Source of the DNA: Lepidodermella squamata
Taxonomy: Eukaryota; Animalia; Gastrotricha
Length of the DNA stretch: 64,000 nucleotides
Direction of reading: 5' to 3'
Assembly (NCBI GenBank): GCA_047495785.1
Contig: JBLDXI010000012.1
Location: 186,001 to 250,000 of the forward strand
Part shown: positions 1 through 64,000 of the stretch, in pieces
How the letters are laid out: every line of letters begins with the position of its first letter
How positions within the stretch are numbered: position 1 is the stretch's first letter
Made by a program: the position numbers and the translations under genes
Notes under the pieces: generated by a model
Databases searched by the model: none
What the model saw: only the letters and a program-made list of their open reading frames with translations
What the model was told of the DNA's origin: nothing

Positions 1-1449
1 TCAAATGGTGTCGAAATTCGAAAGAAACTACCTAAATCTATCAAAAATGGCTATTTTGCCCTGGTGGGAAACTTGATGACCAGAAAAATGGTATTTTGAG
101 GATAGACGATAAGATGGGCAGAACAGCTAATACCAAAAACAGCAAATGCGACAAAACAGCAAGTGGCATAACAGCAGAAACCCGCTGAATCTTCTTCATA
201 GTAAGTTTTCGCTGTTTTGTCGCGAAATAAAAATTTGCTGTTATGTCGCATTCGCTGTTCTGAGAAGTTGCTGTTATGTCGCCGTTCAACTTTTTCATAC
301 CACACATTTTATTCAAAGAAAATTCCCGTTCAATTTACTATCGATAGGTCAAACCCTGGTCGTTCCATGGTATTCCATCCAAGTAAAATAGATCTGGACA
401 CGAATTAGGGTAACTTGGCCATATGACTATTTTTTCACTCGAAGAGGAACTATTTTTGGCAATAACAAGGATGATGATTCATCAGCCAGATTTTATTGAG
501 CATTTTACACATGAAAACTGCCAAGATTCCATATAAAATTCAGGTGACTTAAGCTCTCTTTATTTCCAAGTCAAAGGTGTCGCTTGAATGCTGCCATTGA
601 GAGGAATGATCTGTGGGTGAAAACTCCGTAGCCCTAAGATCCCAGAAACACGAGATATTGACAGCCAAAATCTCGAGGCATAAAGTCGATCAGCTGGTAT
701 TGCCGATTTAGCGTAAACATACCCTCATCTCAGGAAGACGAACAATTTGAACGGAACAACACGTGGCTGCACGAAGATGGCACCGTGTCGCAAGTAACGA
801 CGCGATTTACCGAATGTGAAAATGAAGCGCCGTTTATGTACAGGCGCCTGGCCGACGCTGCGGCAAATGGGCTGCGCATCACCATGCCGCTGCTGGCAGT
901 GCCCTCCTGCTCCTTAAACCGGCATCCGTTTTACCCGATAGAATGCCAGACGAAGGGGCACTTCACACCCTGAATTACCGTACGGGCGAATCATCTTCAT
1001 GGAGCCGATCATGCGCCTAGCGCTGCATCGTAGCAGGCTGGAACAGGTGCTTGGCACGATGGACATCCCGCGACTTGAGTACTGTTCCTTAACATGGAAT
1101 GCGCGCATTACCCTGCCAGCACGATTCAACCTGAGGCAGATTCCGCCATTTTCCTGTTCGCTGAGTTGGAAGAGGTGGCGTTGATAAGTAACGATTGGCG
1201 GTGCGAGCATTTTGTTAGTGGAGGTACTCGGTAGGTTCCACGCAACCGAATGGCCGACTGCCAAATTTTTCTTGATGACCGAATGAACATGAGACAGATG
1301 AACGCGACTGGATATCTGGTCACTCCCAGCATACCGTACAACTTTCCCGACCAGCCATTATAAGTCGGCTTATGAACTTTTTTAAATTCTAATTCTACTT
1401 TTAGAGCATAATAGATTCATCTACTAAGCCGTGTTGTATTTAAATATCG

Positions 1450-1587
1450 TTAGCGTCGTTGAATCTTGTTTACGTCAGCTTCAAATTGAAAGAGCGGCTT
1501 ATTACGTGTGAATGATGAAACAAATGACCTTTCACCTTGAAACTGTCGTAAAAAAGCCTATAAATCCGAGGTATTCAACGACGCTAA
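1450..1587. repeat. Perfect 15-bp inverted repeat (possible MITE remnant)
   Basis: TTAGCGTCGTTGAAT (1450-1464) / ATTCAACGACGCTAA (1573-1587). Confidence 0.5.
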
Positions 1588-1738
1588 AGTTATCACCTTT
1601 TTGTCATTGTCATTGAAACGATTCAAGGGGAAAGGTGTAAAAACGCGTCCAGTCTTTACACCAGTGCAAAGATGACCAGTGTTTACGTCCTCATGCTGGC
1701 GACTGGCCAATTAAGTTGCCAGTTAGGCATGGAATGTG

Positions 1739-3521
1739 CCCAGTCGGGAGTGTCCAGGCCTATTCTGGGTTTTTAGACCTGGAAGAGGCCCAAAAGAAGC
1801 CTGAGTTTTCAGTACATTTTTCGTGGATTTTTGCTGGGCCTGGAAGTGGCCTCAAAATGGCCTGAGATTCTAACGCATTTTTTGAGAGTTTTTCGCCAGG
1901 TCCGATCTGGGCCTAAAAATATAACGCAACTGCAACTAACTGCAAGCCTAATATGGACTCACTGCAATGCGCGGATCGCGGATTTTCACTGTAGTAGCTC
2001 AATGATTACACAGGATTATTTGAAGGGAAGTTTCACAGTTCACAGTTTTACAGGGAGTTTTCACACATATCCCAACTCTGAGCTAATAAGGTAATTTTTA
2101 CTCGCAAGTGTACATAAACTCGCTCATATTGCTGCTCCCGCTGATTATGTAATCCTGTTCTGTCGTGAATTGTCGCAATCTGTCGTTCGAGGCAAACCTA
2201 TCCATCGTAGCAGACATCAACGGTAGTGCTCGTAAACGAGCAGGCGTACGGATTCTTGTACGCTTGTTGGAGTTTAAACTAACCCATCGTGGAACAATTA
2301 AAGTGGAACAATTGGAATTCCATGATCAGCTATTGCGGGTATATCGTGTGGAAAAACACCCATGTTTTACATGTAAATATGTATGCGCGAGTTTAAAGTT
2401 TCAAAAAGATCCGCCATAATGAAAGTTTTGCGACAATCGACGAACAAATAAAGAATTATAACTTCAAGTTTTAAGTAAGAGTTTCAGCTCTGATAACTCT
2501 ATTCTCTGTATCTATGTCCATTTCATTCTCATCGCTTTGAATCTTTTGACGTGGGACTCGCCAGCGAGTTTCTTTCTTTTATTTGCCAGTTGGGAAATAT
2601 TTCTCTTCGTAAACCTCTCAACGACGAAAATTCAACTGAATCGAGTGGAACATCGATGGCAGAACGAATTCAATCAAGTAACGGCATAACATTCATGCCC
2701 ATGTTTTACAAATTTTTCTATTTTTCGATCAGATAGAAGGGCGAAGCTGCGATTATTGGCCCCGTTTCAGGCGAATCAATCAAAACCAAGCCAAGTACGG
2801 AAGAACGAAGAAAACGCACATGTCCTCATATAGGTCCCTGTAAAGGTAGTAAATGCACTGATATTTCTTAATTCCAATTTAAGATTCCACTTTCAGAAGG
2901 CCGACGACATCGAAGGTCGAAGATGATTTTGGAAAGCATGGTTCGCACCCGTTCAACAGTCAACAGTATCAGCATGCCCAGTTATCGTCTAGCAAATATC
3001 GAAGCCTACAGCCAACAAGACGCCCTTATCGAACAAAGCACAAAGCAATGAAAGCAATAACGAATCAGCCGGGGATACTCCGAATGAGGAATGGAAGCGT
3101 TTATTTGAATGAAGACTACCAATTCGACTACGGAGTGAGCTCAGATTACCCAGAACAACGCTTACTCTTCAAGCGAGGACGAGGACAGCGTTAGAGAGAT
3201 TGGCTTGGCTTCAACTATCATTCGCGTTTAAGCTTACTCGGGCTATTCTAATATGGCTAATTAATGGAATATATAAAAAATAAAGTTAAATGCTGTATAA
3301 ATGCAACTCAGGTGTATTATATAAGTGTAAAACGGGTGGCAATGCAGGGTGGACCGAAGGGCACTCTTTTTACTTTTTATGAATTTATGCCTGAAACAGG
3401 CCCAGAGTAGGCCCTGGGTCTCTCGATTTAGGCCTAAAAATCTGCAAAACGTAGGCCTGAAGTGGGCCTTTACCAGGTATTTTGTCCAGGCCTGGAATAG
3501 ACCTGGACACTCCCGACTGGG
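1739..3521. mobile_element. Non-autonomous/degenerate TIR DNA transposon (CCCAG termini, CMC/EnSpm-like)
   Basis: 27-bp TIRs with 1 mismatch: CCCAGTCGGGAGTGTCCAGGCCTATTC (1739-1765) and GAATAGACCTGGACACTCCCGACTGGG (3495-3521); TG flanks both ends (possible 2-bp TSD); AGGCC/GGCCT-rich subterminal regions; no intact transposase ORF. Confidence 0.75.
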
Positions 3522-4507
3522 TGGTCATCTAGCCAACAGAGGAAATAAATATCTAAGAATTGTACTTATTGTTTGCATCAAACCCATCCAGCCGCTGTGG
3601 AAAACTTGTAAAAATCGTCGTTTTATGCAAACAATAAAACCTTTGCTTCACACATTCAGTATTGGACTCAGTACTACAGTAAAATGATGTATACTTTTCG
3701 AATTCGGGGAAATGAAGGTTGTAGCAGAGGTGCAAAGGAATGCTTTTGAGAAAGATACACTTTTGGAAGTTTAATCCGCGATGAGGTGACTCTTCCGGTA
3801 TAATAGTCCGCATCACTGGAAAATGTTGCTTTCACGGAAAGTAAAAATTAAACTGTTTCATGGCATAGGTAGTGAAAGCTAAGAATCGTGATTTCCCATC
3901 TCAATTCCGAGAAGTTCACAGAATCCCACTTGTTTTGCTTAAAAATGTGTCTTCATTATGACATTTGAAACTCTGGGAGTTCCAAGACAGGATAACCAAC
4001 TTTTTTGAGGCCTTCTATCCGAACCACGCCTTTTTGTGTGCTTAGGACCTCTGGGATGAACGGACCACTCATTCGCGCGGGCACGGAAAGCGGAAATAGA
4101 GGCTGACACTAATTACACTTGTCATCATAGCATACCTCGCAAAGAAAGCAACTCCGACCGATATGTCTCTTAATTAGCCTACTCCTGAACACTGTCTGTC
4201 GGAGCTTCTAATTGGTCACGCCTGTCAGTTCTTAAATAACTTACCGTATCACATGAGTTTGACACGTTGCTAAAAATAACCACTGCTCTCGATGTGAACT
4301 AAACCTTGAACTTATGGGAGATGTTGCGAGGATTATAGGAGACGTTTCCAAAATTTAACTTTGTCCTAAGGTAACGAGCCATGTCACGAATGTCAAGCAG
4401 GAATGCAAGTATCGGAAATGTTACTAGAACAGATTTGATTGACATTGATGAACTGGAAGATCATCCTCGATTGCAAATTCATATCATTCATCATTTTTAT
4501 CTTCAAA

Positions 4508-4909
4508 ATGCTACTTCAAATAACGCTTTTTGCTACAATTTTCCTAACACTGCATCACGCAGTCGAACTGCGGCCTATAAACCCAGAAAAACAGGCGAAA
4601 GCGAGGCAAATTTTGCAGCTGATGCGGAGTCGAAGCGAAGTTCCAAGCGATAATAGGCGTTACCATTGGCAGACGGAAATAACCTCGGGGCAGATCGAAA
4701 GCCACGCTCCTCTCGTCGAGGCCTACGTTCAACTCCTGCAGGCTCAGATAAACGCCCTGGAACGGTTTCTTCTCGTCGACAGGCCGGCGGAGGATCGGGA
4801 GAAATCGCGGCAGGATATCGAGCGAGCGATTTTAACGATTAAAATGGAAATCTGGCGAGTCGCCTTCCTAGTTCACCGGAGCAGGTCTCGAGCTGATCGC
4901 GCGGTGTGA
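4508..4909 (+). CDS. Secreted small protein, helical, HWQ..AY..WR type
   Basis: caaaATG at 4508; signal peptide MLLQITLFATIFLTLHHA; AATAAA at 4981. Confidence 0.8.
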   Translation: MLLQITLFATIFLTLHHAVELRPINPEKQAKARQILQLMRSRSEVPSDNRRYHWQTEITSGQIESHAPLVEAYVQLLQAQINALERFLLVDRPAEDREKSRQDIERAILTIKMEIWRVAFLVHRSRSRADRAV

Positions 4910-4992
4910 TTTTTTTTAGACAACAAAACTTTATTATTCGAAATATGAACAAAGCAAATTATTAACTGTTTTTCAATAAGAATAAAATGAAA

Positions 4993-5418
4993 TTAATGTC
5001 CTTGGAAGGAGTGTTCTTTTTGAGTAACAGTTGATCGCGAACGGCCTTTCGAGCCGCGAACGCCGCTTTTCGCTACTCCCCCGGAGCCGAAGTTAACTTT
5101 CAGCTGAGATAAAGGCTTTTTCTTGGTATTCTTCGTATTGGCCGTTGGTGGGATGTTGTTGAGAACAACCGTTATCGGTGCTTTGTCGTGGTTGTGATCG
5201 GTGTGAGGCCTGCTTGAGACGGCTGTTTCTACCTTTGTATCCTTAACAGGTTTGCGAGTTCCAGAATGAACCATTCGATGAATCGCTGAGCTTCCAGATG
5301 TTCTAATAGCTGAATCGTCGTTATTCGCAGAGTTGTTGTTGTCCACTTGAAAATGGCAATCGACCTGACTCCAGACCAGGCCGAATAAAATGCATGATAT
5401 TTTCAAGAAAGCAGACAT
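4993..5418 (-). CDS. Secreted peptide precursor, basic/low-complexity
   Basis: aaaATG; signal peptide MSAFLKISCILFGLVWSQVDC. Confidence 0.8.
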   Translation of the reverse strand: MSAFLKISCILFGLVWSQVDCHFQVDNNNSANNDDSAIRTSGSSAIHRMVHSGTRKPVKDTKVETAVSSRPHTDHNHDKAPITVVLNNIPPTANTKNTKKKPLSQLKVNFGSGGVAKSGVRGSKGRSRSTVTQKEHSFQGH

Positions 5419-6643
5419 TTTTCGCGGTCAAAGTGAAATTTTGTCTGCTGAAACGCAATCAAAGCGAAAAAATAACCGACTGATCTGTCGAGGATGAAGC
5501 TGGAGACTTCTGAGATCGATATAGCCGTAATTACCCTTATCCAAGAGAGGATCGTATTTTTTATTGAGGTTTATACTCTCCGCACCACGCGATATTTTTT
5601 GTTCGATTTCGATATGTGCACGTCCTGTATTCTCGATTATGAGAAGCTGCCTACTCACTTTATGAAATAAATCACTCAATTTTGATTTTTTTCAGGAATT
5701 TTCTATATAAGGGCGCGAAGGTCACGAGAGATCAGACGTTTTTTGATGAGTTCCTATCAAGTAATCAAAAATTTATTTTAAGGGTTTTTCATCCTTTGAG
5801 TCATTAAATTATCGGACTTGAATTGAAATTGCCGGTTATCTTATGTATGGTGTCTCCAATTTTGCGGGGATATAGGTCATTTTAGGAATTACTCCGTGAA
5901 AATTATCCCAACTAGAGACATTTCTCGAGAGCAAATTTGAGATCAAAACCGTCTATTTTGAAATCTTGCAGTTTTTCTATTCCGCGTTGTCTGATATTTC
6001 CCTCCTCGGTATAACTCACCTTCGATTGTTAATGGTATGGGGAACTAGGATAATCTAATATTCCGAAAACTCAAAACTTCGGACAGCTATATTGAAAAAA
6101 CGGCGTGCATATTCGCATTTAAATAAGTACGCTTGTTTGACCATTTGCACTTATAAGAGGTTCCAGTAGCTGATAATTGAACATTTCTTTGCTCAAAATA
6201 TTCTACGTTTGAAACTGAGTAAGGCTCATAATTCACCTGGTTGGGAAAAACGATCTGGCCTAGAAAATAGCTTACCTATTTTTGATTGATTCCATCATTA
6301 CAACTGAATCTTTAGAGCTTCCTGACCTTTTTGAAAGGTTCCATTGCGACTTCATCACTTATAAATTCATTCTCTGGAATCGCTTTTTCCATCCAGGTAA
6401 GGTATGAGACTTACTCAGTTTCAAACGTGGAATATTTTAAGCGAAAATCTTTCAATTACCTGCTACTGGAACCCCTTTTAAGTGTAAATAGTAAAAAAAC
6501 GCTTACTTATTTAAGTGCGAATTTTACGACCCTTGAAAAAATCCGCCTTAATTTCGGAAATTATTCTCAGTCTGATTTATTTGAGAAAGTTCGAAGAAAC
6601 CAGTAAAAACCAGCCGATTTTCTATAGGGGATGATTCAAAATA

Positions 6644-7045
6644 TCAGTGATAACTAGGCAGGGCATGATATCTCTGCTTGCGCCTAGGTCCGTTCAGCTT
6701 CGGGCTAGTTTTGTTCCATTTCGCTATTTTCTCGTGAATCGCCATAAGATTAGCATAGTAGGCTTGAGTATTCTTCGGACTCGGCTGTGTCGCCTTGATA
6801 TCGTCCGCATTTTTCCTCTCAAACGGCTGAGAAGTCTTCATAACCATGAGCATAGGATGGTTCAGCACGTGGTTGTTTGTTAGATGCAGCGGCTGCCAAG
6901 TATCCTGGACCGTTCTAGTATCATAATTCACAAACTGCTGCTGTCTAGCGGCGGCGTCCTTGAAGTCAGACGATTGCATTGTCTCGATTGTCATAAGGCA
7001 TAATAACGACTGAAGAACTCGGCCAATCGAATGTTTATTCATCAT
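6644..7045 (-). CDS. Secreted peptide precursor (PxLM..[KR]T pair)
   Basis: Weak signal peptide (VLQSLLCLMTIETMQS); motif shared with neighbour at 7373. Confidence 0.7.
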   Translation of the reverse strand: MMNKHSIGRVLQSLLCLMTIETMQSSDFKDAAARQQQFVNYDTRTVQDTWQPLHLTNNHVLNHPMLMVMKTSQPFERKNADDIKATQPSPKNTQAYYANLMAIHEKIAKWNKTSPKLNGPRRKQRYHALPSYH

Positions 7046-7372
7046 CGTGAACTCAAAAAAGCTAAAAAAAAATGAGCCGAAGTGTCGAGCTTTTCCCTCC
7101 TACTCGTTCTCGCGTGGACACTAATAAAGGGTAATAAAATAACAAAAAATCAGGAAATGGCGCGTAAGCGGCGCTTTTAGCAAACCGAAAAGCTTTGATA
7201 AACTTCCGCTGATTTTTTTTTTATGCTGGGCACGATTCACACCTAGAAACTTATAATTGAAATATCTGAGTGATCAGTCAAAAAAAAATCATCCGATGAA
7301 TTATATTTCATTTTATTGTTTTTATTCAATATTGATCTCAAAGCTTCATTGATTAAAAAATCAATTTTGACC

Positions 7373-7714
7373 TTAATTAAGTTTTAAGGAAGACGTCTTG
7401 CGGGCAGGCAGTTTTTGATTGATGTAAAATACAAGTACGTCCTTTCGCGGCTTATTTTGGCCGAAATTATTCACGCGATCAACGCGCAGTTGTACTGAGT
7501 TTGCCGGGGCTGTTGGTTGTTGAAGAGACTGCTCAGCAGGCGGTTTTCTCTGGGTGTTCCTCGACGTCGTTCGAACAATCATGAGAGCTGGATAATGAAC
7601 ATTTCGACCTTTCGATTGCACCGGCGCAACTACCGTCGCATCATTTGCCTCGCAATTCAACAGCAGCTGGTTGATATAGATCACAAAAATCAAAATTATT
7701 GAGGTGGGGTGCAT
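7373..7714 (-). CDS. Secreted peptide precursor (PxLM..[KR]T pair)
   Basis: Signal peptide MHPTSIILIFVIYINQLLLNCEA. Confidence 0.75.
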   Translation of the reverse strand: MHPTSIILIFVIYINQLLLNCEANDATVVAPVQSKGRNVHYPALMIVRTTSRNTQRKPPAEQSLQQPTAPANSVQLRVDRVNNFGQNKPRKDVLVFYINQKLPARKTSSLKLN

Positions 7715-8043
7715 TATATATAATTCGGATCGAAAAAACAAGCGGTGTGATTGAATCCTGTGAAAATAACAATCGAGACGACTGGCTACTACTCCGAAAC
7801 GTGGGCGTGTCTCACGAATTTCAGCGGAAATAGCCGTTTAGCTGAAGAAACTGAGAAATCCGCCCGAATTTTCTCCCAAACACAAATAAGAAGTCAACAT
7901 TTAATGACCCGGAAATAACGCGCCTTCAATAACACATATGATTTTATTCAAATTGAATCAGAATCACGGCTATATTGAATCAGTGCATGATTTGTTTTGA
8001 GTGTAGCGTAGTTTTCGGGGGAGGTGTTTTGATCTACTTATTA

Positions 8044-8337
8044 TCAAGCTGCGATGAAGACGTTAGGGTAAATAGACTTTTTCCATCGCATCGGCCCTGC
8101 AAAAGCGCCAGCCGTTCGCTGAACCCCGAAGAAGCCTTTATGGGCTGCAGGTCGGCCGAAAGCCGGGGCCGAGTTCATTTTTTGACGTATATGCATGGCT
8201 TGCCACTTGCTGTTAGCCATAGCAAACTCATCGTCCAGATCAACATCGGCATTTTTAGAATTTGTTGGCCTTAATAGAACAAAGACAATGATACCGAACG
8301 CAACAAATAGCGAAAAATATCGGTTTGAATAAAGCAT
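8044..8337 (-). CDS. Secreted peptide precursor
   Basis: aaaaATG; hydrophobic N-terminus FSLFVAFGIIVFVLL; acidic then basic segment; TATAAA ~80 nt upstream. Confidence 0.8.
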   Translation of the reverse strand: MLYSNRYFSLFVAFGIIVFVLLRPTNSKNADVDLDDEFAMANSKWQAMHIRQKMNSAPAFGRPAAHKGFFGVQRTAGAFAGPMRWKKSIYPNVFIAA

Positions 8338-9375
8338 TTTTTCCGTTTAGTTTTTAATCAAAAATATGTATGCGCAATTTTTTTCCTAAACGGCTGTTAA
8401 TTAAAACCGCCAGCCTTTATATGGCCGTGTAAATTCGTTTTAATTTGAGGTAAAACGGAAGAGCATACTTGTAGATGCAAAAGAGAGTGGGCTGACTTTT
8501 GAGGTTTATTATTTTCATATTTCAATCAATAATGCAACTGCCGACCGCTTTGTTAATTAAACAGGTTCCAATGTGATGATGACCAGGGACCACGGATCAA
8601 CGAAACTGTGTTTTAATGGCATTTGGGATTAAAAAGCTTTAACAAAAGTAGAATGACGTCCACGGTAAAAATCAATTACGAACGAGGATATATAAACAAA
8701 TAAAGCTCATGCATTATTTTCAGTTCGGTAACTTTACTTCCAGTTAAAATTAGGACGTCTTCCAATTTTCCTCTGTCCTCAATAACGAGATCAGGACGTG
8801 AGTTATTCCAATATTCAGCATTCATCTTTCAAGGCCTCGTAAATCTGGTTGAAAATCCGTTCCTACGCGGACGGATATTTTATTTCTAAAAATAACTGCG
8901 CAAGATTGATAGCGGATATCTTTAATGAGCTCGAAAAATTGACCTAAATCCTACGCAGATGCTTTATATAAAATCCGCAAACCGGAGCAAGGTGTCATTC
9001 GCAGGTCTATGACCGGTAATTGCGCGAAGTTTCCATGGGTGAAAAAGCGGTGTGCCATAATTACGTCATTTCGACTTGGCTGTGCCCTCACTCTCCCACT
9101 AGCCACTCGAAATAACTCATTGCGGAGATAATTACTTTTTTCCATGCCATAATAGTTTACGAGTGGTTCTCTCGCCCTGATTTCAGGCCACGTATCGAGA
9201 GCACTTGTAAGGGAAAATTCTTTTCTAAAGCATAATTTAATATTCTCCACTGCAATTTTCTCGCGTAGCGCATATTCCCCGCATTTGAATAAATCCTATT
9301 GTTTCCGAATCATCTGCATTACAACCGTCCTCCTACAAATTGTTACATTTTCTATTAAACTAGAATTTTCAAAAA

Positions 9376-9702
9376 ATGTACGCTATCGCAGTTGTTTTGA
9401 TAATCGCTCTTGGATCAAGCGATGCTAACACCATTGCTGATAAAGATGACCTGAACTTCCACTGGCAGGCGCCGACAATGACTGTCGACTCTAAGGAGGA
9501 GTCGCAAAAACTGCTCGCAGCCTACTACGCGCAAACTCTGGACACCCTGAAGGAGATGAATAATAGCGGAGCTTTGGGCGAGCCTCAGTCCGACTACGAA
9601 CTCGAGACTACGGCCTATGCTATTGCCCTCAAGTACTGGCGAGATTACATCAAGTCGAACCAGGCCATCAAATCCATGGCGGACCGATATGTTCCTTACT
9701 GA
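9376..9702 (+). CDS. Secreted small protein, helical, HWQ..AY..WR type
   Basis: aaaaaATG; signal peptide MYAIAVVLIIALGSSDA; AATAAA at 9763. Confidence 0.85.
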   Translation: MYAIAVVLIIALGSSDANTIADKDDLNFHWQAPTMTVDSKEESQKLLAAYYAQTLDTLKEMNNSGALGEPQSDYELETTAYAIALKYWRDYIKSNQAIKSMADRYVPY

Positions 9703-9790
9703 ATTGAACTGTTTCACACACCTGCTAAAAGCGTTTTATTGTCTATCGAAAAGGATCAGTATAATAAAGTTTCGCTAATTATTGTTGCTA

Positions 9791-10123
9791 TTAATTGCTA
9801 GCCTTCGACAACGTTAGTGGGGGCTTGAGCGATGGCAAACGGCGGTGGTTAGATTTGGCAATAGCGTGTTTCGGATCGTTGTTTAAAACAGCTCGCATTT
9901 GAGTTGGACCGAAATTTCCGGTTCGCTGTTGATCAGTCCAGGTGAGATCGGCCGTAGCCAGATCTGTTGGTCCGCGAAGGTTGTCCCGCCATCTCGGATG
10001 ATTTGAACTTCGCAAGAGATAACGCTCGGTTTTAGGGTCCAACACCATAATGTCTCTGGCTAGGGCTAACCTTGCGTTGAAGCAGGCGAATATCAGTAAA
10101 GCAACTGAATTCAAGCGCGTCAT
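9791..10123 (-). CDS. Secreted peptide precursor
   Basis: Signal peptide MTRLNSVALLIFACFNARLALA. Confidence 0.8.
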   Translation of the reverse strand: MTRLNSVALLIFACFNARLALARDIMVLDPKTERYLLRSSNHPRWRDNLRGPTDLATADLTWTDQQRTGNFGPTQMRAVLNNDPKHAIAKSNHRRLPSLKPPLTLSKASN

Positions 10124-11724
10124 TTGTTGATGAAATGAATGAAATTAAGTTCAGCTTCAGTTCACTTCCCCTGTGTCTACTGCATCACTACGCATTCACT
10201 GTCAGAAAGTGAAGCTTGACAGAGATTCATGGACAAAATGCTGACTTTGAAGGTACAGGTTGTCAGCTATAGGGTTACCCGCAATAACTATAGAAACGGG
10301 CTGTATAGTCCTTAAGTCGCACTTGCTATCATTTTAATTATCATCATTTGAAATCATATGACCAATCAATTTCTTCGACGTCATCAATCTGCTGAGTTTC
10401 TCGCTAATGAACGAACATGGGCCCACCTTGACAGACATCCCAAGTTGTTCAAAAACGTCAAACAAAGTTGAAAACTTTGATTGAAATGTGAAATTATCGA
10501 TAAAAATGTTTCACCCATCGACGTAAGTAGCTAGAAAAGAGTTTTACAAGAGAAATTTCCTATGAATATTTATTTTCGGTAATTTTTTGAAAACTAAAAA
10601 CTACCCCCGAATGTCACTTTTTGGGGGTTCAAAAATGGGCGTTTACGGCTTGACCCCAAGACCACATCCTTGATCGGACTATCGCTTTCTTTGGTGGAAA
10701 TGATAGAACTGAGTCCATATTGCCACCGTTTGAAAAGATTTTCTTTCAAAAGCCACAGTTCACAAATTATTCATGGGTTTCGGATGCATTTTTCGGGATT
10801 CTGTTTTTGAATATGGCTAAGTGCAAAGGCTGAAATCGTTGCTAAGTTTTTTCAAATTAGTTCAAAGCAGCCTACGAAATTTCCCCATTTTTTTCATACG
10901 AAGCGCGAACACGGTTTCTCATCCGAAATGACGGCTGGAATGACGGCTGGGTGGCTTAGGAACAAAATTTCATTTTATAAGTCACATTTTAGGTTGTCGG
11001 ATGAAACAAGACATATGTCTGATAAAAAAAGTTTTCCTCACTTTGACATGCTCCCTCCCTATATTTCTCAAAATTAAGTGCTTCTACAAAGGCAATAAGG
11101 TAAGAGAAAAGAGAACCGCGCAAGGTGCAATTGATTTGGTTTTTGTTACAATTGTGCGAGATCGTGCTCCATTTCCTTTCAAATAACGGACCAGAATGAT
11201 GAACTTTTCACGGACTCTTCAAATAAACAGCTTGGATGAAAGTAGGATAATTTGAAGAATATGAATACATTCCTGAGGTGACTTCAAACAAGGACATTCT
11301 TATATTAGTGCAAAAAAATTAGAGAAAAAATGAGCAGTTGGCACAAGTTGGATGGATCCAAAATATTTTTTCGAACATTGTTCTCACAACTTTTCTCGTC
11401 CTAAAATTTCATTAGAATTCTAATTAGCACCTCATAAATATTTATACTTTTAAACCTATTAAAACTCCCGGAGGAACTTTCCCTATTTTTGTTTTTTTCG
11501 AACCCAAGCTGGAGGGTGAAATTAGTGCGTGCGAGTTATTTTTAGCTTCAGCTCAAGGGGCTCCTAAACGTGCGCGTCTTCTGAATTTCACTGTATTGCT
11601 TAGGACACGTCGTGTTCAAGAACAAGATGTCTTTGCAAGTGTTTGGTGTCAAGAACATTGAAAATGAATCATCTCAATCAAACGAGCTATGGCTTAGTTA
11701 TTGAAGTGAAGGAAACATCGCTCG

Positions 11725-11860
11725 ATTGCCAAAAATCGGGAAAAATCGTAAAATCACCAAAATTTGCAGATAAATCGGTAAACACACCTTGTCTCAAATA
11801 TCATACATTTCTGAATAAAGGCCGATTTTAAACATGGTTTCACCAACTTCGCCTTATTTC
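11725..11860 (+). repeat. Dispersed repeat copy (homologous to ~30735-30880 on the minus strand)
   Basis: AAAAATCGGGAAAAATCGTAAAATCACCAAAATTTGCAGATAAATCGG..ACACACCTTGT..ATTTCTGAATAAAGGCC aligns to the reverse complement of the second copy; boundaries approximate. Confidence 0.65.
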
Positions 11861-12051
11861 AAGGTATATTAGGTGAGAGAATGTTTGTTTAGATAATATA
11901 TTACTACACCAGTAAGTGAACGTTGAGATTAAGATCGGATTAACTCGTAAACAAGTCTCAACCCGAGTTATTCAAACACTCATCAAAAGAACTGAACGAG
12001 TCATAGCTATAATTTTTATTTGGCTAATATATTTCGGGCGAAAATGCTAGC

Positions 12052-12378
12052 CTAGGCAATATCTACGAGGAATTTTCGTAATCGTTGGTCGATTCTGCGG
12101 AATTTTTCTTCAGTGGACACTCCGCTGTTGTCTGGCAGCCGCTTCAATATCGGTAAGGTTCTGAGAGCTGCCGGGACGAATCGCGATTTCGAAAATATTC
12201 TCTGAGGAACCGTTGAATCTATCGCAATAGGAGGGTCGAAGCCGATTGGTCGCAACAAGTCGTTGCTTGGTAGAAAATTCATAGAACTCAACTGTTGCCG
12301 GTATGGCGGATTCCAACTAGCAGGAGCCCCCAAAGCTCCGGCGAGTAAAAATACAAAAATCACGTAGATATTGAGCAT
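12052..12378 (-). CDS. Secreted peptide precursor, VPAA family
   Basis: aaaATG at 12378; signal peptide MLNIYVIFVFLLAGALG; SRFVPAALRTL; KR/RR sites. Confidence 0.85.
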   Translation of the reverse strand: MLNIYVIFVFLLAGALGAPASWNPPYRQQLSSMNFLPSNDLLRPIGFDPPIAIDSTVPQRIFSKSRFVPAALRTLPILKRLPDNSGVSTEEKFRRIDQRLRKFLVDIA

Positions 12379-12602
12379 TTTCCTGCGCAATGAGGCTAAA
12401 TTCCCGGGCCCATATATACCCAGGTGTTTTGCGGATATCAACCGAAGCATGTAACGAATAATAATTGATAGTGCCCGGGGTCATCGTCTGGCCAGTCACG
12501 CGGAAAAACGCAATTCTCAATACAGTCGATCTTTTAATTGAGATTCAAGGGAATTCACAAACAAAATAATGGATAATTTTATATAGAGGTGTTGACCATT
12601 AT

Positions 12603-12857
12603 TCAAGCTCTGATGTAGTAGACCACCTTTCCTGTTCTGTCCAGCATTTTCAGGGCGGCTGGGACATTGCGAGCTCTGAAGAAGGGTCGAGTAGTTGTAG
12701 TAGTTGTTGTAGTTGCTTCAACGATTGGCTCAGGAGGCGTCGTCTTCACTGGAAACGGGCCGAGTCGCACGTCATTCAACTCGGCAGACTCCGAGTCGTG
12801 ATCCCATGCTTGGATGACAGTTACAGCTAAAACGAAGAAAAACAATTGCCGAAGCAT
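12603..12857 (-). CDS. Secreted peptide precursor, VPAA family
   Basis: Signal peptide MLRQLFFFVLAVTVIQA; poly-Thr; ARNVPAALKML; TATAAAA ~60 nt upstream. Confidence 0.85.
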   Translation of the reverse strand: MLRQLFFFVLAVTVIQAWDHDSESAELNDVRLGPFPVKTTPPEPIVEATTTTTTTTRPFFRARNVPAALKMLDRTGKVVYYIRA

Positions 12858-13113
12858 TTTTTTGCGCCAATCTGAAAAAAAATTGAATTCGCACCGGTTT
12901 TCTATTCGTCCTCTTTTATATTAAGTCGGGGCGGTCTTATAATCAAAGCTTCCGCTTAGCCCACTTGCATAAATGACCGCGACGCTTAGATAATTCCATA
13001 ATAACGCATGGGCGATAATTGGAAAAGGATTCGCATTATTTATCAAGAAAAAAATGTGTGTCAAAAATGCGTTTTATTTTATTATAATATTTTTTTTCAT
13101 ATGCAAGTATGGT

Positions 13114-13344
13114 TTAGTAACGATGGTGATGCTTCCGGTATTGCGGGGTTAAATTGCGTTGATACTCCTCGTCATCGGTCAGACTCCTCTCCGGCAGTTT
13201 TCGATGCTTTCGCCACGATAACGGAAGGAAGATGCGACTTGCAAATTCAGCCATGTCGTCCTCGTCCGAATCTTCAATCGGCCGGCTTGAAGCAATGTCC
13301 CACAATAGAATGATAAGGAGGGAAATTATAATACAAATTTTCAT
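13114..13344 (-). CDS. Secreted precursor, acidic spacer plus cationic/His-rich peptides
   Basis: Signal peptide MKICIIISLLIILLWDIASS; EDSDEDD..WRKHRK..DDEE..RKHHHRY. Confidence 0.85.
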   Translation of the reverse strand: MKICIIISLLIILLWDIASSRPIEDSDEDDMAEFASRIFLPLSWRKHRKLPERSLTDDEEYQRNLTPQYRKHHHRY

Positions 13345-13569
13345 TTTTTCAGCTGAAATAAATGTGATTTAAGAACATTTTTTACTGGCGCCACGGCCCT
13401 CAGGGTGCTGTTCGGTCATTCTTTCGCTATTTCGTGACGAGATGTTTTTCTCATGCGTCATCATGACTGACCACCGACTCAAGAGACATGGTGTCTTTAA
13501 TATATTATTTATTTTTTTGATATTATTTTATTATACCATTCGTCAGCAAAATATGAGGATGCACTGCTG

Positions 13570-13881
13570 TTACTCATCGAGTTCATCGTAAGCTGAAATG
13601 AACTGGGCGAGATTGTTAGCCAGAAAAGTCGGGGATGAAGATCGTTTCGGGACCCAGAGCGTTTTCGCAGCAGCCGGGACGAACTTGGGCCGGTAAACCA
13701 CTTGAGCCGCCTCAGCGGAAGGATTTTGCGCCGCTGAGACGACGATTACCGGCTTTGGATTTCTCATCAGGCGAGGGTCGTCGAATTCTGAATCCTCATC
13801 CTCATGTGCCCATCCTTGAACCAGTGCCACAGAAGCTGCCAGGAAATAAGCGAAGAATAATAAGGTGAAGAATCTAGCCAT
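13570..13881 (-). CDS. Secreted peptide precursor, VPAA family
   Basis: ATG at 13881; signal peptide MARFFTLLFFAYFLAASVALVQG; PKFVPAAAKTL. Confidence 0.85.
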   Translation of the reverse strand: MARFFTLLFFAYFLAASVALVQGWAHEDEDSEFDDPRLMRNPKPVIVVSAAQNPSAEAAQVVYRPKFVPAAAKTLWVPKRSSSPTFLANNLAQFISAYDELDE

Positions 13882-15351
13882 ATTGTATAAATTAGGTAAA
13901 AAACAAGGTGGATAGATTTTCGTTATGCAGCTACTGTGTGCTCTCTCAATCGCTATAAGAGTCAACAGCAGACGTTTTCCGAAAATACATATCACCCACT
14001 TCCGGAACAGGTGCGAGCGTGCGTTTTATACGTCGCTCGCATTAAATCGGTCTGGACGTGAGCGTAATTTCCCCTCGCGGAGCCCACCTACCTCATTTCA
14101 TTAGTTGTGCGTGCCGCATCACGCAAATCGTGCCGACTGCTCAAATTATTGTCGCATGACTCGTCGTGTCAATACGTGACCGGATGTCAACCGGCCAGGG
14201 ACTCGAAATTCGATATTAATCTAGCGCCATTAATTATTATGATATACAACAGACAAGTTGTCGACGTCGTGATTTGGCTTCAAGTCATCGGTGATGACGA
14301 CAAAAAAATAATTGAATTATAAAAAGTAAAACGTAGCTGACCGTTAATGAGTGACGAATCTGTCGAATTTTGTAGATACAAGTTTGTCGACTTGGAAAAG
14401 AAGGAATGTTGGTGTGATTGGCATTCACCTAGATGTTTTAGATCTTCAGGATGCTCCCGTCCACCTCAAAAGTGAGATGCCAACAGTGTCGCCAAGAAGT
14501 GAAGCCAAATCGATTACTGTTAAGTATCTAGCGAAGTTCCTCACCTTTTGAATCTTGAATAGAATATAAAGTGCGTGGGAATAAATTAATCGCATGCAGA
14601 GAGAGGCGGATTATCCACTTGTGTAAAAACATCAGAAATAGTAATGCCATCATTTTATATAGAGTAGTAGAAATCCCTAATTTCGGCCACTTCCTAAATT
14701 CGCCGGCTGAGACCCAATTTTTTAGACCTAATTTAGACGAAATGCTACGCAGCAGTTTATTATTTTTGCATGAAACAAAAAATTAGTTTTTTGCGCTAAT
14801 CTGTTTCATGATTTTTCAAGCGCGTGATCGTAAAAAAAATTCGCAAATGGGTGCGGGGGTTCATGCCGTTACATGTGAAGTCAATGAATAGCTCACAGGT
14901 AAAGCACCAAAGACGAATTTAACGGTATCAAACTTGAGGCAGCCAGTTCCCTAATTTCGGCCAGGAGTCCAAGTTACTAAATTAGCCAGCGGCAGGTAAA
15001 ATCGTCCAGATTTGCGGAAACCGGCATTCAGTTACTTCTTCTATACCTAATTCTGTATTTGCCAACAAATTAAAAAAAATTCACCCGAGTGGCAAAGCAG
15101 GGTAAACCAAAAAATGGCCGAATTTATGGCTAATTTTCAATCTTCCGATGGTTAACTTTTCCCAGCTCTTAGCTCCATTTTTATATCGTTTGACTCATCG
15201 TTTAACGATACCGGATACAAAACAAATTTTGCTAAAATCCAATTTTGCCTGTCAATGGTCAATTTACTTAGTTTGGCTATAATTATAAGCGCGCAATCAA
15301 AGGTCATCAATATTGTCTTTAAAAAAAGTCCGATTATTTTCGCCAAAATTT

Positions 15352-15870
15352 TCAGATGAACCTATCCGCCGCTGGCGTGAAAACGTAGAACGAGCCTTCG
15401 GTAGGGCCGGCAGTGTGATGATGACGCGGCTGAGGCCCTCGCAGTACATACCGAATCGGGCCTGTTCGCGGCTTTGCCACCGTGATATCGCCGCTCTTTT
15501 TCGATATCAGGAAATCATTACCATTCGCCACGTATTTCGCCTCGAAATCATCCGGCTCGATCAGGAAAATTGTATTATCGTCATCGTCGTCTTCAATTAT
15601 GTTCTTCAAGTAAGGACTGCTATCAGCAATTAGGTACTCCTCATCCAGGGGCGAGTAGGTAGGACCGTTATCTTCGAATGAATCGTATTCAGGATAGACC
15701 TCGGGCGATCGTTTCATTAGCAGATGATACAGATCGTCAGGGTTACCAATCGGCTGTCTGGCTGGTCGGAAGCTACTGACTCGACCTGACGGGCCAAACG
15801 GCTGTCTGATGAAGAAGGCCGATGCGCAGCCGATGACACTGAGTAAAATTGGGGTTGAAAAAGACAGCAT
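15352..15870 (-). CDS. Secreted acidic precursor
   Basis: Signal peptide MLSFSTPILLSVIGCASA; KR and KK sites; poly-Asp. Confidence 0.85.
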   Translation of the reverse strand: MLSFSTPILLSVIGCASAFFIRQPFGPSGRVSSFRPARQPIGNPDDLYHLLMKRSPEVYPEYDSFEDNGPTYSPLDEEYLIADSSPYLKNIIEDDDDDNTIFLIEPDDFEAKYVANGNDFLISKKSGDITVAKPRTGPIRYVLRGPQPRHHHTAGPTEGSFYVFTPAADRFI

Positions 15871-16058
15871 TTTCGAGGTAAGAAAAACGAAAAATGGTCT
15901 TTTTCACTGAATCTTAGTTCGGGGAAACTTGATAATCCCCAAGGCTAATCCTTTACCTTTGACTTATTCCCGTTCGAACGTAATTAACAAAGACATCCTT
16001 CCTCAGTTTATTTGAGTTCAACGACAAAAAAGTACAAAAATAAGATTAAAAAAACTGC

Positions 16059-16541
16059 TCAAGACGGCTGTGGGCCGAGGATTAGTTCCGTGAACTCGTC
16101 CTGAGTAACCTTGTCGTAATTATCAAGCGAGGACGGCTTGCGCTGGTCTCGCTTTAGAAATCGATAAGTCACATGATTGCGAATTTCGCGATTACGCGTT
16201 TTAACCCATTCAGCCTTGCCCGATAAATCGTCATCGTCTATCATCGTCGCGATAATTCGCCGATCTCGGTCGAAGTAGAGTTCGCCATTCAACTCGTCCG
16301 GGTCAATTGGACCCTGGAACAACTCGGCGTCTTCGTCATCGTCATCATCTTCATCCTCATCGTCGTAAGTTGATGACGCCAGCCTATTTGCACCTTCATT
16401 AGGTTCAACATCGTTCGAACCTCCCCCAGCTTCTGCCAATCCGTGCCGTTGTTGAAAATGCCGCTCTGGATGAGGGACCGGCTGAAAGCTGAGACTGATA
16501 AGAAAAATGAATTTTACAAAAATAAAACGGTGTAAAACCAT
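16059..16541 (-). CDS. Secreted acidic precursor
   Basis: Hydrophobic N-terminus FIFVKFIFLISLS; long D/E tract; RRR and KR sites. Confidence 0.75.
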   Translation of the reverse strand: MVLHRFIFVKFIFLISLSFQPVPHPERHFQQRHGLAEAGGGSNDVEPNEGANRLASSTYDDEDEDDDDDEDAELFQGPIDPDELNGELYFDRDRRIIATMIDDDDLSGKAEWVKTRNREIRNHVTYRFLKRDQRKPSSLDNYDKVTQDEFTELILGPQPS

Positions 16542-16999
16542 CTAAATTTCGAAAAAATCCATCTTAATTTTTTATAGCCAGCAAAATGAAAAATTAGGTC
16601 AGCAAAATAAAGCGCAGTAAAATCATCAAAAATAAAAAAAAATTCATCTTAATTTTGCTGTAACCAGAAATGAATGCTTTTCCTCTTCTACGCTCGAAAT
16701 AGCGTTTACGATGCACGGTGATTTGCGAAGAATGTTATATAGACATCTCAGCATATCCGCCAGCCGTAATATTAGTCATAAATCATAAAAAAAATCTGTA
16801 ACCCAGCAAATATACCGCTCGCACCATAAAAGTGCGCGCACTATACGCGTGTTAACGTCCTGGAAATATTATTTTTATTATCCCGTGAATGCGCATCGGC
16901 GTTTAATATATTTAATACAACATATATACAGGATGGTGAGCCATTATAAGTACGAAAATTACACACATTCAAGAAAGCATAAGTATGCGTTTTCTGCCT

Positions 17000-17233
17000 T
17001 CATTCTATCGGCGAGAGTCTGGCATTATCGAGAAATGTTCGCCAATTAATCAGACGGATCGGAGCAGCTTTGCTGTTGTACGTTCCAATAGCATCTCTTC
17101 CTGACAGTAGGCCTCTTTTCACTGCTAAGATTTGGCGAAGATTACCCTCATAGACATCAGCCGATGGAGCCTGCCATGCATTGGCTGTCAAAGCCAGGGT
17201 GACTACAAAAAAGGTTAAAATCAAAGCCCTCAT
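17000..17233 (-). CDS. Secreted peptide precursor
   Basis: Signal peptide MRALILTFFVVTLALTANA; KR site. Confidence 0.85.
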   Translation of the reverse strand: MRALILTFFVVTLALTANAWQAPSADVYEGNLRQILAVKRGLLSGRDAIGTYNSKAAPIRLINWRTFLDNARLSPIE

Positions 17234-17792
17234 GTTATCCTAAAAAAATTAAAATTGGATAAAACTTTTATCCACTTTGATGAAAGCTGAAAGCTGATGA
17301 AGTGAAATACAAATTGTAGTGAGGTTACTCCCTTGAGAAAAATTGTTTGCTCATCGGATGAGTGAGTGTCCTCTAACCAGGGTTTTGAAGTGTCACATGG
17401 GGCCTCTCTCTCGCTCTCAATCACGTTGTGAGCCATTTCGAGCATTAATTGCATTAGATTTATAGGTCATGGAAAATTTACCCTGGCGTGAAATTGCGAT
17501 AACAATGTAGCTACGATGCCAAATGCAATCATCTGCCTAGTAAATCCAAGGTCTTAAATCTTTTGACCGCGGTCCAGAGCGTTTTCCGGATTAATTTAGT
17601 TTTTCGCATTTGCGCGTTAATCCGGATCGATTGGCTACATTCTACATTCTCACTTGGACTGAAAAATGTTAAATTTCGCGATTTGTATTTTTCTTTATTT
17701 TTAAGTGCGGTGATATTAATTTTTCAAGTTAAATCTAAGAAATAACTGTCACTCTATAGAAATCGCGGCCCGTTTGTCAGCTGTAATCGCTT

Positions 17793-17984
17793 TCAGACAA
17801 ACATGTTCTTGATGATGCGTTGGCGAATGTTGACCGGGACCGGAATGATCGGTTCATCGCCTTCGAAATTCGAGCTAGCCTTCGGCTTGGTTCGCACCGT
17901 CTCGCCGTAACGAGCTTCGGCTGAGAAGAAGAAAACAGCCGACAGGACCATCATAGCCAGAAAAATGACATTGAAGCACTTCAT
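17793..17984 (-). CDS. Secreted peptide, EARY family
   Basis: aaaATG at 17984; signal peptide ending AEA then RYGET. Confidence 0.85.
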   Translation of the reverse strand: MKCFNVIFLAMMVLSAVFFFSAEARYGETVRTKPKASSNFEGDEPIIPVPVNIRQRIIKNMFV

Positions 17985-18974
17985 TTTCGAAAATTTCGCA
18001 GTTGGATCAAAATACAAAAGAAAATTCTAGAAAAATCGAAAAATAGAGAATGGCTGTTGAATTGTCTAACTATTGGTTTCTAGCTAATGTTTTCTCGGCA
18101 ATCAAAAAACCGCTTGAAACAGATGCGCATTAGAAATATATTATTGACACGATTGGGAAAATAGAGTGAGATAATATCTTTGAATGACTGCGCAATGGAT
18201 ATAAAATATTGATATAATGGACTTTGCGTCACAAAATATCGAAACGTCCCACTGATTTTGTTTTTCATTACCCGAGATTTTCGTTCTGGATGATGAGGAT
18301 TTCAGAACGACGACGCTCTGTGGGTGTTCACGTTATAATATAGATTCGTTTGAATTAAAAGCCGCAATAAAAGGCGCGTATACTATCACGCGATCAGGAT
18401 GATTTTTTTTTCGCGCACCACAAGCGGCAAGTTAATTAACAACGCGGCTAGCCTGAAAGCTGATAATCTTGCAATTTGCATCGATTGGTAACGCACTGAA
18501 AATGAATCAATGGAAAAAAATACTGGGCCTGCGATTAAACTATAAGTGAAGGGTGAATATAAAGCGAAGCGGTGGTGGGGAAAGCTTCAAGAAATTTCCA
18601 TCCATCGGAAGTTCACCTCACTGCGTCATTGCCCGGCAGGAAATATATACTTAACACGCTATAGGATTTGTTTACTTCTGGTAGCTCTCAAAATTAAGCA
18701 CGACAAGCTCTTAATTTATATCAAAAGCTATAAAACGTGGTTTGATTTTTTTCAAACCCGACTTTCGGCTTCTCATTTCCGGATTAGACGATTTGGACAA
18801 AAATTCAGCTCGCAGGGTGGTAATTTCCTTATGTCCGTCTGATAAATAAGTCAAGCGTGGTGAGGCGTGATAATTTTCAGGGTCATTTTTCCTGCAGTTT
18901 TATTAATCATATTAAAGGTAGTGCAAAAACTACTGCAGAATTAGAGTCTAGACAATGTCTGGGCGATTCGTTGC

Positions 18975-19247
18975 CTAGCTTCGCTTAGGCTTAATCGCTT
19001 TGCCGTAACGAGATCGTTCCACATAAATCCTGCGATTCATTACTTCGTCCAAGTCATCGTCATTCTCAGCATTTCTGAGAGCCGATCGCCAAGCCTTCGG
19101 GTTGACCTTGGTTTCCGGACCAACCGAAGCCAGAGGTGCATCATCCAGTTCCCGCCACAGGGTCTCGGCATACCGAGCTTCAGCCATAGCTACAATAACC
19201 ATCAAGGCGATGAAGAGAATCTGCATAATTTTCAAGGTTGCCTGCAT
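18975..19247 (-). CDS. Secreted precursor, EARY family, with RYamide candidate
   Basis: Signal peptide ending AEA then RYAET; RR-IYVERSRY-GK; alternative start at 19226. Confidence 0.85.
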   Translation of the reverse strand: MQATLKIMQILFIALMVIVAMAEARYAETLWRELDDAPLASVGPETKVNPKAWRSALRNAENDDDLDEVMNRRIYVERSRYGKAIKPKRS

Positions 19248-19582
19248 TCCAGATGCTAATTCGTAAAATTCTGCGGTAAAATTTGAACTTCGCCGCCGAA
19301 ATTCGACTTCGCTTAAGAAGCGGATGTATGAAGACCACTTGAGTTGGCGATGTATTCAAAGCCGAGATTATGACAAAAAAATGAATTCTCATTACAGCCA
19401 AGCAGGAAAATGGGTTTTTTGTCCCTGGAGGCCACCATTGGCAGAATCCAGAAATATCGTAGGAGTTTGAATAGCTTGGCTTTTCATTAAAGTCAAAAGG
19501 GGTCAAACTTGAAAAACTTTTATTAACGGTTAAAATAACGATATATAATTAAATGTTATTAGCAGTTCATTATAGAAGAAGT

Positions 19583-19945
19583 TCACATGAGTTCAGCCAA
19601 ATTGCCTCGATGACCTTTCGGCAATTTACGGTAATCTTTTTTCTTTTTCAGCGAATTTTTCTCACGAACACCTTGCCCGGCCTGCAGTTGATGCAACTTG
19701 CTGTTAGTAATGCCGGCCATTGTATCGCTATTTGCTCCATATCGCTCTTCGTAAGTGGCTTGAAGCTTTCGAAGCATTTTAACCATCGAAGCTTTTGTGG
19801 CCGCCGAGGGGCGAAGGGGGTTGCCCTTGGTGTCTACCTCGTCGACATCGTCCCTGAAAGCTTCAGCATAACGAGGCTCAGCTAGGTGAATAGTAGCTAA
19901 AACCACGATAGTAGTCAAAGATAGAAGTCGATAAATTTTTTTCAT
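19583..19945 (-). CDS. Secreted precursor, EARY family
   Basis: Signal peptide MKKIYRLLSLTTIVVLATIHLAEP then RYAEA. Confidence 0.85.
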   Translation of the reverse strand: MKKIYRLLSLTTIVVLATIHLAEPRYAEAFRDDVDEVDTKGNPLRPSAATKASMVKMLRKLQATYEERYGANSDTMAGITNSKLHQLQAGQGVREKNSLKKKKDYRKLPKGHRGNLAELM

Positions 19946-20421
19946 CTTGCCGATTTAAACATGAAACTTTGAGTCATAATGCCACCTCTGACAAAAATGC
20001 ATGCCTACATACTTCCGTAGATGAGCGTATCGGAAGTTTCATTTGTTTAAGGCGTGAATTTTATCTCGCACTAGGAACTTCCTATCCTCCGCATTCTTCC
20101 CTACATGACGATAACATATGATCCATCCATATACTCAGTATAATGAAATATGCTGCGAAAACAATGTCAAATAACACGGAGAATAGCAGCAGTTGTTTCC
20201 CCGCATGCCAGTGCGATTGTGATGGTCATTTAGCGTGATATGAAGTGCTGCTTTCCAGACGTACTTGGCACAACCATACCCAAAATCGATGCGAATAGTG
20301 ACACCCACACTTTTCCGCGTAGGATTGGGCGCTGTTTGCCAATTTATTCTTATATATGGAACGATAAGAAAAATAATTAGTCTCATTTCAATTCTTTTTT
20401 AATTCGGGAATAAATTCGAAA

Positions 20422-20619
20422 ATGCGAGCATATTTTGCGATTTTATTGCTAATCGTCGCCATGGCAACTTGCGTTCAAAGCGATCCGATAGTCTTAGTGA
20501 GGCTGCCAGGAGCTGGCGTCGACGAGCTGGTTGAGGATGACATCAATGATGATGACGTCTACGACTTTCGAGGCACTGAAGACGTTAATAACCGATTTAT
20601 GAATATTTTATTAAGGTGA
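20422..20619 (+). CDS. Secreted acidic peptide (V[YF]DF..ED..NN.R.M.ILL pair)
   Basis: aaaATG; signal peptide MRAYFAILLLIVAMATCVQS. Confidence 0.85.
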   Translation: MRAYFAILLLIVAMATCVQSDPIVLVRLPGAGVDELVEDDINDDDVYDFRGTEDVNNRFMNILLR

Positions 20620-21437
20620 CCTACTTTTGGTTGTTAATTGAGCCATTATCACTGCGTGCAAAAAATCACGCTTTGCGACAACTGTAATACAAAAATGCGG
20701 GTCATATTTATAATAAGCTATCGCAGTAATTCTGTTCTAATGTAACTGATCAATTCTCGTTCTTCTCTTTACAAGACAAATCGCTGGAATAAAAATAAAT
20801 TGTTTCGAGTGGCAACCAGTGAAAATTATTTGCGGTAATTGGCATCTGATCGGCCGTAATGTCGGCTTAGCTGATTGCTGACTTTCAGACATCTATCCCT
20901 CTTCGAACTGCAGCTATTTCATCCCCTATTTGGCTGAGTCCAGTGTTGATAAGTTTTGAGAATCTAACCTTTTCTGTTCGATTTTTAGAAGCTTTGTTTT
21001 GCTTCCAACCGGCTTTTACATTGGAAAAGTCCTATGTTGAAAGATTTTTCGTTACTCAGGGTAGATTCCTTACCTCAAAAAGGTCCAAGCATGAGCATCG
21101 ACTATTGAATTTTCTCATTTTCAGGGGATAGACCAAAGCCGCACTTCAAATTGAGGATTCCAGCACTGAATTTCCCTACATCATCTACATTTCGAGATTT
21201 TCGTGGTACCGAATAAGCTCTCGAACTTTTGATTCTCAAGAGCATTTGTTAATCCTGCGTAGCTGATATCGATTTCGAATATCGAAATCACGAAATTTTT
21301 CCGAAATCACGAAGGAAGCCTAAACCGGAGACAGGAAAATTATTGTCTGCCTTCCTGAGGGTAAAATATCCTATACCGGTTCATATCATGATCAAATTTT
21401 ATTTGAAAATAGCGCTAATAAACTAAAAATGATGTGG

Positions 21438-21680
21438 TTATAATAGTATGCTCATGAGGCGGCCGTTGTTCGCCATGTCTTCACTGTCCCAGAAGTCGAA
21501 AACAGTTTCATCTTCGCCATCGGTTTGCAGCTGTTTAGCTGCCTCGAGCAAGTCTCGCTTCGCCTCGTTGTCGTACAAGTCGTCAAGACCCTCGTAATCA
21601 GGCACAGGATTCGCCGCATCCAGACGGATTAGGACAATAGCGATCAGTAGTATAATCGCAACGACCAGTCGTTGGAACAT
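21438..21680 (-). CDS. Secreted acidic peptide precursor (pair with 20422)
   Basis: ATG at 21680; signal peptide MFQRLVVAIILLIAIVLIRLDA; KR site. Confidence 0.85.
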   Translation of the reverse strand: MFQRLVVAIILLIAIVLIRLDAANPVPDYEGLDDLYDNEAKRDLLEAAKQLQTDGEDETVFDFWDSEDMANNGRLMSILL

Positions 21681-22138
21681 CGATGAAGAAGAATTTGAAA
21701 ATGTATTGTCCAAAAAATTAAGGATGATATTTTGAAAACCTTTTTCTCTGAATTATATACCGGCCCTCCCCCGTACGCTATAGCCCATATGTTATAGCCC
21801 GTTGAAGTTTAATCGCGCTAATTGCAGAGTTGCGTAAAATTGTTCACTCTCGCCTTCAATTATAACGGCGAAGTCGTATATGATAAGGAAATTGCGTATA
21901 TTTCCTTTGCAAACAGGACATTTTGCGATGGCCGGCTTTTATTTACGCTGGAAAGGAATGCAGATGGTTTCATCAGCTCAAAGTGTCAAGTCCGGGCTTG
22001 AATTTTTTATTTATTTTTCCTATGAGCTATGTCCGATGAGCTATCTTGACATTCACGGCACGTGCGTGGTTATTAAAATAAATTCCTAATCTAAATTTAG
22101 CGCATTATTTTTTTGATCAACTGTCGGTCTCGCAGTGT

Positions 22139-22336
22139 TTACGATTCAACGATTCGGTTTTTTGCCAGCCAGTTGTCCATAAATTTTCTATTGCGGGCGC
22201 GAACGAATCCAAGCGATAGGTCATTATTGGCGTCTTCCCCAGCTACGGCCGCGGCTCCTTCGCTAAATCGACGACCTAGGACGCAGTCGGCAGAAAGTAG
22301 GAAAGCCACGCAGAAAAAAACGAATAAGACCTTCAT
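22139..22336 (-). CDS. Secreted peptide precursor
   Basis: aaaATG at 22336; signal peptide MKVLFVFFCVAFLLSADCVLG. Confidence 0.85.
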   Translation of the reverse strand: MKVLFVFFCVAFLLSADCVLGRRFSEGAAAVAGEDANNDLSLGFVRARNRKFMDNWLAKNRIVES

Positions 22337-24038
22337 TTTATAAAAAAACAAGTGATATTCCGAATCTAAATCATATGAATAATGCAAAAAAAGAAAAAAT
22401 CAGAAAGCCTTATCTGCGATGAACCTTCCTCTTTCTTAATCCTCACGAGACATTTACTCGGGCCAAAAAACCAGGTTGGTAATTAAAAAAAAATCGATTC
22501 CAGGGGACAACGACGATACTTTTATCCAATGCTAATACCATCGCCTTAAATAAGATAGTGAGACAAAAGAGTTCTATTCGGTGAATCCTTTTCATGGCCT
22601 CCTTTACCAAGGTACTATAATTACCCGTTTCGGATAGGCGAATGGCTAGCTTTTAAACAAAAGAAATGAAATGGTGTTGAACAACATGCTTCTGTCTTCT
22701 GTCACTCAGTGAATTAGTGGAACAAGCTCTGAACTAGAGCATCCATAAAAGAATATAAATTCGAATACAAGTTATTATTCTATCTGAGGGTGGCATTTAA
22801 TTCGGAGAATGTCCTATTCTCCAGCCTGGCCGTGATATATTATTTTATCAAATCAATTAGCATTTTTTAGTTATGCCAAACAAGCCATCGCGAGGGAAGA
22901 ATTATTGGCGAAGCGAACATAATTATAATCTTCGCTACAGAGAAAACAGAAAACTGCGACTTTTGAGTGCCACTGCCTCTGCAATCAACAATGTTTTGCG
23001 ATTAAATCAAGTACGATCTGTATGTAATGTCGCATTCTTTTAATTTTCTTCTACACAAATTGCTTTTCGGAATATAAATTAAAGCAGTCAGGCTATATAC
23101 TTCTGTTCGAGCCGCACGACTATCTTTTATTGCTGGATCGAATTGGACGGACAATATGATTCGATTTAATGAGTACTAGAAATTAGTCATGGGCTATTAC
23201 ATTTTTCGTACCAAAATAAATAATGTTTTGACCGCGAGTTCGATTCGAGTATTTGTGCCCAATCAGTGTTCAATATAGATCAAATTTATCACGAATCAAG
23301 GAGGCATGTCAAAAATCTCTGCCGAGCGCTTATTTCATTTATGTAATAATTAAATGGCATCAACTATTCGAATTTAATTAAATTACTTTTTATCATAAAA
23401 AAACAAGTCCTCCTCAATGGAGTCGATCATCAAGTAAACAGGAGACCGCAATATTCAGATTTATTCATGTCCCCAGTCGAAGAGGAGTAACGAAGCTGAA
23501 AATCGATATTAGAAAAATATGACGTTCCGGCAAAAAACTTGAAAGGTTTCCAGGCTCAATCTATTTACAGGTAAGATTGCAAATCAAGTTCTGAGAAAAA
23601 GCCTCCTTTATGTCAGCACTATAATACTGAAATTATCCATGGATTTTCTTCATTTTTTGGCTTCACAATGAGTTATCTAACAGGAATTCACCAGGGAGAA
23701 TCATCATATCCCGCGATCTTAGTGATAACGATCGGGCAAATAGTGTGATATGGAATGCATTTTAATCAGCTTAATCGAATGCCTTGAGGAATTAAACAGC
23801 ATCAAAGATTGGCAACAAAGATTAAACATGCTGTCATTACTGTGATTGCTCGAAAATATGGCCGAAAAAGTGTGAGCACTCAGTCTGCTGAATGTCCTAA
23901 TAGCGCCAAAAGGCAATTAGCTGAAATCGTTTTTGCAAGAAAAACATCATTCATCATTCATAAGTGCAACTCGAACCAGCGAACACTTTCACAAATTTTC
24001 GACACTAAAGCCTAAAGCCTAATTTAAAATTGTTCACC

Positions 24039-24317
24039 ATGAAATTTTTACTCGTCGCCATCCTTTTTTCCTTGTGTATGGTGATGTTCGCCGAGGCTGG
24101 GGGTAACGCCTATTCGCTATTCAACACAGCTTATTCCGACGACGAGGAGGGCTTAGATCCAGCAGCTGAACAGGGCGACTTCGAATCCGAAGACCTACCA
24201 GCATTTTTCCGAACGGCTTTCAACTTTGACGAAGAAGGCGGCAGGGCGAAACGCTTCAGCTTCAACAGCGATCGCAAGTCAAAAGTTGTCGTGCGTCAAA
24301 AATTCGACAGGTCATAA
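24039..24317 (+). CDS. Secreted precursor, acidic pro-region + RAKR + basic peptide
   Basis: accATG at 24039; signal peptide MKFLLVAILFSLCMVMFAEA; furin-type RAKR. Confidence 0.88.
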   Translation: MKFLLVAILFSLCMVMFAEAGGNAYSLFNTAYSDDEEGLDPAAEQGDFESEDLPAFFRTAFNFDEEGGRAKRFSFNSDRKSKVVVRQKFDRS

Positions 24318-24467
24318 AATGTCATTTTATTCGAAACTGACAACAAAAACCGGTGAAAATGACGCCATTTATTTAGGCTGAATGCTGAGACTATTTTAAA
24401 GCTAACACTAGTTATATATAATTTATCGCAATAAAAATTCGGTTTTTATTTGTCCAGTTTTCCTTTC

Positions 24468-24635
24468 CTACCAGAATGCGACTCGAGAGCCCATTCGACG
24501 GTTCGTTTTAGGGCTGTACAGGAAATCGCCCATATCTTCCCGAACATCGGCATCAACGTCGTCGTAGCCAAAGGAAGACCCGATCAGCAAGCAGACCATT
24601 GCAAGAATAGTCAGGAAAATTCCGAAATTATTCAT
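24468..24635 (-). CDS. 55-aa secreted peptide precursor (absent from ORF track)
   Basis: Hand-translated: MNNFGIFLTILAMVCLLIGSSFG-YDDVDADVREDMGDFLYSPKTN-RR-MGSRVAFW*; aaaaATG; AATAAA just downstream. Confidence 0.82.
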   Translation of the reverse strand: MNNFGIFLTILAMVCLLIGSSFGYDDVDADVREDMGDFLYSPKTNRRMGSRVAFW

Positions 24636-24856
24636 TTTTTATTTTGCAGAAAAATATTGTGAACTGAGAACATCCTCCTTCCTACTGCAGTCAAATCAGT
24701 CGGGATTAAAAGCTAATTTATTCTTATCCGACAGGTCAAAGTAATTCATCTAACTTTTTAGGGTATAATTATATTGCTACGTAGAAGGGATTTTCGGGAA
24801 TTGTGGCGTTTTAATAATTTTTTGTCATAAATTAGGTCAATATTGCGCGAGGAATG

Positions 24857-25081
24857 TCACATGGAATCGACTTTGTTGTTCGATCCTGCCGTTCCGTAGA
24901 AGCGGGCTGGTGGTCCGCTGAACTTGCTCCTTCGCTTGTACAGCTGTTCAATAAAGCTGGTATCATCGTCATCGCCGTCGTCTTCGGTGTCAATTTCGAT
25001 GATCCTCGCATAGGTTGACGCGATGATTGCCATAAGTAGGACTAAGGCCAGGGATAGTGCGAAAAGTTGCTTGTTCGCCAT
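24857..25081 (-). CDS. Secreted precursor, acidic spacer + KRR + peptide
   Basis: aaaaATG at 25081; signal peptide MANKQLFALSLALVLLMAIIASTYA. Confidence 0.88.
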   Translation of the reverse strand: MANKQLFALSLALVLLMAIIASTYARIIEIDTEDDGDDDDTSFIEQLYKRRSKFSGPPARFYGTAGSNNKVDSM

Positions 25082-25612
25082 TTTTTTGAGTGAACTAAAA
25101 AAAACCACGAATACTATATTAGGATAAAGGACGATTTTAAATCAATTTATTATGTGGCTTCGGAAATTTTGTTACGGAGAAATGCGATGTGAATCACAAA
25201 GCAGGCACGTTGTGAAATAGGGCCTAGGGAGTCGGGAATCGCCAACGCCTGTTATATATGAAATCTTGTTTGCATAACTTATATTGGATAGCTAGTCAAC
25301 AGATTTCCCGTCGCGGGTAACCCAATTACTTCCAGGGTAACAGCATCAGCTACTCGCCTACGCCATATATTTTAAAGCGATACGCCTTCTTTTGCTGCCA
25401 AATTGAAAGCAAACACAGCAGCTAGAATATAGATAGAGAGGCACGTACGTTTTTTCCACTTATAAGCTATATCGCTTTTTGATTAGTTTGTAAACATAGC
25501 ATTCGCTCGATGAGTGTGATATATAACTTTATTCATATCGATTGTGTATATTCACGAACACTTGTATCGGTCAGTTTTGTGCACGAGCGAGTTGACAAAC
25601 ATCGACTCGTCA

Positions 25613-25774
25613 TCAGAACTTGGGAATGCGATACTTGAAGTAGTTGTACAAACCGCGGTCGCTGTCGTCGTAGTAGTCGCCGAATTCTTCATCATCCTCA
25701 GCTCGAGCTAGGCCGATAATTGCCAGCAGTAAAGCGAACATCATCAAGAAAAAGTCGAAGTTGTTAGCAGCCAT
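25613..25774 (-). CDS. Secreted precursor, acidic Tyr-rich spacer + basic peptide
   Basis: ATG at 25774; signal peptide ..FFLMMFALLLAIIGLARA; EDDEEFGDYYDDSDR-GLYNYFKYRIPKF. Confidence 0.85.
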   Translation of the reverse strand: MAANNFDFFLMMFALLLAIIGLARAEDDEEFGDYYDDSDRGLYNYFKYRIPKF

Positions 25775-26207
25775 GGAATTTTGGAGTGAAAAATGATAAA
25801 AGTATGTTCGAAAAATCGGCTCCACCTATATGTAGCATCGACTGAAATACATAATTTCCTGTCGCCCTTCCAAATTACGAGCGGGGATTTCCTCTTGGGA
25901 ATCAAATCAGCCGCGTAAATTTAACCACGTGCCGCCGACCAGTTGGAGGATTGGTGATATATATTGATCGCGTGGGGTTTTTTCTATTTGCCAAACTCTC
26001 CAGGCGATAGTAGCATGTGGTCGCGGAAAATATACGATTTTTTTGGAGTATCATCAATGTGGTTATTTTTATTTTTATCGACAACGGCCAGGTGCTATAT
26101 TTCAATACATAGCTAATTTTTTATAATGGTGTGGTAATTTGAAAAAAATTGGAAACATATACTATAAGCTATTTTTTTGTTTTCTGAGGCGTGGATAACA
26201 TGAATGG

Positions 26208-26524
26208 TTAGGATTTTTCCAGTGGGCGAATTTTGCGAAACCGCTCCTTCCTAGGCCGCTTTTTGTTCAGCTTATCTCCATTATTTCGAGCCGTCGCGTC
26301 GTTATTCGCTATTTTGAATAGCTGGTTGAATTGTTCACGGTCGGCTTGCGTTGCAATCGGTGCCGTGTCCATAATTTGCGAAGTCTTGCTCGGCTTTTCA
26401 GAGCTCAAAGAGTTTTCCAAATGTATCTCCGGGAATGTGAACCTATAAGATGCTGCTTTAGTCAGAATTATCGCATCATTGGTGTCAATAAGAGGCAGCA
26501 ATAAAATCGTGCAAGAGAGTTCAT
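26208..26524 (-). pseudogene. Probable frameshifted secreted-peptide gene (or 1-nt assembly error)
   Basis: ATG at 26524 is out of frame with the 26208-26501 ORF; adding one A (ATGAAC to ATGAAAC) gives MKLSCTILLLPLIDTNDA... Confidence 0.5.
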
Positions 26525-26725
26525 ATTATTTTTATGAAAATCAGGTTGAATTGAGAGTTTTTACATTTGAAATTCTCACGCTTTACTCGCACCTTTTTAT
26601 TCATCGGAAGTGCGCGCACATCGCAGGCGAAATATGTGGGGGAATCGGACAAATTTATGATGATACATCGTCATGCTATACTAGAATTTCATGTCAAGAG
26701 TCAAGAGTTGTTTTTCTCGCAAGTT

Positions 26726-26947
26726 TTAAGAGCGTGTTGGAGCACGGAAGCGGAAGTTTGGACTCAGGGCCTTGCTAGCATGTCTGGACACGCGCGGGTA
26801 CCAAGCATCGGCATCGCCATCATCCTCGTCGAAATTCGACTCATCGACGTGTTCGATGTTGTCGCCAGTATCGTGAGCCACGCTGTCGCTCACTGAAACT
26901 GCCAGAACAACGACAAGTCCGACTAGAAAAACCAAGGCTTTATTCAT
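26726..26947 (-). CDS. Secreted precursor, acidic spacer + basic peptide
   Basis: gccATG at 26947; signal peptide MNKALVFLVGLVVVLAVSVS. Confidence 0.87.
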   Translation of the reverse strand: MNKALVFLVGLVVVLAVSVSDSVAHDTGDNIEHVDESNFDEDDGDADAWYPRVSRHASKALSPNFRFRAPTRS

Positions 26948-27398
26948 GGCTGAAAATGATGTGATCAAATGCTGTTAAAATCAGAACAAATGACAAAAGG
27001 GCTGGGGTTACTTTTGATGGATGGATTCGTTTTTGGCACTTCCATTTAGAGGCGCGGGGGCGATATTGGCAGCTACCTCGGGTACCACCAACGCGGGAAT
27101 TTAGGACGAGTTATTCTTCAAAAGCCAAATCTGCGAGTCTGACATGTGGTCGAATACAAGACACATCATAGACATCATAGATTTTAGGAATCATTAATTT
27201 TATATCGATTAGGAAAATGAGTCAAATCAGTGGTTTTTTGTAGAACGATGAGTCGACCGGGAGTTTTTTCATAACATTTTTGATGAGCTGAAAATGATTG
27301 AAATTTTCCTCCTAATAAAATGAACCGTTAACAAGGCTTGCTGAAATAATCGCGTTCAGTTTTTATTATCGCTTCATATTTAAGGAAAATAAGACGCT

Positions 27399-27650
27399 CT
27401 ATTCCTGTTCTAGAAATTGCGTCTCACCCTGGGATAAACGAAGGTGTCTAACAAAATCTTCCATTATCTTCAGTTTTCGCTCAGTCGGTACGTCTGCCTC
27501 CTCTGAGCTGAAATCTTCGAGATCGATGTTAGCGAAGTTAGGATCCTGGAACCTGCGGAATGAATCTCCAAAGCGAGCCTCGCTATTTTGCAGAATCAGT
27601 GCGCCAATGAAAAAGAGGAAAATTAGCTGAATAACAATTCGACCTGACAT
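27399..27650 (-). CDS. Secreted peptide precursor, EAR[FY]-like
   Basis: Signal peptide ending SEA then RFGDSF; TATAAAAA ~65 nt upstream. Confidence 0.85.
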   Translation of the reverse strand: MSGRIVIQLIFLFFIGALILQNSEARFGDSFRRFQDPNFANIDLEDFSSEEADVPTERKLKIMEDFVRHLRLSQGETQFLEQE

Positions 27651-27963
27651 TTTTTGCCTGAAACTAGAGTGTAATAATTTTGAAAATATTTTTGCGCCGA
27701 TGAGTTTGTCTTTTTATATTATGACCACGCTGACCCAATCATGAGAAGCGATTTTCGCCTCCAATAACGATTTCTTACTATCCCGCTATCCCTCAAATCC
27801 TTTCCAAGTTGAATAGAGGAGGCGGCGAGTGAAAGCTTGTTAGAGAGAATATTTGGCTCAAAGCCAAAAATCGAAATAAACGCCGATAATTAATTATATT
27901 TTGCTTTATTTTTCAGGCCCACTTCACAAACAGGCTCTAGATTCGCAATTTCGGTATTGACAA

Positions 27964-28251
27964 TTATCCAAATCTGGCAATCTTTTGTTTCTGCCCGCGC
28001 TCGGTAACCTCAGGAAACAAAGCACCCTGTTTAAAAAAAAATTGAAAATAATTAAATTTTCCTTTTTGAAAAAATGAATGATATCGTACAATGACTTTGC
28101 CATCGACAAATCTGTAATTAGCAATGCCAGGTGATCGGAAGACGTCTTGGCGATTTCGGGACTTGTTGAAACGCTTCGCAGCTGAAGATGTTCCGAATGC
28201 CGTCATCATGCCGAGCACTAGTAGTAGTAACAATGTGCGGAAAAACTTCAT
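27964..28251 (-). CDS. Secreted basic peptide precursor ending RFG (RFamide candidate)
   Basis: Signal peptide MKFFRTLLLLLVLGMMTAFG; C-terminus KIARFG-stop. Confidence 0.85.
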   Translation of the reverse strand: MKFFRTLLLLLVLGMMTAFGTSSAAKRFNKSRNRQDVFRSPGIANYRFVDGKVIVRYHSFFQKGKFNYFQFFFKQGALFPEVTERGQKQKIARFG

Positions 28252-28807
28252 TTTAAAATTCGAATTTCTAAATGAAAAAAAATATGTTTCAGTCTAAATG
28301 CTGAAAATCACGCTCTACTTGTCGCCGTTTATTGAGTTATGAGCACTGATGACGTTGTGAAATTGTTCTTTTATTGGCTGATCAGCATTCTTGCGGGTGT
28401 GGTAATGAAGCTTATTAACTAATCCATTTTTTACCACGGAAAATGGGTGGGTAAGGAACACGTGAGAAGCTTTTATTACACACCCAGGTCTTAAAATAAT
28501 TTTTTTAGTATATTTATTAAAATTTGTATAGTAGTAGGCGGATGGATGTATTCTTACAAGTATTTCTGGCGGGGGAAATCGCCCTCGAGGCTACGAGTAT
28601 GGAATTAGTTGTACATCCTTTTCTATTGATCAAATAATTTCTCATGTCCGCTCTAGATGTTTCCGGCCAGCCAGATCTTGTTAGAGACGAACAACAAAGC
28701 GTAGCTATTTTTATTCGATATTGCCGTGTATTTTACAACATTTTAATTCAAAAAAGAGTTGACAATCACAAAGAAATGTTTGATGAATCATTGGTTGAAT
28801 TTTTCTG

Positions 28808-28999
28808 TCATTTGGCTTTGCCGTAAAGGTTTCGAGCTCGGGCGTAGTTGGCGCCCTCCAAATGGGCGCCTGGCACCCATGGCATCATCAGTCGACCCTT
28901 GGCAGCTGCTGCTGAATTGCTCGAACTTTGAAACCCAATGCCAGTCATCACCGCGAAAAACGCGAGCAGTACCAAGAAAATTTGCGAATAAAACTTCAT
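28808..28999 (-). CDS. Secreted peptide precursor
   Basis: Signal peptide MKFYSQIFLVLLAFFAVMTGIG; N-terminus resembles gene at 27964. Confidence 0.82.
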   Translation of the reverse strand: MKFYSQIFLVLLAFFAVMTGIGFQSSSNSAAAAKGRLMMPWVPGAHLEGANYARARNLYGKAK

Positions 29000-29240
29000 A
29001 TTATTCTTTAAAATTGTTTTATTTGAGTGCGAAAATTCTCGCTATAAAGGCGCACAGACATCGTAAAAGGCTCGATGCGGAAACAGGAAGTGTTTTTGCC
29101 ACGTTTTTTTCAATTTACGGGGGCTTTGAGTTTGCGAGGCCCGGAATTAGATGTTGATCTTGACCGCATCTTATATTGATGGAAAATAATTGAACATGAA
29201 GACTTCTAGCAATCGAATAGGATGAAGAAAAAATCGTTGA

Positions 29241-29444
29241 TCACAAGGTTGAAATTGTGTCATGTAGCATTTTAGTAAAATGTAGCCCCTTCAACGAAGC
29301 CGTTTTTCCAGTAATCGATCGAATTTTCTGCCGTGATTGATTGCTTCGAACTGATTGCTCCACACTGCCATTCAAATCGTTCACAGCCATTGATATGATG
29401 ATAGCAATAATAATTAATAGTGCAGCATTAACTAATTTTTCCAT
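29241..29444 (-). CDS. Secreted peptide
   Basis: aaaaATG; signal peptide MEKLVNAALLIIIAIIISMA. Confidence 0.75.
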   Translation of the reverse strand: MEKLVNAALLIIIAIIISMAVNDLNGSVEQSVRSNQSRQKIRSITGKTASLKGLHFTKMLHDTISTL

Positions 29445-29665
29445 TTTTTTTTAAATAAAATGAGTTATATTCAGCTTTCAGCTATTTATAGTATTTACTA
29501 TACAACGCGCGTAGGTGCTGTCCGTCGAGAGTCATCGAAACATGGGAGTTCGAGTTCGTGTAAACTACCTACTCGTAAACATCATGATAGCAGTGACTCA
29601 TCGAAAACATGCCCGAAGAACAAAACTTATAGAGTGCATCCGCTTTTATTTTTCCGAAATATCGA

Positions 29666-29932
29666 TCAATAAGTTAAATCATTGACTTTTAACGGCCGGC
29701 CATTGACGAAGCGTATGTAGCTCGATTTTTGAAAGTTGCCGCCCAAACCTCGAGCTGGTAATGGTTGCAATTCGCCAGGGTTTGAAATCGGGGCAAATAT
29801 GCTGCCAATCACGTGGCTTTTAGGTAGTAGCATGCGGCGATAGGCCGCCATTTGCTTGTTGGCAACTGAAACCACGCTGAACATCGCTACGAGATACAGG
29901 GCCATGAAAATTATTCGCTCACAGCTGGCCAT
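29666..29932 (-). CDS. Secreted peptide precursor
   Basis: aaaATG at 29932 (alternative 29953); hydrophobic IIFMALYLVAMFSVVSVA; RR site. Confidence 0.8.
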   Translation of the reverse strand: MASCERIIFMALYLVAMFSVVSVANKQMAAYRRMLLPKSHVIGSIFAPISNPGELQPLPARGLGGNFQKSSYIRFVNGRPLKVNDLTY

Positions 29933-30176
29933 TTTAATCGAAAACTTGGTCATCAAAAAAAGTGAGATTTAACTGGCAAAAGAATTAGGACTTTCTATTT
30001 TTTTAAGTGATAAAATCGGAGGCGAAATCTGACTGACACTGTATAAAAAATTTCACGCCGAATGTATCAGATTTATTTTATTACAGACCGCCGTTTTTTG
30101 CACGCCTCTCGAGGTTTGTATATATTATATTAAATTGAAGGGCGGGTTGAAAAATTTAAGTTTCTCTATATATCGG

Positions 30177-30512
30177 TTAATCTTCCAATTCGGCGATATC
30201 AGCGCCTCGAGCTTGATGAGGCCTGAAATATTTGATGAGAATATTGTTGATAAGGCTGTTGTTATCAACTTCGCCGTCATTCAGCTCGGCTTCGGTCATG
30301 AAACGCGAATTTTTCGCAGCCGCGCCTCGTTTTCGCAGGTAGGAATCGAAGACCTGTTTGCCGAGGGAAATGCCCTGATAGGGAATACCAGACTCGCCTG
30401 AATTTTCCTGCTGCTTTTGATTAGCCTGTAAGAAGCGAGTTCTATAGCCGAAAGCATTCGCCTCGACCAGCAGAACGGCGAGTGAAAGCACTAAGATCAA
30501 CTTAACAGACAT
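30177..30512 (-). CDS. Secreted peptide precursor
   Basis: Signal peptide MSVKLILVLSLAVLLVEANA; RKR site. Confidence 0.87.
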   Translation of the reverse strand: MSVKLILVLSLAVLLVEANAFGYRTRFLQANQKQQENSGESGIPYQGISLGKQVFDSYLRKRGAAAKNSRFMTEAELNDGEVDNNSLINNILIKYFRPHQARGADIAELED

Positions 30513-30734
30513 GTTTTGACGATGAAAATTTGCAGAATGTAACCGATATATGACCTGACCTAGGGAACCTCGCTCATTCGTGTTAGCGTAGGTTGCGATT
30601 TTTTCAGCGGAAATTTAGTCGAATGACGCGAAAATATTATGTTCGGGACTATGATTTCAGGAAGTCGATGAAATATCAAACTCTTCGTGATCTCTGAAAG
30701 AGTTGAAGCACATTATCGTAAGGACGGGTTATTT

Positions 30735-30880
30735 TCGACTAAGCCAAGTTTTTCATGGATTCAAATTCAGGCCTAATTCAGAAATCGATCAATTAAGGTA
30801 CAAAGGTGTGTGTAATGTGAGCCCCGATTTATCGGTCAAATTCGATGATTTTACGATTTTCACCTGATTTTTACCGATTG
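30735..30880 (-). repeat. Dispersed repeat copy (homologous to ~11725-11860)
   Basis: Reverse complement AAAAATCAGGTGAAAATCGTAAAATCATCGAATTTGACCGATAAATCGG..ATTTCTGAATTAGGCC; boundaries approximate. Confidence 0.65.
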
Positions 30881-31107
30881 AAAATGTGAAGGGCTAAAGT
30901 TGGACAATTATAGCGGACAATTATAGACGCGCTCATTTGCATATGCATTAGCATAATGAATGTTCACTATTTTCTGAAATTTGGGTCAAATTTAGAAACT
31001 CATGTCGCATCATCTGATTTTCAAAAATAATTACCCAAAGTCCAAAATTACCATGAAAATGCATTTATTTTCGAATGAAACGAAGAAAAATGGTATTTAA
31101 AATATGT

Positions 31108-31509
31108 TCAGTCTTTGCTGGTGCAAGGTGGCCAGTAGCACGTATGCCGTTGCGAGTTGACTCGTGCAGCTATAGCCGCTTGTTGCGAGTTGACTCGTGC
31201 AGCTATAGCCGCTTGTTGCGATTCCTTCCTCGCCTTTTGCGCCTTAGTGCTGCTACCGGCTAGGCCTCGCTTCATAGCCAGAATCTCCTCGCTGTCTCCA
31301 GCGGGAGGTAGGGCGAAAAATCGCTTTTCGGCTGTTTCAGCGCTCCACGGCCACGAAAATCGCTTGTCGAAAAATGAGTCATCGTCGTTATTTTTCTGAA
31401 CAGGTTTCCCGCCAAAAGCAGGTGGCACATATTGAAACCTGGCCTCTGTGTAGGCCAAAACCAGCATGAATAAGCATGCTAGACCGATAAAAAAACGGAC
31501 GGTCAGCAT
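31108..31509 (-). CDS. Multi-peptide prohormone with C-terminal CYWPPC ring
   Basis: Signal peptide ending TEA; three KR sites; 11-aa exact repeat; C-terminus HTCYWPPCTSKD. Confidence 0.9.
   Translation of the reverse strand: MLTVRFFIGLACLFMLVLAYTEARFQYVPPAFGGKPVQKNNDDDSFFDKRFSWPWSAETAEKRFFALPPAGDSEEILAMKRGLAGSSTKAQKARKESQQAAIAARVNSQQAAIAARVNSQRHTCYWPPCTSKD
31149..31221. repeat. Exact 33-bp in-frame tandem duplication (SQQAAIAARVN x2)
   Basis: GTTGCGAGTTGACTCGTGCAGCTATAGCCGCTT x2 plus a partial copy. Confidence 0.95.
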
Positions 31510-31760
31510 AATTTTAGTAAAAATAAGACTCGTCCCTAAATAATAAATTTGCTTGCTATTCCTCCGACATCTGTCACGCGGATTTATTCAGCGCTAAAAT
31601 CTCAAGTTGGCACTTTTACTGCCCTGGGACATTTTAAGCGCATAAAATATTATTGAATACATTCATTATAAATAAAATGCATCGGGATAAGAAGCACATC
31701 GGGTTTTTTCGGAAGCGAGGAGATAATTTGGAAATCAGTCTCAAGTACTATTAAAATACT

Positions 31761-32033
31761 TCAAAATTTGCCGCCTTTCATATAGCGGACTTTGCCTACT
31801 GGCTTCGACAGCTTGAAATGCGAATCGGAGTGGCGTTTGCTCTTCCGTTGCATAAAATTTTTGAAGCCAGGCACCCGGTTGGAAACTTGAACATGCTGTT
31901 TGTTGGCCGGGACCCACTGAGCGTGGGAAAATAGCCCGAAATCTTGCCCATCTCGCTCGTTATCCGACCGATGAGGCAGAGCTGCAATCAGGTTAACCAT
32001 AAGAAAAACGCAGACAATCGTCGGAACGAACAT
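31761..32033 (-). CDS. Secreted peptide precursor
   Basis: aaaaATG at 32033; signal peptide MFVPTIVCVFLMVNLIAA; RKSKR site. Confidence 0.85.
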   Translation of the reverse strand: MFVPTIVCVFLMVNLIAALPHRSDNERDGQDFGLFSHAQWVPANKQHVQVSNRVPGFKNFMQRKSKRHSDSHFKLSKPVGKVRYMKGGKF

Positions 32034-32144
32034 TTTTAGCTTAAATTCTAAAATAAATAATATAGAACAATTCGAGAGATAATTATTTATGTGACAGTAA
32101 TGTTGACAGATTAGGTCGATGTGAATTAATTTATTCATTGCGCT

Positions 32145-32450
32145 CTACATCAAATTATTGTAAAAAGAACGAAGACGGCTTTTGTGTTGCGTCCTCTGGC
32201 GCTGTTTCTGCCCGGCCTGTTTTGATTTCATCTCCTTTTGCCTCCACTTTCGCAAGTCTTCATCCGCTCCAACTTTGGCGTAGTTGAAGGCCTCTAGCCT
32301 ACTCGGTTTGTTATCGCCTCGTTTTTCGAGAAAATGATCGAAAAAATCATTGGAAATATGGGAATTACCAGAAGAGCCCTGAATCTTTGGTAGTACTATC
32401 ACTAAGGCGAGAAAAAGCACTGAAATCGTAACTTGAAAGTGACAAATCAT
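32145..32450 (-). CDS. Secreted peptide precursor
   Basis: Signal peptide MICHFQVTISVLFLALVIVLPKIQG; FFDHFLEKR. Confidence 0.85.
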   Translation of the reverse strand: MICHFQVTISVLFLALVIVLPKIQGSSGNSHISNDFFDHFLEKRGDNKPSRLEAFNYAKVGADEDLRKWRQKEMKSKQAGQKQRQRTQHKSRLRSFYNNLM

Positions 32451-32795
32451 CTTGAAAAATTCCTTGTGATTAAAGAGATTTATGCTAAATCGCTCTTTTC
32501 TCTTAATTCCGGAAATGTATAGCCTGCCTTGAGCGTTCTCATTAATTAAAAAATCGAAATAATTAAGAGAATTTTGTATAAGTGCGTCAAGAATGCTTGA
32601 AGTATAATCGAGAGAATAAAATTATTTTTCTGCAAATTTTTTCAGCTTGCCCTAGCGTGGGACATTTGTTATTTAAAAAAACACATTACCGCAAACAAAT
32701 TTTGTGACAGATGCAATCAGGTTTTTTATTCAGACAAAGCACCACAGGGGGAAAGGATATGACATTTTAGTAATTTCTCGCGTGGTTTTTTCGCC

Positions 32796-33107
32796 TCATT
32801 TTTTGCCAAAATATTCGTCGTCGCCGAGAGCGCCATCGATGTCGTCCCAATCGTCGTGAGTCTTGCTGGTGCCGCGGAATTTAGCTAGGCCTTCTTTACC
32901 ATCTTTCGGCTTCTTCCGGAAGCGATTCGCCGCAGTTAAGGCAGCAGCTCGAGATCGGCCCCATCGCTTGGCCAAGCTCAAAGCGCCAAAGGTGTCGCTT
33001 AGGAAATCAGGCCCGTCGTAGCCGTCGTCATCATCGTCATCGAACTCAGCTACAACGTAGCCCAAAAACAAAACTGCGAGGAAAATAGTTTTCGTGAAAT
33101 TGTTCAT
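32796..33107 (-). CDS. Secreted precursor with acidic/basic blocks, ends YF-GKK
   Basis: Signal peptide MNNFTKTIFLAVLFLGYVVA; KR site; amidation signal GKK. Confidence 0.88.
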   Translation of the reverse strand: MNNFTKTIFLAVLFLGYVVAEFDDDDDDGYDGPDFLSDTFGALSLAKRWGRSRAAALTAANRFRKKPKDGKEGLAKFRGTSKTHDDWDDIDGALGDDEYFGKK

Positions 33108-33284
33108 TGTCGTTTATTATATACTTAGTGATGTATCCACAAAATTTATTTGAAAAAAACAGACACACTAAAATAGCTGGTAAATATCCAGTTTCAACAA
33201 AAATAATATTGACCCCGCTAAATGCAAATATAATTGTCTCCTATTTCATAGGGATATGTCGCGTTATTCGATAGTTCCGCCTCG

Positions 33285-33476
33285 TCAGACTTGGTAGATT
33301 TTAGTAGCTCGGGCTCGCATTGCAGGATTCATACCGGCGAGCATATCGGCCGCTTCCAGGCTGCTAGGATCACTGTACTTGATAGAGCCGTATTTTCGGT
33401 GCGTTGAAGCTTCGGCAGTTTCCATTGCCAACATCGCAACAGCGATTATAGCAAAAATTAGCACAAATTTGTTCAT
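33285..33476 (-). CDS. Secreted peptide
   Basis: aaaaATG; signal peptide MNKFVLIFAIIAVAMLAMETAEA. Confidence 0.87.
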   Translation of the reverse strand: MNKFVLIFAIIAVAMLAMETAEASTHRKYGSIKYSDPSSLEAADMLAGMNPAMRARATKIYQV

Positions 33477-34164
33477 TTTTTTGTAAAAACGCTCAACGAT
33501 TTTTTCCTATTTTTTCAAGAAGAAGAAAAACTAGAACTTATGGCTAAAGCTCGTAAAATCAGGGGTTGGGATTTTATTGCTTGGACCAGACGAAGTTTAT
33601 AGGCCCCGAGAGCAACGAAAATTCGTGAGCTGGGATGTAAAAATTAGAAGAAAAGTTGGCTGCAAAGAAAAAAATTAAAAAATCATGATTAAGTTGTTAT
33701 TCATATTCAAATACGAAAAAAAAATTAATTATCCATAGGGAATCGGGATTTTCCTCGTCATCATGCGACTTTAGTTCCAAATTAAAAGTGATTTTGCAAA
33801 GACAATTCAAAAGCCAGGATCAGTAGTGAATAAGTAAATAGTAAATTCAAAATTAATAAATATCAAGCTATTTTCGGAAATATTTTTGCGGGGTGCTTAA
33901 AAGGGAAAATTTTAGTCGATCAAGTTATGCGTGAAATTTCAATTCTTTTCTAGGGCAACCGATTCCTGACCAAAATTGATAATATAAAATATCGTTATTT
34001 TCCCATGCTGGATCTTGGCTATACTGTTTCCGCCTCAATTAGCTGACCACCGAAGTGGCCATGTCCCGTGACGCGGAAAATATGTTCACTGAAGAAGAAA
34101 TTGTCCAATCAACGATAATATTTTATTAATTATTAGACCAATAAAAATTGAGAAATGAAAGCAG

Positions 34165-34479
34165 TCAAGGCATCGCTCTGAATTTGCGGCAATTTCGTTT
34201 CGCCTTTCGCCGCATGAAGTTTTGCTTCGCTTCAGTTCTGCCGTGAATTTCGTTCTCGAAAAATTGCCGAACTTTATTTCGAAGTGCGGGGTGGCGGACA
34301 TCGAGCAGATCAGCCATTTCATCTTCCATACCGCTGATTTCTTCGTTCCGGCGAAGATCCTGGACCATGACTCGCCTCGTCCTAGGCAAGCTGCTCATTG
34401 CGAAGGTAGCTCGAGCCTCGACTTTAACCAGAACCAAAATAGCTAAAATTGCAGCGATGATAAAACAATTCAGTAACAT
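34165..34479 (-). CDS. Secreted basic precursor
   Basis: Signal peptide MLLNCFIIAAILAILVLVKVEA; several RR/KR sites. Confidence 0.85.
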   Translation of the reverse strand: MLLNCFIIAAILAILVLVKVEARATFAMSSLPRTRRVMVQDLRRNEEISGMEDEMADLLDVRHPALRNKVRQFFENEIHGRTEAKQNFMRRKAKRNCRKFRAMP

Positions 34480-34691
34480 TTGAAATCGAAATTATGTTGA
34501 AAAACCACGGTTTTTTCTTGCTATTTAAATACTTATTTCGCGATACAAGTACATAAATAACCGCGTTGCCTTGTCAGCATCCGGGTCTAGTATTAATCAT
34601 CTAACCCACAGAATGAGTCACACATATAATAATAACCTTTATTGATTATAATTATTAATACAATTACACTCAATTTATTAGCACAAGTTGA

Positions 34692-35316
34692 TTAGCGCAC
34701 GAGGACCACTCTAATTTTCTTGATTTGCCGGAATAGCCTAGCCTGTGGCCGGTTGAAGTTAGCAAACATGTGCCGGCTTGCATTTTTGATATTTTCCTTC
34801 GAATTAACAACACCTCGTATGACGCCGTCTTTACCATGCACTTGGTTCGTATGCTGGCTTCGATTCATCACTCGATTATCGTTATTATTCACGGCATGCC
34901 GCTTTGTTCGCATCGCATTTTCATACATCGAATAGAAAAACCCAGATGGGCAGTCGCCGTAAACTACACAGAGCGGGCGGTATTTCGAATTCAGAGTAAT
35001 TCTAGGAATTTTTGGAATATCTGGCACAAGAGGCATGTTCGAAGATCTTGCCGACCGCTTCCGCCCGTTCAGCTTCAAGTTTAGCGATAATCGATTCCTA
35101 AAAAAAAATCGATTTTTAACTTGTTTTTATTGATTTTTAAAATAGGACGAACCTGAATCCGCCTGACGTTCGCAGGGTTTCGATATTTTTCGGTTTTAGC
35201 TGCCTTAATTTTGTGGCTTCCTGATTTTCATGACGGCCAGACGGAATAATATCGAACGCAATCGCAAATGATGAGCACAATGCAATTGTTAAAATTAAAA
35301 TTATAGAACGAGACAT
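34692..35316 (-). CDS. Two-exon secreted precursor (189 aa) with CVVYGDC ring; exons 35316-35153 and 35097-34692
   Basis: 55-nt GT..tttttttttAG intron (35152-35098) joins signal peptide MSRSIILILTIALCSSFAIA in frame to the 34692 ORF (..GGFR-NRLSLNLKLNGRKRS..). Confidence 0.85.
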
Positions 35317-35645
35317 TTTTTCACTCAATGACGAAGTTCACACCCTCTATAAAGTGCGATTGAAATCAGCATCTGGCTTCCGTTTCCGGCTATACATATA
35401 ATATAATAACGTCATTATCATCAGCTGTGCGGGATGGTCAATCAAAAGTGTAATTTGATGCCTGACCATCCTAATGATTTATTTATTCGATTGCGTGCCA
35501 CTTTTTTGGTGAGGGGATTTACGCGTATTTTACGCCGTCTAATGATTCAAAACTTATATATATATAGGGATATAACAAAATCTGACGTCACTTATATGGC
35601 CTGAGTTTTATTTACTGTTTACGGCGTAATTTTACTTAATTATTG

Positions 35646-36113
35646 TCAAAATGCGTAAGGATTGCGGAACGCAGATTTGGACCCGTGCAGTTGAATTCGA
35701 ACCCTAGGCGAGGCTTGGGACAAGCTCAAGATCGGCTTGAAAACTGGCATATTCGGTGGTCGACTTGCCATGGCGGCTGCAGCTCGACCTCGGCCTGCCG
35801 TAAACGAATCAGAGAATTGGAAGCTGGGCTGGCCTATTTTCGCAACTTTATATGTATCAGTCGGAGATCGCTTTTCCTCGCCGCTCAGTTCATCCTCCCT
35901 AATTAAAAATAAAATTATTTAATTTTGTTCGGAATATTAACGGAAACTGTATCTATACTCAGACTCATTCTGGGTTTTAGGCAGTCGATAGATTAAACGG
36001 GGCGGAGTTCGGTTACCACCAGCTGACCCGGCGCTATGATGGTGGTAGAAAGCATGGCAGATTTGATGGGCAGTCAATGAAGCCGAAACTAAAATAAGGA
36101 CCAGAAAATTCAT
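35646..36113 (-). CDS. Two-exon secreted precursor (~135 aa); exons 36113-35959 and 35898-35646
   Basis: Signal peptide MNFLVLILVSASLTAHQICHA; 60-nt GTATAG..TAG intron gives an open frame E-EDELSGEEKR-SPTDTYKV..NPYAF*; donor could lie 6 nt upstream. Confidence 0.72.
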
Positions 36114-36502
36114 TGTTCTTTTGTTAAAATGATCTCGCACATTTTAGTCACCCATATAAGAGGAGGTGTCAATCAATGCGTAGTAGAAGCACTTTGGTTA
36201 TAATTTATGCACTGAAAAACAATTCAGCGTGCGATTATCAGAGGGGGACTGGGCGGATCATCCCCAGCCAGTCCAGAAAAGAAAACATTTAAAACGTTTT
36301 AGAGCAGCTTTCAGCGGAAAATCTTCACTCGTATTCTTGGTTCAAATTACTTATAAAGTATCCTTGATGGCACCGTGAAAACGAAAACAATGACCCGAAA
36401 ACGAAAAATTATTTTACTGGTCACAAAACTAGTCTACATAGAAACATTTCACCCGTTACTATGGTTCAAAAAGTTTGAACGCCTCTTCGTTTTGTATCGA
36501 GA

Positions 36503-37144
36503 TTATTCCAAAATGTCGGTTTCATCTTCTGCCGTTTCTTCAGATCGCTTCTGAATATTGCTGTTATATTTCGATTCTGGCGCGTTGAAAAACCCGTAGC
36601 TGTAATCGGCCGGTTCAACTGGACGAACAGGCGGGGTTGTTTCTTCCTCGCGCTTTTCATACTCGTAGAATGAATCGTAATTCAACGAATTGCGCTGATT
36701 CATCATCTTCGCCAGAATATCGTCCAGGCCTTTATTATTCGGGCGGGTTTTAAGGTGGCTCGCTAGCATTTGAGGCGCTGGTTCTAGATCGGAGTAGTCG
36801 TTATTATTCGAAACTGACCGCTTTTTACGCTTCTCGGCAAACGAGTCGTAGTGAATCTGGTCGTTTTTAAGGAATCGGTGTCGATCCAGCAGGGTTTGGA
36901 TGAAAGCTGGGTCAACGCCGTTTGCGGCCAGAAATTCCGCAACAGCCGCTGCCTCGTTGGCTGTGTTAGATCTTTTTTCGTAGTACGAGTCATAATGAGC
37001 CACATCACCCCTCAGAAATTGCTGCTGAGTCATCAAATATCTAAAAATTGCCTCATCAATCGACTGCATCTCCTCCTGAAAGCTTCCCTGGCACATGAGA
37101 GCCAGAATAGTGGCGAAAATCGAAATTAGAGACGAGTAAAACAT
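36503..37144 (-). CDS. Multicopy prohormone, FLx5H[YF]DS[YF] peptide family
   Basis: Signal peptide; three related peptides each ending at EKR: HYDSYYEKR, HYDSFAEKR, NYDSFYEYEKR; RKKR site. Confidence 0.92.
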   Translation of the reverse strand: MFYSSLISIFATILALMCQGSFQEEMQSIDEAIFRYLMTQQQFLRGDVAHYDSYYEKRSNTANEAAAVAEFLAANGVDPAFIQTLLDRHRFLKNDQIHYDSFAEKRKKRSVSNNNDYSDLEPAPQMLASHLKTRPNNKGLDDILAKMMNQRNSLNYDSFYEYEKREEETTPPVRPVEPADYSYGFFNAPESKYNSNIQKRSEETAEDETDILE

Positions 37145-37893
37145 TCTAGAACTCTTGCAAAGAAATGATGATGAAGTTGAAAGTAAAAAAGTGGCTCAGC
37201 CGAATATAGTAACCTGTATTTTTGCGTCTGAGAAATCAAATGAAAGCCGAGTATATGCTTGGGCGAGAAGGCGTGGTATCACTATGCCTAGTTATAATTA
37301 AGTTACGCTATATGAGACATCCTGTTCGTTTACGACATCAGCTCACGGATCGTTCAACACAGTACATAGCTAGCCCATACCGTCTGCGGAGGCATCTATT
37401 TCCTGGCGAAAGGAGATTATTCACATTTTTTAAGTCGATTTGCTTCTTTCAAGCAAAAAAACAAGTGCCTGAAATTCTCAATGAAAAATATTGCTCAATC
37501 ACGAAAATTGCCCCTGAAAAATGTACCGAGCTGAAATTCCTGTAAAAAGAGGCGTGTTTACAGGCACTTATCATCATCAAACTTGTATTAAGTATATATT
37601 GGTGATGGGGAGTGTTTTCGATGGTTGGATCTGCAGTCGAATAGTCCGAGGAATTTCAGGAAAAATAAGTTGTTGAATCGAATTCCTTCAAATTAATTGT
37701 CGAGGAATGTCACCGCTGGTTCATGGTCTCAAATTTCACCCGAAGTTGACCTGGAAATGTTTGATTATCACCTTTAGTTGCATTCTAGAATTCAGGAAAC
37801 CGTGAGGGAGAAAAAAATCGGTACCTATATGTCAGCTTGATTTTATTAACAATTTGTTAACTATAATAATGTCTCGGTTTTTCGCTAAATATA

Positions 37894-38055
37894 CAGCGTA
37901 GCCAAACAATTCCGCAGGAGGCGAATTCGATGCGCATCATTTTAATAAGGAGTTTCATTGGCAAAAGAATGCTTGAAATTCTTCAACTTCTTAAAACTCC
38001 TAATTAAATTGATGCGCATCGAATTCGCCTTTTGCGAAATTTTTTGGCCACCCTG
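37894..38055. mobile_element. Hairpin MITE with Tc1/mariner-like ends
   Basis: ~62-bp imperfect arms CAGCGTAGCCAAACAATTCCGCAGGAGGCGAATTCGATGCGCATCA.. / ..TGATGCGCATCGAATTCGCCTTTTGCGAAATTTTTTGGCCACCCTG; TA at left flank only. Confidence 0.7.
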
Positions 38056-38178
38056 TTGACTAGATTCTTTCATTTGATTGTCTTTTGATCGAGTCAGGAA
38101 GGACAAATTTCAACAACACTGCAATTGCCAAATTTTGCACAAATTTACCATGCCAGTTAATGTTATGTGAAAATGGCA

Positions 38179-38385
38179 TCAATCATAATCCATCGGAGGC
38201 TTCCCGTTTTCTTGCCAAAACAGCTGCATTGGACCGCCCTTGTCAAAGTTTGCGTCGTCATGCGTTGGATGATTCATTAGGGCGTAGTGGAAGGTCATAG
38301 ATCGCTTTGCGATATTGCAGGTGGCAAAACCCAGAACAACGGCCAGTAGGACAAGGCAAAGTTGGAAAAAGTACTTAACGAACAT
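38179..38385 (-). CDS. Secreted peptide precursor
   Basis: ATG at 38385; signal peptide MFVKYFFQLCLVLLAVVLGFATC; KR site. Confidence 0.82.
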   Translation of the reverse strand: MFVKYFFQLCLVLLAVVLGFATCNIAKRSMTFHYALMNHPTHDDANFDKGGPMQLFWQENGKPPMDYD

Positions 38386-38827
38386 ATTGTTCAAATTGTT
38401 ATGAAGCACGAAATCCGGAGTAATTACATACCAATGAAATAGGACTAAGGACTATCGAATGTCCTGAAATTTGCCGTTTAATCTCATGACAATACTGCTA
38501 AAAATAGAAATAATATATCTTTTGGATGGAAATCAAAATTCCAGATGCGTCATTCCCCTGTCATGCGATGACTTGTTATTGTTGTTTTTGGCAGGCTTTG
38601 GCAAAATTCAGAAGCGTCAAATTACAAAACATGGGCCTTTAATGAATGTAAAGGCTAATAATACGGCTACTCCGTGCGAATGTGGGATGTCCCATTGCCT
38701 TTTGCGTCAGCCATTTTTTGCCGTTATACATGGCAATTATGTGGCTGGAGCCCAAAACAAACAATCCTGGTTTATCATGCATCATGAGAGACTAAGATCT
38801 TGTAATTAGCCACGCCCAATTTCGGAG

Positions 38828-38834
38828 TATAAAA
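38828..38834 (+). promoter_or_regulatory. TATA box of the DUF1566 gene
   Basis: GTATAAAAGG about 60 nt upstream of ATG 38892. Confidence 0.55.
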
Positions 38835-38891
38835 GGACCCTGTAAAAATATGGTGACATAATCTGTTTTCTCAAGATTTGAACCAGTGAAA

Positions 38892-40037
38892 ATGGCCTTG
38901 TTATTTCTGTTTATGATCTGCTTCTCGCGGCAAAGTGCTGCCGCAGCTGGGTTGACGTACCCTATCGTCGACACTGGTGTTCAGGACTTCACTAACGATA
39001 TCACGTACATATCAAAGCCGAACCCAGGCCAGGCTTACTACGGCCAGGATGGCAAATACCAAGGAAATCAACCCAGTTACAAGGACAACAATGACGGAAC
39101 CGTGACTGACCTCGTTACAGGTCTCATGTGGCAGAAGTCGATGGGCAGCAAGATGACCTATAACTCGGCGCTTAGTGCCGCTAAAACCTCACGCGTCGGA
39201 AATTACGCTGACTGGAGGGTCCCGACTATCAAGGAACTGTACTCCCTAATCCTGTTCACCGGTCAACTTGGCCCGAATGCTGCGTCGAAAAAGTTCATCG
39301 ACGATTACTTCGATCAACCCTATGGCAATACTTCAGCAGGCGAGCGGGACATTGATGCGCAAACTCTGAGTTCGACAATGTATCAAGGCTACGTCTTCGG
39401 CAACACTCAATGCAACTTCGGCGTCAATTTTATCGATGGTCGAATCAAATGCTACCCGCGCCACATGCCTTTCTACTTCAGATTTGTCCGCGGCTCGACC
39501 AACTACGGATTGAACGACTTTGTTTCAAACAAAGACGGAACAGTCTCTGATCGGGCGACTGGTCTAGTCTGGCAGCAGTCTGATAGCGGTAAGGGCATGG
39601 AGTGGAAAGATGCCTTGGCCTATTGCGAGAGCCTTGTCCTGGCTGGCCGGGATGATTGGCGTCTCCCGAACGCGAAGGAGCTGCAAAGCTTGGTCGACTA
39701 CAACCGAGGCCCGCAATCGACGAACACCGCCGCAATCAACCCGCTGTTCTCCGCCACTTCGATACCTGTGCCCAGTGGAGCGGCAAGTGCGTCGTCAGAG
39801 TTTGCTTTCTACTGGACCGGAACGACGCATAAGGACGGTCCTCAGCCTAATTTGGCGGCTTATGTGGCGTTTGGTCGTGCCTATGGCAAATCTTCGTCTG
39901 TTATTGACGTTCACGGCGCTGGTGCGCAGAGAAGTGACCCCAAAAGCACTCGGGGTCAAACTTACCCGCAATATTTCGGCCCTCAGGGTGACTTGAGGAC
40001 CGTCTACAACTTTGCACGATGCGTTCGAAACGCCTGA
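38892..40037 (+). CDS. Secreted tandem DUF1566 (Lcl C-terminal domain) protein, prokaryote-type
   Basis: Signal peptide; YPIVDTG..YYGQDG; two copies of NxDGTVxDxxTGLxWQ..WRxPxxKELxSL; C-terminal GAGAQRSDPK..GPQGD..YNFARCVR; intronless; AATAAA at 40123. Confidence 0.9.
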   Translation: MALLFLFMICFSRQSAAAAGLTYPIVDTGVQDFTNDITYISKPNPGQAYYGQDGKYQGNQPSYKDNNDGTVTDLVTGLMWQKSMGSKMTYNSALSAAKTSRVGNYADWRVPTIKELYSLILFTGQLGPNAASKKFIDDYFDQPYGNTSAGERDIDAQTLSSTMYQGYVFGNTQCNFGVNFIDGRIKCYPRHMPFYFRFVRGSTNYGLNDFVSNKDGTVSDRATGLVWQQSDSGKGMEWKDALAYCESLVLAGRDDWRLPNAKELQSLVDYNRGPQSTNTAAINPLFSATSIPVPSGAASASSEFAFYWTGTTHKDGPQPNLAAYVAFGRAYGKSSSVIDVHGAGAQRSDPKSTRGQTYPQYFGPQGDLRTVYNFARCVRNA

Positions 40038-40425
40038 AACTTCCAAACCATTTCCGTACAATAACTTAATGTACGCTGTTGATAAGCTGCTGATGAAATA
40101 ATATAATGCTGTGTCTCTTTTGAATAAAATTGGTTTTTTTCAATATTCAGCTCAGGATTTTTCAACCTTAAATTTCTGTCTCACCGCTTATAAGATCCTA
40201 CTCAAGTTAGGGGCGATTTGCTTTGATTTCGTCCAAGGAAAAGCAATCCATTGAGATCTAGATTAAATTGCTGAAACGAATTTCATCGTGCAAAACCTTG
40301 GCAAGAAATCAAAATGGAAAAAGAGAGTGAGGATGGGCTCCGAGGATCCAGCATAATATTCAAAAACACTGACGCTGCTCAGGCAAATCAATTTTTATTG
40401 CAATATATAATAGTTAAAATTCAAG

Positions 40426-40680
40426 CTATCGTCTTTTCTCGTTGTAATACGAATCGAAATGGATTTTAGGCCCAGTTAAAAAACGCTGATTAAGCTCCTT
40501 CATCACTTTGGACCACTTCGGAGGTCGCATTGCGACTGGAATTCCGTGGCCAATGTCCAATCCGTCTGGCATTTTAATTTTGAATCGCATCTGGCCGTTG
40601 GTCATCGCTAGCAGATCTAAAATTAGAAGACCTGTTATCAATGTTGACGCCGATTTTTCCAGCATTCTTTCAATTATCAT
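40426..40680 (-). CDS. Secreted precursor, FLx5H[YF]DS[YF] family
   Basis: Hydrophobic LITGLLILDLLAMTNG; C-terminal FLTGPKIHFDSYYNE-KRR; start may be 40665. Confidence 0.82.
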   Translation of the reverse strand: MIIERMLEKSASTLITGLLILDLLAMTNGQMRFKIKMPDGLDIGHGIPVAMRPPKWSKVMKELNQRFLTGPKIHFDSYYNEKRR

Positions 40681-41800
40681 AAAATTCTAATCGGAAAATT
40701 CCAAAGTTTTTCAAAAATAATAATTCAGGCCTAAGAGACGGAAATAGTAACAAATTTGTCTGAATTTTCTTGTCTGAAGTCTGAGTTGAATGAGTTTGTT
40801 TATAACTTGTCAATGACTCATTCTATGCCAAAAGTGACAATTGGCTTAGGAAACGCGATACTGCGCATTCCTGCGACAATCAATGCGACAAAAAATATTT
40901 CTCCGCTATTTTGGGAGCTAATATTTCTATAGTTGATAGCTACTTAAATATGTACGTCCATATAGTCGCAAATGAGTGATGAAAACTGACAGGACATCAA
41001 TTGACCGCATCCGATGTGCGTTGAAACCAGGCCGAAACAAGGGAACAAGTGAGTGGGCATCCTTCATTCAATTTAACATCGAACAAAAGCGTGTTTTTAT
41101 GTTTTCAAGTTCAAACTCCCATTCACGATAAATGTCAGATGGTGACCTTTCCTCAGGCGTGTTGCTGTCATCGGGAAACGTTTCGTCAGCTTTCATGCTC
41201 GAAAGACATCACGTTGATTCTGAATCAATATATTTCATATCGTCGTTCGCAGAATGAAGACAATTAAAATTTAGTCACGAAAGGTTCCTGAACCTAATGC
41301 CCCAGCTATGCTGAATTTAGCTCAATCCGACAATTTAAAAAGTATGCCTATTAATAATTTATTATTCAGTACCAGAATTCTGTGAAGGAGATGATTCATA
41401 GGCAATTCAATTAATGCGCGACTATCAGCGCGCAACCATTATCAAGAATCCGAACTAGTTTTTTCTTCCTACCTGGGGAATCCCAGATTTCCGGCAGAGC
41501 TAATAATAGATAATAGCTATAATAATGAAATGATATCCGAGCGAACTCGTGAAGCTTACCGCCCACTCTGACTTTCCGCTGCCGTCAATTTACAGCCTAA
41601 ATAGCTCGATATTTTATGAATGAAATGCCACCCCCATGGGTCATTAGACTGAACTTATAACGCCCCAGCTATATGTGTTGTAGTTACAAACACGTGAAGA
41701 ACAGCGCGCAGACAATCGATTTCAAAATAGCCGGCGAATGAGTTGCAGATTTTGTCCTAGACGTGAGAATTTTCTTAAATCTTCATAAACAACTTCATAA

Positions 41801-41864
41801 GTAAGTTGTCTCCAAATTGCTGGAACAAGTATTGAATATTGCTATTTTATTCTTATAATTTCAG
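41801..41864 (+). other. Probable 64-nt 5'UTR intron of the 41874 gene
   Basis: GTAAGT ... ATTTCAG ending 9 nt before the ATG. Confidence 0.6.
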
Positions 41865-41873
41865 CTTAACGAA

Positions 41874-42152
41874 ATGATCAGCATTTTGAATTTAATCCTG
41901 ATTGGTTACCTGTTTGACTTGGTCACTGGCCGACCTACTACTACTTCTGGCGAGCTCGGCCAACAATTTGCACCATTGCCCAACAAGCGACAGTCGATAG
42001 ATAGACCAACGCGATTTGGCAGGAAAATATCTTCCATCAACGATAGAAAAGTTAAGCAGATTCAAATAGTCATGTCCCACCGCCTGCAGCCTGCCCCTCC
42101 TTCCAATGCTTACATCATGCGACAACAAATCAGGGAACAAGCTAAAAGCTGA
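41874..42152 (+). CDS. RFamide neuropeptide-like precursor (pQSIDRPTRF-NH2)
   Basis: Signal peptide MISILNLILIGYLFDLVTG; KR-QSIDRPTRF-GRK. Confidence 0.85.
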   Translation: MISILNLILIGYLFDLVTGRPTTTSGELGQQFAPLPNKRQSIDRPTRFGRKISSINDRKVKQIQIVMSHRLQPAPPSNAYIMRQQIREQAKS

Positions 42153-42206
42153 TGTATATAGGTCTTTATTATGTGATATAAATTATTCAAGCTTGATGGA
42201 ACTTTT

Positions 42207-42515
42207 CTAGTTATTATTAAAAGATATGAAACTGTTCTGTTTTTTGTTCAATAGAGTTTGCACGGAATTCCCATCATCCTTCTTTGTTTTCTTGAGAGGT
42301 AGTCGTTTCCGGCCGATTTTGCTGTTTTTTTCCTGATATTTCGGGCGGAAAACTTTTGTTTTAGATGATCGGCGTTGTTGCTGATGAAGTATTGCATCTA
42401 TTTGCCGTTTAGCCACTCGCTCGAATACCAAAATTGTAAAGCAATTGGCAACTTCGAAATTCGCATGAATAAGAAAAATTCCCACAACGGCTAAGAAAAA
42501 TGCAATTCGACGCAT
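42207..42515 (-). CDS. Secreted basic precursor (KR..QQQRR..LNKKQ pair)
   Basis: Signal peptide MRRIAFFLAVVGIFLIHA; KR, RR and GRKR sites. Confidence 0.83.
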   Translation of the reverse strand: MRRIAFFLAVVGIFLIHANFEVANCFTILVFERVAKRQIDAILHQQQRRSSKTKVFRPKYQEKNSKIGRKRLPLKKTKKDDGNSVQTLLNKKQNSFISFNNN

Positions 42516-43070
42516 TTTTTGTCCTTTGGTTATAAATCAGGAGAAAATCCAATAGTTGATTATTCGCAACATCTCAGACGGTTTTTTCGGAGATGTAACT
42601 TGTGACTATAGAGCACGCATCCACAACAGGTGTATTTTCGGTGAATTTTAATTTTCCCCGCATTTTAAGGAGTGTGTTGATCTCGCCAATGCACTGCTAT
42701 ATGAGAGCCGCATGACCACGGTGACGCAATGCAACTGATGACGACACATCATTCGAGAAAAATCACTTGACCAGCACAGCCGGGCAAAACTGACCCGCGG
42801 AAATTCGGCATTCGGAACCAGCATTGAAGAATAGCAGCGAAATTATCGAACGAGTTAATATCCGGTCTAATTTAAGAATAATGCGTGGGATTAGCAGTTT
42901 TTCGCTCTTTTTGCCGGCTTTTGTCGAAAACATGTCTATAACTAAAGCTCCGTGTGATCTGCGAGTCAATCAGGAAACGACAATTAATGGCCATTTTTTC
43001 CACTTCACGTGTCCCGATTGAGAATCGATGATATAAGTCCTGAGCTAAAAAATATTAGTACTCTAAAAAC

Positions 43071-43379
43071 ATGAATCATTCTATAACAATTTTAGTAGTT
43101 TTTTTACTAGTTTCCAGTTTTTTCGTTGAATCTTTGGAACTACAGAGTGCTCTCAACGGGTCGAAACGGCTTTTCTCCGGTAAAGGATCGGCTCTTTCAA
43201 AACAAAAGCAGAAGAAAGTTATCGAACGCCTCGAAAGATTCATGTGGCAAAAATCTCCGCTCACGCAAGCCGACATAAACAACCCTGCTAAAATACCATG
43301 GCATCTACGGAAAACCGCGGATGCTATCCTCATTCGTCGATTCAAAGCTCTGAGTAGCAAAAACAAGAAAACGCCTTAA
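43071..43379 (+). CDS. Secreted basic precursor
   Basis: Signal peptide MNHSITILVVFLLVSSFFVES; KR site; TATA-like site upstream; AATAAA at the stop. Confidence 0.87.
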   Translation: MNHSITILVVFLLVSSFFVESLELQSALNGSKRLFSGKGSALSKQKQKKVIERLERFMWQKSPLTQADINNPAKIPWHLRKTADAILIRRFKALSSKNKKTP

Positions 43380-43462
43380 TAAAAATAATTCAAATCTGAT
43401 GTTTTATTTGTTCCAATATCTATGTCTAAAACTTAACGAAAATGGTTGTAGATGACTGTTTA

Positions 43463-43726
43463 TTAAGTCGATCCTCGAAGACTATGCTTGGCTTGGGACG
43501 CTTCTCGTTCTGTAGACAACCATTTCGCTGATTTTGTCCCATCCAAAGATCTCAAGCTCAGCAGAATACGGCGACGTAGCTTGTTAGGCTTCCAATCTGA
43601 TAGACGACGGTTGCTCTCCGCTTCCATTCCAGCTTTCGATGGTTTCAACAACTCCTTGCTGGCCTTCGAGTCGCATAGCACGCATGCTACGCTCAGCAGT
43701 AGTAAGCAGATAGTTGCTTGATGCAT
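43463..43726 (-). CDS. Secreted peptide precursor
   Basis: Signal peptide MHQATICLLLLSVACVLC; RR and RRR sites. Confidence 0.83.
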   Translation of the reverse strand: MHQATICLLLLSVACVLCDSKASKELLKPSKAGMEAESNRRLSDWKPNKLRRRILLSLRSLDGTKSAKWLSTEREASQAKHSLRGST

Positions 43727-44042
43727 CTTTCAAATATAGTTATGTATTTTCTATCTTTTTTATGAATGGAATTTTAGCTAGACAGAGCGTAGTTTTCTGA
43801 CGTATATAGTCCGATTGTGGATGGATTGCATTTGCGTGATTGAAGTCTGTTTTTCTCAAGGTCACAAGATGCAATTTACGAGAAAATTGCGCCACGAATA
43901 AATGTATACCCGCGCGTCCCTTTGGAATAACAAAATAACTCACACCTACCCGAAATCATTTTTTCCGAGGTTATAACAATTCGATTTATTTATTAAGATT
44001 GATTGACGGCCAGACATGTCTCTAGGCTAATAAGTCAGTAAT

Positions 44043-44294
44043 TTATGAGTCGAAATGCACGTCTTTTTGTGCCGAGGCCATTCTTCGGCTCCGGTCGTAA
44101 AACGAATCGTAGTGAACGTCACGGCCGACTAGGAAGCCGGGTTTTCCACGCATAAGAGCGCGTCTCAACGTTTGGCTGGCCAGGTATTCGATATCTTTAT
44201 TAGTCAGGCGAATGTTGTTGACGTAACATTTGGAGAAGCAGCAACAAAACGAGATGACCAATGCGGCAGGCAAAATAATTGAAATTCTAGCCAT
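44043..44294 (-). CDS. Secreted precursor, FLx5H[YF]DS[YF] family
   Basis: Signal peptide MARISIILPAALVISFCCCFSKC; FLVGRDVHYDSFYD-RSRR; second truncated copy DVHFDS*. Confidence 0.86.
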   Translation of the reverse strand: MARISIILPAALVISFCCCFSKCYVNNIRLTNKDIEYLASQTLRRALMRGKPGFLVGRDVHYDSFYDRSRRMASAQKDVHFDS

Positions 44295-44724
44295 TCTGAA
44301 AATAATTAAGCTTGATTTTTTATTAAAATAATTTAGTTTCCCGAATGGAATGAAACTGCTTATAATTTATTCCGAGTGGTTGCTAAAACAGTTCTTCAGG
44401 TAAATTTATTTTGTTTACCTAATTTTAGTAGAATTTCGCTCATCACCTCTTAGGAATTTTCGAATTAATCTTCCTAAGCGAACGTTGCAGTTTAAAAATA
44501 AAAATGAGCCCACGGAAATTGTACTTGAAATAGCATGATGTAAAGGTGGGTTGTATTTAGGCATGCTGAAGTGGATGACTATTCAGCCTCCAGTGTCTTT
44601 TTCAGGTTTGCATGGACATCGAGCCGAATACTACGTCTCGATGACTTGTTTTCATTTGAATACTAAAAATAGCTATATACAATAGCGTAGTTTTATTACG
44701 ATATACGATAAATTATAATGAAAT

Positions 44725-45057
44725 TCAAGTTTGATGCGTGTTTTTGGATTTATTCACCTTGGTTCTCTGCATTCCTTCAATAAGCCGGCGCCAGGTGTTC
44801 CCGTCCTGTTTTTTGTTAAGCATAACTTGAGGCCGAGATGGATCGGGAACAACCACGACTGGCATCCTTTGCCATTGCGCTTTCTCGATCTTATTCTCCG
44901 CAATCCGGTTCCTCCGCTGCTGTTGAAGTCTATTAGCCTTGAATATGCGCTTAGAAACTTCTTTCTCGTCTTCACTCGCCAACGACGAGAGGACTAGACT
45001 CAGCATTAGTAAGGCGATCCCCGCAGTCCGGTTAAAACACGAGCCGAAGTATTTCAT
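44725..45057 (-). CDS. Secreted basic precursor (KR..QQQRR..LNKKQ pair)
   Basis: Hydrophobic GIALLMLSLVLSSLA; probable 54-nt 5'UTR intron 45115-45062 (CAG|GTTAAT..TTTTCCCAG). Confidence 0.83.
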   Translation of the reverse strand: MKYFGSCFNRTAGIALLMLSLVLSSLASEDEKEVSKRIFKANRLQQQRRNRIAENKIEKAQWQRMPVVVVPDPSRPQVMLNKKQDGNTWRRLIEGMQRTKVNKSKNTHQT

Positions 45058-45569
45058 TTCTCTGGGAAAAGTGAAAAATCAAAAATAAATTCATCTTTCA
45101 TATTCGAGAATTAACCTGATTTGCGTAGTAATGCAGCTGAAAATGAAGATACGTCAGCGCTTCCGAAAAATCCCAATATTACAAGCTGAATGAAGAAGAG
45201 CAGGAGATGTCCTCTCATCATCGAGATTTAGCGCCGCCGAGATCGATTCTTTGATCTGACCTAATATCCCAATTTATTATTGGGGTAATCATAGGGATGA
45301 AGAGAATGATGGCTCAGCCACGCGATTTATTCTATTTCTTCTAACTTGAAATTTATTTGAGATAACATACTTATTTCTCTGACTCATTGCCGGACAGCTG
45401 TTAATACGGAAATCTACGTAACTTCTATTGATTAGATTTATTCTGAGCCATTTAAATAATTCCTTACTCATATAATTGCAGGGGTCAGTCCTATTTTTTG
45501 TTTATTTTCGCATTTTTGATGAATCACGCTTCAAATGCATATAGGAGGAGTGAGGAAATTGTACACATT

Positions 45570-45828
45570 TTATTTCTCGTCAATGATTAATATATCTGAA
45601 AGTATAAATAGCGAAAAATCACTGTGAATGGGGATCACACCCTCGATACCTATGGAGGCCACGAATCCGGTCAACGTGCGCGCATGATTTATGCGTTTCA
45701 GTATAATATCCGGAAATAGCGCGTCGTCGGGGGAATTTCTTTTATCAATTAAAGGGAAAGCTTGACAGTTTGACATAAATATCCGATTGAACCTTCAAAA
45801 CAAACGAGATCCACGCTGCACTCTTCAT
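45570..45828 (-). pseudogene. Possible disrupted secreted-peptide gene
   Basis: ATG at 45828 gives MKSAAWISFVL.., out of frame with ..FMSNCQA-FPLIDKR..ILKR.. Confidence 0.3.
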
Positions 45829-45881
45829 TCATTTCAATTCATCCGAAAATATTTCTTAGAAAATCGTATTATTTGCGACAA

Positions 45882-46163
45882 ATGGCGCCTAAAAATTGCT
45901 GGATTGCCGTAGTTTTAGTTCTTGCCGCGCTTCTGCCGGCCTCTGTCGACTGCTACACCTGGAACGAGCTACATCGCTTTGTTAACACGAACCGCAGACC
46001 TGTTGCTATTCGAAAAATTCAAGCAAATCCGCTCGAAGAAACGAAGTCGGAAATCGGACTTGCCGAAGATCTCGAACCCCTGCTCGAAGAATCTCGATTG
46101 AAGGAACCAGGCAGCCCTGAGCCTATTTTCGAGGATCCTTTTGGTGTTGTTTTGAACATTTAA
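45882..46163 (+). CDS. Secreted peptide precursor
   Basis: aaATG at 45882; signal peptide MAPKNCWIAVVLVLAALLPASVDC; AATAAA at ~46185. Confidence 0.87.
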   Translation: MAPKNCWIAVVLVLAALLPASVDCYTWNELHRFVNTNRRPVAIRKIQANPLEETKSEIGLAEDLEPLLEESRLKEPGSPEPIFEDPFGVVLNI

Positions 46164-46269
46164 ACATAGCAGAATTATTTCACCAATAAACAAAACAGAA
46201 TTGCTGTATTTTTACGCTATTTTTTTTATTTCCCAAGGAAGGGTATATCGTAAACAGGACAATGAATAA

Positions 46270-46845
46270 TTAATGGATTTTAAGGTAGGTCGAATTCGGC
46301 TGGCGGTATTTGTATTTGAAAGGGTAGGCGATAATCCTAGCCTCTTTGTTGCCCCTCGCATCGCTGTAGTTGGAATATCTCATCGTCGATCTTCTGAATC
46401 GCCGGCCAATTTCTTTACGCTCGACCAAGGCTTTGAAGTAATCTTTTTGCTGCTGTAGTTTCAGCAGCTTCGCCTTTTCCTCCTCCTGTTTGCGGCGCTG
46501 AGTTTGCATTTTGGCGTAGGTACCGCCGACTCTTTTAGTTAGACTGCCATACCTTTCGCCGCTGTCCTTGGATAGACTGCCAAACATTTCGCTACTGTCC
46601 TTGGTTCGACTGCCAAACCTTTCGCCGCTGTCCTCCTCTTCGTGGCTTCTCCGTCTCAGCTCCTCGAGCAGTTTTGCGCGTTCAGCTGCGAGCATCTGCC
46701 GCTTTAAAGTTTTCATTTTGGTATAGTATCCACCGAATCTTTTGGATAAATCAATCGAGGAATCATCTTCCTCTGACGAGACAGCTGTAATACTCTTGAA
46801 CAGAGTAATGCATAGTAAAGCGACAACCAACTTGATATTTATCAT
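46270..46845 (-). CDS. Multi-peptide prohormone with internal duplications
   Basis: Signal peptide; KR-FGGYYTKMKT..ERAKLL and KR-VGGTYAKMQT..EKAKLL; three 11-aa repeats; RRFRR site. Confidence 0.9.
   Translation of the reverse strand: MINIKLVVALLCITLFKSITAVSSEEDDSSIDLSKRFGGYYTKMKTLKRQMLAAERAKLLEELRRRSHEEEDSGERFGSRTKDSSEMFGSLSKDSGERYGSLTKRVGGTYAKMQTQRRKQEEEKAKLLKLQQQKDYFKALVERKEIGRRFRRSTMRYSNYSDARGNKEARIIAYPFKYKYRQPNSTYLKIH
46534..46632. repeat. 3 x 33-bp in-frame tandem repeat (DS[GS]E[RM][FY]GS[RL][TS]K)
   Basis: DSGERFGSRTK / DSSEMFGSLSK / DSGERYGSLTK. Confidence 0.9.
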
Positions 46846-46976
46846 AGCTTCAAAAATGTTAAAATTTAAACTTTATTTTATTTCTGGGAAAAATATTATT
46901 CGAAATGAGTCGCCCACTCGGCTCATTTCAAATTCGGCGTTAGGTAGGGCTATTGAATTCGCAGTGGGTAGCGTTT

Positions 46977-47279
46977 TTAGAGCGTAAAAATGTGTGACCA
47001 CTGCATCATAGTGGGCACGGCCACTGTTTTCGGCCTCAAATCAATGCGATTGCGCACCACGTTTGTCTGCATGTTGCGCACGAAATTGCGCCAGTTGCCT
47101 TTCGCCTTCAGCTGCTGGCTGAGCGGTGCGTCCGTTTGCACCACGCTGCTTGTTTTCGACAATTGATCGAATATCTTACTGAGAGCGACACTACCGTTCG
47201 GCGGGGCGTTTTGGCCAGCCACTGTCACAGGAACTAGGCTGCTAACAACAAACAATAAGATAAAAAGTGAAAACGCCAT
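46977..47279 (-). CDS. Secreted small protein
   Basis: Signal peptide MAFSLFILLFVVSSLVPVTVA. Confidence 0.86.
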   Translation of the reverse strand: MAFSLFILLFVVSSLVPVTVAGQNAPPNGSVALSKIFDQLSKTSSVVQTDAPLSQQLKAKGNWRNFVRNMQTNVVRNRIDLRPKTVAVPTMMQWSHIFTL

Positions 47280-47608
47280 GTTTCGAAAACAATATGAAAT
47301 TTTAATTCATGATCTTCTATATTTATTATTCAGCCGCGGGCGAAAGGTATTTCAGTTAATTAATATATTGCCTTTAGGGACATTAGCCTAAAAATGCGTG
47401 CTAATCGCCCACCCTTGGAGTAAATAAAAAAATCGATGATTTAACTGGAACAAAGACGTAAAATTTAAATTTTTTATTAATTTATTTTTGAGGCACTAGA
47501 AAATCCCGGCGTATTATTGGAAAAATAACGTAAACAACAAATATCCGTTTCACACGAAATAAATACGCGGCAAAATGAGGTATTTAGTAAATATAAAATA
47601 AATAAATA

Positions 47609-47902
47609 ATGCCAACTAAATTCTGTCTACTTTTCGCTATAATAGCCCTTATTTCTTACAGCCGGACAGTTGTGTCTTTGGAATCCGGCCTGGTGTTAAA
47701 TTTCAAAGGTGACAGCATTACCATGAAGGAAGGACCAAAATCGGCTCAACCAAATATTCAGCACTTGGTTCGAACGTCACATGACGGAAAGCGGTCTCAT
47801 CCCGTCCAAAAAACACCCGAAACGACGACTCCGCTGACGCATTTCGAATACCCAGGAGCTTTTTGGCACGAGGAATTTTTCCCGATTATTGGACTGCGTT
47901 AG
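47609..47902 (+). CDS. Secreted peptide precursor
   Basis: Signal peptide MPTKFCLLFAIIALISYSRTVVS; GKR site; AATAAA downstream. Confidence 0.86.
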   Translation: MPTKFCLLFAIIALISYSRTVVSLESGLVLNFKGDSITMKEGPKSAQPNIQHLVRTSHDGKRSHPVQKTPETTTPLTHFEYPGAFWHEEFFPIIGLR

Positions 47903-48247
47903 TTGATAATAGCTATAGCTGGTAGAATGAATAAAGACATAATTACGAATTTCCCTGATACATTTTTTTTTCTGGCCCTCACATGACCGGCACATGACAA
48001 TCGCATGACACAACTCCTTGCAATTACCCCCACCCATTTTCCACGTTTTGAAACAAACCAGAAAATTTTCACATCCCACAGTCACGCGAAGCAATAAATA
48101 AGAAGCCTTATTCATGGCACAGAGCCATTAAATACCTTAAATCTTTCACAGATCAAGGACGGTAATTACATTCCTACTGCATAAAAGCCCACGCCGAACG
48201 CACTGAATAGCCAGATCTTTATCCTTATTTTTCTCGCGAAATTCAAA

Positions 48248-48547
48248 ATGCTGAATAGAGTTATCATTATTGTTCTTGTTTTTGCCATTTCGGCCGTTGC
48301 GGCGAACAGCGTGTCCTCAGAATCCGCTCGAAGTCTGCTGTCCGACCCATCCTTGTGGTTCCACGACCACTCTGCAGCTACAGAATTCCTAGGCGAGGAG
48401 CATCCGCACATGGAAAACCAGGCATTCGGCTCGTTCAGTTCGCAGAAAGCTCTTCTCAACGGCGATTTTGCCCCGTTACTTTCGAACATCCTCTACGGCG
48501 GAAACGCCGGATCGAATGATAACATGCGTAATGCATTAGGAAAATGA
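48248..48547 (+). CDS. Secreted peptide precursor ending LGK
   Basis: caaaATG; signal peptide MLNRVIIIVLVFAISAVAA. Confidence 0.87.
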   Translation: MLNRVIIIVLVFAISAVAANSVSSESARSLLSDPSLWFHDHSAATEFLGEEHPHMENQAFGSFSSQKALLNGDFAPLLSNILYGGNAGSNDNMRNALGK

Positions 48548-48765
48548 TAAGCACTTGAATTCAATCTATCACACACGTAAATTGCTGAGAAAAATTCATC
48601 ATATAGGATAGAGCCGAAATTAATCCCCCATTTTCGTGTCACATATCAAGTACTGTTCCCAGGTACTGTTCCGATTTCAATAAAAATATCATTTGCGTCA
48701 CTCCCCCGCTCTTTTTTGAATGGCTTTTATTGCTGGCAGTGGTCAAGTAATTTCAGTATTTGGCA

Positions 48766-49050
48766 ATGCTGTTAAAGTTTTTTATTTTATTCGCAATTTT
48801 GGCCTGTGCAACTGCCAGCAGGCTGCCTCCTTACAAAGGTCAACTAATTAGCAACTCAGCCGGTCGAATTATAGGGCGCGATGACCCACTTGTTTTGCAA
48901 AGACAAGCAGTGTTTAAGCCGAGATCAGCCCAGCACGACCTAGCTCGACCACGAAGCAATGTTTATCTGCGAAAGTTATTGAATGGCTTCGTATCTAAGA
49001 ACAAGCCGCCGCAAATTATGACAGTGGACACTGTAAATCGATTTCCATAA
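48766..49050 (+). CDS. Secreted basic peptide
   Basis: ATG at 48766; signal peptide MLLKFFILFAILACATA. Confidence 0.86.
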   Translation: MLLKFFILFAILACATASRLPPYKGQLISNSAGRIIGRDDPLVLQRQAVFKPRSAQHDLARPRSNVYLRKLLNGFVSKNKPPQIMTVDTVNRFP

Positions 49051-49314
49051 ATCAGCAGCCTACGCGCTGACAACATGGTGATGAGCACTGGTTTTAATTA
49101 TATACTAATAAAATTTGAATGACACGTCAGTCATCAGTGATTATTATAGATCAGAAAAAGCGGAAATGACGATGTGCCTAGGCGGTACAAATGGCCAATT
49201 CACGCCTTGTTAAGTGCTGTCTAATCGCACCTAATCAGCCGAAAATAATTTCGGCGGCTCTGATTAGCCCACTTGCTATTTTTGTCCATTCGATTATTTT
49301 TTGCATTTTCAAAT

Positions 49315-49581
49315 ATGTTGCGTCATCTTTTCATTTTCGCTGCGGCTATTTTTGCCCTAGCTCAATGTCGGGGCAAAGCGTCGGCACCTGTCTTTGTTCC
49401 TGCCGAGGCCCTGGCTTCCGATAATTTACCCGAGCTCTTCATTATCGGACCGTCAAGCACTGCTCTTCTGAGGCACGGCAACGAAAATGTGAAACATGGT
49501 AAAAGCAGCAAGGCCGGCGGTCATCATTCGCGGAAAAAGCAAGTCGACGGATTTCGAAGCAGAAACACACTTCCTATGTGA
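49315..49581 (+). CDS. Secreted peptide precursor
   Basis: ATG at 49315; signal peptide MLRHLFIFAAAIFALAQC; RKK site. Confidence 0.84.
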   Translation: MLRHLFIFAAAIFALAQCRGKASAPVFVPAEALASDNLPELFIIGPSSTALLRHGNENVKHGKSSKAGGHHSRKKQVDGFRSRNTLPM

Positions 49582-49802
49582 AATAGACGAATTTTAATTT
49601 AGTGAATTGCTAGGAATAAAGCTTAGGAATTTGACCACTACTTCATTTACTTAGCCTAATCAAATCACCTACATATTAGAGGGCGCCACCACGTGATTGA
49701 GAGAATGGACGATATGTCGAATGTCACTGCCCTAGTTTTGCCTTTTTGAGTCGACATCTGCAGACATTTTCAGCATTGTGAACTCTTCTCAGCAAACAAA
49801 AT

Positions 49803-50060
49803 ATGTTCAAGTCGAAGATTTTATTCGCGATCGCAGTCGTGATTCTTCTATTGAACGTGACTTATTGCTTTACTGCTAGCGAGCCTGGACAGCTAACCCG
49901 CCGATTCAAACGATATGCCGCTAGAGCTAATGTCCCGAACCGGAGGTACACTGAACGCTCGATGGCCATGATGTGGGCTGAGCCCTTAGTCCGACCAGAT
50001 AGCAACAAAGCTCGTCATCTTTCACGCGTGCGATGGTCATCAATTTTCAATAATTATTAA
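49803..50060 (+). CDS. Secreted precursor with RFKR site
   Basis: Signal peptide MFKSKILFAIAVVILLLNVTYC; RRFKR. Confidence 0.87.
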   Translation: MFKSKILFAIAVVILLLNVTYCFTASEPGQLTRRFKRYAARANVPNRRYTERSMAMMWAEPLVRPDSNKARHLSRVRWSSIFNNY

Positions 50061-50820
50061 GCTGGACTCTTAATTTTCGCAGTTCATTGACATTCGGCGT
50101 TGAACGCCGCTGTTACATGATATAAAGCTTATATAACTCCTCAAACCTGTAGTTTATCAATTTTAGGTACCTGATGTTAGAATATTATCATTATTAATAA
50201 AAGCTCATTATTATATATTATACTGCTAATCAGTAAAAGTTGAAGTACGCTTGAACCCTATCAAAAGCTGCGTTGAAAATTAGCCGAGCTGATAATTTAA
50301 ATTGGCAAAATTAGGAGTGGAACTTGACAGGAACATCCCAGGACATTATTTTGGAGGAATAATTCCAACTTCAAAGCGAAAGAAAAATAATTTTAGCTGA
50401 GCTATTGAATGGTGGAATTCCTGGTTAGATGAAAAAATGACACATCCGATTTGATTTCAAGCTGACCTTCGCCGGCGTGAATAACACAAATAACAATCTT
50501 GAATAACAAAATGTAGCTGGATGCGGACAGAGCACCTAAGCGACGTAGGTGGACGGAGAAAAACATGGAGGCTAACTTAGAATAGCCACCAGCCACGCAA
50601 GTTTAGACCTCGCGCTATCGGCTGCGTAGTGATCGCCTCCGTTCTTCTAACGAGTCCAGGCGAGCTTGTTAAAAATTAATTGCAAAAATTCAAGACCTCG
50701 ACTGCCTGGGCAAACGTGGCTTTGCTGTATAAAGAGCATTAACACTCCATTCACAATATTGATGCGATTTATATGATATTAAATAACATGCAATTTTCGA
50801 CCTCAGCTTTCCTCAAATTC

Positions 50821-51147
50821 ATGGCATTCAACCCTAAACCAGCTCATCTTTTTCTGTGCTGGCTTCTGATATTCGAAATGCTTCCAGTCTTTGAAAGCCG
50901 ACCAGTACCCGCTGACCTCTTATCGCTGACACTTGTTAAGCGATCACCAACGAAAATTTCTCTTGAGGCACGGAACAAGTGGAAGGTACGAGTCAACCCG
51001 GCGAATGCAGTAGCGAAATTAGAAAAGCTGAAAGCTAGCCTGCGGTCTGCTCCCTTCAATTCGAAACCTGACGTCAGTTCTCTGCGTGGAAGGCTCATCT
51101 TCAAAGTCGGCCAACCTGGCCGTAAAACTATTAGAAGACAACCTTAA
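50821..51147 (+). CDS. Secreted basic precursor
   Basis: ATG at 50821; HLFLCWLLIFEMLPVFES then RP; KR site; TATAAA at ~50728. Confidence 0.8.
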   Translation: MAFNPKPAHLFLCWLLIFEMLPVFESRPVPADLLSLTLVKRSPTKISLEARNKWKVRVNPANAVAKLEKLKASLRSAPFNSKPDVSSLRGRLIFKVGQPGRKTIRRQP

Positions 51148-51393
51148 ATCTTGAAATATTATAATATGATTATATACAGCAGACATCAGGCTGAAATCAA
51201 ACAACTTTCAAATAAATGTTCAATTTGTTCACTATTTATGGTTCATTTTTAATCAAAGGGTTCGGGTGCTGAAACATGGTTATATTAAGTATGAAGCTAT
51301 TCGGTAATTCGTACATATTCGCAATCCAACCTCAGCCCAAACCCTAATCCCAACGTTATCATCAGCCTTAACCCTGATCTCTACACTTACTCC

Positions 51394-51424
51394 AACCCTA
51401 ACCCTAACCCTAACCCTAACCCTA
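51394..51424. repeat. Interstitial telomere-type repeat (AACCCT)5 = TTAGGG on the minus strand
   Basis: Five exact units preceded by degenerate copies from ~51325. Confidence 0.85.
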
Positions 51425-51893
51425 TTCTAAGTACAATGGCCTTTCAATAAAAAAGATTTCAACCCAATGGAGTTTCGATTAAAACTCGTCACAGGGAATA
51501 AGATAGTACAAAGCCAATAATTAAAGGTGAAATGAGGCTGAAACATTGTTCTCACCTCAATATCGAACTTTTATTGACAACAATATTCTAAGCCTTGGTT
51601 TAAAGTTTGAACGTTGGTGGAAATTTGCGTTATTAATCAATAGCGCTAATCATAAAGCCTTTTCCATGACGTTTTCTCTTAGAGCTTTAACCGCTAGATC
51701 CAGAGCAGTAAGTCTATCGATTTTACAAGCCAGCAATTATCGCTCTAGGTTGTTGTTTTTTGTCATAATAAGTTGGAACGGCTGCGAAGAAGAGTGGGTG
51801 GCTAATTGCGCGATAATATATATTTCTGCGCACTCGCCCGCACCTGACTTATATGGTCCTTATGACCTTCATAGTATAACGAGCAACTATAGC

Positions 51894-52190
51894 ATGGCAA
51901 CTGTTCTACGACCAACTGCTCATATTTGGCTGCTAGGTTTAGCCAGCATCGTTATCATTGCTGTATCACGATGCAGTGCAGATAGCGGGAACGACATCTA
52001 TCTGGATTCGAGCTTTGACGAAAATCCGTTCTTTGGCCGGCATTTCGACGAACGCAAAAGTGCACCGGCTAAAATTGTCAACGCCATTCGATACCAGCCC
52101 CGGCTAGAACCACGATCCTCATCGCCGAAAGCTGGTGTTAGAGCCAACCGCGTTATCATGTCGAAAAAGAAGCCATGGAAGCTGTCATGA
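51894..52190 (+). CDS. Secreted peptide precursor
   Basis: ATG at 51894; signal peptide ..HIWLLGLASIVIIAVSRCSA; ENPFF-GR; RK site. Confidence 0.84.
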   Translation: MATVLRPTAHIWLLGLASIVIIAVSRCSADSGNDIYLDSSFDENPFFGRHFDERKSAPAKIVNAIRYQPRLEPRSSSPKAGVRANRVIMSKKKPWKLS

Positions 52191-52879
52191 AATTATTCGT
52201 GATACATGTTGGTTGGATGCCACCGATTTAAATCAGTCACAATAGCGTTATGATATCTTTAATAAACCCATTTCAAATAAATAAAACTAACTCAGTGAAT
52301 TCAGCGTCTTTGATGTCTGGATGTTAATTGTCGTGGGATAGAAGGTTTCACGTATAATTAAAACGGTCAATTGTTCCTGATTCACATTATTAGACAAAGA
52401 CTATTTAATTAGTTGTGAAACACTAATTGAAACCGACACTGAGACAGAGTTTAACATGGGATTGAATATAAGATCAAGAAAATTATTCCAAAAGTTATCA
52501 GCCTCGCCGGATTTCGGTCATTTCCAGTCCTAGGACAAGTAGACTGAGCCAGAAGTTGCATCTATTGCCGCTTATTGTTTTGATTTCGATATAATGCTTA
52601 TTATTATCTTTTCCCAAAAGACTTCACCTTGTTTACTAGCGGATTTGAAGACAAATCATTTTCGTGTAATCAATCAGAATCAAAATCATTAAATTATAGT
52701 AATCCATCGCGTCCACAGCAGTTTTTTAGTGTTCCAGGTCCTTGTTTTCCCTTTTCACAGTAATCCATCGCAGCCCAAACACCCAAACAATCGCGGAAAA
52801 ACTTGTTGTTCTCAGCCAGACACTATTTAAACTCAGGTCTTTTCACTGTCTAGGTACAATATCTTTCGCGAGGTAAATT

Positions 52880-53338
52880 ATGTCGACCACATCGATTGTC
52901 CTACTAGTACTACTTAGGCTGGGATCAAGCTGCTTGGCAAGCGTCTATGATGCTGATTCAGAAGAATACTTCACTGAGGCTAAGCGATTCGCTGTCGTGA
53001 AGGAAGGTGTCTTCGGCGGATCATTCCGGCGTAATTCTCTCTACAAACAGGCAACACTACCCCCTGCTCCAGTCGACCATCCAAAAATGCCATCAGCAAT
53101 TCATGCAATAATGTCAGCAAGTAAGCAAGATAACAAGGAAAGTTATCAAAGCAATCCGGAGCGAAGCGATATCAAGAATGGCCAAGCTTGGGTTAAGATG
53201 CTATACTCGGGAATCGATAAAGCAGATCGGCCAGCTGCGATTAAGTATCCCGACTACGCAAAGAAGATCGCACAGCTTTCGAAACTCAGTATTGTCAAGA
53301 TGATGAACGAGGCGTTCGGAAAGCCTATTACTGAGTAG
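52880..53338 (+). CDS. Secreted precursor, [KR]R..K.G family
   Basis: Signal peptide MSTTSIVLLVLLRLGSSCLA; KR-FAVVKEGVFGGSF-RR. Confidence 0.87.
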   Translation: MSTTSIVLLVLLRLGSSCLASVYDADSEEYFTEAKRFAVVKEGVFGGSFRRNSLYKQATLPPAPVDHPKMPSAIHAIMSASKQDNKESYQSNPERSDIKNGQAWVKMLYSGIDKADRPAAIKYPDYAKKIAQLSKLSIVKMMNEAFGKPITE

Positions 53339-53557
53339 AGACACAAACACTTTCTTTCATTTCGTATTATCACGTGTGTATTAGATGTTCACCATTTGCC
53401 GGTCGAAAACCTTAATCAATGTTTCATGAATTAGAGTAAAACGTAATGGTATAGAACTAAGCTCCGTTTCTGGTAATCCGGGTAGTAATCACATCCCACG
53501 TGGTCATTCTGTTTCCCCGAAACATTTTCACCAGAATCATCGTCAGATCAACCGAAA

Positions 53558-53983
53558 ATGTATCCCCGATTGTTTCTGGTTCTTATCTTCGCTTTCTTGG
53601 ATACCAGCGACGGATTCAGCAGAGTTTCGCATCCACAGAGCAGTTATGCTGGTTATTTCATGCGACTTCCGACGAGCGCCATCAAAAGGGTGGTGCCGTT
53701 TAAGAGCGGGTTTGTCGGTAGTAATTACAAGCGGACCGTTTCCCTTTCTCCCGGCTTCCGAGATCGCGCTGTTGCTCCGGGGAAGCCCTACGAAAGGAAT
53801 TATATGAATCCAGCGGCTCAACCGAATGCTTTGGATCTAGGCGCCGAGCGAATGCGTAATTTCATGTCATTCCGTCTTCGAAACGGAGCCCTCGGACAAA
53901 CTTGGGTGCGCAAGATTACGCGCCCACGCCAATCTTCTTCTTCATACTTTAGAGGAAACACGGCTCAGCGAAACTACTACTAA
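53558..53983 (+). CDS. Secreted precursor, [KR]R..K.G family
   Basis: aaaATG; signal peptide MYPRLFLVLIFAFLDTSDG; KR-VVPFKSGFVGSNY-KR. Confidence 0.88.
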   Translation: MYPRLFLVLIFAFLDTSDGFSRVSHPQSSYAGYFMRLPTSAIKRVVPFKSGFVGSNYKRTVSLSPGFRDRAVAPGKPYERNYMNPAAQPNALDLGAERMRNFMSFRLRNGALGQTWVRKITRPRQSSSSYFRGNTAQRNYY

Positions 53984-54176
53984 CATTATTGATATAGTCA
54001 AGGATCCTCAATTATTGAGAGGTATGATAAATAAAAGCATCTGGCAACAACGTGTCTTTTTGTAACCATCAATCTTCGGCGGAAAATGATTAATTTTCGT
54101 TTTCTCAGAGACTCTATAGCGTTAATCCTATAGGCCATATGAAAAGGAGAACTCAATCAGCTGACACTTTTTCAAA

Positions 54177-54530
54177 ATGAATTTCACACATGTTTCAATT
54201 TTACTATTCCTATTATCAGTGATTCGCTGCCAAAATGCATCGAAGTCCAGGTTTCAGTGTGACATGTCGCCTTTTGTCAGCCGCGTACGACGCTTCGCTT
54301 CTTCAAAACAAGGAATTTTCAGCTCCATGCAGCGCTCTGGATTCAGCAGTCGCGAAAAGCATCTTCGCCGTAATTTTGTGTCAGCGGCCCCTATTGCCGA
54401 TTTCCGAGACGCTCGCTTGGGGCATTTGGTAGCCACAAATCGAGCCCAACATCAAACCCGAGTTCGAGCGATTCCTCGCGATATTTCAGGCTATTTTACA
54501 GGCAGGGTGATCAGTCGCAGATATTTTTAG
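54177..54530 (+). CDS. Secreted precursor, [KR]R..K.G family
   Basis: caaaATG; signal peptide MNFTHVSILLFLLSVIRC; RVRR-FASSKQGIFSSM. Confidence 0.87.
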   Translation: MNFTHVSILLFLLSVIRCQNASKSRFQCDMSPFVSRVRRFASSKQGIFSSMQRSGFSSREKHLRRNFVSAAPIADFRDARLGHLVATNRAQHQTRVRAIPRDISGYFTGRVISRRYF

Positions 54531-54824
54531 ATTCTCACATTGCCACAATAAAGAAATCGTTATTTCATTTCATAGGATACAAATAAACTGGTGTATCTAG
54601 TATTGTACAGCCCTCAAGGCAAGGTTATAATCGATTGAAAAGCTAATTAGCTACCTTATATTCCTAGAAAAGTCACTAATAAAATATCGTTTGTTTACAA
54701 GAAAAAGCGCTTAGCATCCAGCTTAAGTTGCGAAGGAGTACGTGGTATAATCCTACCAACATCAATTTTATACCGTGAAAAACTTGTGAATGGTTCAGTC
54801 TAGAAAGAACTGTACTCGGCTGCA

Positions 54825-55145
54825 ATGTCAACAAAACAGCGAGTTTTCGTTACCTTGATTTTTTTCCTATCATTAATAGGACAGTCTGCCGATTGCGTGC
54901 CGATTGCCGGCAGTTCAGATGCTTCTAAATTGAACAAAAATGATCAGAGAGGTTTCTTTGCAAACTTGGAGCGATTCTTCCTGCGTACACGTTCGAGAGC
55001 GATTCATGCGAAAAATCATTGGACCATTGGCCCTTCCGCCCGTTACGATTACAAAGACGCCTTGCTGAGACATCCGATCTCGCCTAACAAGAATCGCGCA
55101 TCAGTTTACTACCAGCAGCTTGTTCGCCAGCCAACGGCGATTTGA
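54825..55145 (+). CDS. Secreted peptide precursor
   Basis: Signal peptide MSTKQRVFVTLIFFLSLIGQSADC; RTRSR site. Confidence 0.86.
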   Translation: MSTKQRVFVTLIFFLSLIGQSADCVPIAGSSDASKLNKNDQRGFFANLERFFLRTRSRAIHAKNHWTIGPSARYDYKDALLRHPISPNKNRASVYYQQLVRQPTAI

Positions 55146-55374
55146 GACATCTGATCTTACTCGATGGAAAGTACTAGAATTCCTATTTTATCCGATAGTA
55201 AAATCAGAATAAAACAGCACTCAGCGCCCACGGGTATCGCGTGTACTTATAATTAGAGGGCCATGACGCCATCGGATTGCAGCAGGATGATTAAAATTCC
55301 CCGCAATGACCAACGTCAAAAATATCAATTGATATTTCATATTTTTCTTCGTTTCTCTTTTACTTGACATTATT

Positions 55375-55635
55375 ATGGCAGCAAGAGCACTTTTAGCGAT
55401 TTTCTTAGCAATCCAACTAATCGGAATGCTACATGACTTGCCGATCTCAGTCGAAGCTCAAATGGCTCACAAAAACAGCTACATCGTGGTGGTAAATAAG
55501 CACTATCCATTGGTGCGACCCAGGCAGAAGAATGTACTCGATAGCAAAACGTTGGCTGCCGTCTCCGTCAATGGCCCGATTAATAATAATAGGAAGTCAC
55601 ACGTACTCTTCTCATCTGCGTCAGGTTTCGTTTAG
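55375..55635 (+). CDS. Secreted peptide
   Basis: Signal peptide MAARALLAIFLAIQLIGMLHDLPISVEA. Confidence 0.8.
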   Translation: MAARALLAIFLAIQLIGMLHDLPISVEAQMAHKNSYIVVVNKHYPLVRPRQKNVLDSKTLAAVSVNGPINNNRKSHVLFSSASGFV

Positions 55636-55764
55636 AACGCAAGTGAACTGCGATCCTATTTAAATCCACAGTGACTAATTGCTTTTTGGGGAAGAGCTTA
55701 TGTTCTCAACAGTTCACACTGAAAATAAAACTGGCAGAGGTCAAATCAATTTTTTTAAAGCAGG

Positions 55765-56076
55765 ATGTCAATTTTTTTGTTTGTAGCCTTTTTCGGGGTC
55801 TTGCTACAGGCAATGGCCATAAGTAGCTACAATTATGAAGATATCACAGATCAAACCGGTTACCCGGTCTATGCGGCTAGTCAATTCGATGATACACCGA
55901 GAATGAAACGAGATTCCGCCGCAAGATTGCGCAGTCATCAGGTCCCAGGACTTCTGCGTGTTTCCACGCCAAGAATCTGGAGTGCTCTGCAGTCAAACAC
56001 ACCACGGGCAAAGCAGCGTCTCACGGTTATAAGAGTGCCTGACAATAGATTACGTATTCTCGTAAAAGCCGGTTGA
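55765..56076 (+). CDS. Secreted precursor with RMKR site
   Basis: Signal peptide MSIFLFVAFFGVLLQAMAISS; acidic pro-region; RMKR; terminal Gly. Confidence 0.87.
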   Translation: MSIFLFVAFFGVLLQAMAISSYNYEDITDQTGYPVYAASQFDDTPRMKRDSAARLRSHQVPGLLRVSTPRIWSALQSNTPRAKQRLTVIRVPDNRLRILVKAG

Positions 56077-56187
56077 ATTGCTTAATTTATTTCCTAACCA
56101 GTGATCATCCATCGTTTGAATAAAATTCACTCTAAATGAAGTTTCATGATATGGTCACTCAATTTCAAAATGCTAGTGAATAAGGTA

Positions 56188-58977
56188 TCAGTTGTCTTGG
56201 TTAGTATGAACGCCGTTTAGGTTTAACCCAGCTTCAACGGATGAAACCATAGCTTTCGGTTTCCTCAGGCTAAATCCACCCCCAGCGAATCGCTCAGTCC
56301 TAGGACGGCCGACTAGGCTAGGTAGCCGGCGGCCAACTCGTGTTTGAACGAAGAGGTGCCGATTCACGGCACTGCTACCCTGCCTTTCCTGCATCGCCGC
56401 TTGTCTAAGGATGCTGAAGCCATTTTGTGTAGCTGTGTTCTTCTTCTTCTCGACAAAGTACTTCTTTTTAGCATCGGCTAATTCTTGAGCGATACGATCC
56501 ACCTCGAACTTCGTTTCATTGTCTCGCCGTTCGAACATGTTCAACTCGCCAGCCATCGCTTGCATTTGACGATTTTGTTTACGCAGAACCACTTGATAGC
56601 TTGAAATTTTGTCAGCAACTTCGAAGCCGGGTTGCTTGGCTAGAATTCGCTTCAACTCCAGATATAGACGATCTTTCTCCTCGATTATGTTATTGGCCTT
56701 CGCGAGCATTTGGACCTTGCGTATCAAACGCTTTTGTAGATACTGAGTTTTCTTGATGAGTTCGAATGCAGACGGGTCATGGCCCTCAAGTTTCCGCCAC
56801 CGATGGATATTAAGAGGGCGGCTGAGTTCTTCCTCTAGAGCTTTTGACCTGGCCCGCTCGCGGAGAAGTTCTCGATGCACATGGTAGTACTCATTCTTCA
56901 GCTCTTCAGATTCACGAGCAACTATTTTAGATTTCGTCAAGTCTCGTCGGAGGCGCCGTATTTCGATCTTAAGGAGGCGGATATCCTCGATTCGGTCGTG
57001 GTAAGACATTTCGCCCTTCCTCATTACCGATTGCTGTATCTTGATCTTCTCGTAGAGCAGAGCCAACTCATCGTTTCTTCGGATAAGCTGCGATCCAAGA
57101 ATGTCGCGTTCAGATGTGATATTTTCGATTTCTTTCTTTAGTTTCACGCAAGTTGCTTCACAATCTCGGATGATTCTCAGCAGTTTATTGCTCTCCATTT
57201 GTTGGCGTTGAATGTAGGACTTTGACTCCATCATCTGTTCCTTGATTCTGATCAGCTCAGTGCTCAACATGTCGCGCTCAGATGTGACGTTCTGCTTCTC
57301 GAGTCGTTCTTTCACAGTAACAGCCTCTCGGTCAGCAATTTCCTCTCGCAGTTGGTCGATGGTGTGATTAGTTACCAGTAGTTTCCGCTTCATCTCAGTC
57401 ATTTCATCTTGACTTTCCATCAAGTTCTTCGAGTACAAGTTGCGATCGCTTCGAACAGCTTCGTACAGATTCATTTGCTGTTTCACTTTAGTTTCGAGCT
57501 CTGCAAGCTTCTTCTTCAGGTCGAAGATTTCGTTCTCACGAACTTTGACCTCTTCCATGTAGGTGAGCGTCTTTTGGGTCAAATCAGCAGCTTCGTTGAT
57601 GTAGCGATCACGGTCTTTTTCTAGCTGGTAAATGATCTGCCGCTGCTTTTGTGCCTCGGCTCGGTAGTTGGCGATCTCGGCATCCATATGCCTCATGGTC
57701 TGATCACCAGCTTTGGCGATCGTGGCTTGCCTGACAGCCTCATTCGATGCTTTTCGCAGGTTCGAATCAATCAAGTCCCTTTCTCGAGCAGCATTGGCGA
57801 TTTGCTTACGATCAGCCTCCATCTGCCGCTTCATATTGTCAATAGTCTTCTCCAGTGTGGATATCTGCGTGGCGTACATTTCCTTTTCTTCGTCAGCTTC
57901 TTTCTTCGCCTCTTCTAGCAGATGAACCTTGCGTTGGAATGTATCGCGCTGGCGATTTATTTTTACGATCTCCATTTTTGCTGCCGTGATGTTCTCTTCA
58001 ACAGTTTTGTAAGCAGTTTTCAATTCCGTGAGCTCTTCAGTTGCTTTTACCGCTCGACTAGCCGCTTTATCGTAGTCCTCCTGAGCCTTCGCCAACTGCT
58101 CCTGAGCTAATTCGGCCTCTTTTTGCGATCGATCGGCAATGATTTTCTGCTCTTTAAACAGATATTCTTGCTGTTGCCGTTCTGATTTCAGTTTTTCAAG
58201 TTGTACTGATAGCGTTTTGATTTCTTCGCCTTTCGCCTCGGCATCTTCTTTTGTTTTACGCAGTTCAGTCTCTAGCTTTTCTCGCCTCCTTATCTCTCGC
58301 TGAATTTCGGCTTGCTTCGCCTGCATTTCGTAGGTCACCTGCAGAATTTTCCCGTTTAGATCTTGTCTTTCGTCTTGAAATTGCCGGGTGTCTTCGACTA
58401 TAGCCGCCATCTTCGTCTTCAAATCTTCGACTTCATTCTTCTTCTCCTCAACAGTTGCCTCGAGCTCGCTTTTCATTTTCATCAGGTCCTTGTAGGAAAA
58501 TTTGCCGTTAGCCATTTCGAAGCCGCCGCTGACCTCCAAAATTTTTGTCAACTTGACGATTTCAGCTTTCAGCTCAGTGATTTTCTCGCGACTGTTCTCC
58601 TCCTTCCGCTTCATGTCGTCAATCATGTCCCACGCGCGTTTGTTCTCGCGCTGCAGCGACGTAATCGAACTCGCTTCATCGGCCAATGCAGCCACTCTCG
58701 ACGTGTTTTTGATCAGCTCGGCGTGTAGATCGCGGCATTTGTTCATCAGCCGCTTTTCGGCCTCTCGGCTCTTCTTCAGCGCCCGGTAGAGCCTTTCATA
58801 TTCGTGCTTTACGCGGTCAGACTTCTCAGTGCCAATAACTTCGGTAACAGCGACGTTGAACTCATGCACTAACTCTTCAAGCGTACTTTCGTCGACGCTG
58901 AGTTTGACATCGCCGATCGTGTCATCAATCCGCTCCTTACTCGACGACTTTCTAGACCGGTCCGAACTAGAAGACAT
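56188..58977 (-). CDS. CFAP58: Cilia- and flagella-associated protein 58 (CCDC147), intronless
   Basis: 929-aa coiled coil with CFAP58-family motifs YEAVRSDRNLYSKNL, ERDILGSQLIRRNDELALLYEKIKIQQS, ALEEELSRPLNIHRWRKLEG..LQKRLI. Confidence 0.9.
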   Translation of the reverse strand: MSSSSDRSRKSSSKERIDDTIGDVKLSVDESTLEELVHEFNVAVTEVIGTEKSDRVKHEYERLYRALKKSREAEKRLMNKCRDLHAELIKNTSRVAALADEASSITSLQRENKRAWDMIDDMKRKEENSREKITELKAEIVKLTKILEVSGGFEMANGKFSYKDLMKMKSELEATVEEKKNEVEDLKTKMAAIVEDTRQFQDERQDLNGKILQVTYEMQAKQAEIQREIRRREKLETELRKTKEDAEAKGEEIKTLSVQLEKLKSERQQQEYLFKEQKIIADRSQKEAELAQEQLAKAQEDYDKAASRAVKATEELTELKTAYKTVEENITAAKMEIVKINRQRDTFQRKVHLLEEAKKEADEEKEMYATQISTLEKTIDNMKRQMEADRKQIANAARERDLIDSNLRKASNEAVRQATIAKAGDQTMRHMDAEIANYRAEAQKQRQIIYQLEKDRDRYINEAADLTQKTLTYMEEVKVRENEIFDLKKKLAELETKVKQQMNLYEAVRSDRNLYSKNLMESQDEMTEMKRKLLVTNHTIDQLREEIADREAVTVKERLEKQNVTSERDMLSTELIRIKEQMMESKSYIQRQQMESNKLLRIIRDCEATCVKLKKEIENITSERDILGSQLIRRNDELALLYEKIKIQQSVMRKGEMSYHDRIEDIRLLKIEIRRLRRDLTKSKIVARESEELKNEYYHVHRELLRERARSKALEEELSRPLNIHRWRKLEGHDPSAFELIKKTQYLQKRLIRKVQMLAKANNIIEEKDRLYLELKRILAKQPGFEVADKISSYQVVLRKQNRQMQAMAGELNMFERRDNETKFEVDRIAQELADAKKKYFVEKKKNTATQNGFSILRQAAMQERQGSSAVNRHLFVQTRVGRRLPSLVGRPRTERFAGGGFSLRKPKAMVSSVEAGLNLNGVHTNQDN

Positions 58978-59065
58978 GTTAAAATCCTAAAAATCACAAA
59001 TCTAAAGTTAACTGCGGTTGGACTGGTAGTAGCAATATAATATTAAGCTGGATTACGAGAGTTGT

Positions 59066-59157
59066 GTTGCTAGGTAGGTCTCTTTTCTCTCTGAGCTTAG
59101 TTCGCTTGTTGGCATCTTGTCTTGTTTTCCTTATCGATAGGCCTGTAGTTAGGCAAC
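59066..59157. promoter_or_regulatory. Two RFX X-box-like motifs upstream of CFAP58
   Basis: GTTGCTAGGTAG (59066-59077) and GTAGTTAGGCAAC (59145-59157), each with one good half-site. Confidence 0.5.
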
Positions 59158-60320
59158 AGCCGTCTCATTGTTAGCCCGAACTATTGATAGTATATGCATT
59201 CACTCCATCGCGTTCAACTTACGGCGAACAATAGACTTGCTAATACCCGTTGTGTATTAGTAAAGTGATCAAACTCATCGTTTTATTAATATTTAATGCA
59301 AAATTACGTCGGACAAACATATAGGCAAGAGCCCTCTGCTAATTTTCTATTGATTCTCGGAATATTTCCAAATTATCGATTCAACATGATTGCCATTATC
59401 TTGAGCTAGTCAAGCAAAAAGCGGATCAATAATAATTTTTTATCAGTGTTTTCCTTTCGCTCATAACAACTGAACCGGATTCAGGAGAACAATCATGGAT
59501 TTAAGCGGTTCAATTAGCAAGGATTTATATGTCTCGAATTCACACATTTCGTTGCAGAAGATGCGCCGCGGGCCATAGATTACAGGCCGCAAGAATGTTC
59601 AGCTTTCATTTGACCAGGTAAATTTATTAGATCGAAGATAGGTCAACAGACCGATACCTGATCACATTTTCACGCCCCGTGTCTGTTTCTCAACGTAAAT
59701 TGACGTTTGGCATTTGGACCTGGAGAATTAAGTTAGCCTTCCCACACCGAAAATCTAAAAAAAGCAGTCCTTGATATTGAGCTACCCACGCCCCATTATT
59801 TTTTGCGATATATATTGCCTTAATTGAATTTGACCGCATATTTCAGCAAAAATTGTACTATGCTGCAAATTTAGATCTTTATTCGATAGAATGTTGACCT
59901 CAGCATTTGCGCCCACTCAGCTCTTCACGGGGGGCGAGATCGCCTTCGTGTATTTGACTCAAATTACAAGTGACCCATTTCGCCTTGACATTAACGACAG
60001 TTATGACGAAAACAGTGCTATTCTAGCATCATGCATCATACGTACCTTACTTCCTTCCATTATCGTGGGTAACACGAGACCTTGGTTTGCAAACTGCACC
60101 GCCTCTGCTTGCAGACTAAAAGATTTTCAACAGACTCTACTGATTTGATGATTCTTTCTGTCAGTCTGTTGGTTTAGGGTCAGATTATTCATATTATCAG
60201 AGACCAGACGGCAAGTTTATGAAGATATGCCATTTATTGACCACTTGATCCCCTAATTATCTGGAACCGTCCGATTTAAGGATATCCATTTCATTTCTTA
60301 TTTTGCCACCTCAATTAGAA

Positions 60321-60530
60321 ATGAATTTTTCGCTTATTTACTTATGCAGCGCCATCGTGGCACTGGCGTTGGTCGTATTCTCGGCGCAAGCTGCGGAAGA
60401 TGCAGCTGCTGGTCCTTTCTTTTACAAAAGCCGCAATAAGATCATGTACCGAGTTCCGGCTAACGAGAAGCTATACAGATCGATGGCCAGACAGACACCG
60501 AAACGAATGCGGCTGTCGATCAAAAATTAA
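60321..60530 (+). CDS. Secreted peptide (PF[FY]Y.SR pair)
   Basis: ATG at 60321; signal peptide MNFSLIYLCSAIVALALVVFSAQA. Confidence 0.86.
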   Translation: MNFSLIYLCSAIVALALVVFSAQAAEDAAAGPFFYKSRNKIMYRVPANEKLYRSMARQTPKRMRLSIKN

Positions 60531-60943
60531 AGAGACAATAAGAAAATTCGCACGTTAATTCGATAATATTATTCATTAATTTTTATTAATTCGAAATAAT
60601 TTTACCCTTGGTGACTGTTATGAGTCATTTCGCCCCCTACGTCATCGAAATAAAAGATCTTTACAGTGACATCTATTGGAGATCTGAGAATGACATCATG
60701 TGTGGGCGTGCTTTTAGTAGTTGATGAGGCATCTTTTGTTTCGCACTTTTTCAAAAAACGCGAATGAGTGCAACGAAAATTTGAGAATTTCAATATACTT
60801 AACAGCAGAAAAAAGATAAAACACATGTATAATTAAGTGAAATTAACTTGAATGAGGAGGATGTTTGAATATTATTATTTGTCAGAGTGGGTCATTTCGC
60901 CATCTTCTACTCCGGTATTTTCATACTGACACTGGAAATTAAC

Positions 60944-61177
60944 ATGAATAAATCGGCTGTTTTTATCCTCATTGCTGTCATTGCCATTGCAGAGGCACTT
61001 CCGATGTCGAACCCGAGAAGTGGTGGCAAAGTTTTCAGCGTGATTTCGCCACCGTCCGTGCTGCGCCGCTTTTTGCTGCCAGGATCGGCTCCGAAAGTGT
61101 TTTCTGCACGATGGAAAAATCCGAAAACAAAGCGCAAAGCTCCCCAGGCGATAAACCTCGATTCAGACTTGTTCTAG
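60944..61177 (+). CDS. Secreted basic peptide
   Basis: aacATG at 60944; signal peptide MNKSAVFILIAVIAIAEA; KVFS twice. Confidence 0.86.
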   Translation: MNKSAVFILIAVIAIAEALPMSNPRSGGKVFSVISPPSVLRRFLLPGSAPKVFSARWKNPKTKRKAPQAINLDSDLF

Positions 61178-61353
61178 AGCATCAGTTAATTGATATTTGC
61201 CATTGTATTTTATTCAGGAAATACTTCATATTGATGTTACTATGTAGCGCAAATTTGGAAAAATGTGAGAAATTACAAGTTGTAAACAATCCATTCATTG
61301 GAGTTTTCTTTCATTTCTCCGCTGAGATATTTTTCGAAAATAAATCAAGAAAT

Positions 61354-61557
61354 ATGTTTGGCTGGAAGTTTTTAGCCATTTACGTGGCTGCATTTCTCGT
61401 GACGGTGATGGGGTCTAACAAGCCGTTTTACTACAACAGCCGAAAGACTATCATTCAACCGGCGAGTTTCCAAAAGTTGGCACCGTCGGTCGAGGACAAA
61501 GCCTGGCGTGTTTTGGATGCAAACCGCAAACTTGCTAAATATCAATCGAGATCTTAA
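61354..61557 (+). CDS. Secreted peptide (PF[FY]Y.SR pair)
   Basis: ATG at 61354; signal peptide MFGWKFLAIYVAAFLVTVMG. Confidence 0.84.
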   Translation: MFGWKFLAIYVAAFLVTVMGSNKPFYYNSRKTIIQPASFQKLAPSVEDKAWRVLDANRKLAKYQSRS

Positions 61558-62165
61558 CGCGCACTTTACCTGTCGTAGGGCAAAAAACCAATTCACTAGA
61601 GACTATACAACACCCCCGCATTGCCGGTGAACTGGCCTACTTCAAACCGAACTGTCAAGCCCCTTGTTTTCATAGAGTGGAATAATTATTATTGTTTTGA
61701 ATCATTCGGGAGAAATACTTAATAAAAATCGATTGTCAATAAAAGTACAATAAAGTTTATATCCTTCAGTTGACTTCTCAAGTGGTTAAGTTCCGAAAAT
61801 TGACCATTAATCTATAATGTTCCGGCCCCTCTGTATTTTTTTTACGAGCGGAAAGCATGTTTTCTACCGTATAAGGATTATACAAGTGAGCAAAACAAGG
61901 CTATTTTTTTGTTTCCGGCCATGATGGTCCAAACGACGCAAATGCCTGATTCATTGCGACATCTATTTTTCGCCAGGACTTTTAATTGTATTTCCTGTTA
62001 TTTTTGCCCGTTTTTAGCCTTTACAGTCGATAATTAGCAGAGAATGCAAGGTTGCGACGTACTGACCCATGTCTTTTTTTTAAAGAATTCTCATGCATAT
62101 TCGATTTTTGATTTTGTCACAGAAGTGAAACATTGTTTTTTCAACATTTTAGATACTTTTTCTAA

Positions 62166-62531
62166 ATGAGGACTTTCGCAATATTCGCCGCGATTTTAGC
62201 GACGATCATCGGGTCTCTCGAGGCTAACCGATTTTCCAGCGCTAAATCTTCGGCCTACGGCGAGAATCGTCAAATCGCAGACTTGATATACGTTCCGTAT
62301 CAGTCGAAATCAGCTATCAGCTACGCTGTTAATCCGAAACAAACTGTCCTAGTCAGCGTTGATACCCGCAACAAGCCAAAAGAGGAGCTGCTCGTCAATC
62401 CAAAACTGCTATTCACCGCTGATCTGAAAACTGGCGTGAAGTCTGCGATAAACGATGACCGTCGAAAACGGCTATTGCGGTCGGCTTGGTTCGGGAATAA
62501 CAATAACGCCCCCGTAGTATTTGTACCTTAG
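62166..62531 (+). CDS. Secreted peptide precursor
   Basis: Signal peptide MRTFAIFAAILATIIGSLEA; RRKR site. Confidence 0.88.
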   Translation: MRTFAIFAAILATIIGSLEANRFSSAKSSAYGENRQIADLIYVPYQSKSAISYAVNPKQTVLVSVDTRNKPKEELLVNPKLLFTADLKTGVKSAINDDRRKRLLRSAWFGNNNNAPVVFVP

Positions 62532-62792
62532 ACGGAAATTAATGATGCGTGAATTCTTGAAAAAATCGATTGATTTTATTAGGCTAGTTTACACCGCATA
62601 GATTGATACTGATGAAAATAACCGTGATTGGTGCAGAATTTGGTACAGAAGGACAAGTAAACAGGAATCATTAAATCAACTTTCTTTGATGTGAAAACAC
62701 GGTCACGAAATTGAAAGCATCCGGTCAATTAAGCTGGTTGCCGCTGAAATGTAGGTTTCCGCATTCGCTTTAACATCGCTAATTCTGCAAAC

Positions 62793-63095
62793 ATGAATTC
62801 TTTTTCAAATAAATCCATCTTTGTCTTCACTTTGCTTATGATAGCTTTTTTCAATTGTGAGACAAATGCATTCGGCAGCTCTCTTATAAGCCACAGCCAT
62901 GACAGTCGTCAATCAAAGTCTGCGCCTGATCCTCGGCTTAGGGGCCTACAGAGGCCGAAACGTTACCTTGTAAGAGATGGCGACTTTATTCTAGGCTCGC
63001 TGATTTCAAATCGACCGAAGCGTTTGTTAAAACTGGACACAGACGGCGCAGCTCCAGTTTGGCAATACGAGTACGAGCTCGATCACGATCACTAA
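62793..63095 (+). CDS. Secreted multi-peptide precursor
   Basis: Signal peptide MNSFSNKSIFVFTLLMIAFFNCETNA; two RPKR sites; AATAAA at 63171. Confidence 0.88.
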   Translation: MNSFSNKSIFVFTLLMIAFFNCETNAFGSSLISHSHDSRQSKSAPDPRLRGLQRPKRYLVRDGDFILGSLISNRPKRLLKLDTDGAAPVWQYEYELDHDH

Positions 63096-63210
63096 AATCA
63101 TAGATTTCCAATTTGACTCACTATTATAGAGCATCAGCTTAAATGTTCTGTGATCATAGGTTTATTAGTGAATAAAATTAACTCGAAAAATCTAGCATCC
63201 TATTTGCAAT

Positions 63211-63522
63211 TTATCCTAGAACAGAGCGCAGTAAATTTTCTTCAGGATCATTCCATTTGCTGAGAGATGAAAGCTGATAACTAAGGTCGCCCAGTGAATT
63301 CGATTTTGCGCTGCTGTAAGCGCTGAGAGTGTTGCCGAGTTGATTGTACAACAGCGAATCTTCATCGATAGCATCGTCAGAATCGTTCCAATAGGGAAGC
63401 GGCTCGTAAAGCCAGTAAGGATCTTGACGGCGATTGGATGAAGACGCCAGCGGTTTTGCACTGAGAGTCGATATTGATAGGACCAGAAGCAAGAATGCTA
63501 AACATGTTTTCACCGCGAGCAT
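63211..63522 (-). CDS. Secreted peptide precursor
   Basis: Signal peptide MLAVKTCLAFLLLVLSISTLSA; RR-QDPYW; terminal Gly. Confidence 0.87.
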   Translation of the reverse strand: MLAVKTCLAFLLLVLSISTLSAKPLASSSNRRQDPYWLYEPLPYWNDSDDAIDEDSLLYNQLGNTLSAYSSAKSNSLGDLSYQLSSLSKWNDPEENLLRSVLG

Positions 63523-64000
63523 GTTTTGCTGAAAGAATCCTTTATTCGTGTTGTAGTGTCCCAGCTCTTCCAGTAGTCAGGATGAATATGTGCCGGCACG
63601 TGATTTTATCGTGACACGTCATGTATCAATTTCCTCCCACTGGAACGTGTTTAAACTGTTTTTGTGCGAAGCCACTTTAAGCTGATAATTTCCTCTTGAG
63701 CTAAAAAAACAGCACGGATTGCCTACTCAATATTTCTACGCTTCGTTTTATTCAATAATGTGTGGTCGTAAAATTGAAATTTTCGATCGATGAAATTAGC
63801 CGTTTTCATTCTAAAAATACAACTCATCTGCAGAGGATTACACTTATATCGACCGGCTTCCAGGGATAGCATGCGCTTTCAAGCTACAGGGGATTGATGA
63901 TTGATAACAAAATGAAGAGGCAGATATCCCATTTGAATCTGAGCTCAAGGTATTAAGAATTGGTAGCCGCCCTTTTTAATGGAAATCGCCTTTTATAGCG

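Follow-up and report, generated by a model that had tools for sequence, protein, structure and literature searches.

The 64-kb window (the whole stretch of DNA that was analysed, from contig C12 of Lepidodermella squamata) is the middle of a larger, true local cluster of small genes. The evidence supports that the genes are real, transcribed and single-exon, and that they encode small proteins with secretory-type N-termini, whose secretion is predicted. The locus is fairly probably a birth-and-death supercluster of at least 200 lineage-restricted single-exon genes for exported short Cys-free polypeptides, a mixed set that would act extracellularly as specific ligands or bioactive peptides.

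Candidate genes were detected with a simple signal-peptide heuristic that requires, close to the N-terminus, a hydrophobic core free of charged residues and then a polar stretch. In the window, 70 ATG ORFs 50 aa or longer pass this test, against 0–8 (mean ~4) in thirty order-2 Markov shuffles. After antisense overlaps and weak cases were discarded, 60 firm genes remained between 4508 and 63522, at a pitch of about one per 0.98 kb (median 673 bp); a further 6–8 genes start at an internal Met (e.g., 4505–4909 and 40426–40680). These counts bear out an earlier note on this DNA, which had described a mega-cluster of ~70 small secreted-peptide-like genes. The dense span that it placed at 4508–63522 also stands, but the ends do not, being only the limits of the window. 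When the window was extended in search of the cluster ends, as the note had proposed, 105 signal-peptide-like ORFs were found to its left (C12:86–186 kb), a density as in the window. Cluster density continues for at least 100 kb leftward and ~50 kb rightward, tapering at C12:250–310 kb, and the whole supercluster counts at least 200 genes in a span of at least 220 kb. At C12:300–350 kb the heuristic count drops to 8 ORFs per 50 kb, and the published annotation has on average one gene per ~4.3 kb; the cluster is thus a special local one and not a genome-wide density. The features of the window are collected in Table 1.

Table 1. Features of the window (window coordinates; C12 coordinates where marked)
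Position	Strand	Feature	Basis and remarks
4505–4909	+	HWQ-family small secreted protein; start is second Met of ORF 4448–4909	Alignment; family profile match C12:190505–190906, E 1.5e-26
4993–16541	nine −, one +	Ten small secreted-protein genes (−: 4993, 7373, 8044, 9791, 12603, 13114, 13570, 15352, 16059; +: 9376)	Signal-peptide test, Kozak, poly(A) signals
9376–9702	+	HWQ member	Modelled as helical hairpin
17000–17233	−	77-aa secreted protein gene	X1 cDNA contig 17048–17220; flanking intergenic depth ~0
17674–18028	−	Complete mRNA of 63-aa gene (ORF 17793–17984), trans-spliced to spliced leader	
18896–19275	−	mRNA of 90-aa EARY-motif gene (ORF 18975–19247), own 5' end	X1 contig ends in template-switch oligo at 19275
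19583–19945	−	120-aa EPRY-motif gene	X1 contigs 19516–19684, 19736–19850
20385–20815	+	Complete mRNA of 65-aa acidic protein gene (ORF 20422–20619)	One unspliced 452-nt contig: template-switch oligo before 20385, poly(A) after 20815
21438–22336	−	Two genes: 21438–21680, 22139–22336	X1 contigs 21496–21656, 21976–22265; C-terminal motif of gene 21438 resembles that of gene 20422
24039–36113	18 of 19 −	Run of 19 genes, many with signal peptide, acidic stretch and basic/aromatic tail	Genes 27399 and 31108: EARF after signal peptide; 31108–31509: KR-flanked peptides and internal repeat; 29666–29953: C-terminal NGRP motif, common to genes up to 90 kb off
36503–37144	−	213-aa precursor; three peptide copies ending H/N-Y-D-S-[YF], KR within 0–3 residues after each	Translation; internal repeat score 74, p≤0.01; no homologue among 5.8 billion proteins
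38179–38385	−	68-aa gene, duplicated along with DUF1566 neighbour	72% identity to copy 88 kb left
38892–40037	+	Embedded 381-aa secreted protein, bacterial type (Lcl_C/DUF1566), outside small-gene set	Pfam PF07603, E 3e-43; paralogue at C12:136959–138095
40426–40680	−	Precursor ending ...HFDSYYNE-KRR; H[YF]DS[YF] family	Translation
42207–47279	six −, two +	Eight genes (−: 42207, 43463, 44043, 44725, 46270, 46977; +: 43071, 45882)	Gene 44043: two H[YF]DS copies; gene 46270: two dibasic-flanked xGGxYxKMxT peptides and FGS repeat
47280–47608	.	Head-to-head switch, minus-strand run to plus-strand run	Strand order
47609–56076	+	Ten genes	Neighbours 52880, 53558, 54177: common dibasic-flanked [KR]R-x4-K-x-G-x-F peptide
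56188–58977	−	Embedded intronless CFAP58 gene, 929 aa; unrelated housekeeping cilium gene	Pfam PF21771, E 2e-101; homologues across animals
60321–63095	+	Four genes: 60321, 60944, 62166, 62793	Gene 62793: repeated RPKR-led segment
63211–63522	−	103-aa acidic secreted protein gene at right window edge	Cluster runs on past it

Several independent signals mark these ORFs as genes. The A-rich ATG context described earlier is present, with A at −3 in 75% of cluster genes against 34% of all ATGs; AATAAA or ATTAAA lies within 250 nt past the stop in 59 of 68 genes (87%), against 39% at random places; and the in-frame codon-usage score is positive for 94% of 205 cluster ORFs but for 6% in shifted frames. 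Whole-animal cDNA (run X1) likewise agrees with the small single-exon genes of the earlier note, and shows transcription. In 17000–22900, the single 5.9-kb stretch examined, contigs cover all seven genes, whereas intergenic depth is about zero and the doubtful ORF 20135–20386 is essentially without coverage. The three transcripts with ends mapped by template-switch oligo or poly(A) are unspliced, polyadenylated and ~0.35–0.45 kb long. No splice joints were seen within the X1 cDNA of this stretch; three "opposite strand" joints seem to be artefacts of the assembly.

One of these mRNAs is trans-spliced. The X1 contig for ORF 17793–17984 has a poly(T) loose end at 17674 and carries 18 leader letters past 18028, a junction at which the genome has a pyrimidine tract and AG; the spliced leader originates from tandem SL RNA genes. 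A spliced-leader-resolved operon was nevertheless rejected: at two of the three mapped 5' ends the cap-dependent template-switch oligo is joined to genomic sequence, an acceptor-like site lies upstream of only 13 of 68 genes (against 8% by chance), and intergenic gaps measure several hundred bases, compared with ~100 nt from poly(A) to acceptor in such operons. Each gene would give rise to its own polyadenylated mRNA of the size seen for the three end-mapped genes, most from their own start sites, with a minority receiving the spliced leader. The genome paper is silent on secreted proteins and on trans-splicing.

As the earlier note had remarked, most of the genes are not recognisably similar to one another. 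By BLASTP (E<1e-3), 186 of 217 cluster ORFs are singletons, and a sensitive short-word search yielded only 16 pairs of at least 28 bits, against none in decoys. Members are linked by short-motif families (HWQ, H[YF]DS[YF] and EAR[YF]). Duplication as the origin, also proposed in the note, holds up well: because the genes are ordered in long same-strand runs, paralogue pairs lie mostly 0.5–4 kb apart and all nine matches to the HWQ family profile fall within C12:134–196 kb, growth of the cluster through local duplication is supported. Divergence among neighbours is graded, from 75% down to 28%, and old local tandem duplication would have left only short motifs common to the copies. The homology searches that the note had called for gave no Pfam family, the 60 cluster proteins having no real match (one chance match at E 0.0016), and outside searches with cluster proteins found no homologues beyond this genome. 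By sequence comparison, the genes appear to be lineage-restricted orphans, none with a known relative.

The note had further assumed fast divergence; as a present-day state, this is contradicted by a strain (X2) that differs by ~2%. Among the best-supported differences listed, 13 are synonymous and two non-synonymous in four genes, 13 of 15 fall at third codon positions (p 3e-5), and none of the 12 listed indels falls within an ORF. In genes 18975–19247 and 19583–19945, five of six listed differences each are synonymous. The copies thus appear to be kept now by purifying selection, as measured on 15 differences in four genes.

The almost Cys-free pro-regions reported earlier were confirmed: in neighbouring long proteins 1.61% of residues are Cys, in the mature parts only 0.11%, and 56 of the 60 firm proteins lack it entirely. 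Charge varies widely among the 60 products (≤ −5 in 12, ≥ +5 in 29), about half being cationic. The KR/RR/RxKR sites that the note had pointed to are present but not enriched: dibasic sites number 360 cluster-wide, with 360 expected from shuffles, and Rx[KR]R sites are modestly raised (29 observed, 17 expected). Amidation signals of the type G[KR][KR] are not enriched either (13 against 19.1 expected), an isolated amidation-type case being 27964–28251, which ends in RFG. Significant internal repeats (p≤0.01) occur in 8 of 199 proteins, where ~2 are expected; seven of the eight genes lie inside the window. With dibasic sites at chance, amidation not enriched and repeats so few, the prohormone-like architecture holds across the genes only in the loosest sense, and the "peptide precursor" reading fits only a minority of them. 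Given the first two of these results, none of the genes is shown to be processed, and only for a subset is processing plausible. In the H[YF]DS[YF], GGxYxKM and KRF families, conserved cores do abut KR or RR. The HWQ family is instead predicted to be a folded helical hairpin and not a cleaved pro-region (pLDDT 88–97 over residues 40–104). Protein language-model neighbours are peptide-hormone precursors, with scores of 0.81–0.87 that lie under the method's reliability line.

Two alternatives concern the nature of the genes themselves. That they are chance ORFs, or first exons of bigger spliced genes, is extremely unlikely: the ORFs are short and the heuristic returns ~1.6–3.6 false matches per 10 kb elsewhere in the genome, but the ~17-fold excess over shuffles, the complete cDNAs, unspliced and bearing cap-oligo and poly(A) ends, the lack of splice joints in the RNA run and the bias of variation to synonymous changes all speak against it, and for the seven tested genes it is effectively refuted. 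A de novo gene nursery, in which a signal-peptide-like start was captured repeatedly without any old duplicated family, would account for the many ORFs lacking a detectable paralogue and for the lack of homologues outside the genome. Such an origin is very unlikely in view of the common gene design and long co-oriented runs, the graded series of neighbouring paralogues, the motif families that spread through the cluster and are confined to it, and the strong constraint on the four genes measured.

Other alternatives concern function. A classical neuropeptide or peptide-hormone repertoire, with most genes encoding convertase-cut, GPCR-acting prohormones of neurons or endocrine cells, is consistent with the signal peptides and Cys-free pro-regions, with conserved peptides that are clearly multi-copy and KR-flanked in 36503, 40426, 44043, 46270 and 31108, with purifying selection and with the weak language-model neighbours; even the very small C. 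elegans has well over 100 neuropeptide genes. We nonetheless regard it as rather unlikely, since dibasic and amidation signals stay at or below expectation, repeats are few, no Pfam neuropeptide family was matched, a fold is predicted for the HWQ family, and more than 200 genes at one locus is far above known neuropeptide complements. Host-defence (antimicrobial) peptides of amphibian-skin layout (signal peptide, anionic spacer, KR site, cationic linear peptide) seem still less probable. Genes 24857, 24039, 32796 and 13114 have exactly this layout, the products are Cys-free and linear and about half are cationic, and many antimicrobial peptide families sit in tandem clusters, as here; yet many products are acidic or long, and the 13:2 ratio from the four sampled genes is unlike that of the usual diversifying immune genes. 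Exocrine or epidermal bulk secretion from a few cell types (cuticle or scales, adhesive-tube glue, mucus, egg shell) would suit the many strongly charged, disordered-looking products and the high contig depth of several transcripts in whole-animal cDNA, depth being a poor measure, and adhesive tubes and scales on the cuticle are indeed gastrotrich features (PMC11660948). Structural secretions, however, are usually repetitive low-complexity families, whereas nearly every gene here is unique, the four measured genes are under purifying selection, and conserved short motifs beside dibasic sites suit ligands better; such a role is rather unlikely.

In the favoured supercluster of exported polypeptides, each product would enter the secretory pathway via a cleavable N-terminal signal peptide and leave the cell as a short Cys-free polypeptide of 30–190 residues. 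A minority (the H[YF]DS[YF] family, the GGxYxKM pair and the KRF type) would be true pro-peptides, from which cleavage at dibasic sites releases one or more short linear peptides. Others would be single small proteins, some folded like the HWQ hairpin, and many would consist of an acidic stretch and a basic/aromatic tail. From the gene diversity and the constraint in four measured genes, we infer roles as specific ligands or bioactive peptides and not as bulk material; matrix, cuticle, egg shell or adhesive could just as well be built from small, disordered, secreted proteins of acidic or basic charge. Five intronless class C GPCR genes form an array that adjoins and enters the right-hand tail of the cluster. 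A bolder and quite improbable reading is a private chemical vocabulary of several hundred lineage-specific ligands, expanded in place, each kept by selection and read by lineage-specific receptors (e.g., this array), as a "wireless" internal code for a few-neuron animal or an ESP–V2R-like pheromone code; the ligand–receptor link itself is pure speculation.

Among known systems, neuropeptide and prohormone genes such as C. elegans flp and nlp are alike in signal peptide, Cys-poor pro-region and short length, and a subset here likewise has repeated conserved short peptides flanked by KR/RR. Those genes, however, are mostly dispersed in the genome, whereas here they are clustered with far more per locus, dibasic and amidation signals are not enriched, most genes have one unique product, and no known family is matched. 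Amphibian skin peptide clusters (dermaseptin/temporin type) are tandem arrays encoding a signal peptide, an acidic spacer, KR and a cationic Cys-free peptide, with highly differing mature parts. The array, the layout and the divergence of mature parts between paralogues are shared; in frogs, however, signal and spacer are highly conserved while the mature peptide has diverged, whereas at this locus not even the pro-regions can be aligned, and the genes are intronless. The mouse exocrine-gland-secreting peptides (ESPs), encoded by a multigene cluster and sensed by class C (V2R) receptors, also form a lineage-specific cluster of small secreted peptides, and here the class C GPCR array adjoins; there is no homology, and ESPs have tens of members compared with hundreds here. 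Hessian fly SSGP effector clusters and C. elegans nlp/cnc antimicrobial clusters belong to parasitic or immune settings, where their evolution is driven by diversifying selection. They resemble this locus in having hundreds of small orphan signal-peptide genes in dense tandem arrays with little inter-family similarity, but the present animal is a free-living one, and selection on its sampled genes is purifying.

Annotation pipelines readily miss homologue-less genes of 55–215 codons; the published gene set may therefore lack a sizeable part of the secretome, and the locus serves as a practical warning on annotation of such genes. Because no gene has a known relative, the locus represents a large, still untapped source of peptides that are candidates for signalling or bioactivity. 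Should the products prove bioactive, a few hundred peptides and mini-proteins that no one has studied would reside at one locus, in a phylum that molecular biology has hardly touched. The layout of the locus opens to test how orphan secreted genes arise, duplicate and drift past recognition while remaining under selection, and what the upper size of an animal's secreted-ligand repertoire may be.

The earlier note had described a cluster of secreted small genes with A-rich starts and pro-regions almost free of Cys, and this description proved real. In the window, 70 ATG ORFs of at least 50 aa pass a heuristic signal-peptide test (an uncharged hydrophobic core near the N-terminus, then a polar stretch), versus 0–8 in 30 order-2 Markov shuffles; 60 firm genes, about one per kb, are left when antisense overlaps and weak cases are dropped. 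An A occupies position −3 of the start in 75% of cluster genes versus 34% of all ATGs, a poly(A) signal lies shortly past the stop in 59 of 68 genes versus 39% by chance, and the codon-usage score, taken for 205 cluster ORFs, is above zero in 94% when read in frame versus 6% in shifted frames. Cys makes up 0.11% of the mature parts versus 1.61% of neighbouring long proteins, and 56 of the 60 firm products have none. False positives of the signal-peptide test elsewhere in the genome (seven in 19 kb) differ in appearance from the cluster genes and contain Cys. The minus-strand ORF 20135–20386 (83 aa) also passes the test, with four Cys, no poly(A) signal and cDNA cover near zero. Probably not a real gene, this ORF is useful as an internal negative control.

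Mapping of RNA, which had been proposed as a check, was carried out for one stretch, 17000–22900, with run X1, which is clearly cDNA, as shown by poly(A)/poly(T) and a template-switch oligo at the contig ends. Within this stretch, X1 contigs cover all seven signal-peptide ORFs, with zero cover between them, and three unspliced transcripts of ~0.35–0.45 kb each are fully or nearly end-defined (see table). The transcript with its 5′ end at 18028 begins with 18 foreign letters, and the genome has a pyrimidine tract and AG at the junction; some cluster genes are thus trans-spliced, and the two other transcripts have their own capped starts. The 18-letter leader occurs in 28 genomic copies, several in tandem arrays spaced ~0.65–0.85 kb (L025–L028, e.g. 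G000:C17:1137993–1142021); the leader exon has ...GATTTGTGTCTAAG as its last letters, and the GTATG after it identifies these copies as spliced-leader RNA genes. The leader sequence was not found in the literature searched, and the L. squamata genome paper, whose BRAKER set comprises 28,377 genes, mentions neither secreted proteins or peptides nor trans-splicing (PMC11660948). The array is not an operon, since an acceptor-like site was found ahead of only 13 of 68 genes.

Clustering was correctly recognized in the earlier note, but the ends of its ~59-kb cluster were not. When the window was scanned together with 200-kb flanks (leftmost data point, C12:86 kb), signal-peptide ORFs continued at ~10 per 10 kb from C12:86 kb to ~300 kb and fell to 0–2 per 10 kb beyond, with 105 ORFs in C12:86–186 kb, 74 in the window, 30 in 250–300 kb and 8 in 300–350 kb. 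The 59 kb is therefore only the central part of a supercluster that spans at least 220 kb and has at least 200 genes.

As previously claimed, most of these genes are mutually dissimilar: 186 of 217 ORFs are singletons at BLASTP E<1e-3. With a cut-off of 28 bits, a sensitive search recovered 16 pairs versus none in decoys (33 versus 2 at 24 bits), and the paralogous pairs are mostly neighbours 0.5–4 kb apart, with identity running from 75% down to 28%. Short motifs point to families deeper than pairwise similarity reveals. A [FY][HN]WQ motif follows the signal peptide in a family with nine profile matches, all in C12:134–196 kb; H[YF]DS[YF] occurs in genes 36503 (three copies), 40426 and 44043 (two copies) and in three genes beyond the window's right edge; EAR[YF] stands where the signal peptide ends in 17793, 18975, 19583, 27399 and 31108; and an NGRP-type C-terminal motif is common to genes up to 90 kb apart. 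Genes also lie in long same-strand runs, with an orientation switch at 47.3–47.6 kb. Together, neighbour pairs, motif families and same-strand runs support old local tandem duplication as the probable origin of the array, in agreement with the earlier proposal.

The companion idea of fast divergence does not describe the present. Among the listed differences between the window and DNA run X2 (a strain or close species ~2% different), 15 fall in four ORFs; 13 are synonymous, 13 lie at third codon positions (p 3e-5), and none of the 12 listed indels falls within an ORF. These four genes, a small sample, are therefore now under purifying selection.

Whether the products are peptide precursors received a divided answer. 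Across 205 proteins, dibasic sites occur exactly at shuffle expectation (360 versus 360), with KK depleted; G[KR][KR], the signal for amidation, shows no enrichment (13 versus 19 expected), and Rx[KR]R is moderately more frequent than expected (29 versus 17). A search for internal repeats gave significant results for 8 of 199 proteins, of which four are convincing multi-copy precursors, and in the neighbours 52880, 53558 and 54177 the sole conserved segment is a dibasic-flanked peptide. The [FY][HN]WQ member 9376–9702 was confidently modelled as a helical hairpin (pLDDT 88–97 over residues 40–104), and in many other cluster proteins the signal peptide leads into an acidic stretch and then a basic/aromatic tail. 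Language-model neighbours were peptide-hormone precursors, at scores too low to count. The cluster thus appears to encode peptide precursors only in part.

Searches for outside relatives returned nothing convincing. Pfam gave no family match for the 60 firm proteins, a word-index search found no homologue of the 36503–37144 product, the [FY][HN]WQ alignment had no match in an outside profile search, the hairpin model retrieved only generic helical folds, and an exact look-up of ten window proteins in a protein collection found none. The sole match to 15352–15870 in an exhaustive HMMER search, a zinc-finger protein (P0110; five identical low-complexity repeats), was judged spurious.

Coordinates of transcripts and principal genes (window positions unless a locus is named)
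Feature	Location	Strand	Evidence or remark
Transcript	17674–18028	−	X1 contig
Transcript	18896–19275	−	X1 contig
Transcript	20385–20815	+	X1 contig
Multi-copy precursor	31108–31509		internal repeats
Multi-copy precursor	36503–37144		internal repeats
Multi-copy precursor	44043–44294		internal repeats
Multi-copy precursor	46270–46845		internal repeats
Secreted protein, 380–381 aa	38892–40037	+	tandem Lcl_C/DUF1566 domains (Pfam)
CFAP58, intronless, 929 aa	56188–58977	−	Pfam match; alone on opposite strand within plus-strand run of small genes
Class C GPCR-type gene	L013:2284–4641	−	ANF_receptor + 7tm_3 (Pfam)
Class C GPCR-type gene	L014:7111–9543	+	ANF_receptor + 7tm_3 (Pfam)

The genome used here spans 121.2 Mb in 151 contigs, with ~41% GC in the window; the published assembly of this species, sister group of flatworms, has 122 Mb, 157 contigs and 43% GC (PMC11660948). 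No tRNA or Rfam match occurs in the window. Homologues of its CFAP58 protein are found throughout animals, all at 55% identity or less, and its long branch in a tree is placed weakly beside flatworms. A second intronless paralogue (L002:1318–4011, minus strand, 897 aa) is 67% identical to it in DNA across the central part. Among public CFAP58 sequences the nearest (55% identity), likewise intronless, lies on a 5.5-kb ENA metagenome contig (L029) from a distant relative, flanked by 80-aa and 255-aa ORFs that have signal-peptide-like starts and resemble none of the cluster genes; that organism may also tend to carry small secreted genes, although the sequences are unrelated. The Lcl_C/DUF1566 protein belongs to an otherwise bacterial family and has a second copy at G000:C12:136959–138095; each copy adjoins a 68-aa secreted-protein gene (72% identical between copies), a segmental duplication with copies 88 kb apart. 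It is a candidate for horizontal transfer and carries eukaryotic signals, an A-rich start and a poly(A) signal. Five intronless class C GPCR-type genes, two of which were included in the Pfam scan, are interleaved with small secreted-protein genes at the cluster's right edge (G000:C12:252–270 kb).

The locus is thus a very large, expressed and constrained orphan cluster of predicted small, secreted, Cys-free polypeptides, with pro-peptides mixed among mini-proteins. It could be read as a peptidome of neurons alone, as a structural secretion of a gland or as a set of host-defence peptides, all three of them live rivals. Because the genes are nearly all distinct and those sampled, four in number, are conserved, a role as specific extracellular ligands or bioactive peptides seems most likely. 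The general literature searched held nothing relevant on comparable clusters. Clusters of small secreted peptides are in themselves a known kind; new here are the scale, heterogeneity and constraint of this one, in a phylum represented by just one genome.

Follow-up and report, generated by a model that had tools for sequence, protein, structure and literature searches.

The DNA of the gastrotrich Lepidodermella squamata described here raises the question of why one short pattern, FL-x5-H[YF]DS[YF], should recur in three genes, and what the products of those genes might do. We describe the copies of this motif and the genes that carry them, and weigh whether the products are best read as precursors of secreted peptide ligands, as defence or effector peptides, as uncut structural proteins or as an accident of sequence.

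The motif and the genes that carry it

A six-frame regular-expression search of the window, by which we mean the whole 64-kb stretch of DNA analysed, returned four matches to FL.{5}H[YF]DS[YF], all on the minus strand and with identical spacing in all four, spread over three ORFs as the first-pass annotation had described. Gene 1 (36503-37144, minus strand), recognized from its ORF and a signal-peptide heuristic, encodes a 213-aa precursor with a signal-peptide-like start and three motif units. Copy 1 (36983-37018, minus strand) reads FLRGDVAHYDSY and continues into YE-KR, copy 2 (36839-36874, minus strand) reads FLKNDQIHYDSF and continues into AE-KRKKR, and the third (36668-36682, minus strand) is a degenerate NYDSF followed by YEYE-KR, in which SL replaces FL-x5 through an apparent 4-residue deletion. 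Gene 2 (40426-40680, minus strand), recognized in the same way, encodes an 84-aa precursor with one unit, whose motif (40447-40482, minus strand) runs on to an end at NE-KRR-stop. The 83-aa precursor of gene 3 (44043-44294, minus strand), recognized from its ORF, has one full unit (44100-44135, minus strand) followed by D-RSRR and then a 12-aa tail, which closes with the terminal variant DVHFDS and a stop codon (44046-44063, minus strand). Both variants listed in the earlier annotation, NYDSFYEYE-KR and DVHFDS*, are present at these positions.

A hidden Markov model built from the five units (three in gene 1, the third of them degenerate, and one each in genes 2 and 3) found no additional copy in the window. 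Two further ORFs with core-like sequences, at 30177-30512 (QVFDSYL-RKR) and 15352-15870 (EYDSFED), were rejected as family members, their similarity not being significant.

Gene structure, expression and selection

By heuristic criteria, the first 30 aa of all three products contain a hydrophobic core that runs for at least 10 residues without a charge, with small residues at positions -1 and -3 of a plausible signal-peptide cleavage site. An AATAAA lies at 40394-40399, 27 nt past the stop codon of gene 2, and another at 43989-43994, downstream of gene 3, which also has an acceptor-like ttattttcag 1 nt ahead of its ATG. Gene 1 is transcribed. Two read sets, X1 and X2, were examined over 36300-42299, and the first is cDNA-like in that one of its contigs carries a SMART-type adapter at its end, a GT..AG joint is present, a poly(A) tail follows an AATAAA at a distance of 20 nt, and depth is zero over intergenic DNA that X2 covers. 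Two cDNA contigs fall on gene 1 (36465-36712 and 36967-37129), and depth in X1 across bins of its ORF is 90-258; gene 2 is almost unrepresented in X1, at a depth of only ~1.2-1.35. Taken together, the three genes look real.

Gene 1 is also under purifying selection, all nine of the haplotype differences listed for it being synonymous (joint P ~5e-7), in a genome with heterozygosity of ~3 % (PMC11660948). A further 116 differences fall outside the list, and a nonsynonymous one may be among them. Between units 1 and 2 of this gene there are 10 identical residues and only 2 identical codons, and more generally the copies differ in the codons that they use for the conserved residues of the motif, with synonymous sites heavily diverged. 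Because the residues have been kept while the codons differ, the motif itself has been under long-term selection, which bears out the earlier proposal that it is a selected sequence.

These observations bear on the explanation that the motif is a product of chance or a non-coding artefact and that genes 2 and 3 are no more than short ORFs. ORFs of 80-90 aa are indeed common in DNA of 40 % GC, and the near-absence of cDNA from gene 2 fits this view. However, the six-frame residue frequencies of the window itself predict only 0.0004 matches to the full motif, against the four found (for the core H[YF]DS[YF] they predict 0.08), every copy lies in an ORF with a signal-peptide-like start and a poly(A) signal soon after the stop, and residues are conserved where codons have diverged. 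We regard this explanation as highly improbable, and for the family as a whole it is effectively refuted.

Processing sites and predicted peptides

Each of the five units is followed by a basic site (KR, KRKKR, KR, KRR and RSRR) placed 2-5 residues past the last aromatic [YF], or 3-6 past the Ser, and this position is kept despite heavy divergence elsewhere in the units; the full set of basic sites in gene 1 is KR, KRKKR, KR and KR. The four full copies do end at basic sites, as had been claimed (E-KR, E-KRKKR, E-KRR-stop and D-RSRR), and the description of them as not amidated also stands as far as the sequence can be read, there being no Gly, the signal for C-terminal amidation that is frequent but not required in peptide precursors, ahead of the basic site in any of the five units. 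The view of FL-x5-HYDS[YF] as a delimited peptide was not supported, since no conserved cleavage site was found before FL, where the copies read QQQ-FL, RHR-FL, NQR-FL and KPG-FL. The N-terminal boundary of each peptide is given by the signal peptide or by the basic site of the preceding unit and, because no conserved cleavage site precedes FL, we predict products of 12-54 aa and not short FL-peptides. Those predicted from gene 1 are acidic, with a net charge of -3 to -5, and without significant amphipathicity; an amphipathic helix upstream of the motif was considered and rejected, its hydrophobic moment not exceeding that of shuffles (fraction of shuffles reaching the maximum 0.09-0.70). Position -1 of the first Tyr of the motif is occupied by His, unlike the acidic context in which tyrosine sulfation usually occurs.

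The cleavage itself, the mature peptide size and any signalling role are inferred. The signal peptide would take each product into the secretory pathway, where subtilisin-like proprotein convertases would be expected to cut after the KR, KRKKR, KRR or RSRR that follows the motif copies. A carboxypeptidase would then trim the basic residues, releasing non-amidated peptides of ~12-54 residues whose functional surface may be the conserved C-terminal part, [QR]-FL-x5-H-[YF]-D-S-[YF]-[YA]-x0-2-[ED]. Such peptides would most likely be extracellular ligands, whether hormone, neuropeptide or pheromone-like.

The same proteins might instead be secreted and left uncut, serving as largely disordered components of the cuticle or scales, of adhesive, of mucus or of the egg envelope, with the motif as a site of binding, cross-linking or modification. 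The richness of the motif in Tyr, His, Asp and Ser is in keeping with such a role, as are the lack of a cleavage site ahead of it, the very large size of the surrounding array and the single-sequence AF2 model of gene 1, in which there is no fold or domain (pLDDT 41). This value led us to drop the idea of a folded repeat domain in gene 1, and a precursor that is processed or disordered would equally be expected to give a model of this kind. A structural protein would not, however, readily account for a basic site that is kept after all five units despite divergence elsewhere, nor for the KRR-stop of gene 2, which is the layout expected for processing by convertase and carboxypeptidase; a compositional bias of the structural-protein kind is also lacking. 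We consider a structural role improbable.

A sub-family within an array of small secreted-protein genes

The first-pass annotation took the three precursors to be otherwise unrelated, and here the evidence points the other way. The units of gene 1 have ~35 aa in common, at 28-37 % identity, and the neighbours of genes 2 and 3 are also paralogous. Upstream of gene 2 lies a companion gene for a small secreted protein (42207-42515, minus strand) and upstream of gene 3 lies another (44725-45057, minus strand), both identified by local alignment and blastp, and the products of the two align with a local score of 60, which none of 500 shuffles reached (mean 30.6, sd 5.6), and with a blastp E-value of 0.001 within the array set. 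As genes 2 and 3 each adjoin one member of this paralogous pair, tandem duplication is indicated, and the two sit in a duplicated two-gene module. A duplication still visible in the DNA was rejected, the only match remaining between the loci being one of 17 nt over the HYDSF codons. Genes 1-3 are diverged tandem paralogues.

The 64-kb window is filled by a very dense array of ~60 small secreted-protein genes, of which genes 1-3 are members. There are 78 signal-peptide-like ORFs in the window, compared with 5.65 in shuffles, and an AATAAA follows 50 of 62 array ORFs, compared with 12.5 expected. The typical member has a single coding exon, a signal peptide, a length of 60-213 aa and its own AATAAA; genes 1-3 fit this style and lie inside a minus-strand block at ~5-47 kb. 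Array members are almost without pairwise similarity to one another, and whereas most have no detectable relative, the FL-x5-HYDS[YF] genes form a recognizable sub-family of three with an internally repeated unit. A search for a shared promoter motif upstream of the array genes gave no strong k-mer. A modest excess of the splice-acceptor-like TTTCAG is seen near the ATG of array genes.

With ~60 neighbours of like style in 64 kb, the array is far larger than a classical neuropeptide complement, which points to another or a broader secretory role. Fast-diverging tandem arrays are typical of immune or effector genes, and the peptides could be secreted for host defence or as effectors, with microbes, prey or conspecifics as targets and not the receptors of the animal itself. 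The place of the genes in so huge and quickly diverging a tandem array would suit this function, as would the furin-type site RSRR of gene 3, and there are precedents in the nlp/cnc clusters of C. elegans and in Drosophila Baramicin, an immune gene whose product is a multi-peptide, furin-cut precursor (PMC8423362, PMC9246212). The peptides of gene 1 are, however, acidic and not significantly amphipathic, unlike typical cationic antimicrobial peptides, and the motif is strongly conserved and not diversifying. A defence or effector role seems to us rather unlikely.

We return to secreted precursors of ligands, the reading that we prefer and on which our confidence is evenly balanced: genes 1-3 would be old tandem paralogues encoding lineage-restricted secreted prepropeptides within a giant array, processed to putative extracellular ligands. 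Among the observations that run against a precursor-ligand reading are the missing site before FL, the missing amidation signal and the scarcity of gene 2 in cDNA.

Search for relatives

No known family was matched in Pfam, exhaustive profile, word-indexed or literature searches, in agreement with the first-pass annotation. Pfam gave no match below E = 0.1, word-indexed searches with gene 1 and alignment A2 gave nothing at E <= 10, and searches of 8.4 million papers with the motif as a string brought up no matching peptide. A profile of the five units, run against 1.84 billion representative proteins, gave two matches, both judged spurious. One is a bacterial-type repeat protein. The other, P0001, is a tandem-repeat ORF (NFLKNNTFN[HY]DSFA three times) without a signal peptide, basic sites or an encoding contig on record. 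The E-value of P0001 is inflated because its three tandem copies, almost identical to one another, each contribute ~14 bits, and we judge the match to be due to chance. An exact-sequence look-up of eight proteins from the window in a collection of 15 billion found none of the eight, so that the lack of relatives says little about other gastrotrichs. In a language-model comparison, genes 1 and 3 have neuropeptide precursors as neighbours (0.82-0.92), a lead only, since an array member that lacks the motif, taken as a control, has the same neuropeptide-like neighbours and the signal is thus generic. A literature search found no description of a gastrotrich neuropeptide or secreted-peptide complement, and the main text of the published L. 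squamata genome paper makes no mention of neuropeptides, signal peptides or orphan genes.

The family looks new and lineage-only by the sequences compared, and a neuropeptide role for it is plausible. A more specific proposal is that a signalling system peculiar to gastrotrichs has the FL-x5-HYDS[YF] peptides as its ligands, these being long, non-amidated, possibly modified on Tyr or Ser and carrying a conserved C-terminal message; we put this forward tentatively, as possible but doubtful. If it were true, the array would constitute an unusually large and rapidly diversifying repertoire of peptide signals for an animal whose neurons number only a few hundred; if this is merely another lineage-specific secreted family, it is an ordinary one. 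The motif, constant across three old paralogues and lying beside conserved sites, is a concrete candidate that can be synthesized and, as the family is among the few array members with a recognizable selected sequence, it offers a practical handle on the role of the array.

Comparison with known systems

Pedal peptide/orcokinin-type peptides are non-amidated and have at their N-terminus a motif such as x-F-D-S/E-I. The family described here resembles them in being non-amidated and multi-copy and in having an aromatic-Asp-Ser tripeptide, but its [YF]DS stands towards the C-terminus, just ahead of the predicted cleavage site and not at an N-terminus that follows one, and the rest of the consensus is missing; the exhaustive profile search recovered no pedal peptide/orcokinin precursors. 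With Baramicin the likeness is one of architecture, in that both have a secreted precursor, tandem conserved peptide copies with furin or dibasic sites between them, and paralogues truncated to fewer units; there is no homology, and the gene 1 peptides differ in being acidic. The multi-copy precursors of protostomes (for example FMRFamide-related, allatostatin-A, NPLP1 and prohormone-2) share with these genes a signal peptide, a repeated conserved unit, a basic site following every unit, spacers that vary and the lack of a globular fold, whereas the present family has no sequence similarity to them, no amidation, no cleavage site N-terminal to the motif and long products. Other spiralians are known to have lineage-specific peptide families that lack wider similarity, among them the non-amidated AxxxDF peptides found in nemerteans and brachiopods (PMC8557429).

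A conserved motif in three paralogous genes

A six-frame regular-expression search of the 64-kb window for FL.{5}H[YF]DS[YF] returns exactly four matches, all on the minus strand: two in gene 1 (ORF 36503-37144, 213 aa; copies at 36983-37018 and 36839-36874), one in gene 2 (ORF 40426-40680, 84 aa; 40447-40482) and one in gene 3 (ORF 44043-44294, 83 aa; 44100-44135). Together with the minus-strand variants NYDSFYEYE-KR in gene 1 (36668-36682) and DVHFDS-stop at the end of gene 3 (44046-44063), this bears out the first-pass annotation in every detail, as do the ends of the full copies, E-KR, E-KRKKR, E-KRR-stop and D-RSRR, which are basic sites preceded by Gly in none of the copies and thus not amidated. 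The residues ahead of FL (QQQ, RHR, NQR and KPG) form no conserved site. An HMM built from the five motif-bearing units, three in gene 1 and one each in genes 2 and 3, finds no further copy in the window; the core-like strings QVFDSYL-RKR (ORF 30177-30512, minus) and EYDSFED (ORF 15352-15870, minus), both in ORFs of the surrounding array and non-significant by HMM, could be distant relatives or mere coincidence.

The motif was proposed to be under selection, and the codons argue for this. Its conserved residues are encoded differently between copies (F by TTT/TTC, L by CTG/CTT/TTA/CTA, H by CAT/CAC, D by GAC/GAT and S by TCG/TCA), the first two units of gene 1 have 10 of 18 residues but only two codons in common, and DNA-level similarity between the loci has shrunk to 17 nt across HYDSF. 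This makes the copies old, with selection preserving both the protein motif and the basic site that follows it while the codons diverged. The view that the precursors are otherwise unrelated does not stand, as the genes share a core of roughly [QR]-FL-x-G-x3-H-[YF]-D-S-[YF]-Y-x-[ED]-basic, gene 1 is built of a repeated unit of ~35 residues (28-37 % identity), and genes 2 and 3 each have upstream one member of a paralogous pair (42207-42515 and 44725-45057; alignment score 60 against a shuffled mean of 30.6 ± 5.6, reached by 0 of 500 shuffles), which points to tandem duplication of a two-gene module.

Expression and coding constraint

All three genes begin with a hydrophobic, uncharged core followed by small residues at -1/-3 of a plausible signal-peptidase site, and AATAAA lies 27 nt after the stop of gene 2 and 49 nt after that of gene 3. 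Two public sequencing runs, X1 and X2, were mapped to 36300-42299 only, 6,000 bases that take in genes 1 and 2. X2 covers this region throughout, with many differences at about half depth, as genomic DNA from a heterozygous individual would; the two-haplotype pattern is in line with the 2.99 % heterozygosity of the published L. squamata genome, whose GC content is 43 % (PMC11660948), that of the window being ~41 %. X1 has the features of cDNA: a SMART-type adapter closes one contig, a poly(A) end and a GT..AG joint occur, and depth is zero over 40700-41499, where that of X2 exceeds 100. X1 covers gene 1 at a depth of 90-258 (contigs 36465-36712 and 36967-37129) and leaves gene 2 nearly untouched (depth ~1.2).

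Among the differences listed within the gene 1 ORF, nine of nine are synonymous, with a joint P of ~5e-7 in the absence of constraint, given the substitution types seen. Were the family a product of chance or of non-coding sequence, the window's own six-frame residue frequencies would yield 0.0004 matches to the full motif and 0.08 to the five-residue core H[YF]DS[YF]; for the family taken together this explanation is ruled out.

The surrounding array

The three genes belong, as one sub-family among several, to a giant lineage-specific array of genes for small secreted proteins, which fills the whole window densely with ~60-78 short ORFs (60-213 aa) whose starts resemble signal peptides. By an admittedly crude signal-peptide test, the window holds 78 such ORFs of at least 60 aa, whereas shuffles give 5.65 (maximum 9) and the reversed sequence 3, and AATAAA follows within 150 nt of the stop in 50 of 62 curated ORFs against 12.5 expected. 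Between ~4.9 and 47.3 kb nearly all of them are minus-strand ORFs and between ~47.6 and 63.1 kb plus-strand ones, so that orientation switches divergently near 47.4 kb. They hardly resemble one another in pairwise comparison, and there are several small motif sub-families besides FL-x5-HYDS[YF]. Three neighbouring genes at 12052-13881 (minus) carry [RK][FN]VPAA[LA][RK][TM]L, about six carry xEAR[YF] directly behind the hydrophobic core (17793-19945, 27399-27650, 31108-31509 and 34165-34479, minus), and a divergent pair, 20422-20619 (plus) and 21438-21680 (minus), ends in NNRFMNILLR and NNGRLMSILL.

An X1 contig contains a 64-nt GT..AG intron (41801-41864, plus), and the small secreted ORF 41874-42152 has its ATG 9 nt downstream of the acceptor. 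Eleven array genes, genes 1 and 3 among them, have acceptor-like T-Y-Y-N-AG no more than 10 nt from their ATG, so the array may commonly use short 5'-UTR introns or spliced-leader acceptors. A bacterial-type Lcl_C/DUF1566 gene (38886-40143, plus; Pfam E = 3e-43) has the deepest X1 coverage of all features (400-1570) and a poly(A) end at 40143, 20 nt past AATAAA at 40123, and thus belongs to the animal, as an expressed gene of eukaryotic style, rather than to a contaminant. X2 depth of ~23,655 at ~37900-38100, compared with ~50-150 elsewhere, and many loose ends at 37948-38056 point to a short, very high-copy repeat between array genes. A 929-aa CFAP58 homologue (56188-58977; Pfam CFAP58_CC E = 2e-101) is a single uninterrupted ORF on the minus strand within the plus-strand half of the array.

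Proposed processing and relationship to known peptides

In the best-supported reading of the sequence, a signal peptide would direct each precursor into the secretory pathway, a convertase would cut after the conserved basic sites and a carboxypeptidase would trim the basic residues, releasing non-amidated peptides with the conserved C-terminal half as the putative functional surface. As FL lacks a conserved site before it, predicted products start at the signal-peptide cut or the preceding basic site, and they would end at the acidic residue before the next one, giving peptides of 36, 46 and 54 residues from gene 1, ~52 from gene 2, and, from gene 3, a 12-residue tail and a peptide of 46 residues, or 22 should cleavage occur at the internal RR. 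The alternative of a disordered structural or adhesive protein that stays uncut fits poorly with a basic site conserved after each unit and with a gene 2 product ending in KRR-stop. Tyrosine sulfation of the peptides is speculation: position -1 of a sulfated tyrosine is usually acidic, and for the first Tyr of the motif it is His; most copies have [ED] three residues after the motif Ser (S-x-x-[ED]).

Language-model neighbours of gene 1 are arthropod multi-copy neuropeptide precursors (0.82-0.87) and those of gene 3 PDH, DH31 and NPF-type precursors (0.87-0.92), a signal of small prohormone-like secreted proteins generally rather than of family, since a motif-less control from the array has CAPA, PBAN and NPY-type neighbours too. 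No fold is predicted (AF2, pLDDT 41), and the stretch upstream of the motif has no significant amphipathicity. Neuropeptide genes are a plausible but unproven identity. The array, large and quickly diverging, favours a rival reading as defence or effector peptides, for which Baramicin, an immune gene with a furin-cut multi-peptide precursor, offers a precedent (PMC8423362, PMC9246212); this rival has to contend with the acidic, non-amphipathic character of the gene 1 peptides and with strict motif conservation.

A five-unit profile matched two of 1.84 billion representative proteins, both judged spurious: a tandem-repeat ORF without signal peptide or basic sites, its E-value inflated by three near-identical copies, and a bacterial-type repeat protein. 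Pfam gave no match for the motif genes, word-indexed searches brought up nothing at E <= 10, whether the query was gene 1 or an alignment combining genes 2 and 3 with part of gene 1, and literature searches found no peptide with the motif strings and no description of a gastrotrich neuropeptidome. The suggestion that the motif fits no known family thus holds, the protein collection, which lacks this genome's own proteins, speaking for absence from well-sampled phyla and not from other gastrotrichs. FL-x5-HYDS[YF] defines a real motif family under selection that had not been described before, carried by three paralogous genes for secreted precursors, and it is of a familiar kind, lineage-specific peptide families without outside similarity being well known in spiralians (PMC8557429).

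Follow-up and report, generated by a model that had tools for sequence, protein, structure and literature searches.

The window, by which we mean the whole 64-kb stretch of DNA that was analysed, carries a gene that was very probably acquired by the animal horizontally from bacteria, and that has since been domesticated, expressed and kept under constraint. In the course of events that we propose, an invertebrate animal would have taken up a bacterial double-DUF1566 gene by horizontal transfer and retained its use; the acquired gene would have gained a TATA promoter, a favourable context around its start codon, a signal peptide of the eukaryotic kind and a poly(A) site directed by AATAAA, would be made as a monocistronic mRNA of ~1.3 kb, and would yield a secreted protein of ~40 kDa with two C-type-lectin-like Lcl_C/DUF1566 domains. 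A domesticated gene of foreign origin had been suggested at this position by an earlier sequence-only reading, and the suggestion is borne out by relatives that are all bacterial among the named matches listed, by a polyadenylated cDNA, by variants that are mostly synonymous, and by the retention of the invariant residues of the family.

The uninterrupted reading frame in the mechanical ORF list spans 38886-40037 (+), with an ATG at 38892 that gives 381 aa and stands in the context gaaaATGg. Pfam assigns two stretches of the 381-aa protein to Lcl_C (PF07603, formerly DUF1566) with 147.3 bits and E 3e-43, the Pfam gathering cut-off being 34.9 bits, and NCBIfam returned sub-threshold matches alone, to the adhesins Lsa25 and FimD. 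Since 94-100% of the ORF aligns colinearly with bacterial proteins, it contains no intron, in agreement with the earlier description of an intronless gene with two DUF1566 stretches, although the lack of introns is weak evidence for transfer because the CFAP58 gene of the host is a single ORF as well. The motifs picked out in that description (YPIVDTG, GQD, GPQGD and GAGAQRSDPK, the last within HGAGAQRSDPK) are all present in the translation and occupy family columns that vary little or not at all. A family-conserved mature start, ..TYPIVDTG, follows directly on the predicted signal peptide, after which we infer that the protein is cleaved. The GC content of the ORF is 52.8% (GC3 60.7%) and that of its flanks ~40%; host coding sequence has 46-47.5% (GC3 52-55%), and Flavobacteriaceae homologues have 38-39%. 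No further copy of the gene was found within the 64-kb window. Positions of the gene, its parts and its neighbours are collected in Table 1.

Table 1. Features of the DUF1566 gene and of the surrounding DNA (positions in the window)
Feature	Position	Strand	Basis or remark
Coding sequence, 381 codons plus stop, no intron	38892..40037	+	ORF list, Pfam, colinearity with bacterial proteins
TATA box TATAAAAG	38828..38835	+	Direct reading; 64 nt 5' of the ATG
Predicted eukaryotic-type signal peptide, residues 1-20: hydrophobic core, then Ala run	38892..38951	+	Sequence; helix 2-14 in the model
First Lcl_C/DUF1566 domain, ~residues 64-203, C-type-lectin-like fold	39081..39500	+	Pfam; VIA-align model range 17/64-202
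Second Lcl_C/DUF1566 domain, ~residues 211-381, with invariant HGAGAQRSDPK / GPQGD insert	39522..40034	+	Pfam, best stretch 216-332
Polyadenylation signal AATAAA	40123..40128	+	Sequence
Poly(A) addition site	40143	+	X2 contig, 19 untemplated A; 15 nt past AATAAA
213-aa precursor with signal peptide, three FL-x5-HYDS[YF]-x-EKR-type units and dibasic sites	36503-37144	-	Sequence; well covered in X2 and X3
Foldback (MITE-like), 63-nt arms 87% complementary, 38-nt loop	37893-38056		836 nt 5' of the ATG
Small ORF, signal-peptide-like start (MFVKYFFQLCLVLLAVVLG...)	38179-38385	-	Divergent, ~500 nt upstream of the DUF1566 gene
84-aa ORF with FL-x5-HYDS[YF] unit	40426-40680	-	ORF list
64-nt GT..AG intron	41800/41865	+	Spliced out in X2 and X3
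92-aa signal-peptide ORF, just after the 64-nt intron	41874-42152	+	ORF list
Small signal-peptide ORF	42207-42515	-	ORF list
Small signal-peptide ORF	43071-43379	+	ORF list
Small signal-peptide ORF	43463-43726	-	ORF list
Small signal-peptide ORF with HYDSF and HFDS units	44043-44294	-	ORF list
CFAP58, single uninterrupted 929-codon ORF	56188-58977	-	Pfam CFAP58_CC, 2e-101

An AlphaFold model made from 64 sequences has a mean pLDDT of 75.5; its quality is good from residue 60 to residue 300, and pLDDT falls to 52-60 over residues ~330-370, a segment that coincides with the most conserved C-terminal motif. PDB sequence and profile searches with the window protein gave no match. Using structure, Foldseek found tandem C-type-lectin-like receptors (mannose receptor, E 2e-4, probability 0.97) and the head of Lcl (8q4e, probability 0.99), and VIA-align gave this same head (Z 11.2, with an rmsd of 3.1 over 119 residues and 21% identity), Bdellovibrio Bd2740 (8oks, Z 8.6) and Yersinia InvE (5n40, Z 8.5), with many C-type-lectin-like domains (CTLDs) of lectins in the next rows, together with FGE-like enzymes at Z 6.5-8. 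The lectin- or adhesin-like character ascribed to the protein in the sequence-only reading holds for the fold alone, which is C-type-lectin-like and closest to the Lcl head. The second domain (residues 211-381) also has a VIA-align row against the DGR variable protein 5vf4; the gene was rejected as a DGR target, as there is no template/variable repeat pair in 38300-40700 and no reverse-transcriptase-sized ORF beside the gene.

Two better-known groups of proteins resemble the window protein in part. Legionella pneumophila Lcl (8q4e) shares the DUF1566 C-type-lectin-like fold and a secreted or extracellular location, which is predicted in the case of the window protein, but the window protein is without the collagen-like repeats and the N-terminal coiled coil of Lcl and has two tandem domains against Lcl's one. 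With neither a collagen Pfam match nor a GXY run, it was rejected as an Lcl orthologue or Lcl-type collagen-like adhesin. The multi-CTLD receptors of animals (mannose receptor, Endo180, DEC205) are alike by Foldseek in their tandem arrangement of CTLDs, whereas the TM-scores are low (0.22), the window protein is of bacterial origin, and it has no Pfam Lectin_C domain. A canonical animal C-type lectin was likewise rejected, there being no Lectin_C match at E<=0.01 and no EPN, QPD or WND in the translation.

The DUF1566 head of Lcl binds sulphated glycosaminoglycans via a positive surface, and the authors of that study propose carbohydrate recognition as a generic role of DUF1566 (PMC11162425). 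If bacterial surface proteins with this domain are taken as a guide, the most plausible role of the product, with a likelihood somewhat short of even, would be that of a secreted binder of carbohydrate or of another anionic polymer outside the cell; candidate targets of such a binder would be microbes, or the animal's own matrix or secretions. The basic pI and the three extra cysteines described below point in the same direction. The main functional rival is that the protein is an enzyme and not a passive binder, and that the animal took over the gene because its product acts chemically on a substrate that is conserved. We consider this unlikely, although several observations speak for it: the CTLD-like scaffold also houses catalysts of the FGE/EgtB/PvdO type, VIA-align lists PvdO (Z 7.5), CarF (7.1), SenA (7.0) and an FGE paralogue (6.8), and the family alignment, which draws on many phyla, has 88 columns without variation and 91 that barely vary, many with charged residues (D, E, H, R, K, Q); 88 residues fixed across phyla would be less typical of an adhesin than they are of an enzyme. 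These Z values are, however, no higher than those of plain lectin CTLDs, and the best VIA-align matches are the adhesin heads 8q4e, 8oks and 5n40. Moreover, neither Pfam nor NCBIfam gives an enzyme match for the 381-aa protein, and the bacterial genes have no conserved operon partner at 81 loci.

Relatives of the protein are abundant in bacteria. A word search returned 8000 significant matches, and the best 120 of these cover 94-100% of the query at 54-61% identity; about three quarters of the 120 are without a name, and all that have one are bacterial (Flavobacteriaceae, Marinilabiliales, Ignavibacteriales). The collection searched contains no identical or near-identical protein. The architecture had been called typical of bacterial and archaeal proteins, of which the bacterial part stands; no archaeal relative was seen among the best 120 of the 8000 matches. 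No eukaryotic or viral relative was found in the word search (best 120 of 8000) or in the ESM Atlas feature and structure searches; the Atlas feature clusters are 96-100% Bacteria and the structure clusters are all 100% Bacteria. In bacterial species genomes, with one genome per species, relatives are encoded by at least 562 stretches, the best 80 of which come from at least 13 named phyla, with Bacteroidota, marine Gammaproteobacteria, Bacillota, Chloroflexota, Lentisphaerota, Myxococcota and Verrucomicrobiota among others. The closest among the matches listed, P0001, lies in a dense same-strand row of bacterial genes with a PIN/FitA pair, a GH92 gene and an esterase gene, and P0043, a neighbour of the window protein in the tree, lies in a dense bacterial gene row similar to that of P0001. 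P0043 is the same as locus L083 (GCA_001757125.1, MDTD01107228.1), on a bacterial-looking contig of 20 kb; the assembly, with contig numbers above 100,000, would be either a metagenome or a large eukaryotic assembly with bacterial sequence inside it. Across 81 bacterial loci no neighbouring gene recurs beyond close relatives.

The nearest known system is formed by bacterial proteins of ~390 aa with double Lcl_C/DUF1566 domains, annotated as 'Lcl C-terminal domain-containing protein' (Algibacter, Formosa, Lacinutrix, Psychromonas and Victivallaceae MAGs), which are colinear with the window protein over the full length and 51-63% identical to it. The identity to bacterial members of several phyla is within this same range, and is about equal to that among the bacteria themselves. 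Common to both are the YPIVDTG mature start, the two domains and the 88 invariant residues. The window protein differs in being encoded by an animal, with eukaryotic signals and poly(A) and without a lipoprotein, T9SS or SLH anchor, and in having a basic mature protein, three extra cysteines and a longer branch. Bacterial members of the family often have T9SS sorting tails or SLH domains, indicating surface display. In the literature, we found no studied member of this bacterial ~390-aa subfamily, and none of the searched papers that mention DUF1566 reports it from an animal.

The position of the window protein among its relatives was examined in three trees. In a quick tree of 121 rows it forms a single long branch (1.31, where the median is 0.25) without a supported sister, and across trees its branch exceeds the median by a factor of 2-5. 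When labelled genome loci are included the family splits into two bacterial clades, A and B, with clade B containing Bacteroidota, marine Gammaproteobacteria, Bacillota and others, and the window protein groups with clade B (SH-aLRT 99 in the quick tree, 100/98 in a careful tree of 52 rows). One further starred node (98/90) of the careful tree places it within clade B, but trees that keep it apart from every clade-B bacterium were not rejected by AU tests, either with 97 rows (p 0.83) or with 52 (p 0.49). In the phylogenetic check attached to the earlier proposal, the window protein groups with a bacterial clade, and a position outside all clade-B bacteria is also allowed. The trees are unrooted with a single animal sequence, and nesting inside the bacteria is not formally provable from them; nor do the three trees and two AU tests point to a donor. 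The case for transfer therefore rests mainly on distribution, with hundreds of bacterial species on one side and one animal lineage on the other, together with the affinity to one bacterial subclade.

A less direct origin, either as a eukaryotic gene of great age that nearly all other lineages have lost or by arrival through another eukaryote or a virus, is in our view very unlikely. The AU tests do allow branching at the base of clade B, the branch is long, and the GC content of 52.8% differs from that of the host flanks and also from that of the Flavobacteriaceae homologues. However, the word search (best 120 of 8000) and both Atlas searches are empty of eukaryotic and viral relatives, identity to bacteria of several phyla is about as high as that among bacteria, and vertical descent would require loss in essentially all other eukaryotes.

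After its acquisition from bacteria the gene appears to have been kept under purifying selection, as is supported by the pattern of variation and of conserved positions. Of the 13 best-supported variants within the ORF, 10 are synonymous third-position changes; several are at half depth in the DNA-like run X1, as fits alleles. The window protein retains every one of the 88 residues that do not vary among 63 bacterial homologues. Among columns conserved at >=90%, it matches 89.9%, compared with a bacterial median of 97.8% and a minimum of 91.7%. Other changes since the transfer concern charge and cysteines: the mature protein has a pI of 8.2, where the bacterial median is 5.3, and C174, C187 and C245 replace T, G and A, respectively, of 57-60 of the 63 bacterial members. 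The three gained cysteines could form disulfides, with C174-C187 and C245-C377 as the predicted pairs, and we hypothesise that a C245-C377 bond, C377 being common to the window protein and the bacterial members, would imitate the helix-to-last-strand disulfide that is classic for CTLDs. It is hardly credible that the gene, though expressed, has no function and drifts as an insertion of fairly recent date whose transcription is accidental, as might be read from the long terminal branch and from a match to conserved columns that is below the bacterial minimum. This reading is countered by 381 intact codons, by the full retention of invariant residues, by the predominance of synonymous variants, and by a proper TATA box, start context, predicted signal peptide and poly(A) signal.

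Residence of the gene in the animal genome, and its expression, were examined by aligning four public runs with 36400-42300; all consist of assembled contigs, and their depths are not comparable as expression levels. Run X1 is DNA-like, with depth in 30 of 30 bins, and its depth over the gene is similar to that over the flanks. An X1 unitig covers 39996-40516 without a mismatch and extends past the stop codon into 3' flanking sequence. In the 5' flank, a 2-nt indel that X1 shows with half the depth at 38773 indicates two haplotypes across this flank. X1 may be the source sample of the assembly itself, and the junctions are thus not independently proven by it; with that reservation, the X1 unitigs cover both junctions, where a chimera would lack spanning sequence. 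Runs X2 (2015) and X3 (2014) come from two separate studies, different from that of X1, and are cDNA-like: their depth is limited to 38764-40142, to the peptide gene at 36400-37187 and to the downstream spliced gene, with zero or near-zero values between. Over the DUF1566 gene the cDNA-like depth begins in the bin 38764-38960 and is zero in 38370-38763.

The two cDNA-like runs also bear directly on the transcript. An X2 contig matches 39996-40143 without a mismatch and then continues with 19 A where the genome reads tattca, such that it consists of the end of the coding sequence, 106 nt of 3' flank and a poly(A) tail. Through this contig, a bacterial-type coding sequence is seen joined to a non-bacterial flank in mRNA, independently of the assembly. 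The TATA box at 38828 and the AATAAA at 40123 that had been proposed as control signals can both be read in the sequence, the tail of 19 A starting 15 nt past the latter, and the poly(A) transcript that had been put forward as a check was found in this same contig. X3 contributes pieces without mismatch over the gene. Diverging contigs in both X2 and X3 represent transcripts that are ~90% identical, and the gene was probably duplicated after its arrival in the animal. Elsewhere in X2, a loose end at 36465 carries what we take to be the reverse complement of the SMART cDNA oligo, and low-depth joints between opposite strands (37478/37569, 40499/40589) are either hairpin-like inverted repeats or cDNA artefacts. 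A tblastx search of the gene flanks detected no remnants of bacterial DNA, and around the gene only short pairs at chance level were found in place of direct repeats or target-site duplications.

That the gene is bacterial contamination or a chimeric join in the assembly, for which one could cite the GC contrast between ORF and flanks, the purely bacterial relatives and the possible identity of X1 with the source of the assembly, can be dismissed as extremely improbable, given the 2015 cDNA contig with coding sequence, flank and untemplated poly(A), the mismatch-free 2014 pieces, the two haplotypes in DNA at flank-like depth, the expressed and spliced animal genes within 0.5-2 kb on both sides, and a host coding GC that is similar to that of the ORF.

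The genomic neighbourhood is of the animal type that the sequence-only reading had described, with a dibasic-site peptide precursor, small signal-peptide ORFs, a 64-nt GT..AG intron and CFAP58. By its sequence, the 213-aa precursor resembles those of neuropeptides or pro-hormones and would represent a family that is not recognised so far. CFAP58, whose best named relatives (cnidarian and mollusc) are 46% identical, with one ENA protein at 55%, such that the protein collection holds no close relative of the host, confirms that the host is a ciliated eukaryote. The AT skew is strongly negative (-0.18 to -0.24) at 56-60 kb. Nineteen other ORFs of the window gave no Pfam match. The MITE placed ~0.8 kb upstream of the gene was recovered as the foldback listed in Table 1, and the summed X1 contig depth over 37779-38172 (8.5-15.5 thousand, as compared to ~50-170 beside it) identifies it as a very abundant MITE-like element. 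At the small divergent ORF upstream of the gene, X2 has depth in 38173-38369, and one of its contigs breaks at 38168 with 76 unmatched letters, possibly through splicing.

What ties the DUF1566 gene to the secreted-peptide genes around it is physical position alone. It is conceivable, though we consider it improbable, that a bacterial surface module has become a component of an animal secretion, co-regulated with the peptide genes, with the gained cysteines and the basic charge reflecting retuning for the secretory pathway; in that event the protein would serve, for example, as a carrier, as a matrix or adhesive component, or as a microbe-agglutinating factor.

Expressed bacterial genes are known in animal genomes, as with the foreign genes of bdelloid rotifers and the Dae amidases of ticks. 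The gene described here is like these in combining a bacterial coding sequence with eukaryotic expression signals, and in being secreted, selected and duplicated, to the extent that these properties are predicted or probable in the present case. Since expressed foreign genes are already known in animals, no new category is opened. It is nonetheless a well-documented example of a bacterial gene at work in an animal, with adaptations that can be seen in its promoter, start context, predicted signal peptide and poly(A) site, and others in possible new disulfides, a charge shift and a probable duplication. With it, the DUF1566 C-type-lectin-like module joins the components that animals have taken over from bacteria. 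The donor family is spread over hundreds of bacterial species, unusually conserved and uncharacterised, and a tractable eukaryotic copy could help to reveal what its members bind or do. If the protein does prove to be a component of an animal secretion, then its study in the animal would provide the first functional handle on a large and conserved bacterial family.
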